Shown: positions 1 through 64,000, numbered from the stretch's first letter. The stretch is DNA of 64,000 nucleotides from Candidatus Latescibacterota bacterium (GCA_965219995.1 CBDCOX010000002.1:2400001-2464000); one strand, 5' to 3'. The notes: generated by a model not told the origin, from the letters alone. Numbers and translations are program-made.

Positions 1-1
1 G

Positions 2-388
2 GCGGCCGTCGAACTCGCGGCAGTTGAAAAGATAGAAGGCGGCCTGGTTTCCATTCGAATTCTGGGAGACGTGGGCGCCGTACAGGCCGCTGTACAGGCT
101 GCTGCGGAGGCCGCCGAACGGGTTGGGCAGCTGGTATCCCGGCACGTGATACCGAACCCTCACGACGATCTGGTCGATGTGTTTGAGTTAAACGGTCCGC
201 AACCCCCGAACCGAACACAACCCGCTGCCTCCGGGAGTCCGGAACTTGGCGGCCTCTCGGTTGTACAGCTACGGGCCCTGGCCAGAAGGACGCCCGGCTT
301 GTCCATCAGGGGCCGCGAGATTTCCCGCGCGACCCGCCAGCAACTGATCCAGGCGCTCCTCAGCGCCAATGAAAACGTCGAAGAATAA
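2..388 (+). CDS. Bacterial microcompartment (BMC-H) shell protein with C-terminal helical extension, 5'-truncated by window edge
   Basis: Frame open from position 2: AAVELAAVEKIEGGLVSIRILGDVGAVQAAVQAAAEAAERVGQLVSRHVIPNPH matches the BMC-H signature (GDVxAVxAA...HVIPxPH); then a Pro-rich linker and SVVQLRALAR...ISRATRQQLI tail. Confidence 0.9.
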   Translation, partial: AAVELAAVEKIEGGLVSIRILGDVGAVQAAVQAAAEAAERVGQLVSRHVIPNPHDDLVDVFELNGPQPPNRTQPAASGSPELGGLSVVQLRALARRTPGLSIRGREISRATRQQLIQALLSANENVEE

Positions 389-405
389 CGTCCAGGGAGT
401 CCCGG

Positions 406-750
406 ATGGAACCCGATACGCTTTGGAAAAGGATCAAGAGAGGAATCATCGACAGCGCGGCAACCGCGGCCCACAAGGCCGAGCACCTGGGGAAAATAGG
501 CCGCGCCAGGCTCGATATTGCGGGAACCCGTCACGCAATACACGAAGCGTTCGCCGAGTTGGGCGGTGCGGTTTATGCCCGCGTGTCGGAGGGCAACGAC
601 GACGGCGGCGTCCGGACGGACGAAGTGCAGGATCTCTTACGGAGAATCAACGAGCTGGAGAGTCTTCTGCTGGAGCGGGAGACCCGTCTGAAAAACCTGA
701 AAGCCGGCAACAGCCAGGAAGAGGAGGAGGCCGCGGAGGCGGAGACCTGA
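406..750 (+). CDS. Hypothetical helical/coiled-coil protein (114 aa)
   Basis: ATG after GGGAG; amphipathic/coiled-coil pattern and acidic tail; fits between BMC gene and htrA. Confidence 0.75.
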   Translation: MEPDTLWKRIKRGIIDSAATAAHKAEHLGKIGRARLDIAGTRHAIHEAFAELGGAVYARVSEGNDDGGVRTDEVQDLLRRINELESLLLERETRLKNLKAGNSQEEEEAAEAET

Positions 751-755
751 TCTCT

Positions 756-794
756 TCGGCCTCGCCTGCAGAGCGACTTTTTCAACGGACTGTT
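756..794 (+). mobile_element. Solo terminal fragment of the MITE at 22391-22553
   Basis: TCGGCCTCGCCTGCAGAGCGACTTTTTCAACGGACTGTT matches the reverse complement of 22391-22429 at 38/39 nt. Confidence 0.8.
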
Positions 795-800
795 ATCGGC

Positions 801-2183
801 ATGACACCCCAACCGGGCCGGGTTTGCCAGGCTGTCTTCTTCGCATGCCTTTTCCTCTTGCGCATCCAGACGGCCGGGGCCGCCGGTCCCGATGGGTCAT
901 TCGCCGAAGTTGCGCGACTGGTAAGGCCCGTCGTCGTCAGCATCTCCGTCAAGAGCGCCTACGGCAAGGAGATTTCCCGTACAGGGCTGCGACAGGGCCC
1001 ATCGGCGTTGCGTTACGGATCCGGCTTCGTCCTGGACGCTACGGGTCATATCCTGACCAGCAACCACGTCGTAGAAAGTGCCATTGGTATCCAGGTCGGT
1101 TTTTCCGACGGTAAGGAATATGCCGCCGAAATTGTCGGACAGGATTCCGACACCGACCTCGCGCTCATCCGGCTGCTTTCCGCGGCCCCTGTCGATAGTT
1201 CCCGTATTGCCCGCCTGGGCACCTCCGATTCAATTCAGGTCGGTGACTGGGTGATGGCCGTCGGCAGTCCCTTCGGCTTTCATCATACCGTCAGCGTGGG
1301 TGTGATCAGCGCCAAGGGCAGGCATCTGGAAAGGATTCAGGGGGATATTCCGGCGCCGCCGTTTCAGGATTTCCTGCAGACGGACGCATCCATCAATCCC
1401 GGAAACAGCGGCGGACCCCTGGTGAATGGCGAGGGGCGTGTCGTTGGCGTGAACACCGCGTACAATCCCGCGGGATCCGGTATCGGGTTCGCCATACCGA
1501 TAGACGTCGCCGGACGGGTTGCCGCGCAACTCCGCGAACACGGCGAGGTCGTTCGCGGCTATCTCGGTATTCACCCGCAGGACCTTACGTCCGATCTTGC
1601 GGACGCGCTGGAACTGGACTCAACTGCGGGCATCCTGATCGGGGAAGTTCAGGCGGAAAGCCCGGCGGGGCGCGGCGGCCTCAAGAGAGGCGACATCATC
1701 CGAACGCTCGACGCCGACCCCATCCACAATGCCCAGGATTTTCTGAACCGGATTACCGGGTACCGTCCGGGGGAATCCGTTTCGCTGCTCATTCTTCGCG
1801 GCGGTGTGCCGTTAACGATCTCCTGTACACTCGACAGGAGGCCGAAGCAGCCCCGGCCGCCGGACAGATTCCGAGCCGACAGTACAAACTGGCCCGGACT
1901 TGAGGTCAAGAATCGCTCAGATTGGGAAAGCGGCCGCTTGCAGGCGTCCAGAACCGGACCCGGCGTCGTCGTTCATTACGTCGCGCCCGGAAGTCCGGCG
2001 GAAAAAAAACGAATCGAACGCGGCGACGCGATCCTGGAAATCGACGGTGTCGGTATCTCAAACGTTCGAGACTATCGCAAGATGGTCGAAGAGATCAAGA
2101 GAGCAGTCAGGCCCGGTGTGTTCCTGATCTTGAATAAGGACGACGGTAACACGCGATTCGTTGCCCTCCAGCCGGGACGTTGA
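801..2183 (+). CDS. htrA: HtrA/DegP-family periplasmic serine protease with two PDZ domains
   Basis: GSGF, TSNHVV (His), DLA (Asp), QTDASINPGNSGGPL (Ser), two PDZ-like segments; signal-peptide-like N-terminus from ATG 801. Confidence 0.93.
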   Translation: MTPQPGRVCQAVFFACLFLLRIQTAGAAGPDGSFAEVARLVRPVVVSISVKSAYGKEISRTGLRQGPSALRYGSGFVLDATGHILTSNHVVESAIGIQVGFSDGKEYAAEIVGQDSDTDLALIRLLSAAPVDSSRIARLGTSDSIQVGDWVMAVGSPFGFHHTVSVGVISAKGRHLERIQGDIPAPPFQDFLQTDASINPGNSGGPLVNGEGRVVGVNTAYNPAGSGIGFAIPIDVAGRVAAQLREHGEVVRGYLGIHPQDLTSDLADALELDSTAGILIGEVQAESPAGRGGLKRGDIIRTLDADPIHNAQDFLNRITGYRPGESVSLLILRGGVPLTISCTLDRRPKQPRPPDRFRADSTNWPGLEVKNRSDWESGRLQASRTGPGVVVHYVAPGSPAEKKRIERGDAILEIDGVGISNVRDYRKMVEEIKRAVRPGVFLILNKDDGNTRFVALQPGR

Positions 2184-2417
2184 ACGCTCTTCGGCCGACT
2201 GCTGAATTTCATCCCACTGTTCGAAAGGAGACCAATCCTATGTAGCGAACACCTGTCAACGGTATCCAAATCCACAGCAGCAAGGTTCACTACGACAGTC
2301 TTAGATCCCCTTCGAGGAACCCGGTCGATTCTCCCGAACCGGTTTCTCGGCTCACAGTCCGGCTCCGAAACCCCGGCCAACTGAACCGACCTCCCCGGTG
2401 CAAAGAAAGGCTGACGA

Positions 2418-3275
2418 GTGTCTAAGCTAGCCAAGAGGCCGTACGCGCGCGAAGATGAATCTCTGGATCAGTACCTTCAAGAGATCGGAGAAGTCGATCT
2501 TCTCACGGCAGACGAAGAAATCGCCCTCGCCAAGCGAATCAAGAAGGGCGACCAGGATGCCCTCGAAAAGTTGACCAAAGCCAATCTGAGGTTTGTTGTC
2601 AGCGTGGCCAAGCAATACCAGAACCAGGGCCTCTCTATGGGAGACCTGATCAACGAGGGAAATCTGGGTCTGATAAAAGCAGCCAAACGCTTTGACGAAA
2701 CAAAAGGCTTCAAGTTTATCTCCTATGCCGTCTGGTGGATCAGGCAGGCCATTCTGCAGGCACTCGCCGAGCAGTCCAGAATTGTTCGACTGCCCTTGAA
2801 CAGGGTGGGCGCCCTGCACAAAATCGGCAAGGCGTCCAGCGGGCTGGAGCAGGAATTCGGGCGAGAGCCCAGCCCCAGCGAAATCGCCGACGAACTTGAA
2901 ATGAGCGATTACGAGGTGATGGATACACTCAAGATCTCGAGCCGGCATCTGTCGCTCGACGCCCCGTTCAGTGAAAGCGAAGACAACAGTCTGCTGGACA
3001 TCCTCGAAGATCAGTTGCAGCCGCCCCCCGATGAATCGCTCATCGACGACTCACTACATCGTGAGGTAGAGAAAGCCCTGGCAACCCTCACACCCCGGGA
3101 AGCCGAAGTGATCAGCCTCTACTTCGGAATCAACCGGGAGCACCCGCTCACGCTGGAAGAAATCGGCGAACGCTTCGGGCTGACCCGGGAGCGGGTACGC
3201 CAGATCAAGGAAAAAGCCATCCACAGGCTGCGCCACAATTCCAGAAGCCGCCCCCTCAAGGCCTATCTTCACTGA
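2418..3275 (+). CDS. rpoD: RNA polymerase sigma-70 factor, RpoD/SigA family, short form lacking region 1.1
   Basis: [10 protein letters not shown] (1.2), [42 protein letters not shown] (region 2), TLEEIG...TRERVRQI (region 4). Confidence 0.95.
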
Positions 3276-3290
3276 ATATGCCGTCCCTGT

Positions 3291-3330
3291 AAAGCCACAG
3301 CCAGCGTGACGCAATGGCTGTGGCTTTTTT
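3291..3330 (+). terminator. Intrinsic terminator after rpoD
   Basis: AAAGCCACAGCCA / TGGCTGTGGCTTT inverted repeat followed by a T run. Confidence 0.85.
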
Positions 3331-3364
3331 GTTCTGTGCCTGAAACGGTCTCCGTTGCCGGCGC

Positions 3365-3393
3365 TTGGCGGAACCACCCAAAACATATACATT
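3365..3393 (+). promoter_or_regulatory. Putative sigma70 promoter, copy 1 (TTGGCG-N17-TACATT)
   Basis: -35/-10-like hexamers at 17-bp spacing, about 60 nt upstream of the small ORF. Confidence 0.55.
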
Positions 3394-3455
3394 TGAAGAC
3401 CTCATTCCCCGTCGCGAGCCTTTCAACATCCTCTTTCACCGAAAGGATTCAGCCC

Positions 3456-3707
3456 ATGTCGAACAGCAAATCCATAAAGGCGCTGCTGGTCGTTGTCGCG
3501 TTCCTGCTGGTTGCCAACCTGGTCCGCCCGCTCTGGTCGCCCGGTACGGCCCATGCACAGAGTGACGGGGCATCCCCGGCAGTGGCCATCACCGGCGCGG
3601 GTATGAGCGCCTGGATTCTGAAGGACAACAATCTCTACTACGCGGTCTACGAAAAGCAGTACGAATCCATCCGCATTTATGGTCCCGAAGAACTGCCGGA
3701 AGAGTGA
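3456..3707 (+). CDS. Small exported/membrane-anchored hypothetical protein, copy 1 (83 aa)
   Basis: AAAGGA RBS, basic N-terminus, hydrophobic stretch and AHA|Q cleavage-like site; conserved in the duplicate. Confidence 0.8.
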   Translation: MSNSKSIKALLVVVAFLLVANLVRPLWSPGTAHAQSDGASPAVAITGAGMSAWILKDNNLYYAVYEKQYESIRIYGPEELPEE

Positions 3708-3795
3708 TCGCCGCCCGGGGTCGTCGTCCGGGTTTGCCGAAGAGCCGGTATTCCTGCCGCCGAGTCTCCTCCGATCCACATAGCCAGAGACATCC

Positions 3796-6249
3796 ATGAG
3801 GACCTTCCGGGAACAAAGCCGGCTCATCGGCGCCCTCGTTTTTCTCATCACGTGTTTCGTCTACGTCCGAACCGTTGCGCCCACGGTCACCTTCTGGGAC
3901 ACCGGCGAGTTCATCGCAGCCTCGTATATCCTTGGCGTCCCCCACCCTCCCGGCGCGCCTTTTCATACCCTCCTGGGCCGGATTTTCACCCTCTTCGCGG
4001 ATCCCGACAGCGTCGCATTCAGCGTCAACCTGATTTCCGTCCTTGCCGGCGCCGCCACGGCGCTCATGCTTTTCCTGTGCAGCGTCCGTCTGCTCACGCG
4101 GTGGCTGAGACCCGACCGGTTATCCGACCGCATCGCCATCCTGACCGGCGGCGCGGTCGCTGCATTGTCCGCGGCATTCTCGACCTCCTTCTGGACAAAT
4201 GCCACCGAGGCGGAAGTCTACGCGCTGTCCATGCTCTTCACCGTCCTGGCGTTCTACCTGGCCCTGCGCTGGGACGGCGCGCCCGAGGACAGGAATCGCG
4301 ACCGCCTGCTCATCTTCATCGTCTACCTGTTCTTTCTCGGCGCCGGCGTGCATCTGCAGTGCCTGCTCACCGTGCCCGGAATCCTCATTCTGGTCTTCTC
4401 CGACCTGCTCAAGGGTCGTTCCACGTCCACACAGGCAACCGTCGTCATCGGACTGACGGCTTTTCCTTTTCTGTGCATCATCTCCAATATCTATCTGACC
4501 GCTTTGCTGGTACTGGCCGTGCTTGCGGGCCTCCTGATATTGCGTCCGGCATGGCGTCGCCCCGCGTTCTGGCTGTGCGCCCTGGGGATGATCGCCCTCG
4601 GATATTCCACGTACATCATGCTCTACGTCCGGTCGGGCCTGGATCCGTTCATCGATATGAACAATCCGGAGACCCTCGATAATTTCAAGGCCTTCCTCAC
4701 CCGTCAGCAATACGGCGTACATTCCATCTTTCCCCGCCGGGGTGATTTCTGGGACTTTCAGTTCAACATCCACGTCAAATATTTCCTCCAGCAATTCCCG
4801 TTTTACGATCAGGGGCTCGTCGGCCGCTTCTTCTCTGAAACACTGCCCGCGTTCACGGAACGATTCGCCATCGGAGAAATCCTGGCGGGTACGTTCCGCA
4901 GGGCCGTGGCCAACATGGACGGCAACCGGGAAACCATCGCGTATTCGGTGGTCCCCGTTCTCCTGGGTATCGTCGGCGCAGTCAGCCACTTCCGCAGAGA
5001 CTGGAGACGTTTTGCCAGCGTGTTCGCCATGTTCCTGCTCATGGGGATCGGCCTGGTCGTGTATCTGAATATGCCCGACCCCGAACCCCGCGAGCGGGAG
5101 TATATCTTCGTTGGCGCCTACACGTTCTTCGCCCTCTGGATCGGCGGCGGGGCCGCTGCCCTCATCGCCGCCGTTGCGCGCGGTCGTTACCCGGTTTCCG
5201 CGGCCGCGCTCGTGGCGGCTCTGTGCCTGATCGTGCCGATCGGACTTCTGCACAGCAACTACTTCGAACGCGACCGCAGCGGAAACTTCATCGCACACGA
5301 CTACGCCCGCAACATCCTGGACTCCTGCGAGCCCGACGCCATGCTCTTCACCAACGGAGACAACGACACCTACCCGTTGTGGTATCTCCAATACGTGGAG
5401 GGGTTTCGCAGGGACGTCCGGGTGGTCAACCAGAGCCTGCTCAGAACCCCCTGGTACGCCAGACAACTGCGCGACCTGAACCCCAGGCTTCCCATTTCGA
5501 TGTCGGATGCAACCATTGATCAACAGGTCGTCGCCCGCCCTTGGCCCGAACGATTCGACATCGCGCTCGCCGACAGCACGATTATCGTCAAGGCCGAAGA
5601 CATCCCCCTCGCCGAAATCACGGTGGGCAACCGGCGCGTGAATATCCTGGAATCCCACACCTTCATGATCTGGTACCTGGTTGACCGGAACAACTGGCAG
5701 CGCCCTGTATATTTCGCGAGTACGGTTCCCGATCACAACATGGGAGGTCTACGGTCCCATCTATCGATGGAAGGCATGGTATATCGTCTCGTCAGACAGC
5801 GCGCCTCCGGACAGTTCGACGCCGGACTCACGTCCCGGCATCTGCTCGAGAATTACCGCTATACGGGCATTGCAGACCCCGGCGTCTACAAGGACCCGGT
5901 CGCCAGTCGCCTTATCAGCAATTACCTGGCCTTCTTCAAAGGCCTCGTGCGAGCGATGGATGTCCAGAACCGGCAGTCCGAAGCCCTGCGAATCATCGAG
6001 GTCGCAAAGCGAACCATCCCTCCCGAATCGGTCGGACAGGAGGTGTGGTATTCGCTGATGCACGAGAGTTACCGGCAGCTTGCCGTCAGCTATCACCGTG
6101 CAGGAAAACCGGACAGTGCGAGCCTCTGCCTCGCGGAACTGATCCGCATCTGTCCGTACGAGGGAGAGCGAAAACACCTTCGTGCGGTGATTCAGTCCCT
6201 GAAGACCACGACCGAAACGGAACCGGAGGCAGGAGCGCAGGACAGATAG
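3796..6249 (+). CDS. DUF2723 / TMEM260-like GT-C fold membrane glycosyltransferase, copy 1
   Basis: TVAPTVTFWDTGEF...LGVPHPPGAP, EAEVY, REREY, FTNGDNDTYPLWY motifs; many TM segments; helical C-terminus. Confidence 0.9.
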   Translation: MRTFREQSRLIGALVFLITCFVYVRTVAPTVTFWDTGEFIAASYILGVPHPPGAPFHTLLGRIFTLFADPDSVAFSVNLISVLAGAATALMLFLCSVRLLTRWLRPDRLSDRIAILTGGAVAALSAAFSTSFWTNATEAEVYALSMLFTVLAFYLALRWDGAPEDRNRDRLLIFIVYLFFLGAGVHLQCLLTVPGILILVFSDLLKGRSTSTQATVVIGLTAFPFLCIISNIYLTALLVLAVLAGLLILRPAWRRPAFWLCALGMIALGYSTYIMLYVRSGLDPFIDMNNPETLDNFKAFLTRQQYGVHSIFPRRGDFWDFQFNIHVKYFLQQFPFYDQGLVGRFFSETLPAFTERFAIGEILAGTFRRAVANMDGNRETIAYSVVPVLLGIVGAVSHFRRDWRRFASVFAMFLLMGIGLVVYLNMPDPEPREREYIFVGAYTFFALWIGGGAAALIAAVARGRYPVSAAALVAALCLIVPIGLLHSNYFERDRSGNFIAHDYARNILDSCEPDAMLFTNGDNDTYPLWYLQYVEGFRRDVRVVNQSLLRTPWYARQLRDLNPRLPISMSDATIDQQVVARPWPERFDIALADSTIIVKAEDIPLAEITVGNRRVNILESHTFMIWYLVDRNNWQRPVYFASTVPDHNMGGLRSHLSMEGMVYRLVRQRASGQFDAGLTSRHLLENYRYTGIADPGVYKDPVASRLISNYLAFFKGLVRAMDVQNRQSEALRIIEVAKRTIPPESVGQEVWYSLMHESYRQLAVSYHRAGKPDSASLCLAELIRICPYEGERKHLRAVIQSLKTTTETEPEAGAQDR

Positions 6250-6297
6250 CCGGCAACATACGGGATTTTAAGGGAAAAAGGGGCCGCCCGCCGGCGC

Positions 6298-6326
6298 TTG
6301 ACGGAACCACCCAAAACATATACATT
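6298..6326 (+). promoter_or_regulatory. Putative sigma70 promoter, copy 2 (TTGACG-N17-TACATT)
   Basis: Near-consensus -35, 17-bp spacer, -10. Confidence 0.65.
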
Positions 6327-6388
6327 TGAAGACCTCATTCCACGTCGCGAGCCTTTCAACATCCTCTTTCACCGAAAGGATTCAGCCC

Positions 6389-6640
6389 ATGTCGAACAGC
6401 AAATCCATAAAGGCGCTGCTGGTCGTTGTCGCGTTCCTGCTGGTTGCCAACCTGGTCCGCCCGCTCTGGTCGCCCGGTACGGCCCACGCGCAGAGTGACG
6501 GGGCAGCCCCGGAAGCGGCCATCACCGGCGCGGGTATGAGCGCCTGGATTCTGAAGGACGGCAATCTCTACTACGCGGTCTACGAAAAGCAGTACGAATC
6601 CATCCGCATTTATGGTCCCGAAGAACTGCCGGAAGAGTGA
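6389..6640 (+). CDS. Small exported/membrane-anchored hypothetical protein, copy 2 (83 aa)
   Basis: Near-identical paralogue of 3456-3707. Confidence 0.8.
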   Translation: MSNSKSIKALLVVVAFLLVANLVRPLWSPGTAHAQSDGAAPEAAITGAGMSAWILKDGNLYYAVYEKQYESIRIYGPEELPEE

Positions 6641-6728
6641 TCGCCGCCCGGGGTCGTCGTCCGGGTTTGCCGAAGAGCCGGTATTCCTGCCCCCGCGTCT
6701 CCTCCGATCCACATAGCCGGAGACATCC

Positions 6729-9182
6729 ATGAGGACCTTCCGGGAACAAAGCCGGCTCATCGGCGCCCTCGTTTTTCTCATCACGTGTTTCGTCTACGTC
6801 CGAACCGTTGCACCCACGGTCACCTTCTGGGACACCGGCGAGTTCATCGCAGCCTCGTATATCCTTGGCGTCCCCCACCCTCCCGGCGCGCCTTTTCATA
6901 CCCTCCTGGGCCGGATTTTCACCCTCTTCGCGGATCCCGATCGCGTCGCATTCAGCGTCAACCTGATTTCCGTCCTTGCCGGCGCCGCCACGGCGCTCCT
7001 GCTTTTCCTGTGCAGCGTCCGTCTGCTCACGCGGTGGCTGAGACCCGACCGGTTATCCGACCGCATCGCCATCCTGACCGGCGGCGCGGTCGCTGCATTG
7101 TCCGCCGCATTCTCGACCTCCTTCTGGGCAAATGCCACCGAGGCGGAAGTCTACGCGCTGTCCATGCTCTTCACCGTCCTGGCATTCTACCTGGCCCTGA
7201 GATGGGACGGCGCGCCCGAGGACAGGAATCGCGACCGTCTGCTGATTTTCATCGTCTACCTGTTCTTTCTCGGCGCCGGCGTGCATCTGCAGTGCCTGCT
7301 CACCGTGCCCGGAATCCTCATCCTGGTCTTCTCCGACCTGCTCAAGAGCCGGTCCGCCTCGGTTCAGGCAGCGGTCGTCATCGGGCTGACGGGTTTTCCT
7401 TTTCTGTGCATCATCTCCAATATCTATCTGACCGCTTTGCTGATACTGGCCGTGCTTGCGGGCCTCCTGATATTGCGTCCGGCATGGCGTGGCCCCGCGT
7501 TCTGGCTGTGCGCCCTGGGGATGATCGTCCTCGGATATTCCACGTACGTCATGCTCTACATCCGCTCAGGCCTGAACCCCTTTGTGGACATGAACAACCC
7601 CGAGACCTACGAGAATTTCAAGGCCTTCCTCACCCGCCAGCAATACGGCGTTCACAGCATCTTCCCCCGCCGGGGTGATTTCTGGGACTTTCAGTTCAAC
7701 ATATACGTCAAATATTTCCTCCAGCAATTCCCGTTTTACGATCAGGGGCTCGTCGGTCGCTTCTTTTCTGAGACACTGCCCGGGTTTACGGAACGATTTG
7801 CCATCGGAGAGATGCTGTCCGGGACGTTCCGCAGGGCCGTGGCCAACATGGACGGCAACCGGGAGACCATCGCGTATTCGGTGGTCCCCGTTCTCCTGGG
7901 CGTCGGCGGGGCCATCAGTCACTTCCGCAGAGACTGGAAGCGTTTTGCCAGCGTGTTCGCCATGTTCCTGCTCATGGGGATCGGCCTGGTCGTGTATCTG
8001 AATATGCCGGATCCGGAACCCCGCGAACGGGAGTATATCTTCCTTGGCGCCTACACATTTTTCGGACTGTGGATCGGCGGCGGGGCCGCCGCCCTCATCA
8101 GCGGCGCGGCACGCGGGCATGCCGCGGTTCCGGCAGCCGTGCTCGTGGCGGCCCTGTGTCTCGTCATTCCGATCGGGCTTCTGCAGAACAATTACTTCGA
8201 GCGCGACCGCAGCGGAGACTTCATCGCACACGACTACGCCCGCAACATTCTGGACTCCTGCGAGCCCGACGCCATGCTCTTCACCAACGGAGACAACGAC
8301 ACCTACCCGTTGTGGTTTCTCCAGTATGTGCAAGGTTTTCGCCGGGACGTCCGGGTGGTCAACCTCAGCCTGCTCAAAACGCCCTGGTACGTCAAACAAC
8401 TGCGCGACCTGGATCCCATGCTTCCCATCCGGATGACGAATGCAGCCATCGAAGGGCAGGTGATCGCCCGCCCCTGGCCGAATCGATTCGACATCCCCCT
8501 GGCCGACAGCACGATTGTCGTCAAGGCCGAAGACATACCCATCACCGAATTCCCGGTGGGTAACCGACGCGTGAGCGTTCTCGAGTCCCACACGTTTATG
8601 ATCTGGTACCTGGTTGCTCAAAACAACTGGCAGCGGCCGATATATTTCGCGGTGACGGTCCCCGAACGCAACATGGGCGGTCTAAGGTCCTATCTGTCCA
8701 TGGAAGGCATGGTGTACCGTCTCGTCAGGCAGCGCGCCCCCGGACAGTTCGACGCTGACCTGACCTCCAGGCACCTGCTCGAGAATTACCGCTATACAGG
8801 CATCGCGGACCCCGGCGTCTACAAGGACCCGGTCGCGAGGCGCCTCATCAGCAATTATCTGGTCATCTTCGAAGGACTTGTGCGAGCGATGCATCTCCAG
8901 GACCGGCCGTCCGAAGCCCTGCGCATCATCGAGGTCGCAAAGCGAACCATCCCTCCCGAATCGGTGGGGTCCGATGTGTGGTATTCACTGATGCACACCA
9001 GTTACCGGCAGCTTGCCGTCAGCTATCTGCGCGCCGGAAAGAGAGACAGTGCAATCCTCTGCCTCGAGGAACTGATTCGCATCAGTCCCCGCGAGGAAGA
9101 ACGAAATCGCCTTCGTGAGGATATCGGGTCCCTGATTACCCCGTCCGAAACGGAACCGGAGGCAGATGCGCAGGGCAGATAG
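6729..9182 (+). CDS. DUF2723 / TMEM260-like GT-C fold membrane glycosyltransferase, copy 2
   Basis: Same motifs and same 817-aa length as copy 1. Confidence 0.9.
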   Translation: MRTFREQSRLIGALVFLITCFVYVRTVAPTVTFWDTGEFIAASYILGVPHPPGAPFHTLLGRIFTLFADPDRVAFSVNLISVLAGAATALLLFLCSVRLLTRWLRPDRLSDRIAILTGGAVAALSAAFSTSFWANATEAEVYALSMLFTVLAFYLALRWDGAPEDRNRDRLLIFIVYLFFLGAGVHLQCLLTVPGILILVFSDLLKSRSASVQAAVVIGLTGFPFLCIISNIYLTALLILAVLAGLLILRPAWRGPAFWLCALGMIVLGYSTYVMLYIRSGLNPFVDMNNPETYENFKAFLTRQQYGVHSIFPRRGDFWDFQFNIYVKYFLQQFPFYDQGLVGRFFSETLPGFTERFAIGEMLSGTFRRAVANMDGNRETIAYSVVPVLLGVGGAISHFRRDWKRFASVFAMFLLMGIGLVVYLNMPDPEPREREYIFLGAYTFFGLWIGGGAAALISGAARGHAAVPAAVLVAALCLVIPIGLLQNNYFERDRSGDFIAHDYARNILDSCEPDAMLFTNGDNDTYPLWFLQYVQGFRRDVRVVNLSLLKTPWYVKQLRDLDPMLPIRMTNAAIEGQVIARPWPNRFDIPLADSTIVVKAEDIPITEFPVGNRRVSVLESHTFMIWYLVAQNNWQRPIYFAVTVPERNMGGLRSYLSMEGMVYRLVRQRAPGQFDADLTSRHLLENYRYTGIADPGVYKDPVARRLISNYLVIFEGLVRAMHLQDRPSEALRIIEVAKRTIPPESVGSDVWYSLMHTSYRQLAVSYLRAGKRDSAILCLEELIRISPREEERNRLREDIGSLITPSETEPEADAQGR

Positions 9183-9198
9183 CAGGAAACGGCGACGT

Positions 9199-9247
9199 CG
9201 CACGAGGAAGGGCCGCCTGGATTTCCCAGGCGGCCCTTCCTCGTGCG
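9199..9247. terminator. Long perfect hairpin between convergent genes (likely bidirectional terminator)
   Basis: CGCACGAGGAAGGGCCGCCTGG-atttc-CCAGGCGGCCCTTCCTCGTGCG, 22-bp stem. Confidence 0.85.
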
Positions 9248-9275
9248 GTTTTCATCCGGCGTTACTCCATTGTTG

Positions 9276-9956
9276 CTAAGGCCTCTTGAATCCTCGCGCG
9301 TGCCTGCGCATCAGGAGGTAACCCGCAATAAACCCGCCGATATGGGCATACCACGCGACGCCCCCGCCCACGCCGCCCGAATCCGCCGAAGCGCTCACCA
9401 GCTGGATGATGAACCAAACGCCCAGAACCAGCAGCGCTGGCACACGCACGATCTGGATGAAGAACAGGAGGAAGACGAAAACGTGTACCCGGGCACCCGG
9501 GAATCGCGCCAGATAGGCCCCGAGGACTCCCGCAATCGCCCCGCTGGCGCCCACCATGGGAATCGTGGAATCAGGATCCGAGAGCACATGGCCAAGCGAG
9601 GCCGCCACGCCGCAGAAAACGTAGAACAACAGAAACTTCAGCCTCCCCAGCGTGTCCTCGACGTTGTTCCCGAAAATCCAGAGATAAAGCATGTTGCCGC
9701 CCAGATGCATCCAGCCACCGTGCATGAACATCGCCGTCAGGAACGTAAGATAGAGCGGGAACGGCGTTGGCGAAATGGCGTCCACGCCATGGGTGACTTC
9801 AAAGGGAATCAGCCCCATCCGCAGCGTAAATACGTCGAAACCGACGGATCCCAGGGCGATGGAATAGGAGAAAACCCCCACGTTCAGCAGCAGGATGCTC
9901 ACCGTGAATATGGGGGCGCGGCGTGTCGGATTGTCATCTTTGATGGGGAGTATCAT
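9276..9956 (-). CDS. Rhomboid-family intramembrane serine protease
   Basis: FMHGGWMHLGGNMLYLWIFG, GASG (Ser), AHIGG (His). Confidence 0.95.
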   Translation of the reverse strand: MILPIKDDNPTRRAPIFTVSILLLNVGVFSYSIALGSVGFDVFTLRMGLIPFEVTHGVDAISPTPFPLYLTFLTAMFMHGGWMHLGGNMLYLWIFGNNVEDTLGRLKFLLFYVFCGVAASLGHVLSDPDSTIPMVGASGAIAGVLGAYLARFPGARVHVFVFLLFFIQIVRVPALLVLGVWFIIQLVSASADSGGVGGGVAWYAHIGGFIAGYLLMRRHARGFKRP

Positions 9957-9960
9957 CTAC

Positions 9961-12240
9961 CTATCGTACCGTGAACGAACGCACCGCACGGCCGCGGTTG
10001 CCGCAGGCGTCCGTTACCACAACTTCCAACCTGTGGTTTCCGGGCGGAAGCGGTTGCCTGGGCCGGGCTTTCACCTGACCCGTTTCGGGATCGTACTCCG
10101 CGATCAGCCGTTTTCCGTCCAACCGCATCAGTATATCCTGCTCCCGTCGGATTCCCGATCCCGAGTCGCCGATCCTGGCGACGAGCACGGGCCGTCTGAC
10201 GGCAACCTTCGCGCCTCGCTCCGGTCGCTGTATCCTCACCCGGGGAGGGATCTCGTCCAGCAACAGCGCAAAGGTGGAAAAACTCGGGACCTCGGCAGCC
10301 AAGGCATGGCGCCCCCGAACCGCGCGGTTGCCCACGAATACCCACGCTCCCCTCCCGGCTAACCGATAGATGCCCAACCGCTCCGGCCGGTTGAAATCCG
10401 ACGGGTAACGCAGTACGATTTCGGCCTTGCGACGGAATGGCACATCCTCAGGCCCGAACCGGTAACGGGATCCAACCAGCGGAAGGCGTTTTGCTCCTTT
10501 TCCGGGAGTCGCCGCGATTCGTCCGAAGAAGGGCCGGTAGACTTCGCCGGCGTCGAAACGGGCTTCCGCCATGCCGTCCGCCGAACGAACGACCCCGCCC
10601 GACCGCCGCACCGGCGTCTGGACCAGGCGAACGGCGCGTCGACCCGGACTGCCTTTCAGATCGACCGCGGACAGGACCGCTTCAACCCGGCCGTCGACCG
10701 CGGGATCGAACGGCACCACGCACTCGTATCGGTGCAGGCTCCGCTGAAGCACCTCCGCCGTGGTCACCCTGCTCGAAGGCCAACGCAGGGCAACCTCCGG
10801 GCCAGCAGACAAGAGCCGCTTCGAAACGATATTCAACACCGCGAATTCGGGAAAATAGCGAACCGTGCATTCCAGCAGGTCGTCCGTCGCCGTGCGGTTC
10901 GCCATCGAAACGGGCGCACAGACGCGAAAACCCTCCGCCTTCTGCCGGTCCCGGGCGCGCACCCTGTAGACCGCACCGGGGGTGTGGGCGAATTCCACGT
11001 CGATCCTGTCGAGGGCGTCCACGTCGGCCTCGCGAATGTGACCCCAGGAACGACCGGCATCTACAGACCGTTCCACAACGACCGTTTTCAGATTTCCGTC
11101 CAGCACCCGCGCCCGCGCCCGAACGGAACGGCCGTTCAATTCGGCGCGCGCCTCCGGCACGCGCGGAACCTCGTTCACGATGACGTCGAGGTCGGCGAGG
11201 GAGCGGTTCCCGGCCACGTCTTCAACCACCACCCGAATGCGGTTCCTGCCCGGGACCAGCGCAACGCCGCGACCGGTGGGCGGAGCCTCCGCATACAGGA
11301 CGCCGTCTCCCACCTTGAACTTCCCGTACATGGGTAGCTGATTGCCGTCAGAACGGTACAGGTTGTGATACAGGCCGGCGCCGCGCTTTTTCAGGGCAAA
11401 ATTACGATCCAGCTCGACCTGGTTGACCTGATTGTACGCGAAGACCTCGTACCTGGTCTCGAAGACCTCACGGTCGTTTATGAACAGTCTCAAACGGTAC
11501 GGAGAGAAGCGGTTGCTAAGCACCGTGGCGTCGGCCTGATCGTACGTCTTCACACACACTCCAATGCGCCCGCCGATCATGGGCGCCTTCCGCGCGACGT
11601 AGCGTTTGAGTTTCGGACGCCATTGTACGCCGATCGTGACCGGGACCAGTCCATCCGAAACCCTGGAATCAGCGTCCATCGGGATCAGAGCCAGAGACTG
11701 TATGGTCGGCGCAATGGTGTCCTTTACGTCGAAGCCGTGAAGCAACCCGTTGATCGGACGCTGATGCTCATCGCGTATTTCAAAATGCAGATGCGGTACG
11801 CCGCTGCCGGTGCTGCCGGAAAATCCGAGCGTCTCCCCGCGTTTGACTCGAATCTGGTTCGGCTTAAAGAAGAGATTAACGCTATATAATCCCCGCCGGT
11901 CCTGTTCGGCCTCGACGTGGGTCTGAACCCGGGAGGCAAAAGCCGAAAGGTGTGCATAGACCGCCGTTCGGCCGTCCTGCAACCTGATGTAGATTACCTT
12001 GCCGTATCCCCAGGGCGAGGTCCGCACGCGCCAGACGAATCCGTCGTCCACCGCCAGCACCGGATATCCTTCCTTCCCCCACGTCTTGAAATCCAGTCCC
12101 GCGTGGAAGCGCCGGGGCCGGTATTCTCCGAAGGAAGAGTTGAGCGCGGGCGGCGCCGCCATCGGCCAATGGTAATCTGCGGCTTCCGCGATGCCTGAAT
12201 TCACCAGGCAAAGAAACCATATCAAAGGAGTTGCGCGCAT
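9961..12240 (-). CDS. M23-family metallopeptidase with C-terminal beta-sandwich domains, secreted
   Basis: Signal peptide, FGEYR..FHAGLD (HxxxD), YAHL, PHLHFE (HxH). Confidence 0.9.
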   Translation of the reverse strand: MRATPLIWFLCLVNSGIAEAADYHWPMAAPPALNSSFGEYRPRRFHAGLDFKTWGKEGYPVLAVDDGFVWRVRTSPWGYGKVIYIRLQDGRTAVYAHLSAFASRVQTHVEAEQDRRGLYSVNLFFKPNQIRVKRGETLGFSGSTGSGVPHLHFEIRDEHQRPINGLLHGFDVKDTIAPTIQSLALIPMDADSRVSDGLVPVTIGVQWRPKLKRYVARKAPMIGGRIGVCVKTYDQADATVLSNRFSPYRLRLFINDREVFETRYEVFAYNQVNQVELDRNFALKKRGAGLYHNLYRSDGNQLPMYGKFKVGDGVLYAEAPPTGRGVALVPGRNRIRVVVEDVAGNRSLADLDVIVNEVPRVPEARAELNGRSVRARARVLDGNLKTVVVERSVDAGRSWGHIREADVDALDRIDVEFAHTPGAVYRVRARDRQKAEGFRVCAPVSMANRTATDDLLECTVRYFPEFAVLNIVSKRLLSAGPEVALRWPSSRVTTAEVLQRSLHRYECVVPFDPAVDGRVEAVLSAVDLKGSPGRRAVRLVQTPVRRSGGVVRSADGMAEARFDAGEVYRPFFGRIAATPGKGAKRLPLVGSRYRFGPEDVPFRRKAEIVLRYPSDFNRPERLGIYRLAGRGAWVFVGNRAVRGRHALAAEVPSFSTFALLLDEIPPRVRIQRPERGAKVAVRRPVLVARIGDSGSGIRREQDILMRLDGKRLIAEYDPETGQVKARPRQPLPPGNHRLEVVVTDACGNRGRAVRSFTVR

Positions 12241-12302
12241 CTTTTACGGACCTCCCCGTCCGACGATAGGTGCGGTCATTTCGTTCGGATCATATGCGAC
12301 TC

Positions 12303-12331
12303 AGTATAGGTATTTTGTCCTTCAGGGTCAA
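12303..12331 (-). promoter_or_regulatory. Putative sigma70 promoter for M23/rhomboid (TTGACC-N17-TATACT)
   Basis: Near-consensus hexamers with 17-bp spacer on the minus strand, about 60 nt upstream of 12240. Confidence 0.7.
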
Positions 12332-12473
12332 GCACGCGCCGGCTTTTTCGCAACGAACAAAAAAAACTTGCCTGCAAACCCGGCTTCCTATAATTTACTG
12401 TGTTGTTATATAGTTATGCGGTTGCCGCGCTTTCCTACCGCCTCTTTTCCATCCACCGGAGGGTGTTCATCCC

Positions 12474-14294
12474 ATGCTCAAGAACCTGCGCAACGTGGTC
12501 CTGATCAAAGCCATGATGTGGATCGTTGCCATTTCCTTCGTGGCGTTGATGGTATTCGACTGGGGCGCCGGCGGAATGACCTGTGCCGGCCCCGGCGATA
12601 CCGTGGGTGTCATCAACGGTCAGAAGATCAGCCACCAGCAATTCGTCGAAGCCCTCCGCGACGCCTCACGGCAGGCCAAGTCCGGCAACAATACCGAACC
12701 GGAAGAGAGCCAGCTTATCAGTCAGATCTGGGACCAGATGGTCGCCCAGATCCTGTATGCCCAGCAAATCGAAGCCCATGAAATTGCGGTCTCCGATGCC
12801 GAAGTCAACTTCATCAATCGGAATCAGCCGGTCGAATGGGTGCGCAACCAGGAAGTCTTTCAGACGGACGGCAAATTCGATCCGGAGAAATACGGCAGGT
12901 TCCTGGACGACCCCGGCACGTACTCAAGCCCCGAGAGAAACCAGTTCGTACTCAGCGCCGAATACGCCGTACGTCAGGCCGTTCTCATCAGCAAGCTCCA
13001 GGAGATGGTCGCCGGCGGGGTGAGGGTCACATCGGCGGAGGTGCGGGAAGCATTCGTGCGGCAGGAGGAGAAAGTTCGCGTGGCCTACGCGTCCATCGAG
13101 GCGTATTCCATCGCCGATTCGCTGGTTTCTGTTTCGGACGATCAGGTCCAGGCCTATTACAGCGGACACCTGGATGAATTCCATCGCGAAGCGGCCGTCA
13201 ATGCCTCGTTCGTTGCCTTCGAAAAGAAGCCTTCCGCGGCCGATGAAGCCAATGCGGAGGACGAGATCCGCGACCTGCTCGCCGAAATCCGCGCCGGCGG
13301 AGAGTTCGCCGCGCTGGCCCGGAGTCATTCGGACGATCCCGGCAGCGCGGAACGCGGCGGCGATCTGGGATTCTTCGGACGCGGAAGGATGGTCAAGCCG
13401 TTTGAGGAGGCGGCCTTTGCTCTCGAACCCGGTGCAATCTCGGAACCCGTACGTTCCCAGTTCGGATGGCACATCCTCAAGGTCGAGGAACGGAAAGGCG
13501 AGGGTGACGGGCTTGAGGTCCGCGCCAGGCACATCCTGCTGAAAATCCGGCCGGGCAGGGACACGCTGGACAGCCTCCGTCTTGAGTCCGAACGCTTCCA
13601 GGAGCGCGCGGACGAATCCGACTTCCTCACGGCCGTGGCCGAACAGAGCCTGCAGGCGAAAGAAACCGGTTTCATCACCGCCGGCGGGTACTTCCCCCTG
13701 CTGGGCAATCGGACGTCCGGGCTGGTCAACTCCTTTCTCAGCGCTTCCCCGGGCAGGGTTTCCCCCCCGTACGAGACCGAACAGGGGATTTACGTCTTCG
13801 TCCTTCTCGACCGGCGGGTAGCCGGGCCGCAACCGTTGGACGAGGTCTACAACCGCATTGCGACCAAACTGAAGACCACGGAAAAGGTCAACATTGCATC
13901 CACCCGCCTGGCCCCCCTGCTCGAGGAAGTCAGGTCGGGAGAAAGCCTGGAAGAAGCGGCGCATCGTCGCGACATTCGCTTTGCCGAGTCCAAGCCCTTC
14001 AGCCGGGACGACTTCGTGCAGGGCGTCGGCCGCAGGAACGCATTTACAGGCGCGGCTTTCCGGCTGGAAACAGGAACCACCAGCGGCGTCGTCGCCACGG
14101 ACCGGGGCGCATACGTGCTGCAGCTGTTGGAAAAAGAGCCGATTGACGAAGTTGAATTCAAGGTGGAAGTGCCGAAACTGGTCGAACGCCTGCGGGCGGA
14201 AAAACAGAACCAGGTCCTGGCAGCCTGGTTCAGCGACCTCAAAGAGCAGGCGGAAATCATCGACAATCGGCATCTGTTTTACTCGAATTTCTGA
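12474..14294 (+). CDS. PpiD/SurA-type periplasmic chaperone with parvulin PPIase domain
   Basis: N-terminal TM, SurA_N-like region, [22 protein letters not shown]...FEEAAF...SQFGWHI parvulin motif. Confidence 0.92.
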
Positions 14295-14355
14295 GTGGAG
14301 CACGGGCCAGCCCGCGCGCTCCTTATCCGTCGTCTCATTGTACAGGACGCCTCGC

Positions 14356-15054
14356 GTGGCCGTAATTACCGTCTCACGTCAGCTCGGGAGTATCGGAGAC
14401 CTGGTCGCTCGCCGGGCATCGGAAGTTCTCGGTTACGACTTCGTGGACAAGAACATCATCACCGAAGTCGCGCGAGAAGCCAATGTGCCGGAATCCGAAG
14501 TCGAAAAATTCGACGAGCGGACGCAGAGCGCGGTAAAGCGATTCATCCACAGCCTGATCGTGCCTTCCCGGTCTGTTCCGACACCGCCGGCGATGCTCTG
14601 GGGGCTGGAGTTTCCCTACGAAGTGTCGGCCGCGCTCCTGTCCAGTGACGCGACAACCAACGAGGAAAAACACCTTCTGGACCAGCGGGACTATCTCAGG
14701 TTTCTTCAAGCCACGGTCCATCGTCTTCGCAAACGCGACAGGGTCATCATCGTAGGTCGAGGGGGCCAGGCCATCCTAAGGGATGACCCCGATACGCTTC
14801 ATGTCCGCACCGTAGCCCCCCTTGAGAAACGTATCCAGGTCGTCGTGGAACGCCAGAACCTGCGAAGCGGTAAAGAGGCAAGAGAACTGATTCAGAAGAG
14901 CGACAGGCGGCGGTCCGCCTACCTTAAGGACAACTATCAAATCAACTGGGACGATCCCGGGCTGTACCACGTCGTTCTGAATACGGGACGGGCCTCCCTC
15001 GAGTCCGCCGCCCGTACCATCCAGCATGCCGCAGGCGTACTCGGTCTTGCCTGA
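14356..15054 (+). CDS. Cytidylate kinase-like family protein
   Basis: GTG start; ITVSRQLGSIG, VIIVGRGG, SDRRRSAY, YHVVLNT motifs. Confidence 0.85.
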   Translation: MAVITVSRQLGSIGDLVARRASEVLGYDFVDKNIITEVAREANVPESEVEKFDERTQSAVKRFIHSLIVPSRSVPTPPAMLWGLEFPYEVSAALLSSDATTNEEKHLLDQRDYLRFLQATVHRLRKRDRVIIVGRGGQAILRDDPDTLHVRTVAPLEKRIQVVVERQNLRSGKEARELIQKSDRRRSAYLKDNYQINWDDPGLYHVVLNTGRASLESAARTIQHAAGVLGLA

Positions 15055-15167
15055 GTACGCCTGCGGACGTTCCGTTCCACCGGTTACCGCCGGCGCTTTC
15101 CGCCAGGACCACACGCTCACCGCTGCCAATCCCGGTCCATCACACCGACGGCGCGAGGGTTCAGACC

Positions 15168-17276
15168 ATGCCACCTGAAATCAGCCGCTCAAGAATGCGT
15201 TCCATTGCGAACAAGGACCTCTTCGCGGCGATTCGCCTGAAAGGGGCGGGCCTGAAACACGTCCGCAAAGCGGTGAAAGCCGGAAAGTGGAACAAAGCGG
15301 CCGCCGCCTGGGGCGATTACTTCTCCGTGCGGCAGGAACCCCTCAATATGGTCGCGCCTACGGGCGATACCCCCGATCCGGGATCCATTCGGGAGGCTGA
15401 ACGCGTCGTCGCTCACGAAATCCGCGGCTGGCACGACCTGACCTACAAGTTTGGTAAAGAGGTCGACTTCAATGCAAATTGGGGACGATCGGGCATCTAT
15501 GGCACCCATTACTGGGGGTGGTCCGAATGCCTTCGGGTCGCTTACGGGCAGACGGGCGACCCCCGCTACGTGGAATGTTTCGACGATCTGTTCAATCAGT
15601 GGTACGAGCAACGCAACGGCATAGACAACCCCGCCGGACACGACGTCATTTTCTATGAACTCGGCCTGGGCGGGCGCACGCCGCGGTTTATCGATCACTA
15701 CTTTGCGTATCGATCCACAGGCATCCTGCGACCGATCACCCACAGACGCATGCTGAAGACCGTTCTGGGGGCCGGGCGGTGGCTCTATCTGCTTGAAAGG
15801 GATGACGGTTATCGCAGCGGGAACTGGCAGATGTGCGGCTCGTGGGCGCTGGTTTACGCGGGGGGCCTCTTCCCCGAATTCAGGGAGGCGGAAAGCTGGG
15901 TAAAGATTGGCGTGGAACGCCTGCTCGAACACGTTGACAGAGATTTTTATGCCGATGGCTGCCACCACGAGCGCGCTTCCGGCTATGGGGCGTGGTGCAC
16001 CCGTATCAGCGAGGATCTCCTGGCATTCTCGGAGCAGAATCCTGCCGTCGAAGTCGAGCCCGACCTGCGTAAAGCCATCATCCGGATGTACGACTGGTTC
16101 CTGGCCACCACGACCCCGCTGGGTGAATCCCAGGGATTCAACGATGGCGGGATCGGACCTCAGGACGGCATCTTGCGGCGCGCTGCCGAATTTACCGGGG
16201 ACGGCCGATACCTCTGGCCGGTGCGCGAGAGGATCAAATCGGTCTCCGGAGTCCGTCCGAAAAAACCTGATTATACCTCCATCGACAAACGCCCTTCCGG
16301 TTTTGCAGTTATGCGTTCAGACTGGGATGCGGATGCCTGTTATCTTCTCGTCAATTACGGGCCGTGGGGCGGCGGCCATACCCACAACGACCTGCTCGAT
16401 TTCACGATCTATGCCCATGGCGCACCTGTGGCCGTAGAGACGACCCGGTGGGGACCCTACGACAACCCGCTCGATCAGTATTTTCGTTCTCCCCAGGCCC
16501 ACAACCAGGTCGTGGTCAACGACGCGCCGATGGATCGGGTCCATTACCGCGGAGAGGACGCCGCCTGGGCGACCGGAAAACACATTGACCATTTTTCCGC
16601 ATCCCACCGCGCCTACGAACGGCAGTACGGCACCCGCGTACAGCGACGGATCACGTTTCTTAAGCCGGACTATTTCCTCGTTTCCGACGCCGTCTTCGAA
16701 GGTCCCCAGCATCAAGCCTACACCTGGTACCTGCATGCCCCAAACCGGTGGAAGGGAACCCGGAGCCGTTTGCTCACCTCCGGCCGCCCGGGATTGCAGG
16801 CCGTACCCGCAAAACCCTCTGAGATCCATTACGTCCGCCGCGGGACTTCCTACGAAGCAAAGGACGGCACACCAGGCAACTATCCAAACCGGTACTGGGT
16901 CGGTCTGCAGAAATGGGTCATGGGGGAGGGCGCGAACGCCGTTGTGTACGACGTCGCCCTGGTTCCATTCAAGACCGGGCCGGAACAGGTCAAAGTGACC
17001 CGGCGCAGGGCCAGCATCGACGGAAAACCCTGCCGCCCCGAAATCGCCCGAGGCGTCCGGGCCCGGCGCGGCGACAGCACCGATCTTGTCGTTTACGGCG
17101 TGGACGGCAAAACCACGGAATGCGACGGTCTCACCTTCACCGGTACGCTCTGTGTTCTCACCTTTCACGATGAGCGGCCGGTCCGCGCCTCGGTACTCGA
17201 CGGCGGCGACGTCGCCTACAACGGATCCCCTCTGATTCGCACGAACCGCGCCGGACTCACGGAGCGCAACCTGTAG
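15168..17276 (+). CDS. Heparinase II/III-like polysaccharide lyase (alpha/alpha toroid plus beta-sandwich)
   Basis: GNWQ, DGCHHERASGY, FNDG, SGFAVMRSDW, GHTHNDLLDF, AHNQVVVN motifs. Confidence 0.85.
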   Translation: MPPEISRSRMRSIANKDLFAAIRLKGAGLKHVRKAVKAGKWNKAAAAWGDYFSVRQEPLNMVAPTGDTPDPGSIREAERVVAHEIRGWHDLTYKFGKEVDFNANWGRSGIYGTHYWGWSECLRVAYGQTGDPRYVECFDDLFNQWYEQRNGIDNPAGHDVIFYELGLGGRTPRFIDHYFAYRSTGILRPITHRRMLKTVLGAGRWLYLLERDDGYRSGNWQMCGSWALVYAGGLFPEFREAESWVKIGVERLLEHVDRDFYADGCHHERASGYGAWCTRISEDLLAFSEQNPAVEVEPDLRKAIIRMYDWFLATTTPLGESQGFNDGGIGPQDGILRRAAEFTGDGRYLWPVRERIKSVSGVRPKKPDYTSIDKRPSGFAVMRSDWDADACYLLVNYGPWGGGHTHNDLLDFTIYAHGAPVAVETTRWGPYDNPLDQYFRSPQAHNQVVVNDAPMDRVHYRGEDAAWATGKHIDHFSASHRAYERQYGTRVQRRITFLKPDYFLVSDAVFEGPQHQAYTWYLHAPNRWKGTRSRLLTSGRPGLQAVPAKPSEIHYVRRGTSYEAKDGTPGNYPNRYWVGLQKWVMGEGANAVVYDVALVPFKTGPEQVKVTRRRASIDGKPCRPEIARGVRARRGDSTDLVVYGVDGKTTECDGLTFTGTLCVLTFHDERPVRASVLDGGDVAYNGSPLIRTNRAGLTERNL

Positions 17277-17350
17277 CCGGCATCCGGAACCGCAATGCGA
17301 ACCGGAGACGGCCGAATTCGGGCAACTTACCTCGGGGACGGAACACTCCC

Positions 17351-18361
17351 ATGGTCAGACTGGTCCAGCTGATCCACGCCGAAGCGGGGCGGCGCATTGC
17401 AGCGGTCGACGGCGACCGATGCCGGCTGATTGACGGATATACGTCGGTTCACGGCATCGCGAGCTTCGTGCTGCAATCCGGTAACGCCCTGTCCGCGGAA
17501 GTCGAAGAACGACTTGGAACCGACTTCCAGGACTACGACGCCATCTACCACGGCCGGTCCGAATGGAAGCTCCTGCCCGCATACGATCACCCCGGTGAGC
17601 CCTCCCGCTGTCTCGTGGCCGGCACCGGGCTCACCCACCGGGCAAGCGTTGACAACCGGCAGGCCATGCACAAACCGGACGGCGCCGGTGAGACGCAGAT
17701 CACCGACAGCATGCGAATGTACCAATGGGGTCTGCAAGGTGGCAGGCCGGAGCCCGGTAACGTCGGCGTACCGCCGGAGTGGTTCTACAAAGGCAACGGC
17801 GCCATCCTGCGCGCGCACGGGGACCCGCTGGACGTTCCGGCGTTTGCGGGCGACGGCGGCGAAGAACCCGAAGTCGCCGGGGCATATATTATCGATTCTG
17901 AAGGCAATCCCAGGCGAATCGGCATGGCGGCCGGCAACGAATTCTCCGACCACGTAACGGAAAAGAAAAACTACCTCTATCTGGCGCCCTCGAAACTTCG
18001 CACCTGCTCTTTCGGGCCCGAACTCACCCTCGACCCTGATTTTGAGGACGTGGCCGGGGAAGTCGTGATCGAACGGAACGGGTGCAGGATCTGGGCCAGA
18101 TCTATCGCCACCGGCGAAGCGAACATGGCGCACAGTCTGGCCAACCTGGAACACCACCATTTCAAGTACCCGCAGCACCGCCGTCCCGATGACGCGCACA
18201 TCTTCTTCTTCGGCGCGGATGCGTTCAGTTTCGGCGCGGACGTCACCCTGGCGGACGGAGACACCATGAGCGTCTCCTGGAACGGTTTCGGCAGACCCCT
18301 GAAGAATCCCCTTCGGATCGATGAAGATGAGGAAACCCTGATCCGGGTGGATCCACTGTAA
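17351..18361 (+). CDS. araD1: AraD1/GguC-family FAH-superfamily sugar-acid enzyme
   Basis: GTGLTH, DSMRMYQWGLQGGRP, PEWFYKG, DGGEEPE, GNEFSDH, NYLYLAPSKLR, GEANMAHSLANLEHHHFKY. Confidence 0.88.
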   Translation: MVRLVQLIHAEAGRRIAAVDGDRCRLIDGYTSVHGIASFVLQSGNALSAEVEERLGTDFQDYDAIYHGRSEWKLLPAYDHPGEPSRCLVAGTGLTHRASVDNRQAMHKPDGAGETQITDSMRMYQWGLQGGRPEPGNVGVPPEWFYKGNGAILRAHGDPLDVPAFAGDGGEEPEVAGAYIIDSEGNPRRIGMAAGNEFSDHVTEKKNYLYLAPSKLRTCSFGPELTLDPDFEDVAGEVVIERNGCRIWARSIATGEANMAHSLANLEHHHFKYPQHRRPDDAHIFFFGADAFSFGADVTLADGDTMSVSWNGFGRPLKNPLRIDEDEETLIRVDPL

Positions 18362-18447
18362 CCGCGGAAGGCCCTGCGTCGCATCTCCGAGGCGTCCGGC
18401 TCGCGGGCACGACTTCGAACCTTCTCCCTACCTGAAGGACATAACAG

Positions 18448-19293
18448 ATGATTATCGACGTACACGCCCATGTCTTCAGGTACCCGGAACACTTTACCGA
18501 GCGGTTTCAACGCCAGGCCATGCGCGCCCGCGGCGACTCGGAAATCGATCTCTCGGCCGGTTATGAAGCCTACCTCGCCCAGGCGCGCGAGCCGGTTCGA
18601 ACAGTCGTCTTCGGTGGGAAAGCGAGGCTGAGCGGAATCTGGGTAGACGACCGCTACGTTGCCGCGCGCGTGGCGGAAAACCCGGATTCGCTCATCGGTT
18701 TCCTGTCGGTCGACCCCACTCAGGAGGCCTGGCAGGAGGAGTTGAGAGAGGGTCACCAGGGCCTCGGCCTCAAGGGGATCAAGTTGCTCTCGATGTACGC
18801 CGGTTTCAGACCGGACGACCCGTCGCTCGATCCGCTCTGGCGCTACGCCGCGGAACACGGCCTTCCCGTACTGCTCCATACCGGAACCACCTTCGTCGCC
18901 CAGGCGCCCCTGGAATGTACGCTACCCCGTCACCTGGATCCGGTCGCTATTCGTTTTCCGGACGTCAGGATCATCCTGGCGCATCTGGCACATCCGTATG
19001 AAGGCGAATGCGTTGCCGTGATCCGAAAACACCCCAACGTCTACGCCGACGTCTCCGCCCTGCACTATCGTCCCTTCCAGCTCTACCACAGCCTCATGCT
19101 CGTTCAGGAGTACGGCGTCTGGGACAAACTCCTCTTCGGCACGGACTATCCGTTTACCACGGTCGACGCCTCGCTGGACGGCCTCCGCAGTCTGAACAAG
19201 ATGCTCGAAGGCACGGCGCTTCCCCGCCTGGACGCAGATGAAATCGAATCGGTCATCTATAGGGACAGTCTTTCCATCCTGAACCTCGATTAG
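18448..19293 (+). CDS. Amidohydrolase family protein (Amidohydro_2)
   Basis: IIDVHAH, LHTG, LAHLAHP, FGTDYP. Confidence 0.9.
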   Translation: MIIDVHAHVFRYPEHFTERFQRQAMRARGDSEIDLSAGYEAYLAQAREPVRTVVFGGKARLSGIWVDDRYVAARVAENPDSLIGFLSVDPTQEAWQEELREGHQGLGLKGIKLLSMYAGFRPDDPSLDPLWRYAAEHGLPVLLHTGTTFVAQAPLECTLPRHLDPVAIRFPDVRIILAHLAHPYEGECVAVIRKHPNVYADVSALHYRPFQLYHSLMLVQEYGVWDKLLFGTDYPFTTVDASLDGLRSLNKMLEGTALPRLDADEIESVIYRDSLSILNLD

Positions 19294-19411
19294 CCCGATG
19301 CGCATCGACGCTCGGGCAAACAAAACGGCCGCCCGGTGGCGTGGGCGGCGCGGGTGCTGCGTTCCTTTCGCTTTGATGGTGGCGCATGAACGCCAGGTTG
19401 ACTGATTTCCG

Positions 19412-20359
19412 TCAGTCAGCGTCCGGCTGCGCCCCTCCTCCCGTCCACGCAGCGCGGCCCCTGGTGTCCAGGTCCAGGGTCGTCCCCCGATCCGGCAGCG
19501 GGACCAGGGTGCGATAGGCCTCCGCAATTTCGGCTGCCGTTGCAGGAACCAATGCGCATCCCTGCCGTTCGCAGATCTCACGCGCAGCCGCAACGACTCC
19601 CAACATGGTCTCCCTTCGAAAGTCCACAGCGTCTCCGTAATCGAAGATGTTGTGCGTCAACGCCTTCAGGACCTTCACGGGAATGGCGCTTCCATTCTCG
19701 ATCTGTCGCTGCACATTCTTGTGAATCGTATACCAGTGGTTCTTGGCGTCCACCAGTTCGATGCGCAGGTCCTGCGGGTGCGCCCCGCCCCACATCCGCG
19801 AGTCCACGTCCACCGTGGGCGGAATATCCACGAAATCCACGTCCCCGGCAAGGGACCGGTTGTACCGGTGCGGGTAGTGGACGTCCAGCGGCGAACTTCC
19901 CCAAACGCAGGCGCATTGCGGCAGGTTTCGCGTTGGCATGGAGACGGTGCCGTGCGTGAATCCCAGCGCCTCCAGCGCGGGAAACGTATGGTCATTCGCC
20001 GAGAAATAACCGGGCGTGAATACGGCCGGCGGACGGCCCATGGCATCGGCGAACACATCCATCCCTTCCTTCAGAATTGCCGTCTGTTCATCGAATCCGT
20101 ATACGCCGAAGAACTCCTCGTGCCCCTGTTCCGCCGGATGAATGTGCAGGCCCACTTCGTGCCCCGCCGACTCCAGTTCACGGTACACCGGCGCGTGTAC
20201 CTGCATGTCGGATGGGATGACGACAAACGTCCCCTTCGTTCCGGTCTGCGAAAAGACCTCACCCAGCCCACGGATCGACCGCTCGCCCAGCGCGGGATCG
20301 TCGATACTGCGTTGCGTGGATTCGCAATCGACCTGGACGTTGAAGAGAATCTCTGTCAC
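19412..20359 (-). CDS. Polysaccharide deacetylase-like (NodB-type barrel) protein
   Basis: VDCE acidic motif, GTFVV, GHEVGLHIHP, FTPG, LEALGF. Confidence 0.75.
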   Translation of the reverse strand: MTEILFNVQVDCESTQRSIDDPALGERSIRGLGEVFSQTGTKGTFVVIPSDMQVHAPVYRELESAGHEVGLHIHPAEQGHEEFFGVYGFDEQTAILKEGMDVFADAMGRPPAVFTPGYFSANDHTFPALEALGFTHGTVSMPTRNLPQCACVWGSSPLDVHYPHRYNRSLAGDVDFVDIPPTVDVDSRMWGGAHPQDLRIELVDAKNHWYTIHKNVQRQIENGSAIPVKVLKALTHNIFDYGDAVDFRRETMLGVVAAAREICERQGCALVPATAAEIAEAYRTLVPLPDRGTTLDLDTRGRAAWTGGGAQPDAD

Positions 20360-20399
20360 GACGCTTCATCTCCCGGCTAACGGCATGAACCTCTCGCGA

Positions 20400-22148
20400 T
20401 CACCCCACCTCCGTCCGCCCCTCAAACGGATCAACCGTTCGGTAATCCCGCTCTACCGATTCGTCCCGATCACGAAATACGGAAAGTCGCAGTGGCACGG
20501 ACGTCTTCCCGGCCAGTGAACCACGTATCCCGTCGCCCTCCACCGAGACCTCGTCGAGCCACACGCCGTCTTTCCCCTTCAGGTAATGGCCGATTTCGTC
20601 GTGGCTCGCGTAGATTTTTTCGAACCCGTCCGTCAGTTCGCGGGTCCGACCGAGAATCCGGTCCCATTCCTTCATGGTCACGGCGTCGAACTTCTGTTCG
20701 TGGGTCACGATTTCCGCGTAGAACCCGGCGCGTAGCCCATGGCGGATCTGCAGGGCTGCATTTCCCGCCGCTTTTTCGACGTCGACTCGTTCGCTCTCGC
20801 GCAGATAGGGCGTGCAACCCGTCAGGAAATCCTCCTGGTGTCGGGCCAGCATGGCTGCGAACGCGAAGAAGTCGTGGTCGTCGGGCAGGTAGTCGTAGTA
20901 ACACGTCTGCAACCGGTACGGCCAGAAACCGTCCTCCATGCACATGTCGGCCTTGTGCAGCCCCGTCTGTAACGCCGGGCAGAAAAACCGGTGGCCGCGT
21001 TCCTTCAGGAATGGCAGCGCCCTGACCCCGTATTCCCCCCAGTGGAATCGCAGCGTTTCGCCTGGCCTCGCCCCCACCCGCTTCCAGAACGCATCGGCGA
21101 AGGCGAAGTTGGACGTCAGTTCTTCGTGCGAACACTCGCCCTTTCCGAAATTGTAGATCAGCAGCCGATAGTAGTCCAGCGCGTGGCTGTTGTAGTGAAT
21201 CTCCCCGCTCTGAATACCCGCCCTGATTTTGGGAAACAGCCGCTCCGGTACGTTCGCGATAAAAAGGGAGGGCATTGGTTTGTACCCATGGCGACTCGCG
21301 ATGTCGGCGAACGCGAAATCGTGGCGTCCCTCGCAATCGTCCCACGACATCGTCACGAACGGCGGAATCATGTTCGCGGCGAACGGCTTGCGGGCGGTCC
21401 AGACGATCGACCGCCAGAACAGATCGTCCAATCCGCGGGCATGCCCGAAGAACGCGTTCCGCCACACCCTGGAATTCAGCGTGAACTGCACGGCTCGGCC
21501 CGCTCCCCATTTCGTCGCGAACGCCAGCGGAAAATTACGCGGCTCGAACGCGCTCCATGGCGCGAGGTGCCGGATGTAGATCAGCTGCTCCTTTCCCAGA
21601 ATCCCGTCTGCAAGCGGGACCACCGAGTCGCCCCATTTTTCGACGGCGATCGCCGTCACCATCCGGTCGAACGTATGAAATTCTCCGGGAGATTGCAGTT
21701 CCGTAATGTAATGTCCCGTTTCCCCTACGCGTAATGTATCCGTGGCGTACGGGTGCGGGTTGAGCCGATCGAACCCGAAGATCTCCAGAAGCGGCCCACC
21801 GTATGCCCTCAAATCGTAGTCGAAATTGACCAGGCCGGCGCCCTCGCGGACCGCGTCCGAAATCAGACCCGCCTCCGCGTCGCTGAGACTCCCGCCCAGC
21901 CCGTTTTGCGCAAGGACGATTCCCGCGCACCGGCTCATCGCTTCCGCCGTCGGCCGCTCATTTTCCAGGTCCAGCAACCGCCAGGGCATCCCGAAATGCG
22001 CCAGCGCGACCAGGACCGTCTCGTCCACGATCATCCGCTCCCAGTACGGCCCCCCGCTGTCGATCACCACCAGCAACGAACCGTTACCGGACGTGGTATG
22101 GCGCTCTCGCTGCACCCGCCCGTTGCCCAATACCATGGCTTTCTCCAT
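20400..22148 (-). CDS. Hypothetical protein: N-terminal alpha/beta domain plus deacetylase-like barrel
   Basis: Long ORF; MSWDD and NSH motifs resemble NodB-like sites; start moved to MEKAM at 22148 (uncertain). Confidence 0.6.
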   Translation of the reverse strand: MEKAMVLGNGRVQRERHTTSGNGSLLVVIDSGGPYWERMIVDETVLVALAHFGMPWRLLDLENERPTAEAMSRCAGIVLAQNGLGGSLSDAEAGLISDAVREGAGLVNFDYDLRAYGGPLLEIFGFDRLNPHPYATDTLRVGETGHYITELQSPGEFHTFDRMVTAIAVEKWGDSVVPLADGILGKEQLIYIRHLAPWSAFEPRNFPLAFATKWGAGRAVQFTLNSRVWRNAFFGHARGLDDLFWRSIVWTARKPFAANMIPPFVTMSWDDCEGRHDFAFADIASRHGYKPMPSLFIANVPERLFPKIRAGIQSGEIHYNSHALDYYRLLIYNFGKGECSHEELTSNFAFADAFWKRVGARPGETLRFHWGEYGVRALPFLKERGHRFFCPALQTGLHKADMCMEDGFWPYRLQTCYYDYLPDDHDFFAFAAMLARHQEDFLTGCTPYLRESERVDVEKAAGNAALQIRHGLRAGFYAEIVTHEQKFDAVTMKEWDRILGRTRELTDGFEKIYASHDEIGHYLKGKDGVWLDEVSVEGDGIRGSLAGKTSVPLRLSVFRDRDESVERDYRTVDPFEGRTEVG

Positions 22149-22239
22149 TGTGTCGGTGACGCGCGTGAGCTTAGATTCCACTTTGTTTATTCGTCGGATT
22201 GGCGCAGGGGGTGAACGCGTGCCGCGCACTCGCTTCGCG

Positions 22240-22713
22240 TCACGGGGCATACAGTAACTCTTTGGTCTGCTCGATTTCACTTGCGATATAGCGGTTCTTC
22301 ACGGCGCCTGAAACCACCAGGTCCACTTGCTCCCCCAATATGGATCTAAGCGCTTCCAGCAGGCCGAAATAGGCATCGACCCGGGCATAGAACAGTCCGT
22401 TGAAATAGTCGCTCTGCAGGCGAGGCCGAGCCATTGTGGCCGAAGACAAGACGCGCGACCGACGTGAATCTCAGATTCGGGGAGGGAGCGCAACGCCGTA
22501 ATTCGGTCACAAGGGCCGGACGTAGCCCGGATGGACTTTGTCAACGGGCTGTTAAGGTTCCATGGGACCGAATTCGACCAGGAGATCCACGTCGCTGCGG
22601 CCGGGCTGAAACTCATCGCGCAACGCCGATCCAAATGCGTCCAGCCGGGCAACGCCAGATCGTCTGCAAGCTGTCGATATGGCGTCCAACTTTGTTTCAA
22701 GCAACTGTATCAT
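22240..22713 (-). pseudogene. MNT (minimal nucleotidyltransferase) antitoxin interrupted by a 165-bp insertion
   Basis: Removing 22390-22554 restores a 102-aa ORF MIQLLETKLDAIS...FGSALRDEFQPGRSDVDLLVEFGPMEP|YARVDAYFGLLEALRSILGEQVDLV...LLYAP with GS and DxD motifs. Confidence 0.88.
22391..22553. mobile_element. Non-autonomous MITE-like element with 20-bp imperfect terminal inverted repeats
   Basis: AACAGTCCGTTGAAATAGTC ... GACTTTGTCAACGGGCTGTT; internal nested IRs; interrupts the MNT gene; one end recurs at 756-794. Confidence 0.85.
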
Positions 22714-22761
22714 CGATATACCTGCTACAGTCAGGTATGCGAACCCCGGAGAGCCGCCCCA

Positions 22762-23013
22762 TTACGGCACGCTGACGGGTACCAACAGATCCATTTCGGC
22801 GTTGCGCTCCGGGAGCGTCGCCAATGCGATTGGAAGCGGGTCGCCGTGTTCAATGCACGACTCCGCGATCTTGCGCGCGAGACCTTGCGCAATCTCCGCA
22901 GCCTCGGTGACGCTGCGTCCTTCCGCAACCAGACCAGGTACGTCGGGACTCGTGGCCAAAAAACCACCTTCGTCCAATGGCTCGATACGAAGCCGGATTG
23001 CTGATTCCTTCAT
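22762..23013 (-). CDS. hicB: HicB-like antitoxin
   Basis: EGGFLATSPDVPGLVAEGRSVTEA...EHGDPLP is the HicB N-terminal pattern. Confidence 0.85.
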   Translation of the reverse strand: MKESAIRLRIEPLDEGGFLATSPDVPGLVAEGRSVTEAAEIAQGLARKIAESCIEHGDPLPIALATLPERNAEMDLLVPVSVP

Positions 23014-23034
23014 CGGGTTGATCTCCCTGCTTAA

Positions 23035-23323
23035 TTAAGCTGCCTGGGGTTTGACGTAGACTTCGACTTGCATCCCCGCCTTCGCCAGCATGTTGATCAG
23101 TTTATCCACACTAAAGCGACAAATCTCGCCGTTCATTAGATTGCTGATGCGTGGTTGGGACTCGCCAAAATGCCGCAGCAGCCTGCCGTTGGGTCCAGCC
23201 GTTGACTTCGATGTACTTTCTCAGATCCAGCATCAAGTCAGCACGAACCCTTAAGTTTACCGCTTCTGCACGATCAAAACCGATGTCTTCGAATACGTTC
23301 TCGCCGCCCTGGACTACTTCCAT
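23035..23323 (-). pseudogene. XRE/HigA-type HTH antitoxin with a frameshift
   Basis: GENVFEDIGFDRAEAVNLRVRADLM...WTQRQAAAF; frame shifts at the T4 run (23167-23170) and resumes as FGESQPRISNLMNGEICRFSVDKLINMLAKAGMQVEVYVKPQAA*. Confidence 0.82.
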
Positions 23324-23410
23324 GGCGTTTATCCTTAATTTCCGATAGGCTATGTCGAATGGATTTTACAAAACGCAGGATTGAGAACTCTCTTGATTCA
23401 ACTGGGATTT

Positions 23411-23440
23411 TATCCTGCCCATCCTGTCCATCCATGTTTC
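23411..23440. repeat. Degenerate 9-mer REP-like unit (ATCCTGCCC-ATCCTGTCC-ATCCATGTT)
   Basis: Three 9-nt periodic units at the edge of the TA island. Confidence 0.5.
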
Positions 23441-23463
23441 TTCCAATTACTCAACCCAATGGA

Positions 23464-24606
23464 CTAAATTCTAATCTCCCAGAGATACCCGCTGCGGTAG
23501 GGGCTGTCGTTCTCGCCCGCGTAGATCGTCCCGTCGGGGGTGACGGCCACGTCGTGCACCTGCCAGCAGTGGGCGTCGCCGTCGGACACAGGACCCTGCA
23601 GGTCCCATGTCTCCGCATCGGGGTCGAAACGGATCACCTCGCACTTCCCGTCCCGTCCGGTCACGCCGTACGCGGCTCCGTCGGGTCCCGGCTGCAGGGT
23701 TGTCAGCCGGCTGCGCCGGTCGGGTACCGGCGTGCCGAGATACGTGCCCATCCCGGTTTCCGTGTCGATCCGGTAAATCGACCCATTCGCGCCGCTGGCG
23801 TACATGCGGCCATCGCCCAGGTTGAAGATGCCCTCCACTCTCTCGTATCCGTACGTCCCGTCCGGCTTCGGCAGACCCGCGTCGAAATACTCGATCCTGT
23901 CTGTCTCCGGGTCGAACTTGCAGAGCCTGTTGCGGTCCACCCCCGCGAAATTCTGCCAGGCCCGCGTGACGCTCCAGCCGCACCACACGCAGCCTTCGTC
24001 GTCCAGTTCCAGGTTCTCTCCCTGCGCCATCTCCATCCCGCTGCTGATCGGCCCCAGGTCGTCGGAACGGCCGTCGGCAAGATTGAACCGGAACATCCGC
24101 TCCGGCGTGAACGTCATTCCGTAGATCACGCCGCGTTCCTGGTCCAGACAGATCGACTGGATGTACATGTGCGGCATGGGAATGCCGATTTTCCGGAGTT
24201 CTCCGCTGGACGGATCGTACTTTACGATCGCGCCTCCTGGCGCTTCCCAGTACTTGTCGACATCGTGAAGGAGCGCGATTGCGCCGTAGAGACACCCGTC
24301 GTTCTCCCACCGGACGAGCGACCGGTGGAACTTGGCGTCGAACGGGTCCGCGATTGTGCCGTAACCCAGGTCCACAAACTCGCCGCTGGCCCTGTCGTAG
24401 GCGCGGAAGATGTCGGCGTCGAAGGACGTGATTCCCAGGTAAATGCGGTCGTCATCCGCATTGTGATACACGCTGTCCATGCTGATCCATCCCTCGCGCC
24501 AGGCCGCATCCGCCCTGAAATCGTTGTATTCCCAGTGGTCTTCGATCTCATTGTCCCACTGGTCGCCGTAGTCCACGTCCCGCAACTTGAGCGCCTTGAC
24601 CTCCAT
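23464..24606 (-). CDS. Beta-propeller hypothetical protein
   Basis: AGGAG RBS before ATG 24606; repeated D.R/T.IY.G and F/Y-D-P blade motifs. Confidence 0.75.
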   Translation of the reverse strand: MEVKALKLRDVDYGDQWDNEIEDHWEYNDFRADAAWREGWISMDSVYHNADDDRIYLGITSFDADIFRAYDRASGEFVDLGYGTIADPFDAKFHRSLVRWENDGCLYGAIALLHDVDKYWEAPGGAIVKYDPSSGELRKIGIPMPHMYIQSICLDQERGVIYGMTFTPERMFRFNLADGRSDDLGPISSGMEMAQGENLELDDEGCVWCGWSVTRAWQNFAGVDRNRLCKFDPETDRIEYFDAGLPKPDGTYGYERVEGIFNLGDGRMYASGANGSIYRIDTETGMGTYLGTPVPDRRSRLTTLQPGPDGAAYGVTGRDGKCEVIRFDPDAETWDLQGPVSDGDAHCWQVHDVAVTPDGTIYAGENDSPYRSGYLWEIRI

Positions 24607-24668
24607 TTGATTCTCCTTTCCTGTTCCTGGTGGCAATCCGACGGGGATTGACCCCTCGTCGGCTGCAA

Positions 24669-25913
24669 CTATACAGCGTCGCTGATCTTGTTCAACGCCT
24701 TGAAGAATTCGTCGAATACTTCAACGATGGCCGCGGCGATCTCGTGTTCTTTGCCGGCTTCCCACTGATCGGGAGTCAACCTGGCGAACGCCTTCGTACC
24801 CTCCACCTCTGACGGGGACAACAGATCCCCCTTCAGTTCGTCCAGGATCGTCACCGGATCCACAACTGTCTCGCCCGTCCTGATATTCCAGAACGTACGG
24901 AACGGCATCCGGAAGAAGCTGTTTCCGATCCGCCCCAGTTCGTTCTGAATCAACCAGGTGGTGTCGAAGTGGGCCGGCGCGTTGCCGTAAAAGTGCAGAC
25001 GCCCCTTCATCAGGCGCGAAAATTTGGCGTTATCGAAAATGACAAGCGCCGGGTCCACCGGCACTTCCTGAAGCGCCGCTCTCCAGGCGCCGATGTCCGT
25101 GCCCGCCTCGGCGGGAATCAGCGTTACCGAATCCCTCAGCCGCTCCAGTATCACGCCCAGCGCCTCCTCCAGCACATCTTCCAGTTGCGACACGCGGGGC
25201 TCCTCGTACCACATCGGGATTTCGTAATGCGCGTGCAGGATCTCCCGGATCGGTTCCCAGCACCGCAATTCAGGGAAATGCCGCTGTGCGATCTCGTACG
25301 CGTCCAGCTTTCCGCAGATATTCTGCTTTTCCAGAATGCAGACGGCCGAATGTACCGGCGGATTGAAATAGTGCATGATCCGGCTGTGCAGGGGATACTT
25401 GTTTTCGTGGACGCCCAGGTTGATCGCGGGGTCGATCGTACGGTTGTAGCGCCCGTAATACAGGCAGAATTTCTTCAGGTGAAAGTATTCGTCCTTTTCG
25501 TCCCACGGCCTCCGGGCGAGTGTGTCCAGAGCCGCGCCGAGACTCTTCGGATCCTCGGTGAGATAGTACGTCCACTGGTGGTATTCCGGATAGTAGTTCC
25601 GCTCCGACGTCAACTCGGACCAGGTCAGATTCACGCCCGGCAGGTGTTCGAAATTCCGCGCCCAGCAGGGATATTTCTCACAGAGCCCCAGGTGGGTCTC
25701 GCCCATCACCGTGGACAACCGGCACCAGTCGTCCACCGTCATGCCGTCGTTCACGATAAACCGTGTGTCGAAGTCGCTCATTCCCGGCAGCAGATCCCGG
25801 AACATCCACTTGCCCGCGATCGCTTCGATCTTGTCGCAGTGATAACGGCACGCTTCATAGTACGTCCGGATATAATCCGCGAAATCATTCTCCGGCCTGG
25901 GTGCGAATTTCAT
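24669..25913 (-). CDS. Hypothetical protein with pol-beta-type nucleotidyltransferase-like N-terminus
   Basis: AAGGAG RBS; IAGKWMFRDLLPGMSDFDTRFIV resembles the hG...D..PG.SDhD NTase motif. Confidence 0.6.
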   Translation of the reverse strand: MKFAPRPENDFADYIRTYYEACRYHCDKIEAIAGKWMFRDLLPGMSDFDTRFIVNDGMTVDDWCRLSTVMGETHLGLCEKYPCWARNFEHLPGVNLTWSELTSERNYYPEYHQWTYYLTEDPKSLGAALDTLARRPWDEKDEYFHLKKFCLYYGRYNRTIDPAINLGVHENKYPLHSRIMHYFNPPVHSAVCILEKQNICGKLDAYEIAQRHFPELRCWEPIREILHAHYEIPMWYEEPRVSQLEDVLEEALGVILERLRDSVTLIPAEAGTDIGAWRAALQEVPVDPALVIFDNAKFSRLMKGRLHFYGNAPAHFDTTWLIQNELGRIGNSFFRMPFRTFWNIRTGETVVDPVTILDELKGDLLSPSEVEGTKAFARLTPDQWEAGKEHEIAAAIVEVFDEFFKALNKISDAV

Positions 25914-25938
25914 CGCAGCTCCTTCTTAACATAAGACT

Positions 25939-27753
25939 TCAGGCCAACATTGCCAGTTCGGCTTCCTGGTTCCTGTCCAGCGAGAATACGACGGCCGAAC
26001 ATCGTCGACCTTCCACTTCCAGCGTAATGAGGGACTGCTCTCGGCCGTCCAGGAGTACGCGTGAGACCTCCCCGCCTGCCTCAGCGATCATCGTCAGGCC
26101 TTCGATCGGCTCACCGGCCGTCAGCCTGGCAACCGCCCCTTCCGGGCCGGAACTCAGCAGTTCAACCCGCAGCGCGTCCCGCGCCTGGACGAAGCGGGAC
26201 CAGTCCTGCAGGCTGCCCGTTTCGATGCCCATCGCCGCCAGCGACGCGTACACGATATTCGCCGCCTCGAACGTGCGGCGCGGATCGCCTTTGGGCCGGA
26301 CCAGATAACACGGGTGGAATGTCCCGATATGCGGCACGTGCCAGCGGTCGCGGGACTCCACGACCCATCGTACCGCTGCCTCCGCGTACTCCACCTGTCC
26401 AAGCCCCAGCGTGCCCACGCCCGGCTCGGTGATGCTCTGCGAATCGTCGAACGTGCAGGGCTGGAGAAACAGGTCCAGCAGCCCCGCCTCCGGGTCGAAA
26501 TAACGCATGGGCATGGCCGAGGCCAGCGAGAACGGTCCGAAGTCGAACCGGTTCATCCTCGGATCGTGACCGCAGAAGTGAAACGGCATCCGCCATCCGT
26601 TGTCCGTAAGGATCGAGGCGGTCCGGGCGCCCGTCCACTGGCACCCGTGGATCACGATATCGGTCACCGCGAGCCGGGTTTCATCCGTGAACCGACTCGC
26701 CTGGTCCACGATCTCCTCGCGGATGCGTTCGTGTACCCCGTCGTCCAGTTCTCTCAAAGGGCGGTTGTACGTGAGCGGGAAAATATCCGCTTCGATCGAC
26801 ATGAAGTGGCCCCGCTCCTGCCACTCGCGGATCAATTTTCCCTCGTACCGGCTCACCGGCGCCCGGAAGAAATTGTGCTTGTGCCCGTATTGCTCCGCCA
26901 GTTCCATCCCCACCGGAGCGCCCTCCTCCCCGCACCCGTCCGACTTGAAAAACACCGCCACCCGCCGCGCATCGGACATGTGCCAGACGCGCGGCACGAA
27001 CCCGACGCCGTGCATGTCCAGCAGCAACTCCCGAAACAGGTCCTGGTGAATATCGGCCAGCGGGTGCTGCCTCGAATGCCGCTCCGCGATCCCGATCAGC
27101 CCGAAGATATGCCGCGGGCCCCGCAGCGGCAGCATCTGCGCCTGCTGTTCCAGCGCCCACGTGCCGTGCCTCAGCCGCAGCACCGCCCCCACGACGTCGT
27201 AGGCCAGCACACATGCCCTGCCCCGCTCAATGCGCTTTCGCACAATCGCCGGACCGCTGCGCTTGCCCAGTCCGTCGACGAGCGCGGCCATCTCCTCGCC
27301 TTCGCACGCGATACCGAGCCCTGTATCCTGCGGGCAGAACAGCGGCTCCGGTGGTACTGTTAGCCCTGCGAATGGATGGACGACCACCCGTCCGTCCACC
27401 ACCACCTCCGGATCTTCCGCCGGGGGGCCCGCGGCGGCCGCCTTATTCGGGTCGACTTTCTGGGTCGACACCACCACCCGCCGCTCCACGCCCAGCTTCG
27501 CCGCCAGTTCGCCGCCCGGCATCACCGAAAGCACCCGCCCGCCGCCGCGCAGGTAGTCGACGAGAATCCCGGTCGCTCGACGTCCGAACGCCCCCCGAAG
27601 CGTCCACACCACCGCCGCGTTTTTCAGGCGGGACGGCTCCACTTCGTTCTGTGAGAGGATATCGAAATGAAACAGACCCTCGGCCTTCAGGATCTCCGGC
27701 GCAAAATCGTGTTCAAGGTTGTCGTCGGGTTTGACGACAAGGATCGATTTCAT
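25939..27753 (-). CDS. Hypothetical protein: alpha/beta domain plus deacetylase-like barrel
   Basis: Long ORF within the operon; KSDG, IHGCQW, TFHP; architecture resembles 20400-22148. Confidence 0.6.
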   Translation of the reverse strand: MKSILVVKPDDNLEHDFAPEILKAEGLFHFDILSQNEVEPSRLKNAAVVWTLRGAFGRRATGILVDYLRGGGRVLSVMPGGELAAKLGVERRVVVSTQKVDPNKAAAAGPPAEDPEVVVDGRVVVHPFAGLTVPPEPLFCPQDTGLGIACEGEEMAALVDGLGKRSGPAIVRKRIERGRACVLAYDVVGAVLRLRHGTWALEQQAQMLPLRGPRHIFGLIGIAERHSRQHPLADIHQDLFRELLLDMHGVGFVPRVWHMSDARRVAVFFKSDGCGEEGAPVGMELAEQYGHKHNFFRAPVSRYEGKLIREWQERGHFMSIEADIFPLTYNRPLRELDDGVHERIREEIVDQASRFTDETRLAVTDIVIHGCQWTGARTASILTDNGWRMPFHFCGHDPRMNRFDFGPFSLASAMPMRYFDPEAGLLDLFLQPCTFDDSQSITEPGVGTLGLGQVEYAEAAVRWVVESRDRWHVPHIGTFHPCYLVRPKGDPRRTFEAANIVYASLAAMGIETGSLQDWSRFVQARDALRVELLSSGPEGAVARLTAGEPIEGLTMIAEAGGEVSRVLLDGREQSLITLEVEGRRCSAVVFSLDRNQEAELAMLA

Positions 27754-27796
27754 GGAAACATCCACCCATGCGTACCCGCAGAAAAACACTGCGTTT

Positions 27797-28792
27797 TCAT
27801 CCCGGCTCGACTTCCCGATGCTCCGTCGCGGAGCGGTAGATCGCGTCCAGCAGCGCATTGGTCTTCGCGGCTTCGCCAAGCGGGCAGACCGGCTGGCGGC
27901 CTTCGCGCACCGCGTCCACGAAATCCTGGACGACCGGCCCGTGTACATTTTCGGCGGGCGTGAGATCCAGCGTATCGACCTGCCGGCCCACCGTTTTCAC
28001 CACCTCGCCGGAATCGTAAGGATGCCAGTAAACCTTGGCCTCGGTCCCCACGATCTCGAATTCGTGCCGCCAGGTTTTCGAGCTCCAGCTGAACGACGCC
28101 GTAACCAATGCTCCGTTCTCAAGTTTCATGACGATGCTCGCACAGTCCTCCACGTCCCACTCCTGCACCAGGTTTTCGCACCTGGCGTAAACGGAAACCG
28201 GCATCCCCAGGAGCCCGATCATCACGTCGAACATGTGCGTGCCCATATCGCTGATGGGGCCGCCGCCGGACCTCTCCCGGAAGACGCGCCAGCGTTTCGG
28301 ATCGTCCGCCGCGGGGCTGAACCAGGAAAAGTAGACGATGCGCAGGAGAACGATCTGCCCGAATTCACCGTTCCGAATCATCTCCCGCGCTTGAAGATAT
28401 GCCGGGAAGAGGCGCCGGAAATAGGAGCATCCGGCCAACTTCGTGCTTTTCCCGGCCGCGGCAATGGCTCGCGAACACTCCTCGCCGGTGACGCCCAGGG
28501 GCTTTTCCACGAGCACGTGCTTGTCGGCTTCCAGGGCCTGAACCGCGTGTGGTACGTGCAGCCATACGGGCGTTGCGACGTAGACCGCATCCGCCGACGT
28601 TTTCTCCAAAGCTTCATCGAGATCCGCGTACACCTCGGACAGGTCGTATTCGGACGCCAGCGCCCCGGCATTTTCCTGGACCATATCGCAGACCGCCACC
28701 AACTCCGACCCGGCGGCGCCCGCCAGGGCCGCGGCCACCCGCTTCCGGGCGATGTCCCCGGCGCCGACCAGGAGCCATTTCACGCTATCCAT
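27797..28792 (-). CDS. Gfo/Idh/MocA NAD-dependent oxidoreductase (EKP type)
   Basis: GAGDIA, VATPVWLH, KHVLVEKP, GGGPISDMGTHMFD. Confidence 0.93.
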   Translation of the reverse strand: MDSVKWLLVGAGDIARKRVAAALAGAAGSELVAVCDMVQENAGALASEYDLSEVYADLDEALEKTSADAVYVATPVWLHVPHAVQALEADKHVLVEKPLGVTGEECSRAIAAAGKSTKLAGCSYFRRLFPAYLQAREMIRNGEFGQIVLLRIVYFSWFSPAADDPKRWRVFRERSGGGPISDMGTHMFDVMIGLLGMPVSVYARCENLVQEWDVEDCASIVMKLENGALVTASFSWSSKTWRHEFEIVGTEAKVYWHPYDSGEVVKTVGRQVDTLDLTPAENVHGPVVQDFVDAVREGRQPVCPLGEAAKTNALLDAIYRSATEHREVEPG

Positions 28793-28828
28793 TTTACCTC
28801 CCACGCATCCTCGTGTCCAGGGGACACG

Positions 28829-29980
28829 CTAGCCAAGTTCCGAAATCGTCTGCCTGATCGCCCACGCAATATAGACCAGGTCTTCGTCGGTCGTCCCGGG
28901 AAACACCGGGGTACTCACAACCTCATCGCAGACCCGGGCCGCGATCGGACATCCCTCACCGTCATACCCCAGTTCCTGAAGAGCATCCCAGGACCAGAGC
29001 GGCGGGTAGTGTTTCGCCGTGGCCACCCGGTACCGATCCTTCAGGTGAGCGACGAACGCTTCGGTCGTGAAGCCCACGGTACCGGTGTCCAGCCGGATGA
29101 CATGAAGATGGCTCCCGTGATCGGCGCCGTGTCCGGCCGGAAGAATGACCTCCTCCACGTCGGCCAGCAGCGCATTGAGCCGGAGCATCCGTTCCCGCCG
29201 GTCCTGAATCACGCGGTCTATTTTGGCCAGCTGTGTAAGTCCGACCGCATATTGGGGCTTGGTCATCCGGTAGTTGAACCCGACCCTCACCACCCGCGTG
29301 CCGCTTCCCCCGTAGACGTATCCGAATGTCTTCAGTTGCCGGACCTGCTCCGCGAAGTCCTCGTCGTCCGTCGTCACCGCGCCGCCCTCGCCGAGGCACG
29401 TCATGTTCTTGTTGCTCTGAAAACTGTAGCACGAGGCCTTTCCCCGGCCGCCGACCGGGTTGCCCCGGTACCGGGTGCCCACCGCGTGCGCCGCATCGTA
29501 GATGACCGGCACGCCGGTCTCCTCCGAAATCCGGTCGAATGCATCCAGGTCGCACGCCAGACCGGCGAAGTGCACGGGAATGATCGCACGGGTGCGCGGC
29601 GACAGTCTCTCTCTTACCCTGTCCGGATCCAGATTCAGGCTCACCGGATCGATATCGGCAAGAACCACCCTGGCGCCCCTGGCGACCGCAGTCCCCGCCG
29701 TGCAGACGAAGGTGAGCGGGGTCGTGATCACCTCGTCTCCCGCACCGATGTCCAGCGCCATCATGCAACAGTCCAGGCCCGTACCGCAGGAATTGACCGC
29801 AATCGCCTTCCGGGCGCCCTCGTGCGCGGCGAACGCATTCTGAAAGTCGTTCTCTTCCGGAAGGGGGAAGAACGTCCCCTGCTCGTCCGCGACGTCCGTC
29901 AGCATCCGGTTGACCGCCTCGACGTCGTCCTGCTCGTAAACCCCGCCCATCGACCCGAACGGCACCTCTCGAATTTCCAT
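28829..29980 (-). CDS. DegT/DnrJ/EryC1/StrS PLP-dependent sugar aminotransferase
   Basis: VNSCGTGL, GDEVITTPLTF, PVHFAG, DAAHA, SFQSNKNMTCLGEGG (catalytic Lys), GFNYRM. Confidence 0.95.
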   Translation of the reverse strand: MEIREVPFGSMGGVYEQDDVEAVNRMLTDVADEQGTFFPLPEENDFQNAFAAHEGARKAIAVNSCGTGLDCCMMALDIGAGDEVITTPLTFVCTAGTAVARGARVVLADIDPVSLNLDPDRVRERLSPRTRAIIPVHFAGLACDLDAFDRISEETGVPVIYDAAHAVGTRYRGNPVGGRGKASCYSFQSNKNMTCLGEGGAVTTDDEDFAEQVRQLKTFGYVYGGSGTRVVRVGFNYRMTKPQYAVGLTQLAKIDRVIQDRRERMLRLNALLADVEEVILPAGHGADHGSHLHVIRLDTGTVGFTTEAFVAHLKDRYRVATAKHYPPLWSWDALQELGYDGEGCPIAARVCDEVVSTPVFPGTTDEDLVYIAWAIRQTISELG

Positions 29981-30116
29981 AAAATCCGGCGCGCGACACC
30001 CCCTGGTCAAGAAGGAGATGGTCGCGCCTTGCCTCCTCTCCGAAACGTCAGATTCGCACGGGTTTCCCCGTACCTCTGCAGCCTTTTTGCAGGCTCTTCA
30101 AGTTAACCTCAATTCG

Positions 30117-30186
30117 AAAAAAGACAACCGTTTAATTGGCCACAAAAAGCACAAAAGGCACAGCACGTATCGGTGCGAAACGGCGT
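30117..30186 (+). repeat. REP-like dispersed repeat (CACAAAAAG/CACAAAAGG 9-mers)
   Basis: AAAAAGACAACCGT..CCACAAAAAGCACAAAAGGCACAG matches the reverse complement of 63516-63560; its 3' part GTATCGGTGCGAAACGGCGT matches the reverse complement of 63315-63334. Confidence 0.8.
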
Positions 30187-30277
30187 AATGAGGTCGCTCA
30201 AATGGTCTTTTTCTCCGTTCGCGTCCCCCTGCATTAAACTCGCCGGAACGCCGACGTCAAATCGCCTCTGCCGGGAA

Positions 30278-32305
30278 TCAATACCACTTGTGGACGACGT
30301 GCCCGCGTTCCGGGAACCAGATCGCGTCGACCGCCATCCCCGCCGTCACCGCGATGACGTACCCGATCAGCATCCCCAGAAAAAAGGGCATCGACCGCCG
30401 GTAGAAGGCCACCCCGCCTGTCTTCAGCATGATCAGCTTCGCCAGCCACGCCACCAGGAGTGTGGACCCCATGCGGCGCGCCGCCGGGATGCCGGACAGC
30501 GCGAATCCGATCGGGTGCAACGGCCACCTGGCGAAACGGTAGCGCATCAGATTCACGATGACCATCGTCCCGGCGCCAATGAGGAGAAACCAGGTATCGA
30601 TTGCCTGCATCTTCGCCGGGTTCAATATCTCGTTCACGGTCATCCCGTACTGCCACTCGCCTTCGTGGATGATCAGCCAGTTGGGCCGGAAATTGTACGC
30701 ACCCATGCGGTATCCCAGCCAGATCGTGTACAGGGTCGAACTGACCACCCCCGAGACAAATGCCCCGAATACGCCCCAGAAGAGTCGCCGCTTGTCCCTT
30801 CCGACGAAATCTCCCAGGCGGTTGATCTGCGCGACCAGAGGCATGATGAAGCTCCTTGGATGGCTGACCGTGAATGACAACAGGCCGAAGGTCGCCCGCG
30901 TGGACGCATTCAGATTTCCTGTGCCGCCGACGAGCGCGCCCGACAGTTCCCACGCGGACGCGGGCGGCTGGATATAGATGATTCCCGAATCGGCCACGAC
31001 CCTGGCCACGAAGAGATAGGCGATGAACATCGTTGGAATCAGCAGGGCGATCATCCCGGCCTCCACCCCCAATCGACCCAGAAATGCCGCGATGTAAACG
31101 CAGCTGGCCAGAAGACCGATCAGCGCTGCTCTATAGGAGAGCAACTCTCGACCGGCGCGGGGCGAAGACCCGGTCGCATGAAGCGCACTCCGGACCGCGA
31201 CGCGCAGGTGGCGCCGGGCGATCCAGATCCACCAGAAAACCAGCGACACGAACGCTCCTGCCGCCTGCCACTTGTAGGTCGTGGTGGTATAGGGCCCTGC
31301 GCCGTAGTGCGGCGACGTGGCGACGATCCCCAACCGGTTCAACGCGCCCGCTTCGATCATGTACACGAAGTCGAAGAACCAGATGCTGAAGAGCACGTCG
31401 AGGCTCGCGAAATAGGAAAAGCAGATAACGGGCGTGCTCAGGAAGATGAAAAAGGGAGGGTACTCTTTGGGAAGCAGGTCCCAGATAAAACGGCCGGTCG
31501 CCGTGGGGAAACTGGGAACCATCGGGTAGAACCACGCGATCATGTTCCACCAGAAGACGATTGACGTCAGGGCGAATCCCGCCCAGAACACCTTGCCCTT
31601 CATGAAATCGGGCAGCCAGCGCCTCCCGGACCCGGCGCGCGAGGTCATCTCGAGAACCGGCGCCAGCGCCGGATACATCAGCTTCTCATGGTCCGCCCAC
31701 TGCCGGTGCAGCAGAACCGAAATGCAGATGCACGCGAAGCCCAGCACAAAAACAAAAAGGAGCCACCAGACCAGAGGAAGACTCCAGACATCCCACGGAA
31801 CCGATACCAGGCCCGGCAGCCCCTCATAAAACCAGGACATCGCCCCGCTATCGTTCGAGGGAATCAGCCAGCCCGGCAGCTGCGGATGGAGATACTCCGC
31901 CCACCGGTTCTCCGGCGTCGCGAAATAATACGGGGACGCCATCATCCCCACCAGGTACCCGCTGACGCCGTAATTGGGACCGATGGCGCTGATCATGCCC
32001 ATGCTGAAGACAGTGATCCATTCCGACGGCGACAGCACGAAGGCGCGCCCGAACCGCCGGGCAAGCACGGCGCAGGCCAGAATCGACAGGAGGCACAGGA
32101 TCAGCACGCCCATCGGAACCTGGGCGACCATCATGTACGACCCCTTCTGGATGTACCGGGCCGTACAGGCCAGCAGGCTCATGGCCGTCGCGATGCAAAG
32201 ACCGATCACGATCGACCGAAGCGTCACCCGCGCTTCCGGCTGTGTACCGTCGTTCACGATTCGCCGATCATTAACATCTTTCGCAGGTTGCCGGGTTCCC
32301 GTCAC
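30278..32305 (-). CDS. DUF6785/DUF6784 polytopic membrane protein (putative transporter), copy A
   Basis: PYYFATPENRW, LPGWLIP, RQWADHEKLMYP, WPLHPIGF, PFFLGMLIG; many TM segments. Confidence 0.85.
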   Translation of the reverse strand: MTGTRQPAKDVNDRRIVNDGTQPEARVTLRSIVIGLCIATAMSLLACTARYIQKGSYMMVAQVPMGVLILCLLSILACAVLARRFGRAFVLSPSEWITVFSMGMISAIGPNYGVSGYLVGMMASPYYFATPENRWAEYLHPQLPGWLIPSNDSGAMSWFYEGLPGLVSVPWDVWSLPLVWWLLFVFVLGFACICISVLLHRQWADHEKLMYPALAPVLEMTSRAGSGRRWLPDFMKGKVFWAGFALTSIVFWWNMIAWFYPMVPSFPTATGRFIWDLLPKEYPPFFIFLSTPVICFSYFASLDVLFSIWFFDFVYMIEAGALNRLGIVATSPHYGAGPYTTTTYKWQAAGAFVSLVFWWIWIARRHLRVAVRSALHATGSSPRAGRELLSYRAALIGLLASCVYIAAFLGRLGVEAGMIALLIPTMFIAYLFVARVVADSGIIYIQPPASAWELSGALVGGTGNLNASTRATFGLLSFTVSHPRSFIMPLVAQINRLGDFVGRDKRRLFWGVFGAFVSGVVSSTLYTIWLGYRMGAYNFRPNWLIIHEGEWQYGMTVNEILNPAKMQAIDTWFLLIGAGTMVIVNLMRYRFARWPLHPIGFALSGIPAARRMGSTLLVAWLAKLIMLKTGGVAFYRRSMPFFLGMLIGYVIAVTAGMAVDAIWFPERGHVVHKWY

Positions 32306-33636
32306 TCGCCGGTCGACGGCGCGAACGGATTCATCCAGACAACGGCCCTGGTCCCCCAGTCGGTGGACATGATATCGTCGTAACCGTCACCGTCAAGGTC
32401 CGCAAGACGGACGATGTTCGGCCAGTTGAGTCCCGCGCCGTCGCCAAGGCGGGTGGCCTCCCAGAAGGTCCCGTCGCCCCTCACGTTCCTGAACACGAAG
32501 ACCCCGTCTCCGCCATCGGAGGGCACGACGATATCCGGGCGCCCATCCCGGTCCACGTCGCCAACGTCGAAGGAGTAGGCGTGCCCCAGCCCGCCCGCGA
32601 TCTCGTGGAATCTCCATTCGCTCCCGGGACCCACGCGCTCCCGCCAGGCCAGGTACCCGTTTCTGAGACTGGTCTCCACACAGTCAAGATCGCCATCCGC
32701 GTCGAGGTCCGCGAATCGCGCATGGACCTGGGAGACGGGCCTGTCGGAAAAGCGACCGACCCATCGGCGCACGGAATCGGCGGATGCCGCATGGATGGAA
32801 TCCCGCTTCCATTCCGTCCCTTTTCCGTCGGAATTAATCAGCAGAAACGGCATGGACGCATGCTCAGAAGCGCAGACGAGATCCATATCTCCGTCCCGGT
32901 CGACGTCCCCCGCGTCCACGCCGATCAGGGGAGGCAGATCGACAGGGATCGCCACTTCCTTCCAGGGCGTCGATCGCTGTGGGTCTTGACGATACCAGCC
33001 CACGTTGTTCCCTGACTCCGAAATCGAGGTGACCACGATATCGTCGAGTCTGTCGCCGTCGACGTCCGCGACCACGGCCCTCACCGGAAGCTCGAGGACC
33101 TTCGACCGGAGGCGGGTCTTTCTCCAGTTTCCGCCGTCCGAAGTCTCGTAGATGACCGTCTCTCCCGACAGATAGCAGGGGATTACGACGGCCGCTCTTC
33201 CACCCGCCGTGCGACGGACGACAACGGCGTCCTTTGGCGTGACCTGCCGGTCGTCGAGCAGATGGATACGAAACGCCAATCCTGATTCCGGCCGGGGAAC
33301 CACGTTCTCCAGCCAGTAGACCATGCCGTATTCGCGATCCTCGCCAGGGACCTTTTCTCCGCCTGACTGAAACGCCACGACGAGGTCCAGGTCGGCATCC
33401 CCGTCGAAGTCGGCCGCGTGGATGCCGTAGGAATTGGTCCCGTCAAGCGATGCGCCATCCCCGTCTCCCAGGTCGACGACCCGCCACCTCGCGGCCGCAT
33501 CGGCGTCCATTCCCAGGACATTGGGACTGAGGGCCAGGATTTCGGGGGAAACCTGGGCGGCGGCTGGTGCGGCGGCGAGCGCCACTGCCGCGACCGTGCC
33601 CGCGAGAAACGCCCGGAAATCGAAGTTCGGCATCAC
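32302..33636 (-). CDS. Secreted FG-GAP/VCBS-repeat beta-propeller protein
   Basis: Signal peptide; six DxDGDxxxD-type repeats (ADFDGDADLD, ADVDGDRLDD, GDVDRDGDMD...). Confidence 0.88.
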   Translation of the reverse strand: MMPNFDFRAFLAGTVAAVALAAAPAAAQVSPEILALSPNVLGMDADAAARWRVVDLGDGDGASLDGTNSYGIHAADFDGDADLDLVVAFQSGGEKVPGEDREYGMVYWLENVVPRPESGLAFRIHLLDDRQVTPKDAVVVRRTAGGRAAVVIPCYLSGETVIYETSDGGNWRKTRLRSKVLELPVRAVVADVDGDRLDDIVVTSISESGNNVGWYRQDPQRSTPWKEVAIPVDLPPLIGVDAGDVDRDGDMDLVCASEHASMPFLLINSDGKGTEWKRDSIHAASADSVRRWVGRFSDRPVSQVHARFADLDADGDLDCVETSLRNGYLAWRERVGPGSEWRFHEIAGGLGHAYSFDVGDVDRDGRPDIVVPSDGGDGVFVFRNVRGDGTFWEATRLGDGAGLNWPNIVRLADLDGDGYDDIMSTDWGTRAVVWMNPFAPSTGE

Positions 33637-34853
33637 GGCCTCCCGGGCATCTTCGTCACGTGGATACGGCCGCCGATCCCGCCCAGGTCTGCCGGCATCT
33701 GACCGGAAGGCCGGTCCGCACCCGGCCGGAAGTCCGGAACCCTCACAACCCGGCTGCCTTCCTCGATCGAATCCACGGCCAGCACCGCCGGCGCCATCGA
33801 ATCCATCACCCGGTACACGTCGTAGGTCAGCTCCTCGCCCTTCAGGATCGCGTCACGGAAATACATATGGACATAATAGTCCGCATCGCCGTGTCCGCTC
33901 CCCCGCGCCTCCGGCGGCGCGTCCGTCCGACGGTACTGCCAGTCGACGTCCGTCCAGTCGTTCATCTGCGTGTCCGCCAGCCACAGCTTCGGCTTCTCTT
34001 TTCCGGACCGCCGCCACTCCACGCTTCCCTTCGTCCCGATCATCTGCCACCAGTGGTGGTCTCCGTGCGGCCTGGGCTGATTGAACCCGTTCAGCATCCG
34101 GATCAGCGTATCCTTTTCCGTTTTCATCAGGGCCACCTGGATATCGGCGTTGAGCATCTCCGGCGTCGTATAACTCGGCGGTTTGGTACTCATGCCCGTG
34201 ACTTCGATGACGCGGTCGTCCAGAATCTTCAGCAGGATACTCAGATCGTACGAGGCGGAAATGATGTACGGCAGATATTGCGGATTGGCGGGTTCGGCCT
34301 CCGGGTGGTCGGGAAGCGCCTCGACGGGGTACTGCTTGCCGGTCCTGAAATCCTGAAACCACTGATGGGTGCCGTAATAGCCCAGATACTGACCCTCGGC
34401 GTAGGTGATCTTTCCCAGCATCCCGTCGTCCACCAGCTTCTTCCATCCGTCCACGAACCCCCAGAACCGTGTCTGCTCAGCAAGGCTGTAGACCAGTCCG
34501 GTCCGTTCCACGTTGGTGACGATGCGCCAGCACTCCTCCATCGTATGGGCCCCGGGCACCTCGCAGTTGACGTGCTTCCCTGCCTCCATGGCCTCTGCGG
34601 CCATGGTCCCCTGCTCCATCTGCCTGACCACGAGCCCCACCGCGTCCATCCCGTCGTACGACAGGAAATCGTAATAGTTGTCGAATACACGTACGTCGTT
34701 CCGATAGGCAATCTCCGCGAGCGCCCGCTCCTGCAGCGGCTCGATCCAGTCGTAGATCGCCGTAATCCGGTAACCCGGCACCTTCTGCAGCAACCGGATC
34801 CAGTGCAGCCCGCGGTGACCCAGTCCTGCGACGCCGATTCTGATCTCATCCAT
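33633..34853 (-). CDS. Gfo/Idh/MocA-family protein, GH109-like (EVP type), copy A
   Basis: GLGHRG, GKHVNCEVPGA, YAEGQY, SGHGDADY. Confidence 0.85.
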   Translation of the reverse strand: MDEIRIGVAGLGHRGLHWIRLLQKVPGYRITAIYDWIEPLQERALAEIAYRNDVRVFDNYYDFLSYDGMDAVGLVVRQMEQGTMAAEAMEAGKHVNCEVPGAHTMEECWRIVTNVERTGLVYSLAEQTRFWGFVDGWKKLVDDGMLGKITYAEGQYLGYYGTHQWFQDFRTGKQYPVEALPDHPEAEPANPQYLPYIISASYDLSILLKILDDRVIEVTGMSTKPPSYTTPEMLNADIQVALMKTEKDTLIRMLNGFNQPRPHGDHHWWQMIGTKGSVEWRRSGKEKPKLWLADTQMNDWTDVDWQYRRTDAPPEARGSGHGDADYYVHMYFRDAILKGEELTYDVYRVMDSMAPAVLAVDSIEEGSRVVRVPDFRPGADRPSGQMPADLGGIGGRIHVTKMPGRP

Positions 34854-34929
34854 GAATTCCTCCGTACAGGAAAATTGGAACTGTTTGACCCTTCACGAAT
34901 AAAACAAGGGAATTGGTCGCCATCCACAT

Positions 34930-34958
34930 TTGACGCCGCCGGGAACGCGGTTTACAAT
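34930..34958 (+). promoter_or_regulatory. Putative sigma70 promoter (TTGACG-N17-TACAAT)
   Basis: Near-consensus hexamers about 105 nt upstream of 35064, followed by the CAATT..AATTG palindrome. Confidence 0.7.
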
Positions 34959-35063
34959 CCAATTATACTGAATTGACCGGGATGGCAAATTGGAAATCTT
35001 CGAGCGCGTGCGAATTTTTCCAGCATATTTCGCCGGCAACTTCCAGGATGACGAGGGCACGCT

Positions 35064-35990
35064 ATGTATAGACGTATTCGCAGTGTCTCTGCGTTACTGC
35101 TTTTCATAAGCCTGGCGTGGCGTTGCAGCGGTGATCGTGCGATGACGTCAGGAAGTACGGATACCCCAGAGCCAAGTGCTCGACAGGCGGACGGACAGAT
35201 TGGAGGTCCGTTGAGCAAAACAGCCGCGGACCACGACTCGGGTGAGGCTGTGGTTGCCGTGAACGAGAACCTCGCACGGGCCGTGGTGGTTGCCGTATTG
35301 CGGCAAGGCCAGGTGCCGCTCGCCGACGTCACCGTGGCGTTCTCGCGTTCCATATCGGGACGGGCTGCCAATTTCGAGTGGTCGGGCACGACCGACGAAC
35401 GCGGTGAGGCCCGCGTGGAGATTCGCGCGGACGACGTGAGCGGATACTACCGCGCGCGCGCCCGGCGGAACGAGCGTCTGCTGGGTTCCTGGTCGAGCAT
35501 TCCAATTAACGGTGGAGATGAAGTGACGGTCGAATTGCCCGTCGGCGAAAAGGCAAGCGTGACCGCTTCCAGGCCGGATGACGACGACGCGCCTGAGGAA
35601 CTGAAACGTCGGGGCGACACGGTCATCATCGACGAGGCAACGGACACGACGGACCGGTGGGGCAAGGACGCGTTTGAGTTGAACTCCGCCGCGATTGCGG
35701 GCGACACACTTGCCGTCAATGTGTCGTTCAGCGGCGGATGCAGAAAACACGAATTCACGTTGGTCGCATCCGGCGCATTCATGGAGTCGGATCCGGTGCA
35801 GCTCAACGTGACGCTCGCCCACAATGCAAACGGCGACTCGTGCGAAAGGTGGGTCACCGAAGGCTATCTCTTCAGCCTGGCGCCAATCAAAGCGCTTTAC
35901 CAGAAAGCGTATCAGCAGGATTCAGGAGTTATTGTCCTGCAGCTCAAAGATGCGCCGGCCGACGCGCTCGTCTATGAATTCGCCCGATAG
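35064..35990 (+). CDS. Putative lipoprotein: Ig-like N-domain plus NigD-C-like C-terminal domain
   Basis: Signal ending LAWRC; C-terminal GDTLAVNVSFSGGC..HEFTL..FMESDPVQL..L.HNANGDSCE pattern. Confidence 0.7.
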   Translation: MYRRIRSVSALLLFISLAWRCSGDRAMTSGSTDTPEPSARQADGQIGGPLSKTAADHDSGEAVVAVNENLARAVVVAVLRQGQVPLADVTVAFSRSISGRAANFEWSGTTDERGEARVEIRADDVSGYYRARARRNERLLGSWSSIPINGGDEVTVELPVGEKASVTASRPDDDDAPEELKRRGDTVIIDEATDTTDRWGKDAFELNSAAIAGDTLAVNVSFSGGCRKHEFTLVASGAFMESDPVQLNVTLAHNANGDSCERWVTEGYLFSLAPIKALYQKAYQQDSGVIVLQLKDAPADALVYEFAR

Positions 35991-36001
35991 TCTCCCATCT
36001 G

Positions 36002-36919
36002 TCACACCGGATGGCGCTCGCAGCCCAGGGCCTGCGCGATGGCCCGGATGTGAGACGGACCCGCGCCGCAGCACGCCCCGATGAAGTTGATTCCCTCGGC
36101 CTTCGCCTTCAACGCGTATTGGGCCATTTCGCTGCCCGATACGATCATCGACTCCCGGATCACCGAATTGTTGGGACCCGCGTTGCGATAGCCCTGCGGC
36201 TGATAGGCGATGGGGATATCCACCGCCTCCCGCATCGCCAGGACCCCCGGCCACATGGTCATCGAGTCGCCGGAGCAGACCAGGCCCACGATATCCGCGC
36301 CTTCGTCCGCCAGGACCTTCGCGCACTCCGCGGGCGTGGCGCCGTCATGCGTCCGGCTGCTCGAGCCCATCAGAACCATCGCGGGAACGTCGGTTTTCTT
36401 GCAGCGAGACAGGCAGAGCCGGGCCTCGTCGAGGCGGGCGAACGTTTCCGGTATCAGAAGCCCGGCGCCCGCGTCCACCATCCAGGAAATGTGTTCGTCC
36501 CACTCCGCGCACGCCCGCTCGCGCGCCTGCGCATTGTCGGGCTGATAGATATACGGACCCGTCCACGAGCCCGCGGCCGTCTGGTTCAGGCACCCGGCGA
36601 CCAGGGCTTCGTCGCCGGAAGCCTCCCTGGCCAAACGGATCGCCGTGCGGGAAATCTCCTCGAGCCGGGCCGCCTCCCCGCCGACCCCGTCACCCGATAT
36701 GTCGCGGCGTTCCAGTTGCGACCGGCTGGTCCACCAGGTCTGCGCCTGGAGCACGTGGGAACCGGCCCTGTAGAAATCCTGATGGATCTGACGCAGCGCG
36801 TCCGGATCTTCCAGGATCATCGCGGGCGTATCGTACCCCCGCCACCTAGCCTCGATGATCATCCCCCCATCGCTCAGAACAACGCCCTCGTCCAGCATCT
36901 TCAGTATGTCCATGCCCAT
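36002..36919 (-). CDS. Homocysteine S-methyltransferase (BHMT/MmuM-like), Zn-cysteines intact
   Basis: LSDGGM, HQDFYRAGS, ETF, VGLVC, IGACCG. Confidence 0.9.
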   Translation of the reverse strand: MGMDILKMLDEGVVLSDGGMIIEARWRGYDTPAMILEDPDALRQIHQDFYRAGSHVLQAQTWWTSRSQLERRDISGDGVGGEAARLEEISRTAIRLAREASGDEALVAGCLNQTAAGSWTGPYIYQPDNAQARERACAEWDEHISWMVDAGAGLLIPETFARLDEARLCLSRCKKTDVPAMVLMGSSSRTHDGATPAECAKVLADEGADIVGLVCSGDSMTMWPGVLAMREAVDIPIAYQPQGYRNAGPNNSVIRESMIVSGSEMAQYALKAKAEGINFIGACCGAGPSHIRAIAQALGCERHPV

Positions 36920-37000
36920 CGTGGTTCTCCTCTGCAAGAGTCATCCCAATCCCGGTCGCCGGAGCGGCGGATACCGTCGGCGACCTTCCCTCATCGCTCC

Positions 37001-37936
37001 CTATCGCGGCCGGAGTTCGATGTGCTTCCGCTCGCAGTCCAATGCCTGGGCAACCGAACGAAGGAGTCGTACGACCACCCCGTCCGACCCGCCCAGAAAT
37101 CGGATATCGTGCGCAATCGCCTTCAACGCGTACTGTCCCAGCTCCATCCCGTAGACGTGCATGCCCTCCCGCATGTGCTTCCAGTGCGGCCGGCACGTCC
37201 GGTACCCGTTCGGCAGGAAGGCAATCGGCACGTCCACGGCCTCCCGCATTTCCAGCACCACCGGCCACAGGTCCTCCGGTTCCCGAATCCCGCCGCCGCC
37301 CAGGACGTCGGACCCGTCGCCGGCCAGAACACGCGCGCATTCGGCGGGCGCGACGCCGTCGGCTGTTACTTCGTCGTCTCCAAGGAGCGGATTGTTCAAT
37401 CGGCCGTCCGGCAACGCGACGTCCATGGAAACCACGACCGGAAGCGCTGTCTTCCTGCAGCAGGCCAGCGCCAGGCGCGCCTCGTCCAGCCGACCGAAGG
37501 ACTCGCAGACGAGGAGATCCACGCCCGCGTCTGCCAATATCTCCACCTGCTCCTCCCACTCCGCCACGGCGCGGCCCGCCGATCCGGCATCGCCGGCCTG
37601 AAAGGCGTCCGTTGGTAACAACGTACCCGCGACCAGCGCCTCCGGTCCGGCCGCGCGTTTCGCCAGGGCCACGGCCCGCCGGTTCAATGCGTCGACCGGG
37701 TCGCCCCCGCCCCCTGTCCCACGTTCGCCAACGCCGGTTCGCGTACACCGGCCCGTGAGGGCTCTGATCACACCGGCGCCGGCCCGGAAGAAATCCTGGT
37801 GGACCAGCCGCACCGCGTCCGGGAAGTCCTCGAGCACCCACGGCGCCGTGTACCCCCGCAGCCTCAGCTCCTCCTCGTTTCCACCGTCGGCCAGCACAAA
37901 CCCATCCTTAAGAGCACCTAAGACAGACTCAGCCAT
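37001..37936 (-). CDS. Homocysteine S-methyltransferase-fold protein lacking the Zn-ligand cysteines
   Basis: LADGG, HQDFFRAGA, ESF, MREAVDVPIA, QYALKA shared with the neighbour, but LGGGG and LGGSDG replace the Cys motifs. Confidence 0.85.
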   Translation of the reverse strand: MAESVLGALKDGFVLADGGNEEELRLRGYTAPWVLEDFPDAVRLVHQDFFRAGAGVIRALTGRCTRTGVGERGTGGGGDPVDALNRRAVALAKRAAGPEALVAGTLLPTDAFQAGDAGSAGRAVAEWEEQVEILADAGVDLLVCESFGRLDEARLALACCRKTALPVVVSMDVALPDGRLNNPLLGDDEVTADGVAPAECARVLAGDGSDVLGGGGIREPEDLWPVVLEMREAVDVPIAFLPNGYRTCRPHWKHMREGMHVYGMELGQYALKAIAHDIRFLGGSDGVVVRLLRSVAQALDCERKHIELRPR

Positions 37937-37973
37937 AAAACCGCTCCTCTCCTATAATCGTCTCACGTCTAAC

Positions 37974-38274
37974 ATCGGTGAGAGGTAAGACGGGAGACGG
38001 TAGATGACATCTTTGCCCGATTGGATTTTCCTTTATGCCTCCGGCAAGAAATGAAACCGCACCAGGCAATCACATCCTCTACCGTCTCACCTCTACCCTC
38101 TCCCCGCCCTTGAGGGGCCGGGGGGAGAGGTCGCCAAAAATCGGTGAGAGGTAAGAGGGTAGACGGTAGATGACATCCTTGCCCGTTCGGTTCTTCCTTG
38201 ATGCCTCCGGCAAGAAATGCAACCGCACCTGGCAGTCACATCCTCTCCCGTCTAACGTCTTACGTCTTCCCGCC
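37974..38274. repeat. Two 135-bp direct repeats (37974-38108, 38140-38274), each with inverted heptamer-periodic arms
   Basis: ATCGGTGAGAGGTAAGA...GACGGTAGATGACATC...ATGCCTCCGGCAAGAAATG...TCACATCCTCT.CCGTCT...CCCGCC repeated at period 166. Confidence 0.92.
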
Positions 38275-40277
38275 TAATGCCAGCTGTGAACCCTGTGCCC
38301 CGAATGCGGGAACCAGATGGCGTCCACGACCGTGCCCGCGATCACCGCGACGATATATGCCGTGAGGATCCCGATGAAAAAGGGCAGCGACCGCCGGTAG
38401 AATGCCGTGCCGCCGATCCTCAGCATTAGGAACTTGATCAGCCACGCGACCAGTAGCGTGAGGCTTTCCAGCCTGGCGAATATCGTTCCCGACAGCGCGA
38501 ACCCGATCGGATGCAGCCGCCATCGGGGCAGCCGGTACCGCATCAGGTTCAGGGCCGTCATCACAACCACGCCCGCCAGGAACAGCCAGTATTCCACGGC
38601 CAGGATGGGCCTGGGGTTGCGCAGGGCATCCACGGCCAGGCCGTAGTGCCATTCACCCTCGTGAAGGATCAGCCAGTTCGGCTGGAAATTGTATCCCCCC
38701 ATGGTGTAGGCCATCCAGACCGTTTGGAGCGTGGAAACCACCGTGCCGACCATGAACGCCCCGAACACCCCCCAGAAAAAGCGCCGTTTGCCTTCGGGGA
38801 TGAAGTCCCCCAGCCGGTTCACCTGCGCGATCACCGGCAGCGCGAAGCTCCTGGGGTGGTTGACCGTGAACGACAGCAGGCTGGAGGCGGCGTTCGTGGA
38901 CGGGTTCAGCCTGTGCGCTCCGCCCAGCCCGAACAGCGCGTAGTCCCAGGCCACCGCCGGCGGATCCACGTAGACAAGCCCCGAGTCGGCGACCACCTTC
39001 GCCACGCCGATGTAGACGATGAACATGGCCGGCGTCAAGACCAGGATCATCGCCGGCTCGATGCCGACCTGCGCGAGCCAGGCCGCAATGTACACGAAGC
39101 AGACGACCAGCCCGATCACAGCCGCACGATAGGATATCCACTCCCTGCTGTCGTCCAGGGCGGAACCGCCGGGGCGGACCGCCTTCCGGAATACCTCCCG
39201 AAGGTGCCCCCTGGAAATCCAGAGCCACCAGATGACCAGCGCCGCGAAGGCGCCGGCCGTCTGGAACTTGTAACTCGTCAGGTTATACGGACCGGAACCG
39301 TAGTGCGGGGACGTCGCCACCACGCCCAGCCGGTTCAGAATTCCGGCTTCGATCATGTAGAGGATATCGAAGAACCAGATACTGAAGAGGACTTCCAGGT
39401 TGGCGAAATAGGAAAAGCAGATGACGAATATACTCAGATAGACGCAGAACGGGGGATACTGTTTCGGCAGGAGGTCCCACACATAGTTCATGCGGGTGTT
39501 CATCACCCGGGGAAAGGCCGGATAGAACCAGTGCACCATATTCAGCCAGAAAATCCCCGACGTCAGCCCGAAGCCCGCCCAGAAGGCCTTTCCCTTCATG
39601 AATTCCGGCAGGACCCGCTCCCCGGACCCGCTCCGGTTCGCCATTTCCAGGACGGGTGTGAGCGCGGGGTAGACCAGCTTTTCGTGGTCCGCCCACTGGC
39701 GGTGAAGAATCACCGACACGCAGACACAGGCAAACCCGAGAACGGCGATAAAGCCGAACCACCACAACAGCGGTCCCCACCAGTCGTGCCAGGGAATGGA
39801 CATCCCGGCCGGAAGGCCTTCGAAAAACATGGTGATGGACTGCCGTTCGTCCGTCGAGATCAGCCAGCCGGGAAGATGCGGGTGCAGATACTCCGACCAC
39901 CGGTTCTCGGGTGTGGCGAAGTAGTACGGCGCCACCATCTGGCTGACGAGATATCCGCTGATCCCGTACGTGGGGCCCATGGCGCTGACCAGGACCATGC
40001 CGAAAATCGTGATCCATTCCGCGGGCGCCAACACGAAACGCCGGCCGAACCATCGGGCAAACGCGGCGCAAATGAGCAACGACAGCAGAAAGAGCAGGAG
40101 GTTGCCCATGGGGATCAGGCTGATGGCCATATACGACCCGTGCTGGACGTAACGCATCGTATTGGCGAGCAGATTGACGGCTACGGACAGCCCAAGCCCG
40201 AAACCGACAGCGCGAGTCGTTACGCCCCCCCGCACCGGATACCGTTTCCGCGGTGCCGCCGTGCCGCCTTCCGCCAT
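38274..40277 (-). CDS. DUF6785/DUF6784 polytopic membrane protein, copy B
   Basis: Clear paralogue of 30278-32305 (PYYFATPENRW, HRQWADHEKLVYP, LHPIGF). Confidence 0.85.
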   Translation of the reverse strand: MAEGGTAAPRKRYPVRGGVTTRAVGFGLGLSVAVNLLANTMRYVQHGSYMAISLIPMGNLLLFLLSLLICAAFARWFGRRFVLAPAEWITIFGMVLVSAMGPTYGISGYLVSQMVAPYYFATPENRWSEYLHPHLPGWLISTDERQSITMFFEGLPAGMSIPWHDWWGPLLWWFGFIAVLGFACVCVSVILHRQWADHEKLVYPALTPVLEMANRSGSGERVLPEFMKGKAFWAGFGLTSGIFWLNMVHWFYPAFPRVMNTRMNYVWDLLPKQYPPFCVYLSIFVICFSYFANLEVLFSIWFFDILYMIEAGILNRLGVVATSPHYGSGPYNLTSYKFQTAGAFAALVIWWLWISRGHLREVFRKAVRPGGSALDDSREWISYRAAVIGLVVCFVYIAAWLAQVGIEPAMILVLTPAMFIVYIGVAKVVADSGLVYVDPPAVAWDYALFGLGGAHRLNPSTNAASSLLSFTVNHPRSFALPVIAQVNRLGDFIPEGKRRFFWGVFGAFMVGTVVSTLQTVWMAYTMGGYNFQPNWLILHEGEWHYGLAVDALRNPRPILAVEYWLFLAGVVVMTALNLMRYRLPRWRLHPIGFALSGTIFARLESLTLLVAWLIKFLMLRIGGTAFYRRSLPFFIGILTAYIVAVIAGTVVDAIWFPHSGHRVHSWH

Positions 40278-40292
40278 GGATCCCCCGTTCGT

Positions 40293-41489
40293 TTACGCCG
40301 AGCGCAACCCCACGCCGCCCGGGTCCGCGGGTAGTTCGCCTGCCGCCCGATCCCCGTTCGGGCGAAAATCGGGAACCCGCATCAGCCGGCTCCCTTCCTG
40401 TATCGAGTCGATCGCCCGTACTGCCGCGGCGACCGTATCCATGGCCCTGTACACGTCGAATTCCAGGGGCTTCCCGTCGAGAACTGCATCGCGAAAGTGC
40501 ATATGCACATAGGAATCCGCGTCGCCGTGGCCGCTGCCGCGCGCCTCGGGAGCAGCGTCCGTGCGTTCGTAATGCCAGTCCACTTCCGACCAGTCGTTCA
40601 TCTGCGCGTCCGCGAACCAGACTTTCGGCATCTCGCTGCGCGACCGGCGCCACTCCAGGCTCCCCTTCGTGCCGATCAGCTGCCACCAGTGGTGGTCTCC
40701 GTGCGGGCGCGGCTGCGTATGGCCGTCCAGCATGCGAATCAGCGTATCCTTTTCGGTCTTCATCAGCGCCACCTGCACATCGGGCTTTCCAATCTGAGGA
40801 TGCGCGTAGCTCGGTCTCTTCGTGCTCATCGCCGTCACTTCGGTCACCCGGTCGTCCAGGATCTTCAGCAGGATGCTCAGATCGTACGAGGCGGCGATGA
40901 TGGGCGGCGTGTCGTGCGGAAACGTCGGACGGGCCTCGGGATGCTCGGGCAGTTCCTCGATCGAATATTGCCTGCCGGTTGTGTAGTCCTGAAAAAACTG
41001 ATGCGTACCGTAATACCCGACGTACTGGCCTTCGGCATACGTAATCTTGCCCAGGCGTCCATCGTCAACCAGGCGCTTCCATCCGTCCACGAACCCCCAG
41101 AACCGGGTCTGCTCCGCCAGGCTGTAGACCAGCCCCGTACGCTCCACGTTCGTCAGGATTCGCCAGCATTCCTCCATCCTGTACGCGCCGGGCACTTCGC
41201 TGTTTACGTGCTTGCCCGCTTCCAGCGCCTCCGCCGCCATCCGCCCCACCTCACGCTGCCGCACCACGAGACCCACCGCGTCCATCGGTTCATAAGCCAG
41301 GAACGCTTCGTAGTCGCTGAACGCGGCCACCTCGTCACGGTAGGAAATCCCGGCAAGGGCCCGATCCTGAAGCGGTTCGATCCAATCGTAGACCGCTGCG
41401 ATCCGGTAGCCGGGGATGTTCTGCAGCAGCCTGATCCAGTGCAGCCCCCGGTTTCCCAGGCCCGCGATCCCAATGCGAATTTCATCCAT
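40293..41489 (-). CDS. Gfo/Idh/MocA-family protein, GH109-like (EVP type), copy B
   Basis: GLGNRG, GKHVNSEVPGA, SGHGDADS; close paralogue of 33633-34853. Confidence 0.85.
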   Translation of the reverse strand: MDEIRIGIAGLGNRGLHWIRLLQNIPGYRIAAVYDWIEPLQDRALAGISYRDEVAAFSDYEAFLAYEPMDAVGLVVRQREVGRMAAEALEAGKHVNSEVPGAYRMEECWRILTNVERTGLVYSLAEQTRFWGFVDGWKRLVDDGRLGKITYAEGQYVGYYGTHQFFQDYTTGRQYSIEELPEHPEARPTFPHDTPPIIAASYDLSILLKILDDRVTEVTAMSTKRPSYAHPQIGKPDVQVALMKTEKDTLIRMLDGHTQPRPHGDHHWWQLIGTKGSLEWRRSRSEMPKVWFADAQMNDWSEVDWHYERTDAAPEARGSGHGDADSYVHMHFRDAVLDGKPLEFDVYRAMDTVAAAVRAIDSIQEGSRLMRVPDFRPNGDRAAGELPADPGGVGLRSA

Positions 41490-41519
41490 TTACGTTTCTC
41501 CGGAACCGGTTGGAAGGCA

Positions 41520-42230
41520 TCAGTCGAGTTGAAACCGGATGTAGATGTACATACGCACCTCAACCGCCTCGCGGTTCTGGTACCCGGGCAGATATCGAAA
41601 ACCGGAGAGGGCGTCCAGCGATGCCTGGTGAAACATCTCGTGCCCCTTGTGTACCACGCTATCCTTGACCCGGCCGTCCTTTCCCACTGTAAATTCCATC
41701 AGGACAACCCCCTCCAGGCCCGCCCGCCGCGCCGCTTCCGGATATTCCGGATCCACTTGTTCGAGGAGTTTGGGCTTTCGTTCCACGAACCGGGCGGGAT
41801 AGACCACTTCCCCATCCACTTCCTCCTCCGCAAGGGGACCCGAGACAAGCGAGTCCGGGGGCGTGGAGATGCGGATGGACACCGCGTCGAAGTCGAGTTG
41901 GCCGCCGGCGGAAACGGTGATCTCTTCGGGCAGCAGGTCGCGGCTATCCGCTTCGAGGGGTACCGCCGGCCGCACAAGCGGCGGCAGCCTTATGCCCTGC
42001 CTGGTTTCCGGTACCTCTGTCACCTGGATGAGAATCGGATGTTTCGCGGAGGCCGGCGCGCTGAGTCTGAAGGCCGGGAAAGTAAAGGCAACGGCGGCGT
42101 GGAGGACGAGCGATATCCCGACGCACAGGGGGAAGACCTTCCGATACTGCGCCTTCAAGTCCGCTTCGGGACGTCTGGTTCGGATGATGTTTCCGGTGAT
42201 CCAGGGTCTGGGAGGCAGCTGCTGCGGCAT
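41520..42230 (-). CDS. tonB: Energy transducer TonB
   Basis: Single TM with SxxxH (ISLVLH), Pro-rich linker, PEYPEAARRAGLEGVVLMEFTVGKDGRV C-terminal domain. Confidence 0.9.
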   Translation of the reverse strand: MPQQLPPRPWITGNIIRTRRPEADLKAQYRKVFPLCVGISLVLHAAVAFTFPAFRLSAPASAKHPILIQVTEVPETRQGIRLPPLVRPAVPLEADSRDLLPEEITVSAGGQLDFDAVSIRISTPPDSLVSGPLAEEEVDGEVVYPARFVERKPKLLEQVDPEYPEAARRAGLEGVVLMEFTVGKDGRVKDSVVHKGHEMFHQASLDALSGFRYLPGYQNREAVEVRMYIYIRFQLD

Positions 42231-42385
42231 TGTACCCTCCACGTTGCCTGCACGGCCGGCCCACATGCGTTCAACGCGCGTTTACAGGGTACAGCAATCC
42301 ATCGGAAATTCGCAGGCGATAACCCGGAGGAATCCGGTTCACGCAGCTTCGGACGTGCGTCCCGATGCCCGCGCCATCGCCCTGA

Positions 42386-45154
42386 CTAATGCGTCGCTTC
42401 CCTCACCCAGAAGAGGCCTTCCTTCGTCGCCTGCTGCCCGCTGTTCATGTCCTTTACGGTCATCCGGACCCTGCGGCGCCCCGCGGCGGCCTCTCCGATG
42501 TCCAGCGCCACGTAATCCGCAACCGACGCGTCGGTTCCTGTCTGAACGTAACGAACGGTCACGGCCGACTCGGACCGTCCCAGGACCCTCGTCCTCAGGC
42601 GTGAGAGGCTGGTGCCGCTCTCGTCCGTGCTATAGACCTCGTAAGTCACCTCGTAGCGCGTCGCCCCGAATTCGTCCTGCTTTAGATTGTAGATTTCGAA
42701 AAAGACGAACACGTGCTGGCCCGCATTGAAAACATGCGAAGGCAGCGGCGTGATACTCCATCTCCCGCGGACGAACTTCGGGTCGGACCCGGGCATCGCG
42801 GCGGTCACCTGCCGCGCCACGAACAAATCGCTCAGCTTCAGCCCTTCCCCGGAGTAATCCTCCACGGAAAGCTTCTGGGAATACGCCTGCAGCCGTTTCG
42901 TGTTGTGGCGCTGCACCTGCACGGCCAATTCGTAGTCTCCCGGAAGAATATCCAGGAGATCCACGCGGTCCAGAAGGGCCCGGTCGCGGCGCCGGCCGGT
43001 GACCGGCACCTCAAGATCCTGCTGCATGGCCAACACCCTCGTGTACCTGCCGTCCAGCAGCGCCACGCGCCGGTTCACCATCACGTTTTCGTCCGTATCC
43101 CCGGGAAGCGCAACGTGCTCGATGGGAATGCCCACGTTGACCTGGATTTCCGTACCGGCGTTGTCCCCCCGGAAAGTGACCACGTCGTAGCTGAAGTCGA
43201 GCGATTCGAAACCCGCCACGCTGAAGTACTCGGGCTCTTCCCGCGCCACGGACGCGACACGGGTTGAAGGCGCCAGTTCCGTGAGCCGCTGCATGAGCCG
43301 CAGATAGGCCATCTGACCCACGTGCGGGTCCTCGTCGAGGTTCTTGAGGTCCTGGCTGCTCACGCCCGGCACAGGCGCGTAGTCGTATACGCCGGAGTTC
43401 TGTTCATCCGTGAACGCGACTTCCAGGCCCTTTCCCACGCCGGCATACACCCAGACCTCCCACGGTACCGACGCCCAGTTGTGCCCCGTTGTGACCGGCT
43501 TCCACCCGCTCAGGCCGATGGCGAATTCCGGATCGAGATCGATGCCGGCCTGTATGGGGGATTCTTCGAGGTCCACCAGTTCCTGCGGCGCCGCCGGGTT
43601 GCCCGCGGCGCCCGGGTCGGCCTGGTCCGGCGCAAATACAGCCAGGTCGAGTTCCTCGATTACGGCCGTCTGGAGGTCGCGCCGGATGTCTTCGCTGGGC
43701 TCCAGAAAGGAGCCGAGATCCGTACGTACCGGAAAAACGGGTCCCACAAAACTAATGCCGAGTCCCTGTGCGCCGTACAGCTGGTAGGCCATATTGTCCT
43801 GCACGCGTTCGACCGCGGGAGGCACTTTCGGATTCGGCTGGATTGAGGAGGAGCGGTAGTCCGGATCCCCGTATCTGATATACACTTCTCCGCGGCGGTC
43901 CCACGGCCACTTCAACGTGCCATACGTCGTACGGGCGAACCACACCCGCCGGTGGTGTTCGGCACGGCGCATCGCGCCCCTCGAGGCCTTGAACGGGTCG
44001 TGGCGAAGCCAGAAGCGCTGGAGAAACGCGGCCCGCTTTTCGGGGGGGGTGTTGCGATAGGCTTCGATTTCACGCGGCAGCCCCACCAGCGATATGTCCC
44101 GGTAAAGCGCCTGCTCTTCCGGATCCAGGCTCTCGATGTAGATCTTGAACGCACGGAGGGCGCCTTCGTAATTCCCCCGCGCCATCAGCGCCTGCGCGAG
44201 AAGCGGCAGTGCGAGGTCGTCGGTCATCAGAGACGTAAGGGTTTCGACTTCCTCGAATTTCTCTTCTTCGAGCAACTCGTTTGCAAATGCCAGCGCATCC
44301 GTCTGATCCGCCGGCTTCAGTTCCAGGTATTTTTCAAAATACACCATTGCGCTCTGAAGGTCGCGATCCTCACGGTGGGCCCGGGCCAGCAGCAGGTGAG
44401 CCGGGCCATACCGCGGATCGAACTCAAGCGCGCGGTCCGCGGCCCGCCTCGCTCCGGGACGCCCGGTTTCCTGGTAGACACGCGCAAGCAGATAGTGCGT
44501 TTCGGCACGGGTCGAATCGGCGCGCAGCGCGGCTTCGAGATGCGGCAGCGCCCGCTCGGGATCTCCCTCCAGTTCGAGGGTGAGCCTGCCCAGGCCGTGA
44601 TGCGCAGCGGCCTGCTCCGGGTCGAATCCGAGCGCGCGTTCAAACGCCGCACGCGCACTGTCCGGGGCGCCGGCCTTCAGACGCTGGCGACCGACCTGAG
44701 CAAGCGCCCGCGCAAGATACGTGTGCGTCCAGGCATACGTGGAATCGGCGCGCAGTGCGGCTTCCAGATGGGGCAACGCCCTCCCGGGGTCTCCTTCCAG
44801 CTCGAGGGCCACCCTCCCCAGGCCGCAATGCGCCGTGGCCAGCATCGGGTCGAATCCGACCGCACGCTCGAACGCCGAGCAGGCGTCGCGGGCCCTCCCC
44901 ACCCGCAGGTAGAGCATACCGACGCGGTTCAGGATGAGTCCCGCGTGGTCCGGATGGTCGACAAGCGCCCGCTCCAGCGACCGCGCCGCCTTCACCACCG
45001 CCGGCACGTCGCGGGCCTTGATTCCACGCGCGTACACGGCATCCAGTTCCGATAACGGTTTTCCGGCAGCCGACGCGTTACACGGCCAGAGCGCGGCGAC
45101 GATCAGCGCACAACCCAGCATTGCGCGCAAACGCAATCTCCGGCAAACCTCCAT
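42386..45154 (-). CDS. Secreted TPR-repeat plus GWxTD-domain protein
   Basis: Signal peptide, multiple TPRs, FLQRFWLRHDP...EHHRRVWFA...PWDRRGEVYIRYGDPD (GWxTD-family core), WEVWVY, C-terminal beta domains. Confidence 0.85.
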   Translation of the reverse strand: MEVCRRLRLRAMLGCALIVAALWPCNASAAGKPLSELDAVYARGIKARDVPAVVKAARSLERALVDHPDHAGLILNRVGMLYLRVGRARDACSAFERAVGFDPMLATAHCGLGRVALELEGDPGRALPHLEAALRADSTYAWTHTYLARALAQVGRQRLKAGAPDSARAAFERALGFDPEQAAAHHGLGRLTLELEGDPERALPHLEAALRADSTRAETHYLLARVYQETGRPGARRAADRALEFDPRYGPAHLLLARAHREDRDLQSAMVYFEKYLELKPADQTDALAFANELLEEEKFEEVETLTSLMTDDLALPLLAQALMARGNYEGALRAFKIYIESLDPEEQALYRDISLVGLPREIEAYRNTPPEKRAAFLQRFWLRHDPFKASRGAMRRAEHHRRVWFARTTYGTLKWPWDRRGEVYIRYGDPDYRSSSIQPNPKVPPAVERVQDNMAYQLYGAQGLGISFVGPVFPVRTDLGSFLEPSEDIRRDLQTAVIEELDLAVFAPDQADPGAAGNPAAPQELVDLEESPIQAGIDLDPEFAIGLSGWKPVTTGHNWASVPWEVWVYAGVGKGLEVAFTDEQNSGVYDYAPVPGVSSQDLKNLDEDPHVGQMAYLRLMQRLTELAPSTRVASVAREEPEYFSVAGFESLDFSYDVVTFRGDNAGTEIQVNVGIPIEHVALPGDTDENVMVNRRVALLDGRYTRVLAMQQDLEVPVTGRRRDRALLDRVDLLDILPGDYELAVQVQRHNTKRLQAYSQKLSVEDYSGEGLKLSDLFVARQVTAAMPGSDPKFVRGRWSITPLPSHVFNAGQHVFVFFEIYNLKQDEFGATRYEVTYEVYSTDESGTSLSRLRTRVLGRSESAVTVRYVQTGTDASVADYVALDIGEAAAGRRRVRMTVKDMNSGQQATKEGLFWVREATH

Positions 45155-45244
45155 ATGCCGCTACCTCTTCGTAAACAGATAGGCGGCCCTGTCGCGTTAC
45201 CCAAAGCCGCCTAGCGGGTTTACTCGAATTGCGTTTGTTCGCGA

Positions 45245-46219
45245 TCAGAACGATCCGGTCACGGAGAACCGCAGGGTCGCGCCGTTGTCGGGAAAATTGT
45301 CGAACTTCACGTAGGCGAAATCCGCCTGCACGTGATGGATGCCGCGCTGCAGCCGGACGCCCGCCCCGGCGGTAAAGTCCTGCACGTCGTAGCCAAGCTT
45401 ATAGCCGGCCCTGAGTGCGACCATATTCCTCAGCCAGAGTTCCGCGCCCGCGTGCATCCGCCGCTCGACGCTGACGCTGTAAAGCGCCTCGAGCGCCCCG
45501 GTCAGCGAGACGTCTTCTCCCCGCTCCCCGTAGACCTCCGCCGCGGTCGCCATGCTGAAGAAGACGGGCATCTTGCCCTTGATGGCTTCGTCGGTGAGGA
45601 GTACGAGGTCCTTCCCGAAGTTGCGCAACGACATGCCGATACGCAGGCTCCGGAATCCCGTATGGTAGAACGTGCCGACCGCCAGGTCGAAGACGCGGTA
45701 GTCGTAACCCCTGTCCAATTTTTCTTCGACGACGCGCGCCTGGAATCCTATGGAGAAGCGCTCCGTAAACTGCTTGGCATAGACCCCGCCCAGCGCCCAG
45801 CTTCCGGTGTCCAGGATTCGGCCCGTCCCCTCGGGATTGAAGATCGTGGTCTCCTCGATATCGCCGGTGTTGAACGCCACCAGACTGACCGCGAGAGCGC
45901 CGTAGTCCGTATTGACGCCGACCGCCGCGGAGTTCAACTGCGATTCCAGAAGCCACCTGGTGTTCGTGAACGCGAACTGCAGCCGGTTGCGCGTCATGGC
46001 CGTAAGCCCGGCGGGATTCCAGAACACGGAATTGATGTCGTCCGCCACGGCCACGTACGCGTCGCCCATCCCTGCGGCGCGCGCGCTCTGGGAAATTTCC
46101 AGGAAGGCTGCGTAGGTCTCGCCCACCGGCGTCTGGTTGGAGATGTCGGCGAACGCCGGGGCGCCCAGCAAGAGGACGCCGACAAGCGCGGCAGAGCCGA
46201 TCCGATAAATGCGCCTCAT
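45245..46219 (-). CDS. PorV/PorQ-family (UPF0164) outer-membrane beta-barrel
   Basis: FLEISQSARAAGMGDAYVAVADDINSVFWNPAGL signature; C-terminal Phe. Confidence 0.9.
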   Translation of the reverse strand: MRRIYRIGSAALVGVLLLGAPAFADISNQTPVGETYAAFLEISQSARAAGMGDAYVAVADDINSVFWNPAGLTAMTRNRLQFAFTNTRWLLESQLNSAAVGVNTDYGALAVSLVAFNTGDIEETTIFNPEGTGRILDTGSWALGGVYAKQFTERFSIGFQARVVEEKLDRGYDYRVFDLAVGTFYHTGFRSLRIGMSLRNFGKDLVLLTDEAIKGKMPVFFSMATAAEVYGERGEDVSLTGALEALYSVSVERRMHAGAELWLRNMVALRAGYKLGYDVQDFTAGAGVRLQRGIHHVQADFAYVKFDNFPDNGATLRFSVTGSF

Positions 46220-46229
46220 GGCGACCTCC

Positions 46230-48758
46230 TTAGCGAATGATGACCAGCTTGGCGCCCTTCACCTGTCCCTGGGATTCCGACAACAGGGACTCGACGGTGA
46301 CGAAGTACACGCCGAAGGTCAACTGGGTGATATGCGTTCTGTTGAACTGGAAGAAGGCTGCTTCGCCCTCTGTCTGCGAATCGTGGTCCACTTCGCCCAC
46401 CAGGTCGCCGGCTACGGAGAAGATCCTGATCTTGGCCTTCCTGGGTACGTTCAGGATCCGGATCTTGGTCGAGCCCTCGTAGGTGTGCGGCGCCTCGGGG
46501 ATGTAGGGGTTCGGCACGATGAGGATATCCTTTTCCAGGCGGTCCGCGCTGGCGGTGGGCACCTGCACGGGGCTGTCGGGCGCCGAACCCGTTGGGGGCA
46601 GATAGTAGGTGGAAACGTCGCCGATTCCGGACTCGTAGGCCCGGACCCCGCCCTCCACCGTGGCGCCCGTTACCCGGCTGACGAATCCGGTATTGGCGCT
46701 CCCCTGGTAGGAGCGTACGGCGTAGTAGTACTGGAATCCCGCGAGCGACTCCGTGTCTTCGTACGCGTACTCCGCCGAACCGTTCGCCGGTACGTCCTGA
46801 ATCATCTTCCAGAGACCGGGCTGGGTCTCGGACTGGTATACGCGGTAGCCCGCCACGTCGGATTGCCCGGTATCCGGGTTGTTCGACTTCTCCGGGTCGC
46901 CCTTCCAGGTAATCAGGTTGCGGGCGTTCTCGGAAGAGGACACCATCGCGTCCACGTCCGGAGGCTGGTTGGGCAGGTCGTAACCCAACGCGTAGGCCTC
47001 CTTGGCCTTATTGAGGTGGTTGAGGAGGTTTGCGAACGCGGCGCCGTTCTCTTCCTTCTTGAGTTCGCTGGTGTCTCCCGACTTCTGATAGGCCCGGAAG
47101 TTTTCCGTAACCGGCGCGGCCGCCACGTAGGCAAACACGAACTTCACCTTCTGGCCGGGCGCCAGGTCATAGGGGCCGTAGGTTTCCAACGGGGTGTAGC
47201 CCGCGGCGATGCCGTGCCTCCCCTCCCACTCCCAACTGGGGATGGGCATATACGGCATGGGGCCGACAGGGACGTCCGGAATCGGGAGCAACGGCACGCC
47301 CAGGTTGGGATTTCCCGAGCCCCTGCTGGGACGTTCCAGCAGCGGTTCGTTGAAATAGGACGGGTCCGGCGTGCTGACCAGCATCTGGTAGAGCGTCTCG
47401 TGGTTCATCTCGTTCGGGTTCGGTTCGTCCGTGAGCAACCCGACGGCGGCCGCCGCGCTGGACGGATATCGGTACAGAAAGTGAAAGAAGTTGTACGCGA
47501 ACGGCTGCTCCGCCACCTTCGGCGCCTCGTAGGTCTCCGGATCGCCCACGAATCCGTCCGTGGGGTCCACGTCTATAGGTGCCTTTCCGATCCATGCCGG
47601 CGACGTGATGTCCCCCACGCCGATAAGACTTGGGAACGTGCACTGCGCGCACCTGTGTTCGGAGCGATACGGATCGCCGACATCGTCCGCCAGCGGCCCG
47701 GTCAGGCAGAAGTTGTCCCAGTCGTACTGGTAGGTCAGCCGGAGGCCGCGTGCGGATGCCGGACCGTCGTAATTGGGCGCCTCCGTATACTTGATCTTGT
47801 CGTCCTGGGAATTGTCCAGGGGTCCGAAATTGCTGCTGCACCCGTCTCCCGTTCCGTAGTCGGAATAGTACGCCCTGTAACTGACCCGGGAGACGCCCGC
47901 GGATGACGGCAGGAACCGGTGATGGAAGGAAAAATAGACGTTCGTGAGATTGTGCCCGCCGCCGGCGAGGTCGGACGCGCGATCGCCGTCGGTATCCCCG
48001 GTGTTCTCGAACACCCACTCGGTGATCACGAAATCGTCGTATTCCGGGTGGTTCCACGCAAAGGCCGCCTTCTCACCCGTAATGCCCAGCCCGGTGGTCC
48101 ACTTGCTCAGAACGATGTCTTCAGGAAAATTGTCGGTGGAAACGTCGTTGTACTGGCCGATGCGGTAATTCAGGATTTCCCTGGGTTCCAGCGCATCCAG
48201 CTCCACCCCGGTGCCGGGCCACCAGTTGGCCATCGATCGCCCCGAATTGGGGCTGACCACGTCGCTGCCCAGCCCCGCGTACTTGCCCCTGAAGTCCACG
48301 CTGGGATCCACCGCCATCGCCACGACGTCTTCGCTTTCTTCCATCGCCGATATGAGGGGGTTGGCCCAGCTCACCGCGGCCTCGCCGTTCACTTTGGTGG
48401 CGATCCACCATCCGTGGCCGCGGCCGTTGTGCGACGTGAGATCCACGTGCATGCTCCCGGCGCTGCGCTGTTCCCCGTAGTAGGCGGAAAAATCGTTCGT
48501 TCCGCCGCCCCCCCAGCTGATCAGCGCGAACCCCGGATAGGCCAGATCCAGATAGAGGCCGGCATAGTTCCCTTCCACCGGCCGAGCCCCTTCGGCGCCC
48601 GTGCTGAGAAAGCTGTGCCAGAGGGTGCCGCGCGCGAGGTGCCGGGGCGTCAGGGATTCACCGGCCAGGTTGGAGATGGTCGCCCGCTGGGCCTCGGCCG
48701 GACGCCAGAACGCGCCTGCGATCAGGAGTGCGCCTGTAATGATGGTTATGCGTCTCAT
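46230..48758 (-). CDS. Secreted protein with Fn3-like module and type IX secretion-like C-terminal sorting domain
   Basis: Signal peptide; ITW...DVAGYRVY...YYYAVRSY; C-terminus VPNPY...IRIFSVAGDLV...GVYFV...KLVIIR. Confidence 0.8.
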   Translation of the reverse strand: MRRITIITGALLIAGAFWRPAEAQRATISNLAGESLTPRHLARGTLWHSFLSTGAEGARPVEGNYAGLYLDLAYPGFALISWGGGGTNDFSAYYGEQRSAGSMHVDLTSHNGRGHGWWIATKVNGEAAVSWANPLISAMEESEDVVAMAVDPSVDFRGKYAGLGSDVVSPNSGRSMANWWPGTGVELDALEPREILNYRIGQYNDVSTDNFPEDIVLSKWTTGLGITGEKAAFAWNHPEYDDFVITEWVFENTGDTDGDRASDLAGGGHNLTNVYFSFHHRFLPSSAGVSRVSYRAYYSDYGTGDGCSSNFGPLDNSQDDKIKYTEAPNYDGPASARGLRLTYQYDWDNFCLTGPLADDVGDPYRSEHRCAQCTFPSLIGVGDITSPAWIGKAPIDVDPTDGFVGDPETYEAPKVAEQPFAYNFFHFLYRYPSSAAAAVGLLTDEPNPNEMNHETLYQMLVSTPDPSYFNEPLLERPSRGSGNPNLGVPLLPIPDVPVGPMPYMPIPSWEWEGRHGIAAGYTPLETYGPYDLAPGQKVKFVFAYVAAAPVTENFRAYQKSGDTSELKKEENGAAFANLLNHLNKAKEAYALGYDLPNQPPDVDAMVSSSENARNLITWKGDPEKSNNPDTGQSDVAGYRVYQSETQPGLWKMIQDVPANGSAEYAYEDTESLAGFQYYYAVRSYQGSANTGFVSRVTGATVEGGVRAYESGIGDVSTYYLPPTGSAPDSPVQVPTASADRLEKDILIVPNPYIPEAPHTYEGSTKIRILNVPRKAKIRIFSVAGDLVGEVDHDSQTEGEAAFFQFNRTHITQLTFGVYFVTVESLLSESQGQVKGAKLVIIR

Positions 48759-48780
48759 TGATTTTCTCCCCGCCTGATTG

Positions 48781-48807
48781 CGCCGGGGCAGCCGCGCCGC
48801 CCCGGCG
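48781..48807. other. GC-rich intergenic stem-loop immediately downstream of the TBDR gene
   Basis: CGCCGGGGC / GCCCCGGCG inverted repeat with no U-tract. Confidence 0.5.
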
Positions 48808-48819
48808 TCAGATACATAC

Positions 48820-51800
48820 CTAGAAACCGATCCGCACGCCCATATTCACGTACCTCGGCGTTCCGCCGCGCCTGAAATTCGAGTCGCCGTATTTCAGGTA
48901 GTTGGTGTCGTTGGGTGTGGGCTTCTTCAGGCCCCAGCGCACGTAATTGGAGCCGGAGGAGCCGTCGTAGAACGTGTTGAACAGGTTGAACACCTCCGCG
49001 TACAACGTGGGTGTGGTCGTCCCGATCCGGAATGACTTCTGGAAGTTGAGGTCCGTCCGTACGAAAATCGGACGGTTGCGGACGGTCTGCACGCTCGTGC
49101 CCGGCAGGGTGATCTGGAACTGGCTCCCGTTGTCCAGCCGCCAGACGACGTTGGCCTGGATGCCGCCCAGGATCTTTGCGCCTCCTATGGGTTCTCCGGG
49201 GCCCCAGTCCATCGGCGTGGACCACAGGAACTGGAAGGAAGCGTTCGTGGTCGGGGGCTGCCCGCGGAAGGCATCGACCTGGCGCCAGACGTCCTCGAAC
49301 CAGAGGTTCTGCATCTCCTGCTTCTCCGATTCGCTCAGGCCCGGATATTCATGCCAGGGGCGTATCGCGTCGAGCCGGTTTGTACCCCACCCCCCGACGA
49401 ACGTCGTTCCGTCCTGCAGTTTCTTTCGGATCGCCTCGTTCGCCCTGTGGCCGATCGACCGGATTTCTTCGTCGGTCAGCCGTACGATCTCGTCGTTCGC
49501 GTCCACGGTGAAGTATTTCGAACTGGCAATGAAGTTGGAGTCCGGAAACGTCGTAACCTGAAGCTGTGAACCGCCCGACCAGTTGAAGAGCACCCAACTC
49601 ACGTCCAGACCCACCCGGAATGAGAAGTTATTGGAAAATGCCTTCGTGAAACCCATCTCGATACCCTTGGTTTCCAGGCGAGCGTTGGGACCGCGGTGAC
49701 CCACGTAAGTAAGGGTCTGCACCGGGTCCGAGAACCGATGCACGCCGCCCGAACCTACCCGTTCGGTCCGGCGGTAGTAGGTGGAAAGCTCCATCACGAA
49801 GTCGCTGACGAAGTTCCACTCCCCGGTCACCTCGAACTCGGCCGTGTTCGGCAGCCCGCCCGGATTCTGATATCCGCCGTCCAGGCGCCACTGCCCGCCG
49901 CCGATCCAGTTCAGATCGTACCAGACGTCGTCCAGTTCGGGGTGGTTCTGTGCGTCGGACGTGGTCCAGGGTTCCAGCCACAGCAGGGAGAATTGCGGGG
50001 GTTTGTAGTACACACCGTATGAATACCGCACGGTGGACCGGTCCGTGATCGGGTGGGACAGGCCGATCCGCGGCGACAGGCTCGTCATCGGCCGCGTCTT
50101 CGCCAGCGGCACCCGCCCCGTGCGCCAGGCCTTGTACGTCCTCCAGCCCGGCAGGGCCTTCATGAAGCCGGACAACGTCCGCTCGGGCCCGCCCCAGAAG
50201 CTGTCGAAGCGCAGGCCGGCGTGTAACACGAGGCCCTGGAACTCCAGCTTTTCATCCACGTACGCGGCCAGCCGGTTCACCGTATACCGCTTGCCGGGCT
50301 CGCTGTTGCCGGCCATGATCTTCATCGTGGCGTTGGTCGCGCTGGACCGGTTGTAATCCCAGTTGAGGTTGCTCATGTTCTGAAACACGAAACCGGCCTT
50401 GAAGAGATTCCGCCGGGTGAGCTGACCGGTGAAGTCGTACCGCAGGCTGTACCTGTTGTTGTCTTCCACCACGATGCGCCGGCGTTCCCGGTCTATGTTG
50501 AACTGTCCCAGCTTGTCCCTTCGCCAGGACGTCGTCGTGGCGTCGACGTCTTCACCCGGGTCGGTTTTCGTCCCGTAGTACCCCACCTGGAATTCGTGGA
50601 ACATCCGGGGGTTGATGCTCTGTGTGCCCGTTACGTAGAAGATCCGGTTGACCCTGTTCTGCTGGTAACCGGTCGTGCCGTTGATGAGGAAGAGGTTGCC
50701 CCCCACCGAACGGTTGGCGTCGCCGAAGAAGGTCGGCTCGTTGGACTGGTTGAAGCCCACCTTGACCTTGAGGTTCGGCGACGGGGTGAAGCTGATCTTT
50801 CCGAAGACGCTGTGCTGCCGAAGCCCCGTCAGCGTGGGCGCGGGCAGAGTAATCTTGCCACGACTGGTTTTCCCGCTCACCACGAACGTGGCGTTCTCGC
50901 CCAGAGGACCGGTGACCCATCCTTCCACGAGGTGCCCGACGGAACTCTCGTAGTCCTGCCTGACGTGGATCAACTGTCCGGTGTCCGGATCTTTCTCGTT
51001 CACCCATTCGGAGTTGTTCCACTGCAGCCTGTCGCGCCAGTACCCGTTCGCCCCGCCGCGCTGCCCCGGCGTGGCGTCGTACACGTTGGCGCCGCGGTGC
51101 CGCTTGCCGGGTAATTCCACCCGAAGGTCGAGGCCGCCCCGGTAAATCCGCGTGCCTTCCCTGCTGATGATGTTCACCACGCCCGCGGGCGACGAGGCCT
51201 GCGAGGCGTCCGCCCCGCCCCTGACCAACCCCATTTCACCCACGGCGGTTACCGGCAGGTTCGTATACTGCCGGACGCCCGTCTGCTGCGAGGTGTCCAG
51301 GTTCATCAACTCGATACCGTCGAAGGTCCAGGTCTGTGCCGCGCGCATCGAATAATAGCTCATATGCCGGATGCGCACGCCGTTGCCGGGACTGTCGTTC
51401 ACGTTCGTGCCCACGGCGTACTGCAGGTGTTCCCTGACGCCCCTGATGATGGGCACCTGTTCGATCTCCTGCGAGGAGATCTTCGTCTCGCTGGAGGTCC
51501 GGTCCACCTCCACGAGGGGCCGCTCCGCCCTGACCACAATCTCTGCGGCTTCCAGCGCCGATTCCCGGAGCGTGAAATCGGACACGGTTGTCAAGCCGGC
51601 GGCCACCTTGACACGCTCCCGCACCACCGCTTCGTAACCGACCATCGATGCCTTCAGGGTATAGAACCCGGGCTCGACACCGATGATGGCGTAATACCCG
51701 TCGCTGTCGGACGTCGCTCCGAAACGCGTCCCGTCGACCACCACGTTGGCTCCCGGCAGGGCGCCGCCGTCGGCATCGGTCACCTGTCCGGCAATCTTGC

Positions 51801-51882
51801 CGTAGAAGGTCTGGGTCCGCGCCGGCCCGACCAGCAGGCATAACGCCGCAATTGTGCCCAAAACCATAAATCCACGCTTCAT
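48820..51882 (-). CDS. TonB-dependent receptor with N-terminal carboxypeptidase-regulatory-like domain
   Basis: GKIAGQVTD..G.LPGANV...GATSDSDGYY, plug (RGG...GVVNIISREG), AGLRFD, SPRIGLSHPI, YAEVFNLFN, terminal PR...GVRIGF. Confidence 0.93.
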   Translation of the reverse strand: MKRGFMVLGTIAALCLLVGPARTQTFYGKIAGQVTDADGGALPGANVVVDGTRFGATSDSDGYYAIIGVEPGFYTLKASMVGYEAVVRERVKVAAGLTTVSDFTLRESALEAAEIVVRAERPLVEVDRTSSETKISSQEIEQVPIIRGVREHLQYAVGTNVNDSPGNGVRIRHMSYYSMRAAQTWTFDGIELMNLDTSQQTGVRQYTNLPVTAVGEMGLVRGGADASQASSPAGVVNIISREGTRIYRGGLDLRVELPGKRHRGANVYDATPGQRGGANGYWRDRLQWNNSEWVNEKDPDTGQLIHVRQDYESSVGHLVEGWVTGPLGENATFVVSGKTSRGKITLPAPTLTGLRQHSVFGKISFTPSPNLKVKVGFNQSNEPTFFGDANRSVGGNLFLINGTTGYQQNRVNRIFYVTGTQSINPRMFHEFQVGYYGTKTDPGEDVDATTTSWRRDKLGQFNIDRERRRIVVEDNNRYSLRYDFTGQLTRRNLFKAGFVFQNMSNLNWDYNRSSATNATMKIMAGNSEPGKRYTVNRLAAYVDEKLEFQGLVLHAGLRFDSFWGGPERTLSGFMKALPGWRTYKAWRTGRVPLAKTRPMTSLSPRIGLSHPITDRSTVRYSYGVYYKPPQFSLLWLEPWTTSDAQNHPELDDVWYDLNWIGGGQWRLDGGYQNPGGLPNTAEFEVTGEWNFVSDFVMELSTYYRRTERVGSGGVHRFSDPVQTLTYVGHRGPNARLETKGIEMGFTKAFSNNFSFRVGLDVSWVLFNWSGGSQLQVTTFPDSNFIASSKYFTVDANDEIVRLTDEEIRSIGHRANEAIRKKLQDGTTFVGGWGTNRLDAIRPWHEYPGLSESEKQEMQNLWFEDVWRQVDAFRGQPPTTNASFQFLWSTPMDWGPGEPIGGAKILGGIQANVVWRLDNGSQFQITLPGTSVQTVRNRPIFVRTDLNFQKSFRIGTTTPTLYAEVFNLFNTFYDGSSGSNYVRWGLKKPTPNDTNYLKYGDSNFRRGGTPRYVNMGVRIGF

Positions 51883-52098
51883 ACGCCAACTCCTTGGCTG
51901 AAGTACCTTTCTACCATCCCGCCGGCCAACGCCCGCTCACCTGCGCTGACGGATCGGAAATGTGGATTGAAGACTCAGTGTGCGATTTAACCGCCGAAGT
52001 ACTCTCGCTCTGTGATCCTTGCCATAGGCAGGCCTCCACGTCGATGAACCGGTTAAATATGGAATCAGGTAGTTTCGATAAGGCGTCCGCAGACGAAA

Positions 52099-52764
52099 TC
52101 ATCCGGTGGCGCCGAAGTCTCCGGCGAACGCGATAAAGTCCTGAAAATCCACGGCGCCGTTTTCGTTCAGGTCGAATATCGGATTGAAAACAACGTCACC
52201 CCGGCTCGCGCCGAATGCCGCGGCAAAGCTCGAGAAGTCCGCAAAGTCGACCTTGCCGTCCGCATTGAAGTCCGACCTGAGGCGCGAAACCACCGGAACG
52301 CTGCTGAAGATGCCGGGGTTGCTGAGCGAAAGCAGCCGGCCGGGCGCCGGGTCGCCGGGACGCCAGGCGCCCGCCGGATCCCCGAGTTCCATTCCGTTCG
52401 TGAATCCGTCCCGGTCCGAGTCCAGTTGCGCGAGGCTCGGCCCCCACACCACGTTTCCGGAATAACCCGCCTCGGACAGGAACCCCTTCCGGACGGTCAC
52501 GCCGAAGGCATTCAGCGGGCCGCCCCCGCCGGTATACGCGTGGCAGCTTGCGCAGATCTCGTCGCCTTCGTTGGTCGCTTCATGCGTCGATTCCGAGAGC
52601 GGTATGTCCAGCCTGGTGGTCGTCCGGCCCCGGTCGACGTGGCAGGTGCGGCAGCGGGCCGCGTTGGCGTTGGGGACCTGAAACACCCGTTTCGGCCGCG
52701 ACTCCGCTACCCGGCACACCGCGAGGACGACGATTAGAACAACCGCTGAGGTCCGGGTGTACAT
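52099..52764 (-). CDS. Secreted protein with two CxxCH motifs, a temptin-like core and a dockerin/EF-hand-like tail
   Basis: CRTCH, CASCH; GGGGPLNAFG...W...LDSDRDGFTNGMELGDP; SDFNADGKVDFADF...FDLNENGAVDFQDF. Confidence 0.75.
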   Translation of the reverse strand: MYTRTSAVVLIVVLAVCRVAESRPKRVFQVPNANAARCRTCHVDRGRTTTRLDIPLSESTHEATNEGDEICASCHAYTGGGGPLNAFGVTVRKGFLSEAGYSGNVVWGPSLAQLDSDRDGFTNGMELGDPAGAWRPGDPAPGRLLSLSNPGIFSSVPVVSRLRSDFNADGKVDFADFSSFAAAFGASRGDVVFNPIFDLNENGAVDFQDFIAFAGDFGATG

Positions 52765-53502
52765 TTAACGCATGAAATACTTGATTCCGACCATCAGATT
52801 GAAACTGAAAATCGGAAACGTCTTCTTCAAATCCCAGTCTTCGTAAGGCCTTAATTCGCCCATCGATACGTTCCAGCGGACCCTGAAGTCCACCAGGAAC
52901 TGATCGGAGGTGCGGCGGTAGAAGCCCAGCCCCGTGTTGATCGAGAGCGCCACGTCCTCGTCCACCGTGGACTCCACCATGCCCTGCGAGTCCGTCCGGA
53001 TCTGTTCGCCCACCTGCCCCGGCCAGATCAGACCCGACACCTCGTGGGTATACCTCAGGAACCCGATGCCGGCGGCAATGTAAGGAACGCTCTGCCCGGT
53101 CCGATCGGGCTTGAATGAACGCAAACCGTTGACCACGATGCCGCCGATCCACATATTCGCCTCGGCGCCGGGACTCTTCACCAGGGAACCGCTCGCGGAT
53201 CCCAGTCCGTTGTGCCAGGTGAACTGGCGGTCGGAGAGACCGGCGTCTGAGAGCGGCGAGTACGTCACTTCCACTTCCGTCATCGTTCTGTCGGACACCT
53301 GGTACGTCAACTGCCCGACAAACGCCGGCGAAATATTGTACCAACCCTTGAGCGGCCCGGCGGGCCGCAAGGCAGATCCGTGGACGCCGAGCGCGTAACG
53401 CAAGTCCTGCGCGTGCGGCGCGGACGTGATACCGAGTCCGAACAGAATAAACGCGCCCAGGACCGGGACGAGCGCCAATCTGAGAATGCCCGTTGCTCTC
53501 AT
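52765..53502 (-). CDS. Outer-membrane beta-barrel protein (small OmpA/Opa-like barrel)
   Basis: Signal peptide; alternating beta-strands, VPYIAAGIG, INTGLGF, terminal VGIKYF. Confidence 0.75.
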   Translation of the reverse strand: MRATGILRLALVPVLGAFILFGLGITSAPHAQDLRYALGVHGSALRPAGPLKGWYNISPAFVGQLTYQVSDRTMTEVEVTYSPLSDAGLSDRQFTWHNGLGSASGSLVKSPGAEANMWIGGIVVNGLRSFKPDRTGQSVPYIAAGIGFLRYTHEVSGLIWPGQVGEQIRTDSQGMVESTVDEDVALSINTGLGFYRRTSDQFLVDFRVRWNVSMGELRPYEDWDLKKTFPIFSFNLMVGIKYFMR

Positions 53503-53813
53503 TACTTCGGACCTCCTTCCCGAACTGCGGCTGTAAGCATGAACTGCCACCTGCTTCCTCAGGATTGACACCGCCAGGCACAAACCGTTACAAGGTTTGG
53601 CTGGCCGGCAGTCCTGAATTTATTTGACCAATAACCAATATAAGATTGAATAAACAAGAAACAAATAAAAAAACGACCGGCCGCGGAAAATTTCACCGCT
53701 GCCCCCGATACTAGCCGGAGGGATGTTTTCTGTTGCGCCGTTTCGGAGTCCGGAAGTATCTTTTGCGCCGACGCATCATTGCACGCTCTACGCGCATGAA
53801 TCGCGCCAAAAGG

Positions 53814-55565
53814 ATGGATCTTATGAAATGCACAGTGGGGCGCGTCCGGAGGTCATCCCTTCTCTCCGCGGGTGTCTGCGCCGCCGTTCTCTGCGTACCC
53901 TGGCTCGGAGCCGGCGGTTCCGGCGCCGCGACCGGGATTTCGGCCGAGGCGCGCAGGGCTCTGGAAGCGGGTCTCGCCCACGCGGCCGGCGGCCGGCTGG
54001 CAGCAGCTTCACGGGAGATGGCCCGGGCGGCCGAACTGGCCCCTGAATCGGCGGAGGTGTGGCACAACTTCGGCATCCTGAACGCGCAGATGGGCCGGCT
54101 TGACGACGCCGCGGATATGCTGCAGCGCGCGGCCCGTCTGGAACCGGATTACAGGCACACCCACATCGTCCTGGGCGCAGTCTACCAGAGAATGGGCAGA
54201 CTTTCTGAAGCCGAACGCGCATATCGACGCGCGGCCGACCTTGCTCCCGATCTGCCGGACGCGCACCGCGCGCTGGGACTCCTCGCCGTGGCCCGGAAGG
54301 ACCTTCCGGCGGCCGCCGCGGCGTTCAGGCGTGCCGTGGAACTGGCTCCTCATAGCGCCGAGCTTCAATACAGGCTGGGTGCGGTCGAGTTGAAGAGGGG
54401 CAACGGCAGGACCGGGGAAGCCGCCCTGAAACGGTCGGTATCCCTTGAACCGGGACTTGCGCCGGCCTGGTTGGAACTGGCGGCTTACTACAAACGTCTG
54501 CTCCACCTGGACAGGGCCCTTGAAGCGTATCGCCGTGCGGTTGCCATCGACCCCGGCTCTTCGACCGCGTGGCAGGGGCTGGGAGACGTTGAAGCCGCCG
54601 GGGGCAACGCATCGCGCGCCGCCGACGCCTTCCGGAGGGCCGAAACGGCGGACCCTTCGAACCCCGACGCGCCCTTTCTGCTGGGCAGGGCGCTGTTGCA
54701 TCTGGGAAGGAGCCGGGAGGCCGTTCCGGCGCTTCGGCGGGCAATCCGTCTGGCGCCCGACTTCCCGGATGCGCGATCGGCCCTTGCAAAGGCATTCGCG
54801 GCTGTTGGCGAGGATCGAAGGGCGGTCGATGCGTATCGCGAGGCCTTGCGGTACGCGCCGGCGCACGCGGGCGCGTACTTCGGACTGGGTGAAATTCTGC
54901 TGAGGATGGGAAGCCTGACCGAAGCGGAGGCGGCGCTTCGCCGCGTGATCGCGCTCAACCCGGATCACGCCAGAGCCCGTTACGGCCTGGGGCGCGCCTG
55001 CATGCTTCAGGGGCGGACTGAGGAAGGAAGACGGGAACTCGAGGAATTCGAGCGGTTGTCAAGAGAAGGGCACAGGCTGGACGTGCTGGAACGGGCGGTT
55101 CTCCGGCGCCCTGAAGACCCCGATCTGCATGTTCGCCTCGGGCGGATCCACGCTGCCCGGGGACGCGCGCGAGAAGCCGCGGACGCGTTCGGCCGCGCCG
55201 TGGAGCGCGACAGCACGTTCATCGGCGCGCACGTCGGGCTGGCCGTGGCGGCCGCGGAAACCGGCGACCTGGAAACCGCCGAGGAGGCGCTGAAACGGGT
55301 GGTGCGGCTGTCCCCGTCGCCGCGCTACTTCCTCGCGCTGGGCGCGGTCCACGAACGCCAGCGGCGCTGGCGGGAAGCGACGGACGCGTTCGAGCAGGCG
55401 ATTCGACGGGACGCAAACCTGGTCGCGGCGCACAGGTCGCTGGCCGCGCTCTACCAGCGGGACGGACGGATCGACGCGGCCCGGCGGGCGCTGAAACGCG
55501 TTCTGGCGCTCGATCCGTCGGATGCGGACGCCGCCGCGGCCCTCTCCCGCCTCGAAAGGAAGTGA
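53814..55565 (+). CDS. Secreted tetratricopeptide-repeat protein
   Basis: More than ten TPR units (A..LG......G...EA...Y.RA..L.P); start codon uncertain (53733-53823). Confidence 0.9.
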   Translation: MDLMKCTVGRVRRSSLLSAGVCAAVLCVPWLGAGGSGAATGISAEARRALEAGLAHAAGGRLAAASREMARAAELAPESAEVWHNFGILNAQMGRLDDAADMLQRAARLEPDYRHTHIVLGAVYQRMGRLSEAERAYRRAADLAPDLPDAHRALGLLAVARKDLPAAAAAFRRAVELAPHSAELQYRLGAVELKRGNGRTGEAALKRSVSLEPGLAPAWLELAAYYKRLLHLDRALEAYRRAVAIDPGSSTAWQGLGDVEAAGGNASRAADAFRRAETADPSNPDAPFLLGRALLHLGRSREAVPALRRAIRLAPDFPDARSALAKAFAAVGEDRRAVDAYREALRYAPAHAGAYFGLGEILLRMGSLTEAEAALRRVIALNPDHARARYGLGRACMLQGRTEEGRRELEEFERLSREGHRLDVLERAVLRRPEDPDLHVRLGRIHAARGRAREAADAFGRAVERDSTFIGAHVGLAVAAAETGDLETAEEALKRVVRLSPSPRYFLALGAVHERQRRWREATDAFEQAIRRDANLVAAHRSLAALYQRDGRIDAARRALKRVLALDPSDADAAAALSRLERK

Positions 55566-55596
55566 CCGGCGCTGCCGGTTCCGGGATCGACCCCGG

Positions 55597-56874
55597 TCAT
55601 CCCGCGGGCGGCGTGAGCCGGCCGTAGAAGACCTCGTTGCTGTTCTGCTCGGAAGGCCCCGTCCAGTAGCAGTCCATAAAGGGCGCGTGGGTCCCGCCCG
55701 CCCGGGTCGTATTCGTAAAGAAGTGCCACAGCCGTGACGGCATATCCAGCCGCACGGGTTCGCTGATCCGGTCCCATGCGCCGTCTTCGCCCGCCGCGTA
55801 CCAGACCCCCTCAGCGTTGCTTCTGCCCCCGCGCGTCAGGAAATAGTGAAACCGGCCGTCCGGCGTCTCGTAGACCCGGCCCCCGTTGAAGTTGCCCATA
55901 CAGAAGTGTTCGAACGGCCCGCCGGGGTCCCCCACCGCGTGGTAGAGCAGGCTGTTTCCCGGGTCCTGCCCCCGCCCCGCCCAGACGGTGGCGGCCGGCT
56001 GCCGGTTTTCGTAATACGTGATGTGTACCCGTCCCTTCGTGTCCATCATCAGGTCCTGGTGATCGGTCGTCCCCCGGGCCCGCCCGTCGAACGTATCCGA
56101 AACGTCGCTGATAACGGTCATTCGCCAGTCATCCGGTGCGCCGAACACGTCCGGACAGTAGTAATAGTAGGCCTTCAGGACGGGGTAAATACCGCGGGGC
56201 GTGTCAACCGTGTTCACCTTTCCGGTATCGGGGTCCCTGAGTTTGATCGTCTGGTTGGGAAACTGTTCGCCCGCGAGGAAATAGTCGTCGCTGGAAATCG
56301 AGTGCGCCTCGGCGCCGTTGAGGATGACGAAGTTGTACCCGCGGTTCCGTTCATGTTCCACGCTGCCCGAGACCATCGGGCGGTAGTCGTTTTCGGGGTC
56401 GAGTACATACCACGCCATCGTTGGAAGCCCGCCGGCCACGAAGATCCGGCCGGCGGCGTCGATCGACGCGCCGAATCGGCTGTCGGCCGTCGCGTATTCC
56501 TGTATGGAGAACCTTTCAACCTGCCCGGGCGGGTCGAAGATGGCGTGGTAACTGGCGTTCGCGCCGGCAATCACGTGCAGCCGCCCCGCGCCGTCCACGA
56601 GCAGGTTGCCGTTCTGGGGCACCGGAGGCAGAGGGTCGCTCGCCTCCCACGCCCCGCGGTCGACGCGCCGGTAGACCACAAGGGTCATGTCGTCCCGCCA
56701 GCTGAGCGCGTAGACGTCCTCGCCCGCGCGGACGATATTGGACTGGTTGTACCCCCAGCAGCTCGCGCCGCTTCCTCCCGTCTGCAGGTGTCCCGCGGTG
56801 TCCGTAATCATTTCCACGTCGAAACGCGGCGACTCCGGCTGCGCATAGGTTACGTGGACCCGTTCCGGCTTCAT
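55597..56874 (-). CDS. Hypothetical protein, probably a BNR-like beta-propeller
   Basis: ATGA-coupled to the upstream ABC ATPase; repeated D..GR.H motifs. Confidence 0.65.
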   Translation of the reverse strand: MKPERVHVTYAQPESPRFDVEMITDTAGHLQTGGSGASCWGYNQSNIVRAGEDVYALSWRDDMTLVVYRRVDRGAWEASDPLPPVPQNGNLLVDGAGRLHVIAGANASYHAIFDPPGQVERFSIQEYATADSRFGASIDAAGRIFVAGGLPTMAWYVLDPENDYRPMVSGSVEHERNRGYNFVILNGAEAHSISSDDYFLAGEQFPNQTIKLRDPDTGKVNTVDTPRGIYPVLKAYYYYCPDVFGAPDDWRMTVISDVSDTFDGRARGTTDHQDLMMDTKGRVHITYYENRQPAATVWAGRGQDPGNSLLYHAVGDPGGPFEHFCMGNFNGGRVYETPDGRFHYFLTRGGRSNAEGVWYAAGEDGAWDRISEPVRLDMPSRLWHFFTNTTRAGGTHAPFMDCYWTGPSEQNSNEVFYGRLTPPAG

Positions 56875-57830
56875 CCGACTCCTCCTTCCGTAAGAAAACA
56901 CGCGGCCCGATGGCCCGGCTCGACCCGCGTCAGTTGCGGCGTCTCCCGGCTGCACCGGTCCATGCGATAAGGGCAACGCGGATGGAAAGCGCAGCCCGTC
57001 GGGGGGTCGACGGGGCTCGGCACCTCCCCCTCAAGGATGATCCGCTCCGATTGTGCATCCGGGTCCAGACGCGGCGCCGACGACAGCAGAATCTGCGTGT
57101 ACGGATGGCGCGGCCGCCCGTACAGCGCTTCCGTCGGCCCCACCTCCACCAGCCTCCCCAGGTACATGACGCCCACGACGTCCGAGAGGTGCTCGACGAC
57201 TTTCAGATCGTGAGAAATGAACAGGTACGCCAGGCCGAAGCGTTCCTGCAGGGATTCCATAAGGTTCAGAATCTGCGCCTGGATGGACAGATCCAGCGAG
57301 GAGACCGGCTCGTCGCAGATGACGAACTGCGGTTTCAACGCCAGCGCCCGGGCGATCGCGACGCGCTGCTGCTGTCCGCCGGAGAACTCGTGCGGAAACG
57401 CGTCGGCGAACCGCCTCCCCACGCCGACCAGGTCCAGCAGCCGGCCCACCTCTTCCTCCCGTTCCCGCTTTGTGCCCACTCTGTGTATCTTCAGCGCGTC
57501 CCCCACGATCGCGCCCACGCTCATCATCGGGTTCAGGGACGACAGCGGGTCCTGAAAGACAATCTGCATCTTCCGCCGCAGCGCGCGCAGCTCCCGGCCG
57601 GAGAGCGCGCGCACGTCGCGCTCCTCGAAAATTACCCGTCCCGCCGTGGGCTCGTGCAGCCGGAGGACCGCGCGGGCGAGGGTCGATTTGCCGCTGCCGC
57701 TTTCTCCGACCAGGCCGAAGGTCTGGTTCCGGTGGATCTGAAACGTCACGCCGTCCACGGCCTTCACCACGTCCCTGCCCTGGTCGAAATGCATCTTCAG
57801 GTCCACAACCCGCAACAACGGTTCCGACAT
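56871..57830 (-). CDS. oppF: Oligopeptide/dipeptide-type ABC transporter ATP-binding subunit (F type)
   Basis: GESGSGKST, FSGGQQQR, ICDEPVSSLD, HPYT, GCAFHPRCP. Confidence 0.93.
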   Translation of the reverse strand: MSEPLLRVVDLKMHFDQGRDVVKAVDGVTFQIHRNQTFGLVGESGSGKSTLARAVLRLHEPTAGRVIFEERDVRALSGRELRALRRKMQIVFQDPLSSLNPMMSVGAIVGDALKIHRVGTKREREEEVGRLLDLVGVGRRFADAFPHEFSGGQQQRVAIARALALKPQFVICDEPVSSLDLSIQAQILNLMESLQERFGLAYLFISHDLKVVEHLSDVVGVMYLGRLVEVGPTEALYGRPRHPYTQILLSSAPRLDPDAQSERIILEGEVPSPVDPPTGCAFHPRCPYRMDRCSRETPQLTRVEPGHRAACFLTEGGVG

Positions 57831-58064
57831 GGCCCCGCCCGTGAATGCATCGCCGTTCTGGATTGGAGAACGGGAAAAAGGTTTGAAGCCCAAAAAACGC
57901 GACCTATATTGGACCTGCAAGCTCGTGCGTGACAATTTATCCTTTGCACGACGTCGAAAAGTAGGACCGGGCACCCCCGGACGCAAGCACAATCAGGGCG
58001 TGCGGACGGCCCGGGAGAGACGCCGTATCCGGGCCTGCGGCAACTTGTCAGAAAGGATCGTCTC

Positions 58065-60392
58065 ATGGCTGTAGATATCACGCTGGCGAACGAAATCCGC
58101 GTGCCGCGCCGCGGAGAGTGGCTGTGCAGGGGACTGCCGTTCCCGGAGGGATCTCTGACGGATTCCGCGAGGCTGACCCTGAAGGACGAGACCGGCGGCG
58201 TGCTGCCGCTGGGATCGGAGGTCCTGGCCCGCTGGCCGGACAGGTCTTCGAAGTGGGTGCTGCTTCAATTCCCCGTGGACTTCGACCGCAACGGGAGGAA
58301 AGACTATTCGCTGACGTGGGACGATAACGCGCCGGAGGCCGACGCGGGTCCGCGAATCGCCTACTCGAAGACGGAGACGGGAATCGAGGTCGACAACGGG
58401 GTTCTGCGATTTGTCCTTCCTGCTTCCGGACAGGCGTTTCTGGTCGCGTGCAGCAGGAGAGACAGGGCGTGTATCCGGACGGTCAGCGCGGAGATCGAAG
58501 ACGAAGCGGGCGACGTTTTCACGAGCCGGCTCGAGGGGGAACCCCGCATTGAGAGATCCACCGGAAAAATGCTGGTCGTGAGCAGGCAGGGCACGCACCG
58601 GGACAAGGCCGGCCGCAAGCTGTTTTCACTCGTTTTCCGGGTAACGGTATTCGCCGGCGCCGAGGACCTGGAGGTGGAGTACCAGTTCATCCACGATGAG
58701 CCCTATCGGGATGTTCCGGAACGGCGGAAACTGGCCCAGGGTATCGGGACCCCGAGCGTGGACCTGGAGAGTCCCCGCCTGCGGCAGCTGCGAGCGGTGC
58801 GGCTTGTTGTGGAACACGCCATCGACGGCGCCGGCGAATTCGCAACCTGTCCCATTGCCACGGTTGGGAACCAGGGCCTGGTCACGTCGGATCGGCCGAT
58901 TCGGGGCCTGTTGACCGACGCCCCGCGTACGGCCATGTACGACGCCATGATCGACGCCGACGTGTACGACGGCGAGACAGCGGTCGGCCGCTCCCACGGA
59001 TGGGTCTCCGCGGGGGACAGCGAAGGCGGGATCGCGGCCTCGGTCCGGAAGTTCGTCCAGCAGTGGCCCAAGGGCTTCTTTGCGGACGCCGGCAGGATCG
59101 TTCTGGACCTCTGGCCCGAGGCGGCGGGACCGCTCGCGATTTTCCAGGGACAGGCCAAGTCGCACCAGGTCAAGCTGCGGGCGTACACCGGCGGAGCAGC
59201 CCGGGCGCGGCTGGCGGACTGGCATTTCGCGTATCAGTTTCCCGTCGTTTTCTCTTCTACGGACTGGTTTATCGATTCCGGAGCGATCGGGCCCGTGTTC
59301 CGCTATCAGCCGGAGAAATACAGGGGTATCGAGCAGAAGTTCCGCCTGGAGTTCGAGCAGTTTCTGGGATACGACCGGCGCCTGGGGATGATGGACTACG
59401 GCGACTACGAGCAGCTGATGAGCGCCTCCTGGGGGCGCGTGGATTTCATGGCCAACTGCGAGCACGACTTCGGCCAGACCGTGTACCTCCAGCTTGTTCG
59501 CACCGGCAACTATCTCTATCTCGACGCCTTCGAATCCGCGATCCGGCACGTGATGGACCTGGACATCATCCACTTCGACGATCATTTCGACGAGCAGGGC
59601 GGATGGACGTCTCACGGCGCCTACCACGTCGGTGCCGACGGGAAACCCAACTGCCACCTCTCCCACATGTGGGCGGAGGGATTTCTATCCTATTATTATT
59701 ATTCCGGATACGCGCCGGCGTTGGAAGCCGCGCGCGGCGTGGCGGACCTGATCTGCAGGAAGGTGGCGGCGGGAGGCGGGAGGCGGGGCGCGCGGGACCG
59801 GGGCTGGCCGTTGATCGCGCTTTGCAGCGTGTACCGGGCAACAGGGGAAGAGCGGTACGCCGAGGCCGCGGAGACGATTGCGGCATCCTTTTCGGAGGGA
59901 CCGGACCCGCTGGAACCCAACGGCGGCTGCAGCGGCGGATGGGGACCGATCCCCTACCAGCAGGCGGTGATGGGCAGCATCGCCGCAACCGGTCTTGCAT
60001 ACCACTACCAGACCTTCGGGAATCCCCTGAGCAGGGACTCTTTCCTGAGGATCTGCGACTTCCTGGCAAGCGAAGACGTCCGCACGCCGGAAGGGCTCTA
60101 TCTGTCCATGCCCGGTAACGAGACACCGATGAGCTATATCGGTTTCTCAGCCCTGCGGGAGAGCATCGGCTACGGGTGGGAAATCACGGGCGACGAGAAG
60201 TACGTGTACGCCGGCCTGCGGGACATCGAGATGAATATGATTTCGACGTTCCCGTCCGTCGGTCATCTGGAAAAGACGAGATTCGGGTGCGAGGTCGTCC
60301 GCGCCACGGGCGACTCCATCAGCGTCATCTGGCGCGATCTGCTCCGATTCTTCGACTACGCCGACCGGGCGGGGCTGCTGCGCGACTTCTGA
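58065..60392 (+). CDS. YetA / exo-rhamnogalacturonan lyase (PL26)-like protein
   Basis: GLPFPEG...LARWPDRSSKWVLL N-domain, central beta region, C-terminal toroid with GMMDYGD, NCEHD, H..D.D. Confidence 0.65.
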   Translation: MAVDITLANEIRVPRRGEWLCRGLPFPEGSLTDSARLTLKDETGGVLPLGSEVLARWPDRSSKWVLLQFPVDFDRNGRKDYSLTWDDNAPEADAGPRIAYSKTETGIEVDNGVLRFVLPASGQAFLVACSRRDRACIRTVSAEIEDEAGDVFTSRLEGEPRIERSTGKMLVVSRQGTHRDKAGRKLFSLVFRVTVFAGAEDLEVEYQFIHDEPYRDVPERRKLAQGIGTPSVDLESPRLRQLRAVRLVVEHAIDGAGEFATCPIATVGNQGLVTSDRPIRGLLTDAPRTAMYDAMIDADVYDGETAVGRSHGWVSAGDSEGGIAASVRKFVQQWPKGFFADAGRIVLDLWPEAAGPLAIFQGQAKSHQVKLRAYTGGAARARLADWHFAYQFPVVFSSTDWFIDSGAIGPVFRYQPEKYRGIEQKFRLEFEQFLGYDRRLGMMDYGDYEQLMSASWGRVDFMANCEHDFGQTVYLQLVRTGNYLYLDAFESAIRHVMDLDIIHFDDHFDEQGGWTSHGAYHVGADGKPNCHLSHMWAEGFLSYYYYSGYAPALEAARGVADLICRKVAAGGGRRGARDRGWPLIALCSVYRATGEERYAEAAETIAASFSEGPDPLEPNGGCSGGWGPIPYQQAVMGSIAATGLAYHYQTFGNPLSRDSFLRICDFLASEDVRTPEGLYLSMPGNETPMSYIGFSALRESIGYGWEITGDEKYVYAGLRDIEMNMISTFPSVGHLEKTRFGCEVVRATGDSISVIWRDLLRFFDYADRAGLLRDF

Positions 60393-60409
60393 CAACGCGG
60401 GATACACGC

Positions 60410-61366
60410 TCAAGCATCGTGGTGCCAGCAGAAGACGGAATGGTCGTCCGATATCCTGGTCATTCCGGGGTCCTCTTCCCGGCACAGGTCCGTGGCGCGG
60501 GGACAGCGGGGATGGAAGCGGCATCCGGACGGCGGCCGGGTCATGTCGGGAGGCTGCCCGGGGATGGTGTCCAGGCGCCCTCGGACCATCTTCGCGTTTT
60601 CCAGCAGCCCGATCGAGTACGGGTGCCTCGGGGACTTCAGGAATGCGCGGGTGGGCGCAATTTCGGCCACCCTTCCCGCGTACATGACGACGATCCTGTC
60701 GCTGAATTCCACGGCAAGCCCGAAATCGTGGGTGATCAGCACGGTAGACATCCCGTGCGCGGCCTTCATCCGGTTCATCAGATCCATGATCTGCGCCTGT
60801 GTCGTGACGTCCAGCGCCGTTGTGGGTTCGTCCGCGATCATCAGCTTCGGCTCGCAGCTCAGCGCCATCGCAATCATCACGCGCTGTTTCATCCCTCCCG
60901 AAAGTTCGAAAGGGTAGTTCCGGTAGCGCAGCGCCGGCGCGGGAATGCCCACCTCTTCCAGCAGCGAGACCGCGCGATCGAAGGACCGCTTCCGGTCGGC
61001 CCGCCCGTGCCACAGAAGGGGTTCGGCAATCTGCGGCCCGCTGCGCATCGTGGGATTGAGCGACGTCTGGGGATTCTGAAAGATGAATCCGACGTCGTTG
61101 CCGCGAATCTCCTGAAGCGCCCGTTCGTCCAGTTCCAGCAGGTTGCGTCCGTCGAAAACCACCTTTCCGGCCTCGATCTTCCCCCTCCCTCCGATAAGCC
61201 TGACGACGGACAGCATGCTCACGCTCTTGCCGCTGCCGCTTTCCCCGACGATGCCCACGCTCTCCCGTTCGCGAACGACGTATGAGATCCCGTCCACCGC
61301 CCTCACCACGCCGTCGCGGCGATAGAAGTAGGTCTTCAGGTTTCGGATATCGAGCAGCGTGGACAC
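60410..61366 (-). CDS. oppD: Oligopeptide/dipeptide-type ABC transporter ATP-binding subunit (D type)
   Basis: GESGSGKSV, LSGGMKQRV, ADEPTTALDV, GCRFHPRCP. Confidence 0.93.
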   Translation of the reverse strand: MSTLLDIRNLKTYFYRRDGVVRAVDGISYVVRERESVGIVGESGSGKSVSMLSVVRLIGGRGKIEAGKVVFDGRNLLELDERALQEIRGNDVGFIFQNPQTSLNPTMRSGPQIAEPLLWHGRADRKRSFDRAVSLLEEVGIPAPALRYRNYPFELSGGMKQRVMIAMALSCEPKLMIADEPTTALDVTTQAQIMDLMNRMKAAHGMSTVLITHDFGLAVEFSDRIVVMYAGRVAEIAPTRAFLKSPRHPYSIGLLENAKMVRGRLDTIPGQPPDMTRPPSGCRFHPRCPRATDLCREEDPGMTRISDDHSVFCWHHDA

Positions 61367-61396
61367 GGACGCGCCTCACAGAGTCCAACCAAGGAC

Positions 61397-62296
61397 TTAT
61401 TCCTTGGGATTAAATGCGTCGTTCAGCCCGTCGCCCAGATACGTGAATGCGAGAAGCGCGAGCGCAAACGTGGCGGCCGGCCACGTGAGCTGGTAGGGAA
61501 AGGCCCTGAAATTGAGGCTCCCCACCTGGATAAGGACGCCCCAGCTCGGCCGGGGCGGCATCACCCCCAGCCCGAGCAGACTCAGCGCCGACTCGGTCAT
61601 CATCAGGGTGGGGACCATGAATGCGATGGCGACGATCAGCGGGCCGAAGGAATTCGGAAGAATGTAACGCCGGATCGCATATCGATGCGTCGCCCCGAGC
61701 GCCCGCGCCGACTCCACGTATTCCAGGTTCTTGATGGACAAAACCTGGGCGCGCATCAGCCGGGCGAACCCCACCCATCCCGTGGCCGCGATGGCGATGA
61801 ATATCGTCACGATGCCCCTGCCGAGGACCGACACCAGGATGATGCTGAAGAGAAACCCGGGAAATGCGTACATCACGTCCGTAAACCGCATCAGCACGTT
61901 GTCCACGACGCCGCCGGCGTACCCCGCGACAGCACCGATCAGTCCGCCGATCGCGACAGAGATCACCGCTGCGCCGAACGCAACGGCCAGGGCCGTCTGA
62001 AGGCTGAAGATCAGGCGGCTGAAGATGTCCCGCCCCACCTCGTCGGTCCCGGCGATGTGCCGCCAGGACGGGGACTGGTACGCGTTGTCCAGGTCGATCT
62101 GGTTATACCCGTACGGCGCAATGAAATCCGCCAGGGCCGCGACCAGTATCATCACGATCACGAAAACCAGGCTCAGCACGGCCAGACGGTTCGAGGAGAA
62201 TCGCTGCCAGACGGCGCCCCAATAAGAGATCCGCGGCGCGGGCGACGACTCATCCGCATCGGACGGCGGACGTCCGGACCGATTCGGCACAGCCAC
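61397..62296 (-). CDS. oppC: ABC transporter permease (C type)
   Basis: GTDEVGRDIFSR, EYVESARALGA, LSLLGLG..PP.PSWG, LGDGL.DAFNP. Confidence 0.93.
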   Translation of the reverse strand: MAVPNRSGRPPSDADESSPAPRISYWGAVWQRFSSNRLAVLSLVFVIVMILVAALADFIAPYGYNQIDLDNAYQSPSWRHIAGTDEVGRDIFSRLIFSLQTALAVAFGAAVISVAIGGLIGAVAGYAGGVVDNVLMRFTDVMYAFPGFLFSIILVSVLGRGIVTIFIAIAATGWVGFARLMRAQVLSIKNLEYVESARALGATHRYAIRRYILPNSFGPLIVAIAFMVPTLMMTESALSLLGLGVMPPRPSWGVLIQVGSLNFRAFPYQLTWPAATFALALLAFTYLGDGLNDAFNPKE

Positions 62297-62308
62297 GCGT
62301 TATCCCCC

Positions 62309-63277
62309 TTATCTTTTGTAGCTTGCCCGTATGCGCGGATCGATCAGCGCGTACCCGATATCCACCAGCAGATTCATCAGCATGATCAGAAATCCGAAGA
62401 ACAGGGTCGACGTGATGATCATCGGATAGTCCCGGGTCCCCGCGGCGGCCACGAACAGCTTGCCCAGGCCGGGGATATTGAAGATCTCCTCGATGAAAGC
62501 GGTGCTCACCATCAGATTGGCGAACTGCGGGCCGGTAATCGTCAGGAGGGGGATCAGCGAATTCCGCAGCGCGTGGCGAAAGACCGCCTTGTTGCGGTTT
62601 CCGCCCTTCGAGAAGACAGTCCGCACGTAGTCTTCGCCCATCTCCTTGATCAGGCTCACGCGGACGTATCGGGCGATGCCTGCAACGGGCTGGAAGACCA
62701 TCGCCATGACGGGGAGCACGGCGTACTCCCACGTCCCCCAACCGGACGTGGGGAACAACTGAAGCGTGACGGCGAAGAAGACGATCACCAGCAGGGCGAT
62801 GACGTAAGACGGGATGCAGATGCCCAGCATGGAAACGAACATGGTGACACGGTCGATCCACGAGTTCCGGTACAGCGCCGCCCCGATGCCCATCGGAATG
62901 CCGATCAGGAGGGCCAGGAGCATCGGCGAGAAGGCCAGGACGAACGTCCGAGGGAAGGCCCGTGTCATCATTTCCTGAATGGTCGTATCCGGGTAGCGGA
63001 ACGACGGTCCGAAGTCCAGGACGGCCGCGTGGCGCAGATAGATCAGAATCTGCTTCCAGACGGGCGTATTTTCGCCGTAACGCTCCTCCCAGAGCATGAG
63101 CGTCTGGCTCTTTTCCTCGAACTGACTCAGCCGGCTGCCCGTCACCTGCTGGTTCATCAGCCGTTCGATGTTGAAGAAATCACCGGGAGCAGCGTGCATC
63201 AGGTAGAACGTGATGACCAGGATCGCGATCAGGCTCACGAAAATCTGACCCACGCGGCGGAAGAAGAACATCGCCAT
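62309..63277 (-). CDS. oppB: ABC transporter permease (B type)
   Basis: APGD, DFGPSF, DYVRT, HALRNSLIP, IFNIPGLG, RDYP, VDIGYALIDPRI. Confidence 0.93.
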   Translation of the reverse strand: MAMFFFRRVGQIFVSLIAILVITFYLMHAAPGDFFNIERLMNQQVTGSRLSQFEEKSQTLMLWEERYGENTPVWKQILIYLRHAAVLDFGPSFRYPDTTIQEMMTRAFPRTFVLAFSPMLLALLIGIPMGIGAALYRNSWIDRVTMFVSMLGICIPSYVIALLVIVFFAVTLQLFPTSGWGTWEYAVLPVMAMVFQPVAGIARYVRVSLIKEMGEDYVRTVFSKGGNRNKAVFRHALRNSLIPLLTITGPQFANLMVSTAFIEEIFNIPGLGKLFVAAAGTRDYPMIITSTLFFGFLIMLMNLLVDIGYALIDPRIRASYKR

Positions 63278-63314
63278 ACTGACGCTCCAAATCGGGATCG
63301 AGGCGTTACGACAC

Positions 63315-63560
63315 ACGCCGTTTCGAACCGATACCTTTTGCGCCTTTTGTGCTTCTTTTTGCCATTGAACCACCAAGAGCAATAGCCACAAAAGGCACAA
63401 AAACACAAGATGGGAAAGGTTGTATTCTGTGACAGACTGAGTAGGGATAACGAACAACGCCCGGATTCCATCCGGACGGTTGACGTATCATTGCACTGAT
63501 TGGCTTTGGGTCCTTCTGTGCCTTTTGTGCTTTTTGTGGTAAATTTACGGTTGTCTTTTT
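63315..63560. repeat. Cluster of three REP-like CACAAAAGG 9-mer units in mixed orientation
   Basis: Units at about 63335-63362 (-), 63385-63410 (+) and 63516-63560 (-); same family as 30117-30186. Confidence 0.8.
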
Positions 63561-63563
63561 GAT

Positions 63564-64000
63564 TTAAGGCTGGTCGATGATCGGACGCCGCGCTGCTGTC
63601 GCCCCATTATCGTCTATATCGATCCATTTCAGATACATGGGGTTGGCCCACCAGTAGGCGCAGAATCTCAGCCCTTTCACGTAGGGCCTGACCAGAGCGG
63701 TGGCATTGGCAACGTGAAGCGGGAAATCCCAGGAGAACGCCTGCACCAGCCGGTGCACTTCGCGGTTGATCCCGGCCTGGCGGGACGGTTCGCGCGCGTG
63801 GTGCGCTTCCTGGCGCATCTCCTCCAGGCGCCAGCGCAGGTCGCTGGTATTCGACCACTGGAAATGGTATTGACGGGCTTGCAGGAGCGTGACATTGAGC
63901 GCCTTCCAGCACCATTCCAGGTCCGCATCCGGCTCGCCCGCCGCCCTCAGGATTTCGTCCGCGGTCTGCCGCCAGCCGCTCATCGCCTCTTCCGCCTGCC
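63564..64000 (-). CDS. ABC transporter substrate-binding protein (family 5), C-terminal part, truncated by window edge
   Basis: First gene upstream of the permeases; C-terminal ...R..INREVHRLV....PL......LVRPYVKG pattern typical of OppA/DppA. Confidence 0.7.
   Translation of the reverse strand, partial: QAEEAMSGWRQTADEILRAAGEPDADLEWCWKALNVTLLQARQYHFQWSNTSDLRWRLEEMRQEAHHAREPSRQAGINREVHRLVQAFSWDFPLHVANATALVRPYVKGLRFCAYWWANPMYLKWIDIDDNGATAARRPIIDQP

Follow-up and report, generated by a model that had tools for sequence, protein, structure and literature searches.

A repeated, SusD-less TonB receptor cassette with its own PorV-like barrel as a candidate uptake module in a marine Candidatus Latescibacterota bacterium

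In the genome of an uncultured marine Candidatus Latescibacterota bacterium (5.4 Mb, 98.6% complete), a compact gene cassette was identified that probably represents an unstudied counterpart of the SusC/SusD pair of Bacteroides, with an 842-aa secreted protein of sugar-binding type (P842) presumably placed on its own PorV-like barrel. The conserved unit comprises the genes for a TonB receptor, P842 and a PorV/PorQ-family barrel, often headed by a small outer-membrane barrel (OMB), and is smaller than the set of eleven minus-strand genes recognized by the initial annotation of the window, i.e., the 64,000-nucleotide stretch GCA_965219995.1 CBDCOX010000002.1:2400001-2464000. All eleven genes were recovered at their places by means of profile searches and reading frames (Table 1), and a paralogous module lies beside them, the Gfo/Idh/MocA and DUF6785 products of which are 75% and 61% identical, respectively, to those of the locus. 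For the OMB, the signal peptide was judged by eye, and an alternative TTG start is present at 53583. The temptin-like protein features two CxxCH motifs, as read from its sequence, and a dockerin-like tail scoring below the Dockerin_1 cut-off (17.6 vs. 22.9 bits). A literature search returned no paper describing the core cassette.

Table 1. Genes of the locus and the neighbouring paralogous module (positions within the window).
Feature	Position	Strand	Profile evidence
OMB, small outer-membrane beta-barrel, cassette gene 1	52765..53502	-	weak TIGR04565 match, E 0.0017
Secreted temptin-like protein	52099..52764	-	Temptin_C 45.5 bits
TonB-dependent receptor: CarboxypepD_reg N-terminal extension, plug, large barrel	48820..51882	-	CarboxypepD_reg 68.2 bits
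P842, 842-aa secreted protein	46230..48758	-	no Pfam family
PorV/PorQ-family 14-strand-type barrel	45245..46219	-	NF033709 176.3 bits, cut-off 90
Secreted TPR + GWxTD-domain protein	42386..45121/45154	-	TIGR04514 40.6 bits, cut-off 28
TonB paralogue	41520..42266	-	TonB_C 64.5 bits
Cytoplasmic Gfo/Idh/MocA oxidoreductase (GFO)	40293..41489	-	PF01408 39.4 bits
DUF6785+DUF6784 polytopic inner-membrane protein	38274..40277	-	338.5 and 62.5 bits (Pfam, over cut-off)
HMT2	37001..37936	-	PF02574 88.1 bits
HMT1	36002..36919/36937	-	PF02574 132 bits
Paralogous module: Gfo/Idh/MocA, FG-GAP protein, DUF6785	30278..34853	-	

The core cassette occurs six times in this genome, always in the same order, and OMB paralogues stand at the head of five of the six copies. 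To put this arrangement into a broader context, 80 related loci (L040-L119), drawn from one phylum and including many close relatives, were grouped at ≥70% identity into 20 sequence clusters. The receptor gene was listed directly upstream of the P842 gene in all 80 loci (78 under a strict 400-nt rule), and the PorV-like gene directly downstream in 78, the two misses lying at contig ends; each of these neighbours was present in 20 out of 20 clusters. An OMB gene preceded the receptor in 53 loci, representing 13 clusters. The same triad was also detected on the metagenome contig L138, the P842-like protein of which is labelled Rhodothermales by NCBI; here, it is preceded by BglB-like and BT3233-family genes and followed by a canonical C-terminal domain (CTD) protein. 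Moreover, contigs from a single marine metatranscriptome study (three runs), being ~93-94% identical, span the region from OMB to PorV (45209-53617) without gaps, although, as RNA-library contigs, they are proof neither of transcription nor of one continuous transcript.

The survey thus confirmed a fixed receptor-P842-PorV-like order, whereas the remaining genes of the locus proved to be variable, and a reading of all eleven as one conserved system is not supported. A GWxTD gene directly follows PorV in 22 of the 80 loci (4/20 clusters) and lies anywhere within ≤10 kb in 11/20 clusters. For DUF6785, direct succession was likewise limited to 4/20 clusters, and a position within ≤10 kb was found for 58/80 loci (13/20 clusters), compared to an expected proximity of roughly 9%, estimated roughly from 23 copies in 5.4 Mb. 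Both are therefore frequent yet variable neighbours of the core. TonB (1/20 clusters), GFO (4/20) and the methyltransferase-fold HMT genes (5/20), together with the temptin-like gene, are kept only in close orthologues. In particular, the private TonB is retained in 15 out of 15 orthologous loci and matched only once among the other loci searched, on the opposite strand of L108, and the temptin-like N-domain is confined to 13 loci of the orthologue group among the 81 searched (L040-L119 and L138), making this protein specific to its own group. The full gene order is retained in the 15 orthologous loci, sharing at least 85% P842 identity, but even among these the number of HMT genes differs.

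Identification of the receptor was achieved through its relatives, as Pfam models for Plug and TonB_dep_Rec remained silent even at E ≤ 10. A profile of six receptor paralogues matched the plugs of FepA, PfeA and CirA among solved TonB receptors (E 3e-15, positions 112-264) and also a SusC homologue in its N-terminal extension, and the barrel was deduced solely from the length and the C-terminal aromatic residue. The gene product is accordingly classed as a TonB-dependent receptor with a plug followed by a large barrel. Membership in the SusC/RagA family was ruled out at the TIGR04056 cut-off (44.8 vs. 368.25 bits, with the match limited to residues 29-145). The reported lack of a SusD-like lipoprotein extends to the whole genome, in which SusD_RagB (PF07980) and SusD-like_3 (PF14322) both yielded zero matches, with a Bacteroides control being positive. 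The TonB encoded in the locus is one of seven in the genome.

P842, belonging to a family of 205 representatives at E ≤ 1e-30, is predicted to consist of a signal peptide, a beta-supersandwich core (~45-595), an FN3 domain (~600-690) and a divergent type-A-like CTD (~745-842). The AF2 model of this protein is only moderate (pLDDT 63.9, pTM 0.70). Its core nevertheless aligned with the N-domains of GH15, GH94, GH65 and GH116 enzymes (VIA-align Z 13.7-12, 217-273 residues), which places it in the beta-supersandwich fold of glycosidase N-domains. No match to a catalytic domain was obtained for P842, the fold match being to the binding-type N-domain only. Regarding the CTD, described initially as T9SS-like, curated models missed the tail: P842 is not among the 21 TIGR04183 matches in the genome, and PF18962 reached 19.5 bits, below its cut-off of 27. 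Homology to the genome's own type-A CTDs is nonetheless shown by the hhalign comparison of 35 P842-family tails with 19 of these canonical domains (probability 97.4%, E 9.4e-12, 83 columns, reaching the last residue). The sole NCBIfam match of the tail was to that of PorZ (E 0.003; 4.5e-5 for the L138 homologue), and the P842 CTD belongs to a subclass distinct from the 21 canonical tails.

The adjacent barrel was correctly assigned to the PorV family by the initial annotation, its NF033709 score being almost twice the cut-off (Table 1). More precisely, it is a member of the PorV/PorQ family that is neither the PorV (78 bits, cut-off 250) nor the PorQ equivalog (72.6 bits, cut-off 220). Complex prediction for this barrel and P842 residues 596-842 resulted in scores of 0.92, 0.91 and 0.91, compared to 0.00 for the best of three controls, with ≥90% of contacts in common between runs and a partner pLDDT of ≥71; these scores were obtained with custom alignments and may mirror likeness to solved PorV-CTD complexes. 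In the benchmark of the docking score, 116 of 157 solved complexes attained this mark, as did 2 of 215 mismatched pairs. The predicted interface on P842 corresponds to CTD residues 746-842. Docking of the P842 tail on the adjacent barrel is thus predicted and, together with the gene pair standing behind the receptor in every cluster, agrees with the earlier proposal that P842 is paired with its own co-encoded PorV.

A type IX secretion system (T9SS) elsewhere in the genome could be traced in part. SprA_N was detected in a 2092-aa frame (105.7 bits), a PorU-like protein matched the PorU model with 217.6 + 71.8 bits (cut-off 420), and the best PorV candidate achieved 226 bits for PorV_fam and 147.7 bits for the PorV equivalog (cut-off 250); in addition, the 21 canonical CTD proteins are present. 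For the motor and ring (GldK/L/M/N, PorK/L/M/N), the GldL, GldM (two models) and GldN models gave no matches, but control genomes were also negative for three of these four models, the control match for PF12081 being only sub-cut-off, and the GldK model found only partial FGE-domain matches in the genome.

The AF2 model of the DUF6785+DUF6784 protein (pLDDT 86.9, pTM 0.89) superposes full-length on OPT/Yellow-Stripe-like transporters (barley YS1, PDB 7wsr/7wst), with Foldseek values of E 5.4e-8, probability 1.00, and TM 0.64/0.70 over 683 columns for 7wsr_A, followed by a next match of TM 0.12. Unlike these transporters, none of seven DUF6785 paralogues tested matched Pfam OPT (PF03169) at E ≤ 10, and the bacterial copies, 23 in this genome, reside in catabolic neighbourhoods. 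The protein has the OPT/Yellow-Stripe fold and is a probable importer, which is consistent with the inner-membrane step assigned to DUF6785 previously.

The TPR-GWxTD protein was identified as such by TIGR04514, scoring above cut-off at residues 352-436; Pfam GWxTD_dom was absent from its matches at E ≤ 0.01, and the literal motif reads PWDRRG. It is one of 29 GWxTD-like genes in the genome, and the role proposed for this family on the basis of the locus does not follow from the data. GFO carries no signal peptide, as judged by eye. Its description as GH109-like lacked specific support: the GH109 C-terminal domain scored 15.6 bits (cut-off 27), and among solved structures, matched over the N-terminal half only and at E ~1e-7 to 1e-9 overall, inositol dehydrogenase (7e-9) and DgpA (4e-8) scored equally well as GH109 (5e-8). 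Both HMT genes encode the fold originally assigned to them (Table 1). HMT1, the best solved relative of which is betaine-homocysteine S-methyltransferase (BHMT; E 1.4e-27), has its C/C/C zinc ligands aligned with the BHMT cysteines and is a BHMT-like methyltransferase-fold protein with an intact zinc site. HMT2 features G/S/D at these positions, in contrast to C/C/C in the other nine genome paralogues, and its six full-length orthologues retain GSD or GSG in open frames; HMT2 is thus a homocysteine-S-methyltransferase-fold protein devoid of all three zinc-ligand cysteines. A second GFO-HMT-HMT trio is located at C2:2470377-2474110.

Considering these results, there is about an even chance that the locus serves nutrient uptake in the manner of a PUL but without SusD, and that in it PorV-anchored P842 captures substrate beside the receptor. 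Export of P842 would start with the Sec pathway and be completed by the type IX pathway, via the divergent CTD. Instead of being cleaved and released, it would be held by the CTD on its own PorV/PorQ-type barrel, in the manner of PorZ on PorQ and PorU on PorV; such retention of an uncleaved CTD by a cognate PorV-like barrel has precedents, described in a review (PMC10202324). The carbohydrate-binding-type supersandwich and FN3 stalk would be displayed at the cell surface next to the receptor, where P842 may capture a substrate for TonB-powered import, a role equal to that of SusD and surface glycan-binding lipoproteins in Bacteroidota. Variable downstream genes would tailor each cassette copy, in the present case with a GWxTD/TPR periplasmic protein, a private TonB, the OPT-fold DUF6785 inner-membrane importer and cytoplasmic enzymes, namely an NAD oxidoreductase of sugar type, together with a BHMT-like methyltransferase and its zinc-less paralogue. 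Surface retention of P842, its contact with the receptor, the direction of import and a substrate are what we infer for this scheme; import is favoured because of the linkage to OPT-fold DUF6785, which exceeds the rough expectation, and the catabolic enzymes nearby.

The docking prediction covers only the P842 tail and the barrel, and the three genes might be co-regulated without physical coupling. P842 would then be ordinary secreted T9SS cargo, acting as a binding protein or as an accessory to an enzyme, the barrel a cargo-specific shuttle comparable to the PorP/SprF proteins for type-B cargo, and the receptor would import the products alone and without a lid. Cargo-specific PorV-like barrels are known (PMC10202324), and other canonical CTD proteins share such loci (three of ~600 aa behind cassette 6, one on L138). 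This explanation is considered unlikely, however, as the receptor-P842-barrel order is invariant in all clusters and on the Rhodothermales-labelled contig, being tighter than the linkage of any enzyme gene, and P842 combines a binding-type N-domain fold with a CTD subclass set apart from the canonical tails.

Alternatively, the cassette could be an export or display module for adhesion or surface architecture rather than import, with an Oar-like receptor secreting or displaying P842 or other proteins. In Myxococcus, the TonB-dependent transporter Oar is reportedly needed for secretion of the protease PopC (PMC6434023), and the receptor of this study shows the general make-up of Oar and a sequence far from SusC. 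Nevertheless, P842 already bears a T9SS-type export signal, the cassettes are linked to the OPT-fold importer and catabolic enzymes, and the L138 triad stands behind glycoside-utilisation genes, which renders this alternative rather improbable. A single eleven-gene pathway for methylated glycosides, with GWxTD and TonB as integral parts, GFO of the GH109 type and the HMT pair as demethylase, would accommodate the gene order of the 15 orthologous loci, the second GFO-HMT-HMT trio and the zinc site of HMT1, but is least probable in view of the rarity of TonB, GFO and HMT outside the orthologue group, the varying HMT gene count, the sub-threshold GH109_C score and the missing zinc ligands of HMT2.

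Returning to the SusD-less uptake locus, its parts can be compared with known systems. Oar-type barrels of Myxococcus xanthus are similar to the receptor by domain make-up (CarboxypepD_reg, plug, very large barrel) and by their non-Bacteroidota setting; Oar is tied to protein secretion and is not known to have an adjacent pair of a CTD protein and a PorV-like barrel. In Flavobacterium, type-B CTD cargo such as SprB has an adjacent PorP/SprF-like barrel. The cassette shares with SprB-SprF and other type-B cargo, named in PMC10202324, a cargo-specific outer-membrane barrel encoded beside the cargo, but the barrel family (PorP/SprF, not PorV/PorQ) and CTD type differ, and no receptor gene is attached there. 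As in the T9SS attachment complex of Porphyromonas gingivalis with its PorZ-PorQ and PorU-PorV pairs, the CTD is predicted to be retained, with a PorV/PorQ-family barrel keeping the protein at the cell surface; the cassette pair, however, occurs six times per genome, is co-encoded, invariably accompanies a TonB receptor, and would function in nutrient capture, not cargo processing.

A close parallel is SusC/SusD (RagA/RagB) of Bacteroidota PULs, in which a TonB barrel with a carboxypeptidase-regulatory-like N-terminal extension also comes first, directly followed by the capture-protein gene, and the unit recurs across the genome, followed by catabolic genes that vary from copy to copy. In contrast to SusC/SusD, the cassette contains neither a SusD fold nor a lipoprotein, and its receptor misses the SusC/RagA model and stands behind an additional small barrel; the receptor's partner, a Sec/T9SS-type protein composed of supersandwich, FN3 and CTD, has its own PorV-like barrel. 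We tentatively propose, at somewhat less than an even chance, that several Bacteroidota-related phyla build three-part TonB importers from a receptor, a T9SS-delivered and never-cleaved capture or lid protein and a dedicated PorV-like anchor beside the receptor. If so, type IX secretion would have a second, unrecognised job in the assembly of uptake machines, and the SusD lipoprotein would be just one of two alternative answers to a single problem.

The window corresponds to G000:C2:2400001-2464000 (G000 being the source genome and C2 its contig), has a G+C content of approximately 62%, and belongs to a Candidatus Latescibacterota genome of 5.4 Mb that is 98.6% complete. The eleven consecutive minus-strand genes described in the initial annotation were all recovered by the ORF listing, by codon-usage gene calls, and by two HMM libraries, and are compiled in the following table together with further features. 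Its statement that a SusD protein is absent was borne out for the whole genome, in which SusD_RagB and SusD-like_3 obtained 0 matches, the Bacteroides control being positive.

Features of the window and of related stretches (window positions unless a contig or locus is named; numbers give the transcription order)
Feature	Position	Strand	Remarks
Eleven-gene run	36002-53502	-	
1, small barrel		-	
2, temptin-like protein	52099-52764	-	two CxxCH motifs, dockerin-like tail
3, TonB-dependent receptor		-	1020 aa
4, P842	46230-48758	-	842 aa, no Pfam family
5, PorV/PorQ-family barrel		-	324 aa, NF033709, 176.3 bits (cut-off 90)
6, TPR and GWxTD protein		-	TIGR04514, 40.6 bits
7, TonB		-	
8, Gfo/Idh/MocA oxidoreductase (GFO)		-	
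9, DUF6785+DUF6784 protein		-	
10, HMT2	37001-37936	-	homocysteine-S-methyltransferase fold
11, HMT1	36002-36937	-	homocysteine-S-methyltransferase fold
Paralogous module	30278-34853	-	
Lone beta-sandwich gene	35211-35990	+	
Tandem duplicate	3456-9182	+	
GFO-HMT-HMT trio	G000:C2:2470377-2474110		
GldK-like genes	G000:C2:3970936-3972596, 3564389-3569960		
Three paralogous CTD proteins	G000:C2:4567905-4573987 (L014/L137)		
FtsX-type giant proteins	L133:5351-10063, L121:3212-7744, L124:4981-9498 (own genome)		

The receptor, the 842-aa secreted protein (P842), and the PorV-like barrel constitute a real and conserved cassette. When the eleven proteins were searched against the genome by tblastn and blastp, six cassettes were located, all featuring the order [small barrel]-receptor-P842-like-PorV-like, with the small barrel missing from one of them; a GWxTD gene lies a few genes away in four of the six, and a DUF6785 gene at most nine genes away in five. 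After cassette 6, and before a DUF6785 gene, three paralogous proteins of approximately 600 aa with canonical type IX secretion (T9SS) C-terminal domains (CTDs) are encoded. A pattern scan of a species-genome collection matched 268 stretches, 229 of them encoding a relative, and the best 80 loci, all titled Latescibacterota or near-identical to ones so titled, were analyzed by comparing six-frame ORFs with HMMs built from the paralogues of this genome. The 80 loci were collapsed to 20 clusters at ≥70% P842 identity, each cluster being counted by its majority.

Gene content of the related loci
Gene	Loci (best 80 of 229)	Clusters
Receptor directly upstream	80/80 (by listing)	20/20
PorV-like gene directly downstream	78/80	20/20
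Small barrel	53/80	13/20
GWxTD directly after PorV	22/80	4/20
GWxTD anywhere	34/80	11/20
DUF6785 directly after PorV	10/80	4/20
DUF6785 anywhere	58/80	13/20
TonB	16/80	1/20
GFO	32/80	4/20
HMT	20/80	5/20

A strict 400-nt rule reduces the receptor count to 78/80, because two stop-to-stop frames overlap, and the two loci counted without a PorV-like gene (L057 and L064) end 39 and 158 nt past P842. Based on these synteny counts, the triad, usually together with the small barrel, represents the fixed machine, and the other genes are accessory and vary between copies, as they do in polysaccharide utilisation loci. The eleven-gene system proposed initially was thus too wide: among the best 80 of the 229 loci, its complete order is confined to 15 orthologous loci (L040-L054; P842 ≥85% identical), several of which carry an extra HMT gene between GWxTD and TonB. 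TonB is present in all 15, its single match elsewhere among the loci searched being located on the opposite strand (L108), and the temptin-like N-domain was found in 13 of the 15 and in no other among 81 loci searched. The dockerin-like tail of the temptin-like protein is common to 75 further predicted proteins of the genome. Loci that reach 97% identity with those of Latescibacterota-labelled genomes occur in several MAGs labelled Gemmatimonadota or 'uncultured Gemmatimonas' (L040, L041, L045, L055, and others), and the labels of these MAGs are probably wrong.

The AF2 model of P842 is of moderate quality (pLDDT 63.9, pTM 0.70); its signal peptide is followed by a beta-rich core, an FN3 domain, and, at the C-terminus, a beta-sandwich. 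Its core aligns to the beta-supersandwich N-domains of dextran dextrinase, cellodextrin and cellobiose phosphorylases, glucoamylase, and GH116 (Z 13.7-12 over 217-273 residues, rmsd 3.3-4.6), followed by galactose-mutarotase-like proteins (Z ~10), the typical best Z for models without a true match being 7-8 with the same aligner. Foldseek with the whole model returned tandem FN3 proteins only, the core fold being seen by the all-against-representatives aligner. An enzymatic function of P842 was rejected, as neither Pfam, nor the family representatives, nor structure alignment gave a catalytic-domain match.

Regarding the P842 tail, the initial annotation had described a T9SS-like CTD. The tail is not among the 21 TIGR04183 matches of the genome and scored 19.5 bits for PF18962 (cut-off 27), so that the standard models missed it; homology to canonical CTDs was nevertheless confirmed by hhalign, in which 35 family tails were compared with 19 of the genome's own canonical CTDs (probability 97.4%, E 9.4e-12, 83 columns, starting at the PNP motif and reaching the last residue). 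Because of this match, the tail is placed in a divergent subclass of type-A CTDs. Its sole NCBIfam match is the PorZ tail (E 0.003 in the window and 4.5e-5 on the metagenome contig L138).

The barrel encoded downstream falls within the PorV/PorQ family (NF033709), yet is neither a PorV nor a PorQ equivalog. It was folded (26-row alignment) together with residues 596-842 of P842 (32-row alignment), and the three runs scored 0.92, 0.91, and 0.91 compared with 0.00 for the best of three controls. The docking mark was reached by 116 out of 157 solved complexes and 2 out of 215 mismatched pairs, a calibration that is only rough for author-made alignments, and the predictor can pass a pair for its resemblance to solved PorV-CTD complexes that it has learned. 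The runs share ≥90% of contacts with a partner pLDDT of ≥71, and place CTD residues 746-842 against the barrel loops. These models support a predicted binding of the P842 tail to the PorV-like barrel. A biological precedent is provided by the review PMC10202324, according to which the PorU CTD stays on PorV and the PorZ CTD on PorQ, and cognate PorV-like barrels were suggested by the authors to shield CTDs from cleavage.

The T9SS components SprA, PorU, and GldK-N, named in the initial annotation, were recovered in part. The genome encodes SprA, 21 canonical CTD proteins, and a PorU-like protein of 1908 aa that itself carries a CTD; its best PorV candidate, which lies outside the locus, obtained 226 bits for PorV_fam and 147.7 bits for the PorV equivalog (cut-off 250), and is followed by a T9SS-dependent M6-like protein. 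The GldL, GldM (two models), and GldN models gave 0 matches in the genome, and the GldK matches comprise FGE-sulfatase domains only; as the control genomes were silent for three of these models and positive for PF12081 only below its cut-off, the negative result does not prove absence. The type IX system of Latescibacterota may possess a divergent motor and ring, or may be missing them. In one cassette, FGE-sulfatase-domain (GldK-like) genes directly follow the PorV-like gene, and five more stand in a row just upstream of a GWxTD cluster.

The receptor carries a CarboxypepD_reg N-terminal extension (68.2 bits), and did not match Pfam Plug or TonB_dep_Rec at E≤10. A profile of the six paralogues aligned with the plug domains of TonB receptors of known structure (E 3e-15) as well as the N-terminal extension of a SusC homologue, and the SusC/RagA model yielded 44.8 bits, below its cut-off of 368.

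To evaluate the breadth of the P842 family, a profile of 16 sequences was compared with 1.84 billion representatives, resulting in 4917 proteins at E≤1e-3, 1803 at E≤1e-10, and 205 at E≤1e-30. None of 36 family representatives reached a Pfam cut-off, sub-threshold matches to CHU_C or FlgD_ig only being located at the C-terminus. Within Latescibacterota, a match at E≤1e-20 was obtained in 59 out of 151 sampled genomes, mainly in the window's own family (18/18) and a sister family (27/30), compared with 3/64 for another family; at most seven candidates were scored per genome, and copy numbers are lower bounds. Organisms were named for four out of ten distant representatives (two candidate division KSB1, one Rhodothermales, and one Fidelibacterota). 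Since a metagenome scan with a single protein (P0085) gave one locus, synteny across phyla rests on this contig (L138) and on protein names. L138 holds a Rhodothermales-labelled P842-like protein in the order BglB-like, BT3233-family polysaccharide-utilisation protein, 1047-aa receptor, P842-like, PorV_fam (175 bits), and T9SS CTD protein.

Among the accessory genes, the DUF6785+DUF6784 product features at least nine hydrophobic segments and was modelled confidently (pLDDT 86.9, pTM 0.89). The single PDB match of this model was barley Yellow Stripe 1 (E 5.4e-8, TM 0.64/0.70, 683 columns; next TM 0.12), in agreement with an Atlas look-up leading at 0.79 only ('peptide transporter', OPT); Pfam OPT gave no match at E≤10. 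The 102 genes flanking 22 out of 23 genome paralogues (the window's own copy was excluded, its flanks being scanned separately) are mostly catabolic, encoding xylose-isomerase-like TIM barrels, Gfo/Idh/MocA proteins, PhyH dioxygenases, and heparinase II/III-like proteins, in addition to DegT and other aminotransferases, amidohydrolases, a sulfatase, UxuA, and enolase-superfamily enzymes. Because of the OPT fold and these flanks, the predicted role of DUF6785 as an importer appears well founded. Proteins of 1500-1570 aa with an FtsX-type permease domain, one of them also containing an M28 domain, are encoded next to or between DUF6785 genes.

A paralogous module within the window, which looks as if the importer/oxidoreductase pair had undergone segmental duplication, encodes a Gfo/Idh/MocA protein (75% identical) and a DUF6785 protein (61% identical) along with an FG-GAP protein, and extends into a DegT aminotransferase, a second Gfo/Idh/MocA protein, and unannotated genes to approximately position 23464. 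A lone gene for a NigD_C-like beta-sandwich (25.4 bits) separates this module from the eleven-gene run. Elsewhere in the window, a tandem duplicate comprises two copies of a unit in which an 83-aa ORF precedes a TMEM260-like protein O-mannosyltransferase of 817 aa.

GFO shows no signal peptide by eye. Its designation as GH109-like was rejected, since it is equidistant from inositol dehydrogenase, the C-glycoside enzyme DgpA, and GH109, with the match restricted to the N-terminal half. HMT1 is most closely related to betaine-homocysteine methyltransferase (E 1.4e-27), the three zinc cysteines being aligned; HMT2 possesses G, S, and D at these positions, which are C/C/C in the other nine genome paralogues. 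Six full-length HMT2 orthologues from other genomes (77-89% identical; L041, L043, L046, L052, L053, and L061) encode GSD or GSG in open frames, and in two of these loci (L046 and L061) a Cys-complete HMT1-type gene follows directly, as in the window. The conserved zinc-less paralogue HMT2 and the adjacent HMT1 may represent a non-catalytic and catalytic pair. A further GFO-HMT-HMT trio, approximately 6-10 kb past the window end, has neither DUF6785 nor a cassette adjacent; its GFO is 38% identical to that of the window and its HMTs 56% and 38% to HMT1, both with the Cys triad. GFO-HMT-HMT is a recurring enzyme set, but none of its features points to the methylated glycoside considered in the initial annotation.

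Contigs approximately 93-94% identical to the window were detected in three marine metatranscriptome runs of one study, jointly spanning 45209-53617 without gaps, from the small barrel through the PorV-like gene, and bridging the intergenic gaps. Just below 45209 their sequence departs from that of the window over more than 20 further letters, a difference that may simply reflect the divergence of a relative at 93-94% identity. A sponge metatranscriptome run contributed short pieces, 12 out of 40 at ≥99% identity. Only scattered short pieces cover 35800-45200, which is not read as lower expression or a transcript end. RNA-library contigs prove neither transcription nor a shared transcript, and are therefore only compatible with co-expression of the core. 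A promoter/terminator scan of the window yielded 2 promoter-like and 12 terminator-like sites, not exceeding shuffle expectation, none of them in a minus-strand intergenic gap.

The mechanism of the cassette is a computational claim and is mechanistically plausible. The full-text literature searched (subscription journals lying outside) yielded no account of the cassette, nor of what GWxTD or DUF6785 proteins do. The receptor-partner-anchor arrangement would offer a concrete and testable answer to polymer feeding without SusD in uncultured relatives of Bacteroidota (Latescibacterota and others), and would tie type IX secretion to nutrient uptake. It also provides working annotations for three large unannotated families, namely the P842 family (205 representative clusters at E≤1e-30), a PorV/PorQ subfamily, and DUF6785 as a putative OPT-fold importer. 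The textbook example of how glycans are captured, SusC/SusD, is to our knowledge confined to Bacteroidota. The cassette would work alike, but is devoid of SusD, and its receptor does not belong to the SusC family. Similarly, the tether would resemble that of PorZ-PorQ, whereas the cassette barrel forms a subfamily of its own, and the pair occurs in several copies, each linked to a receptor.
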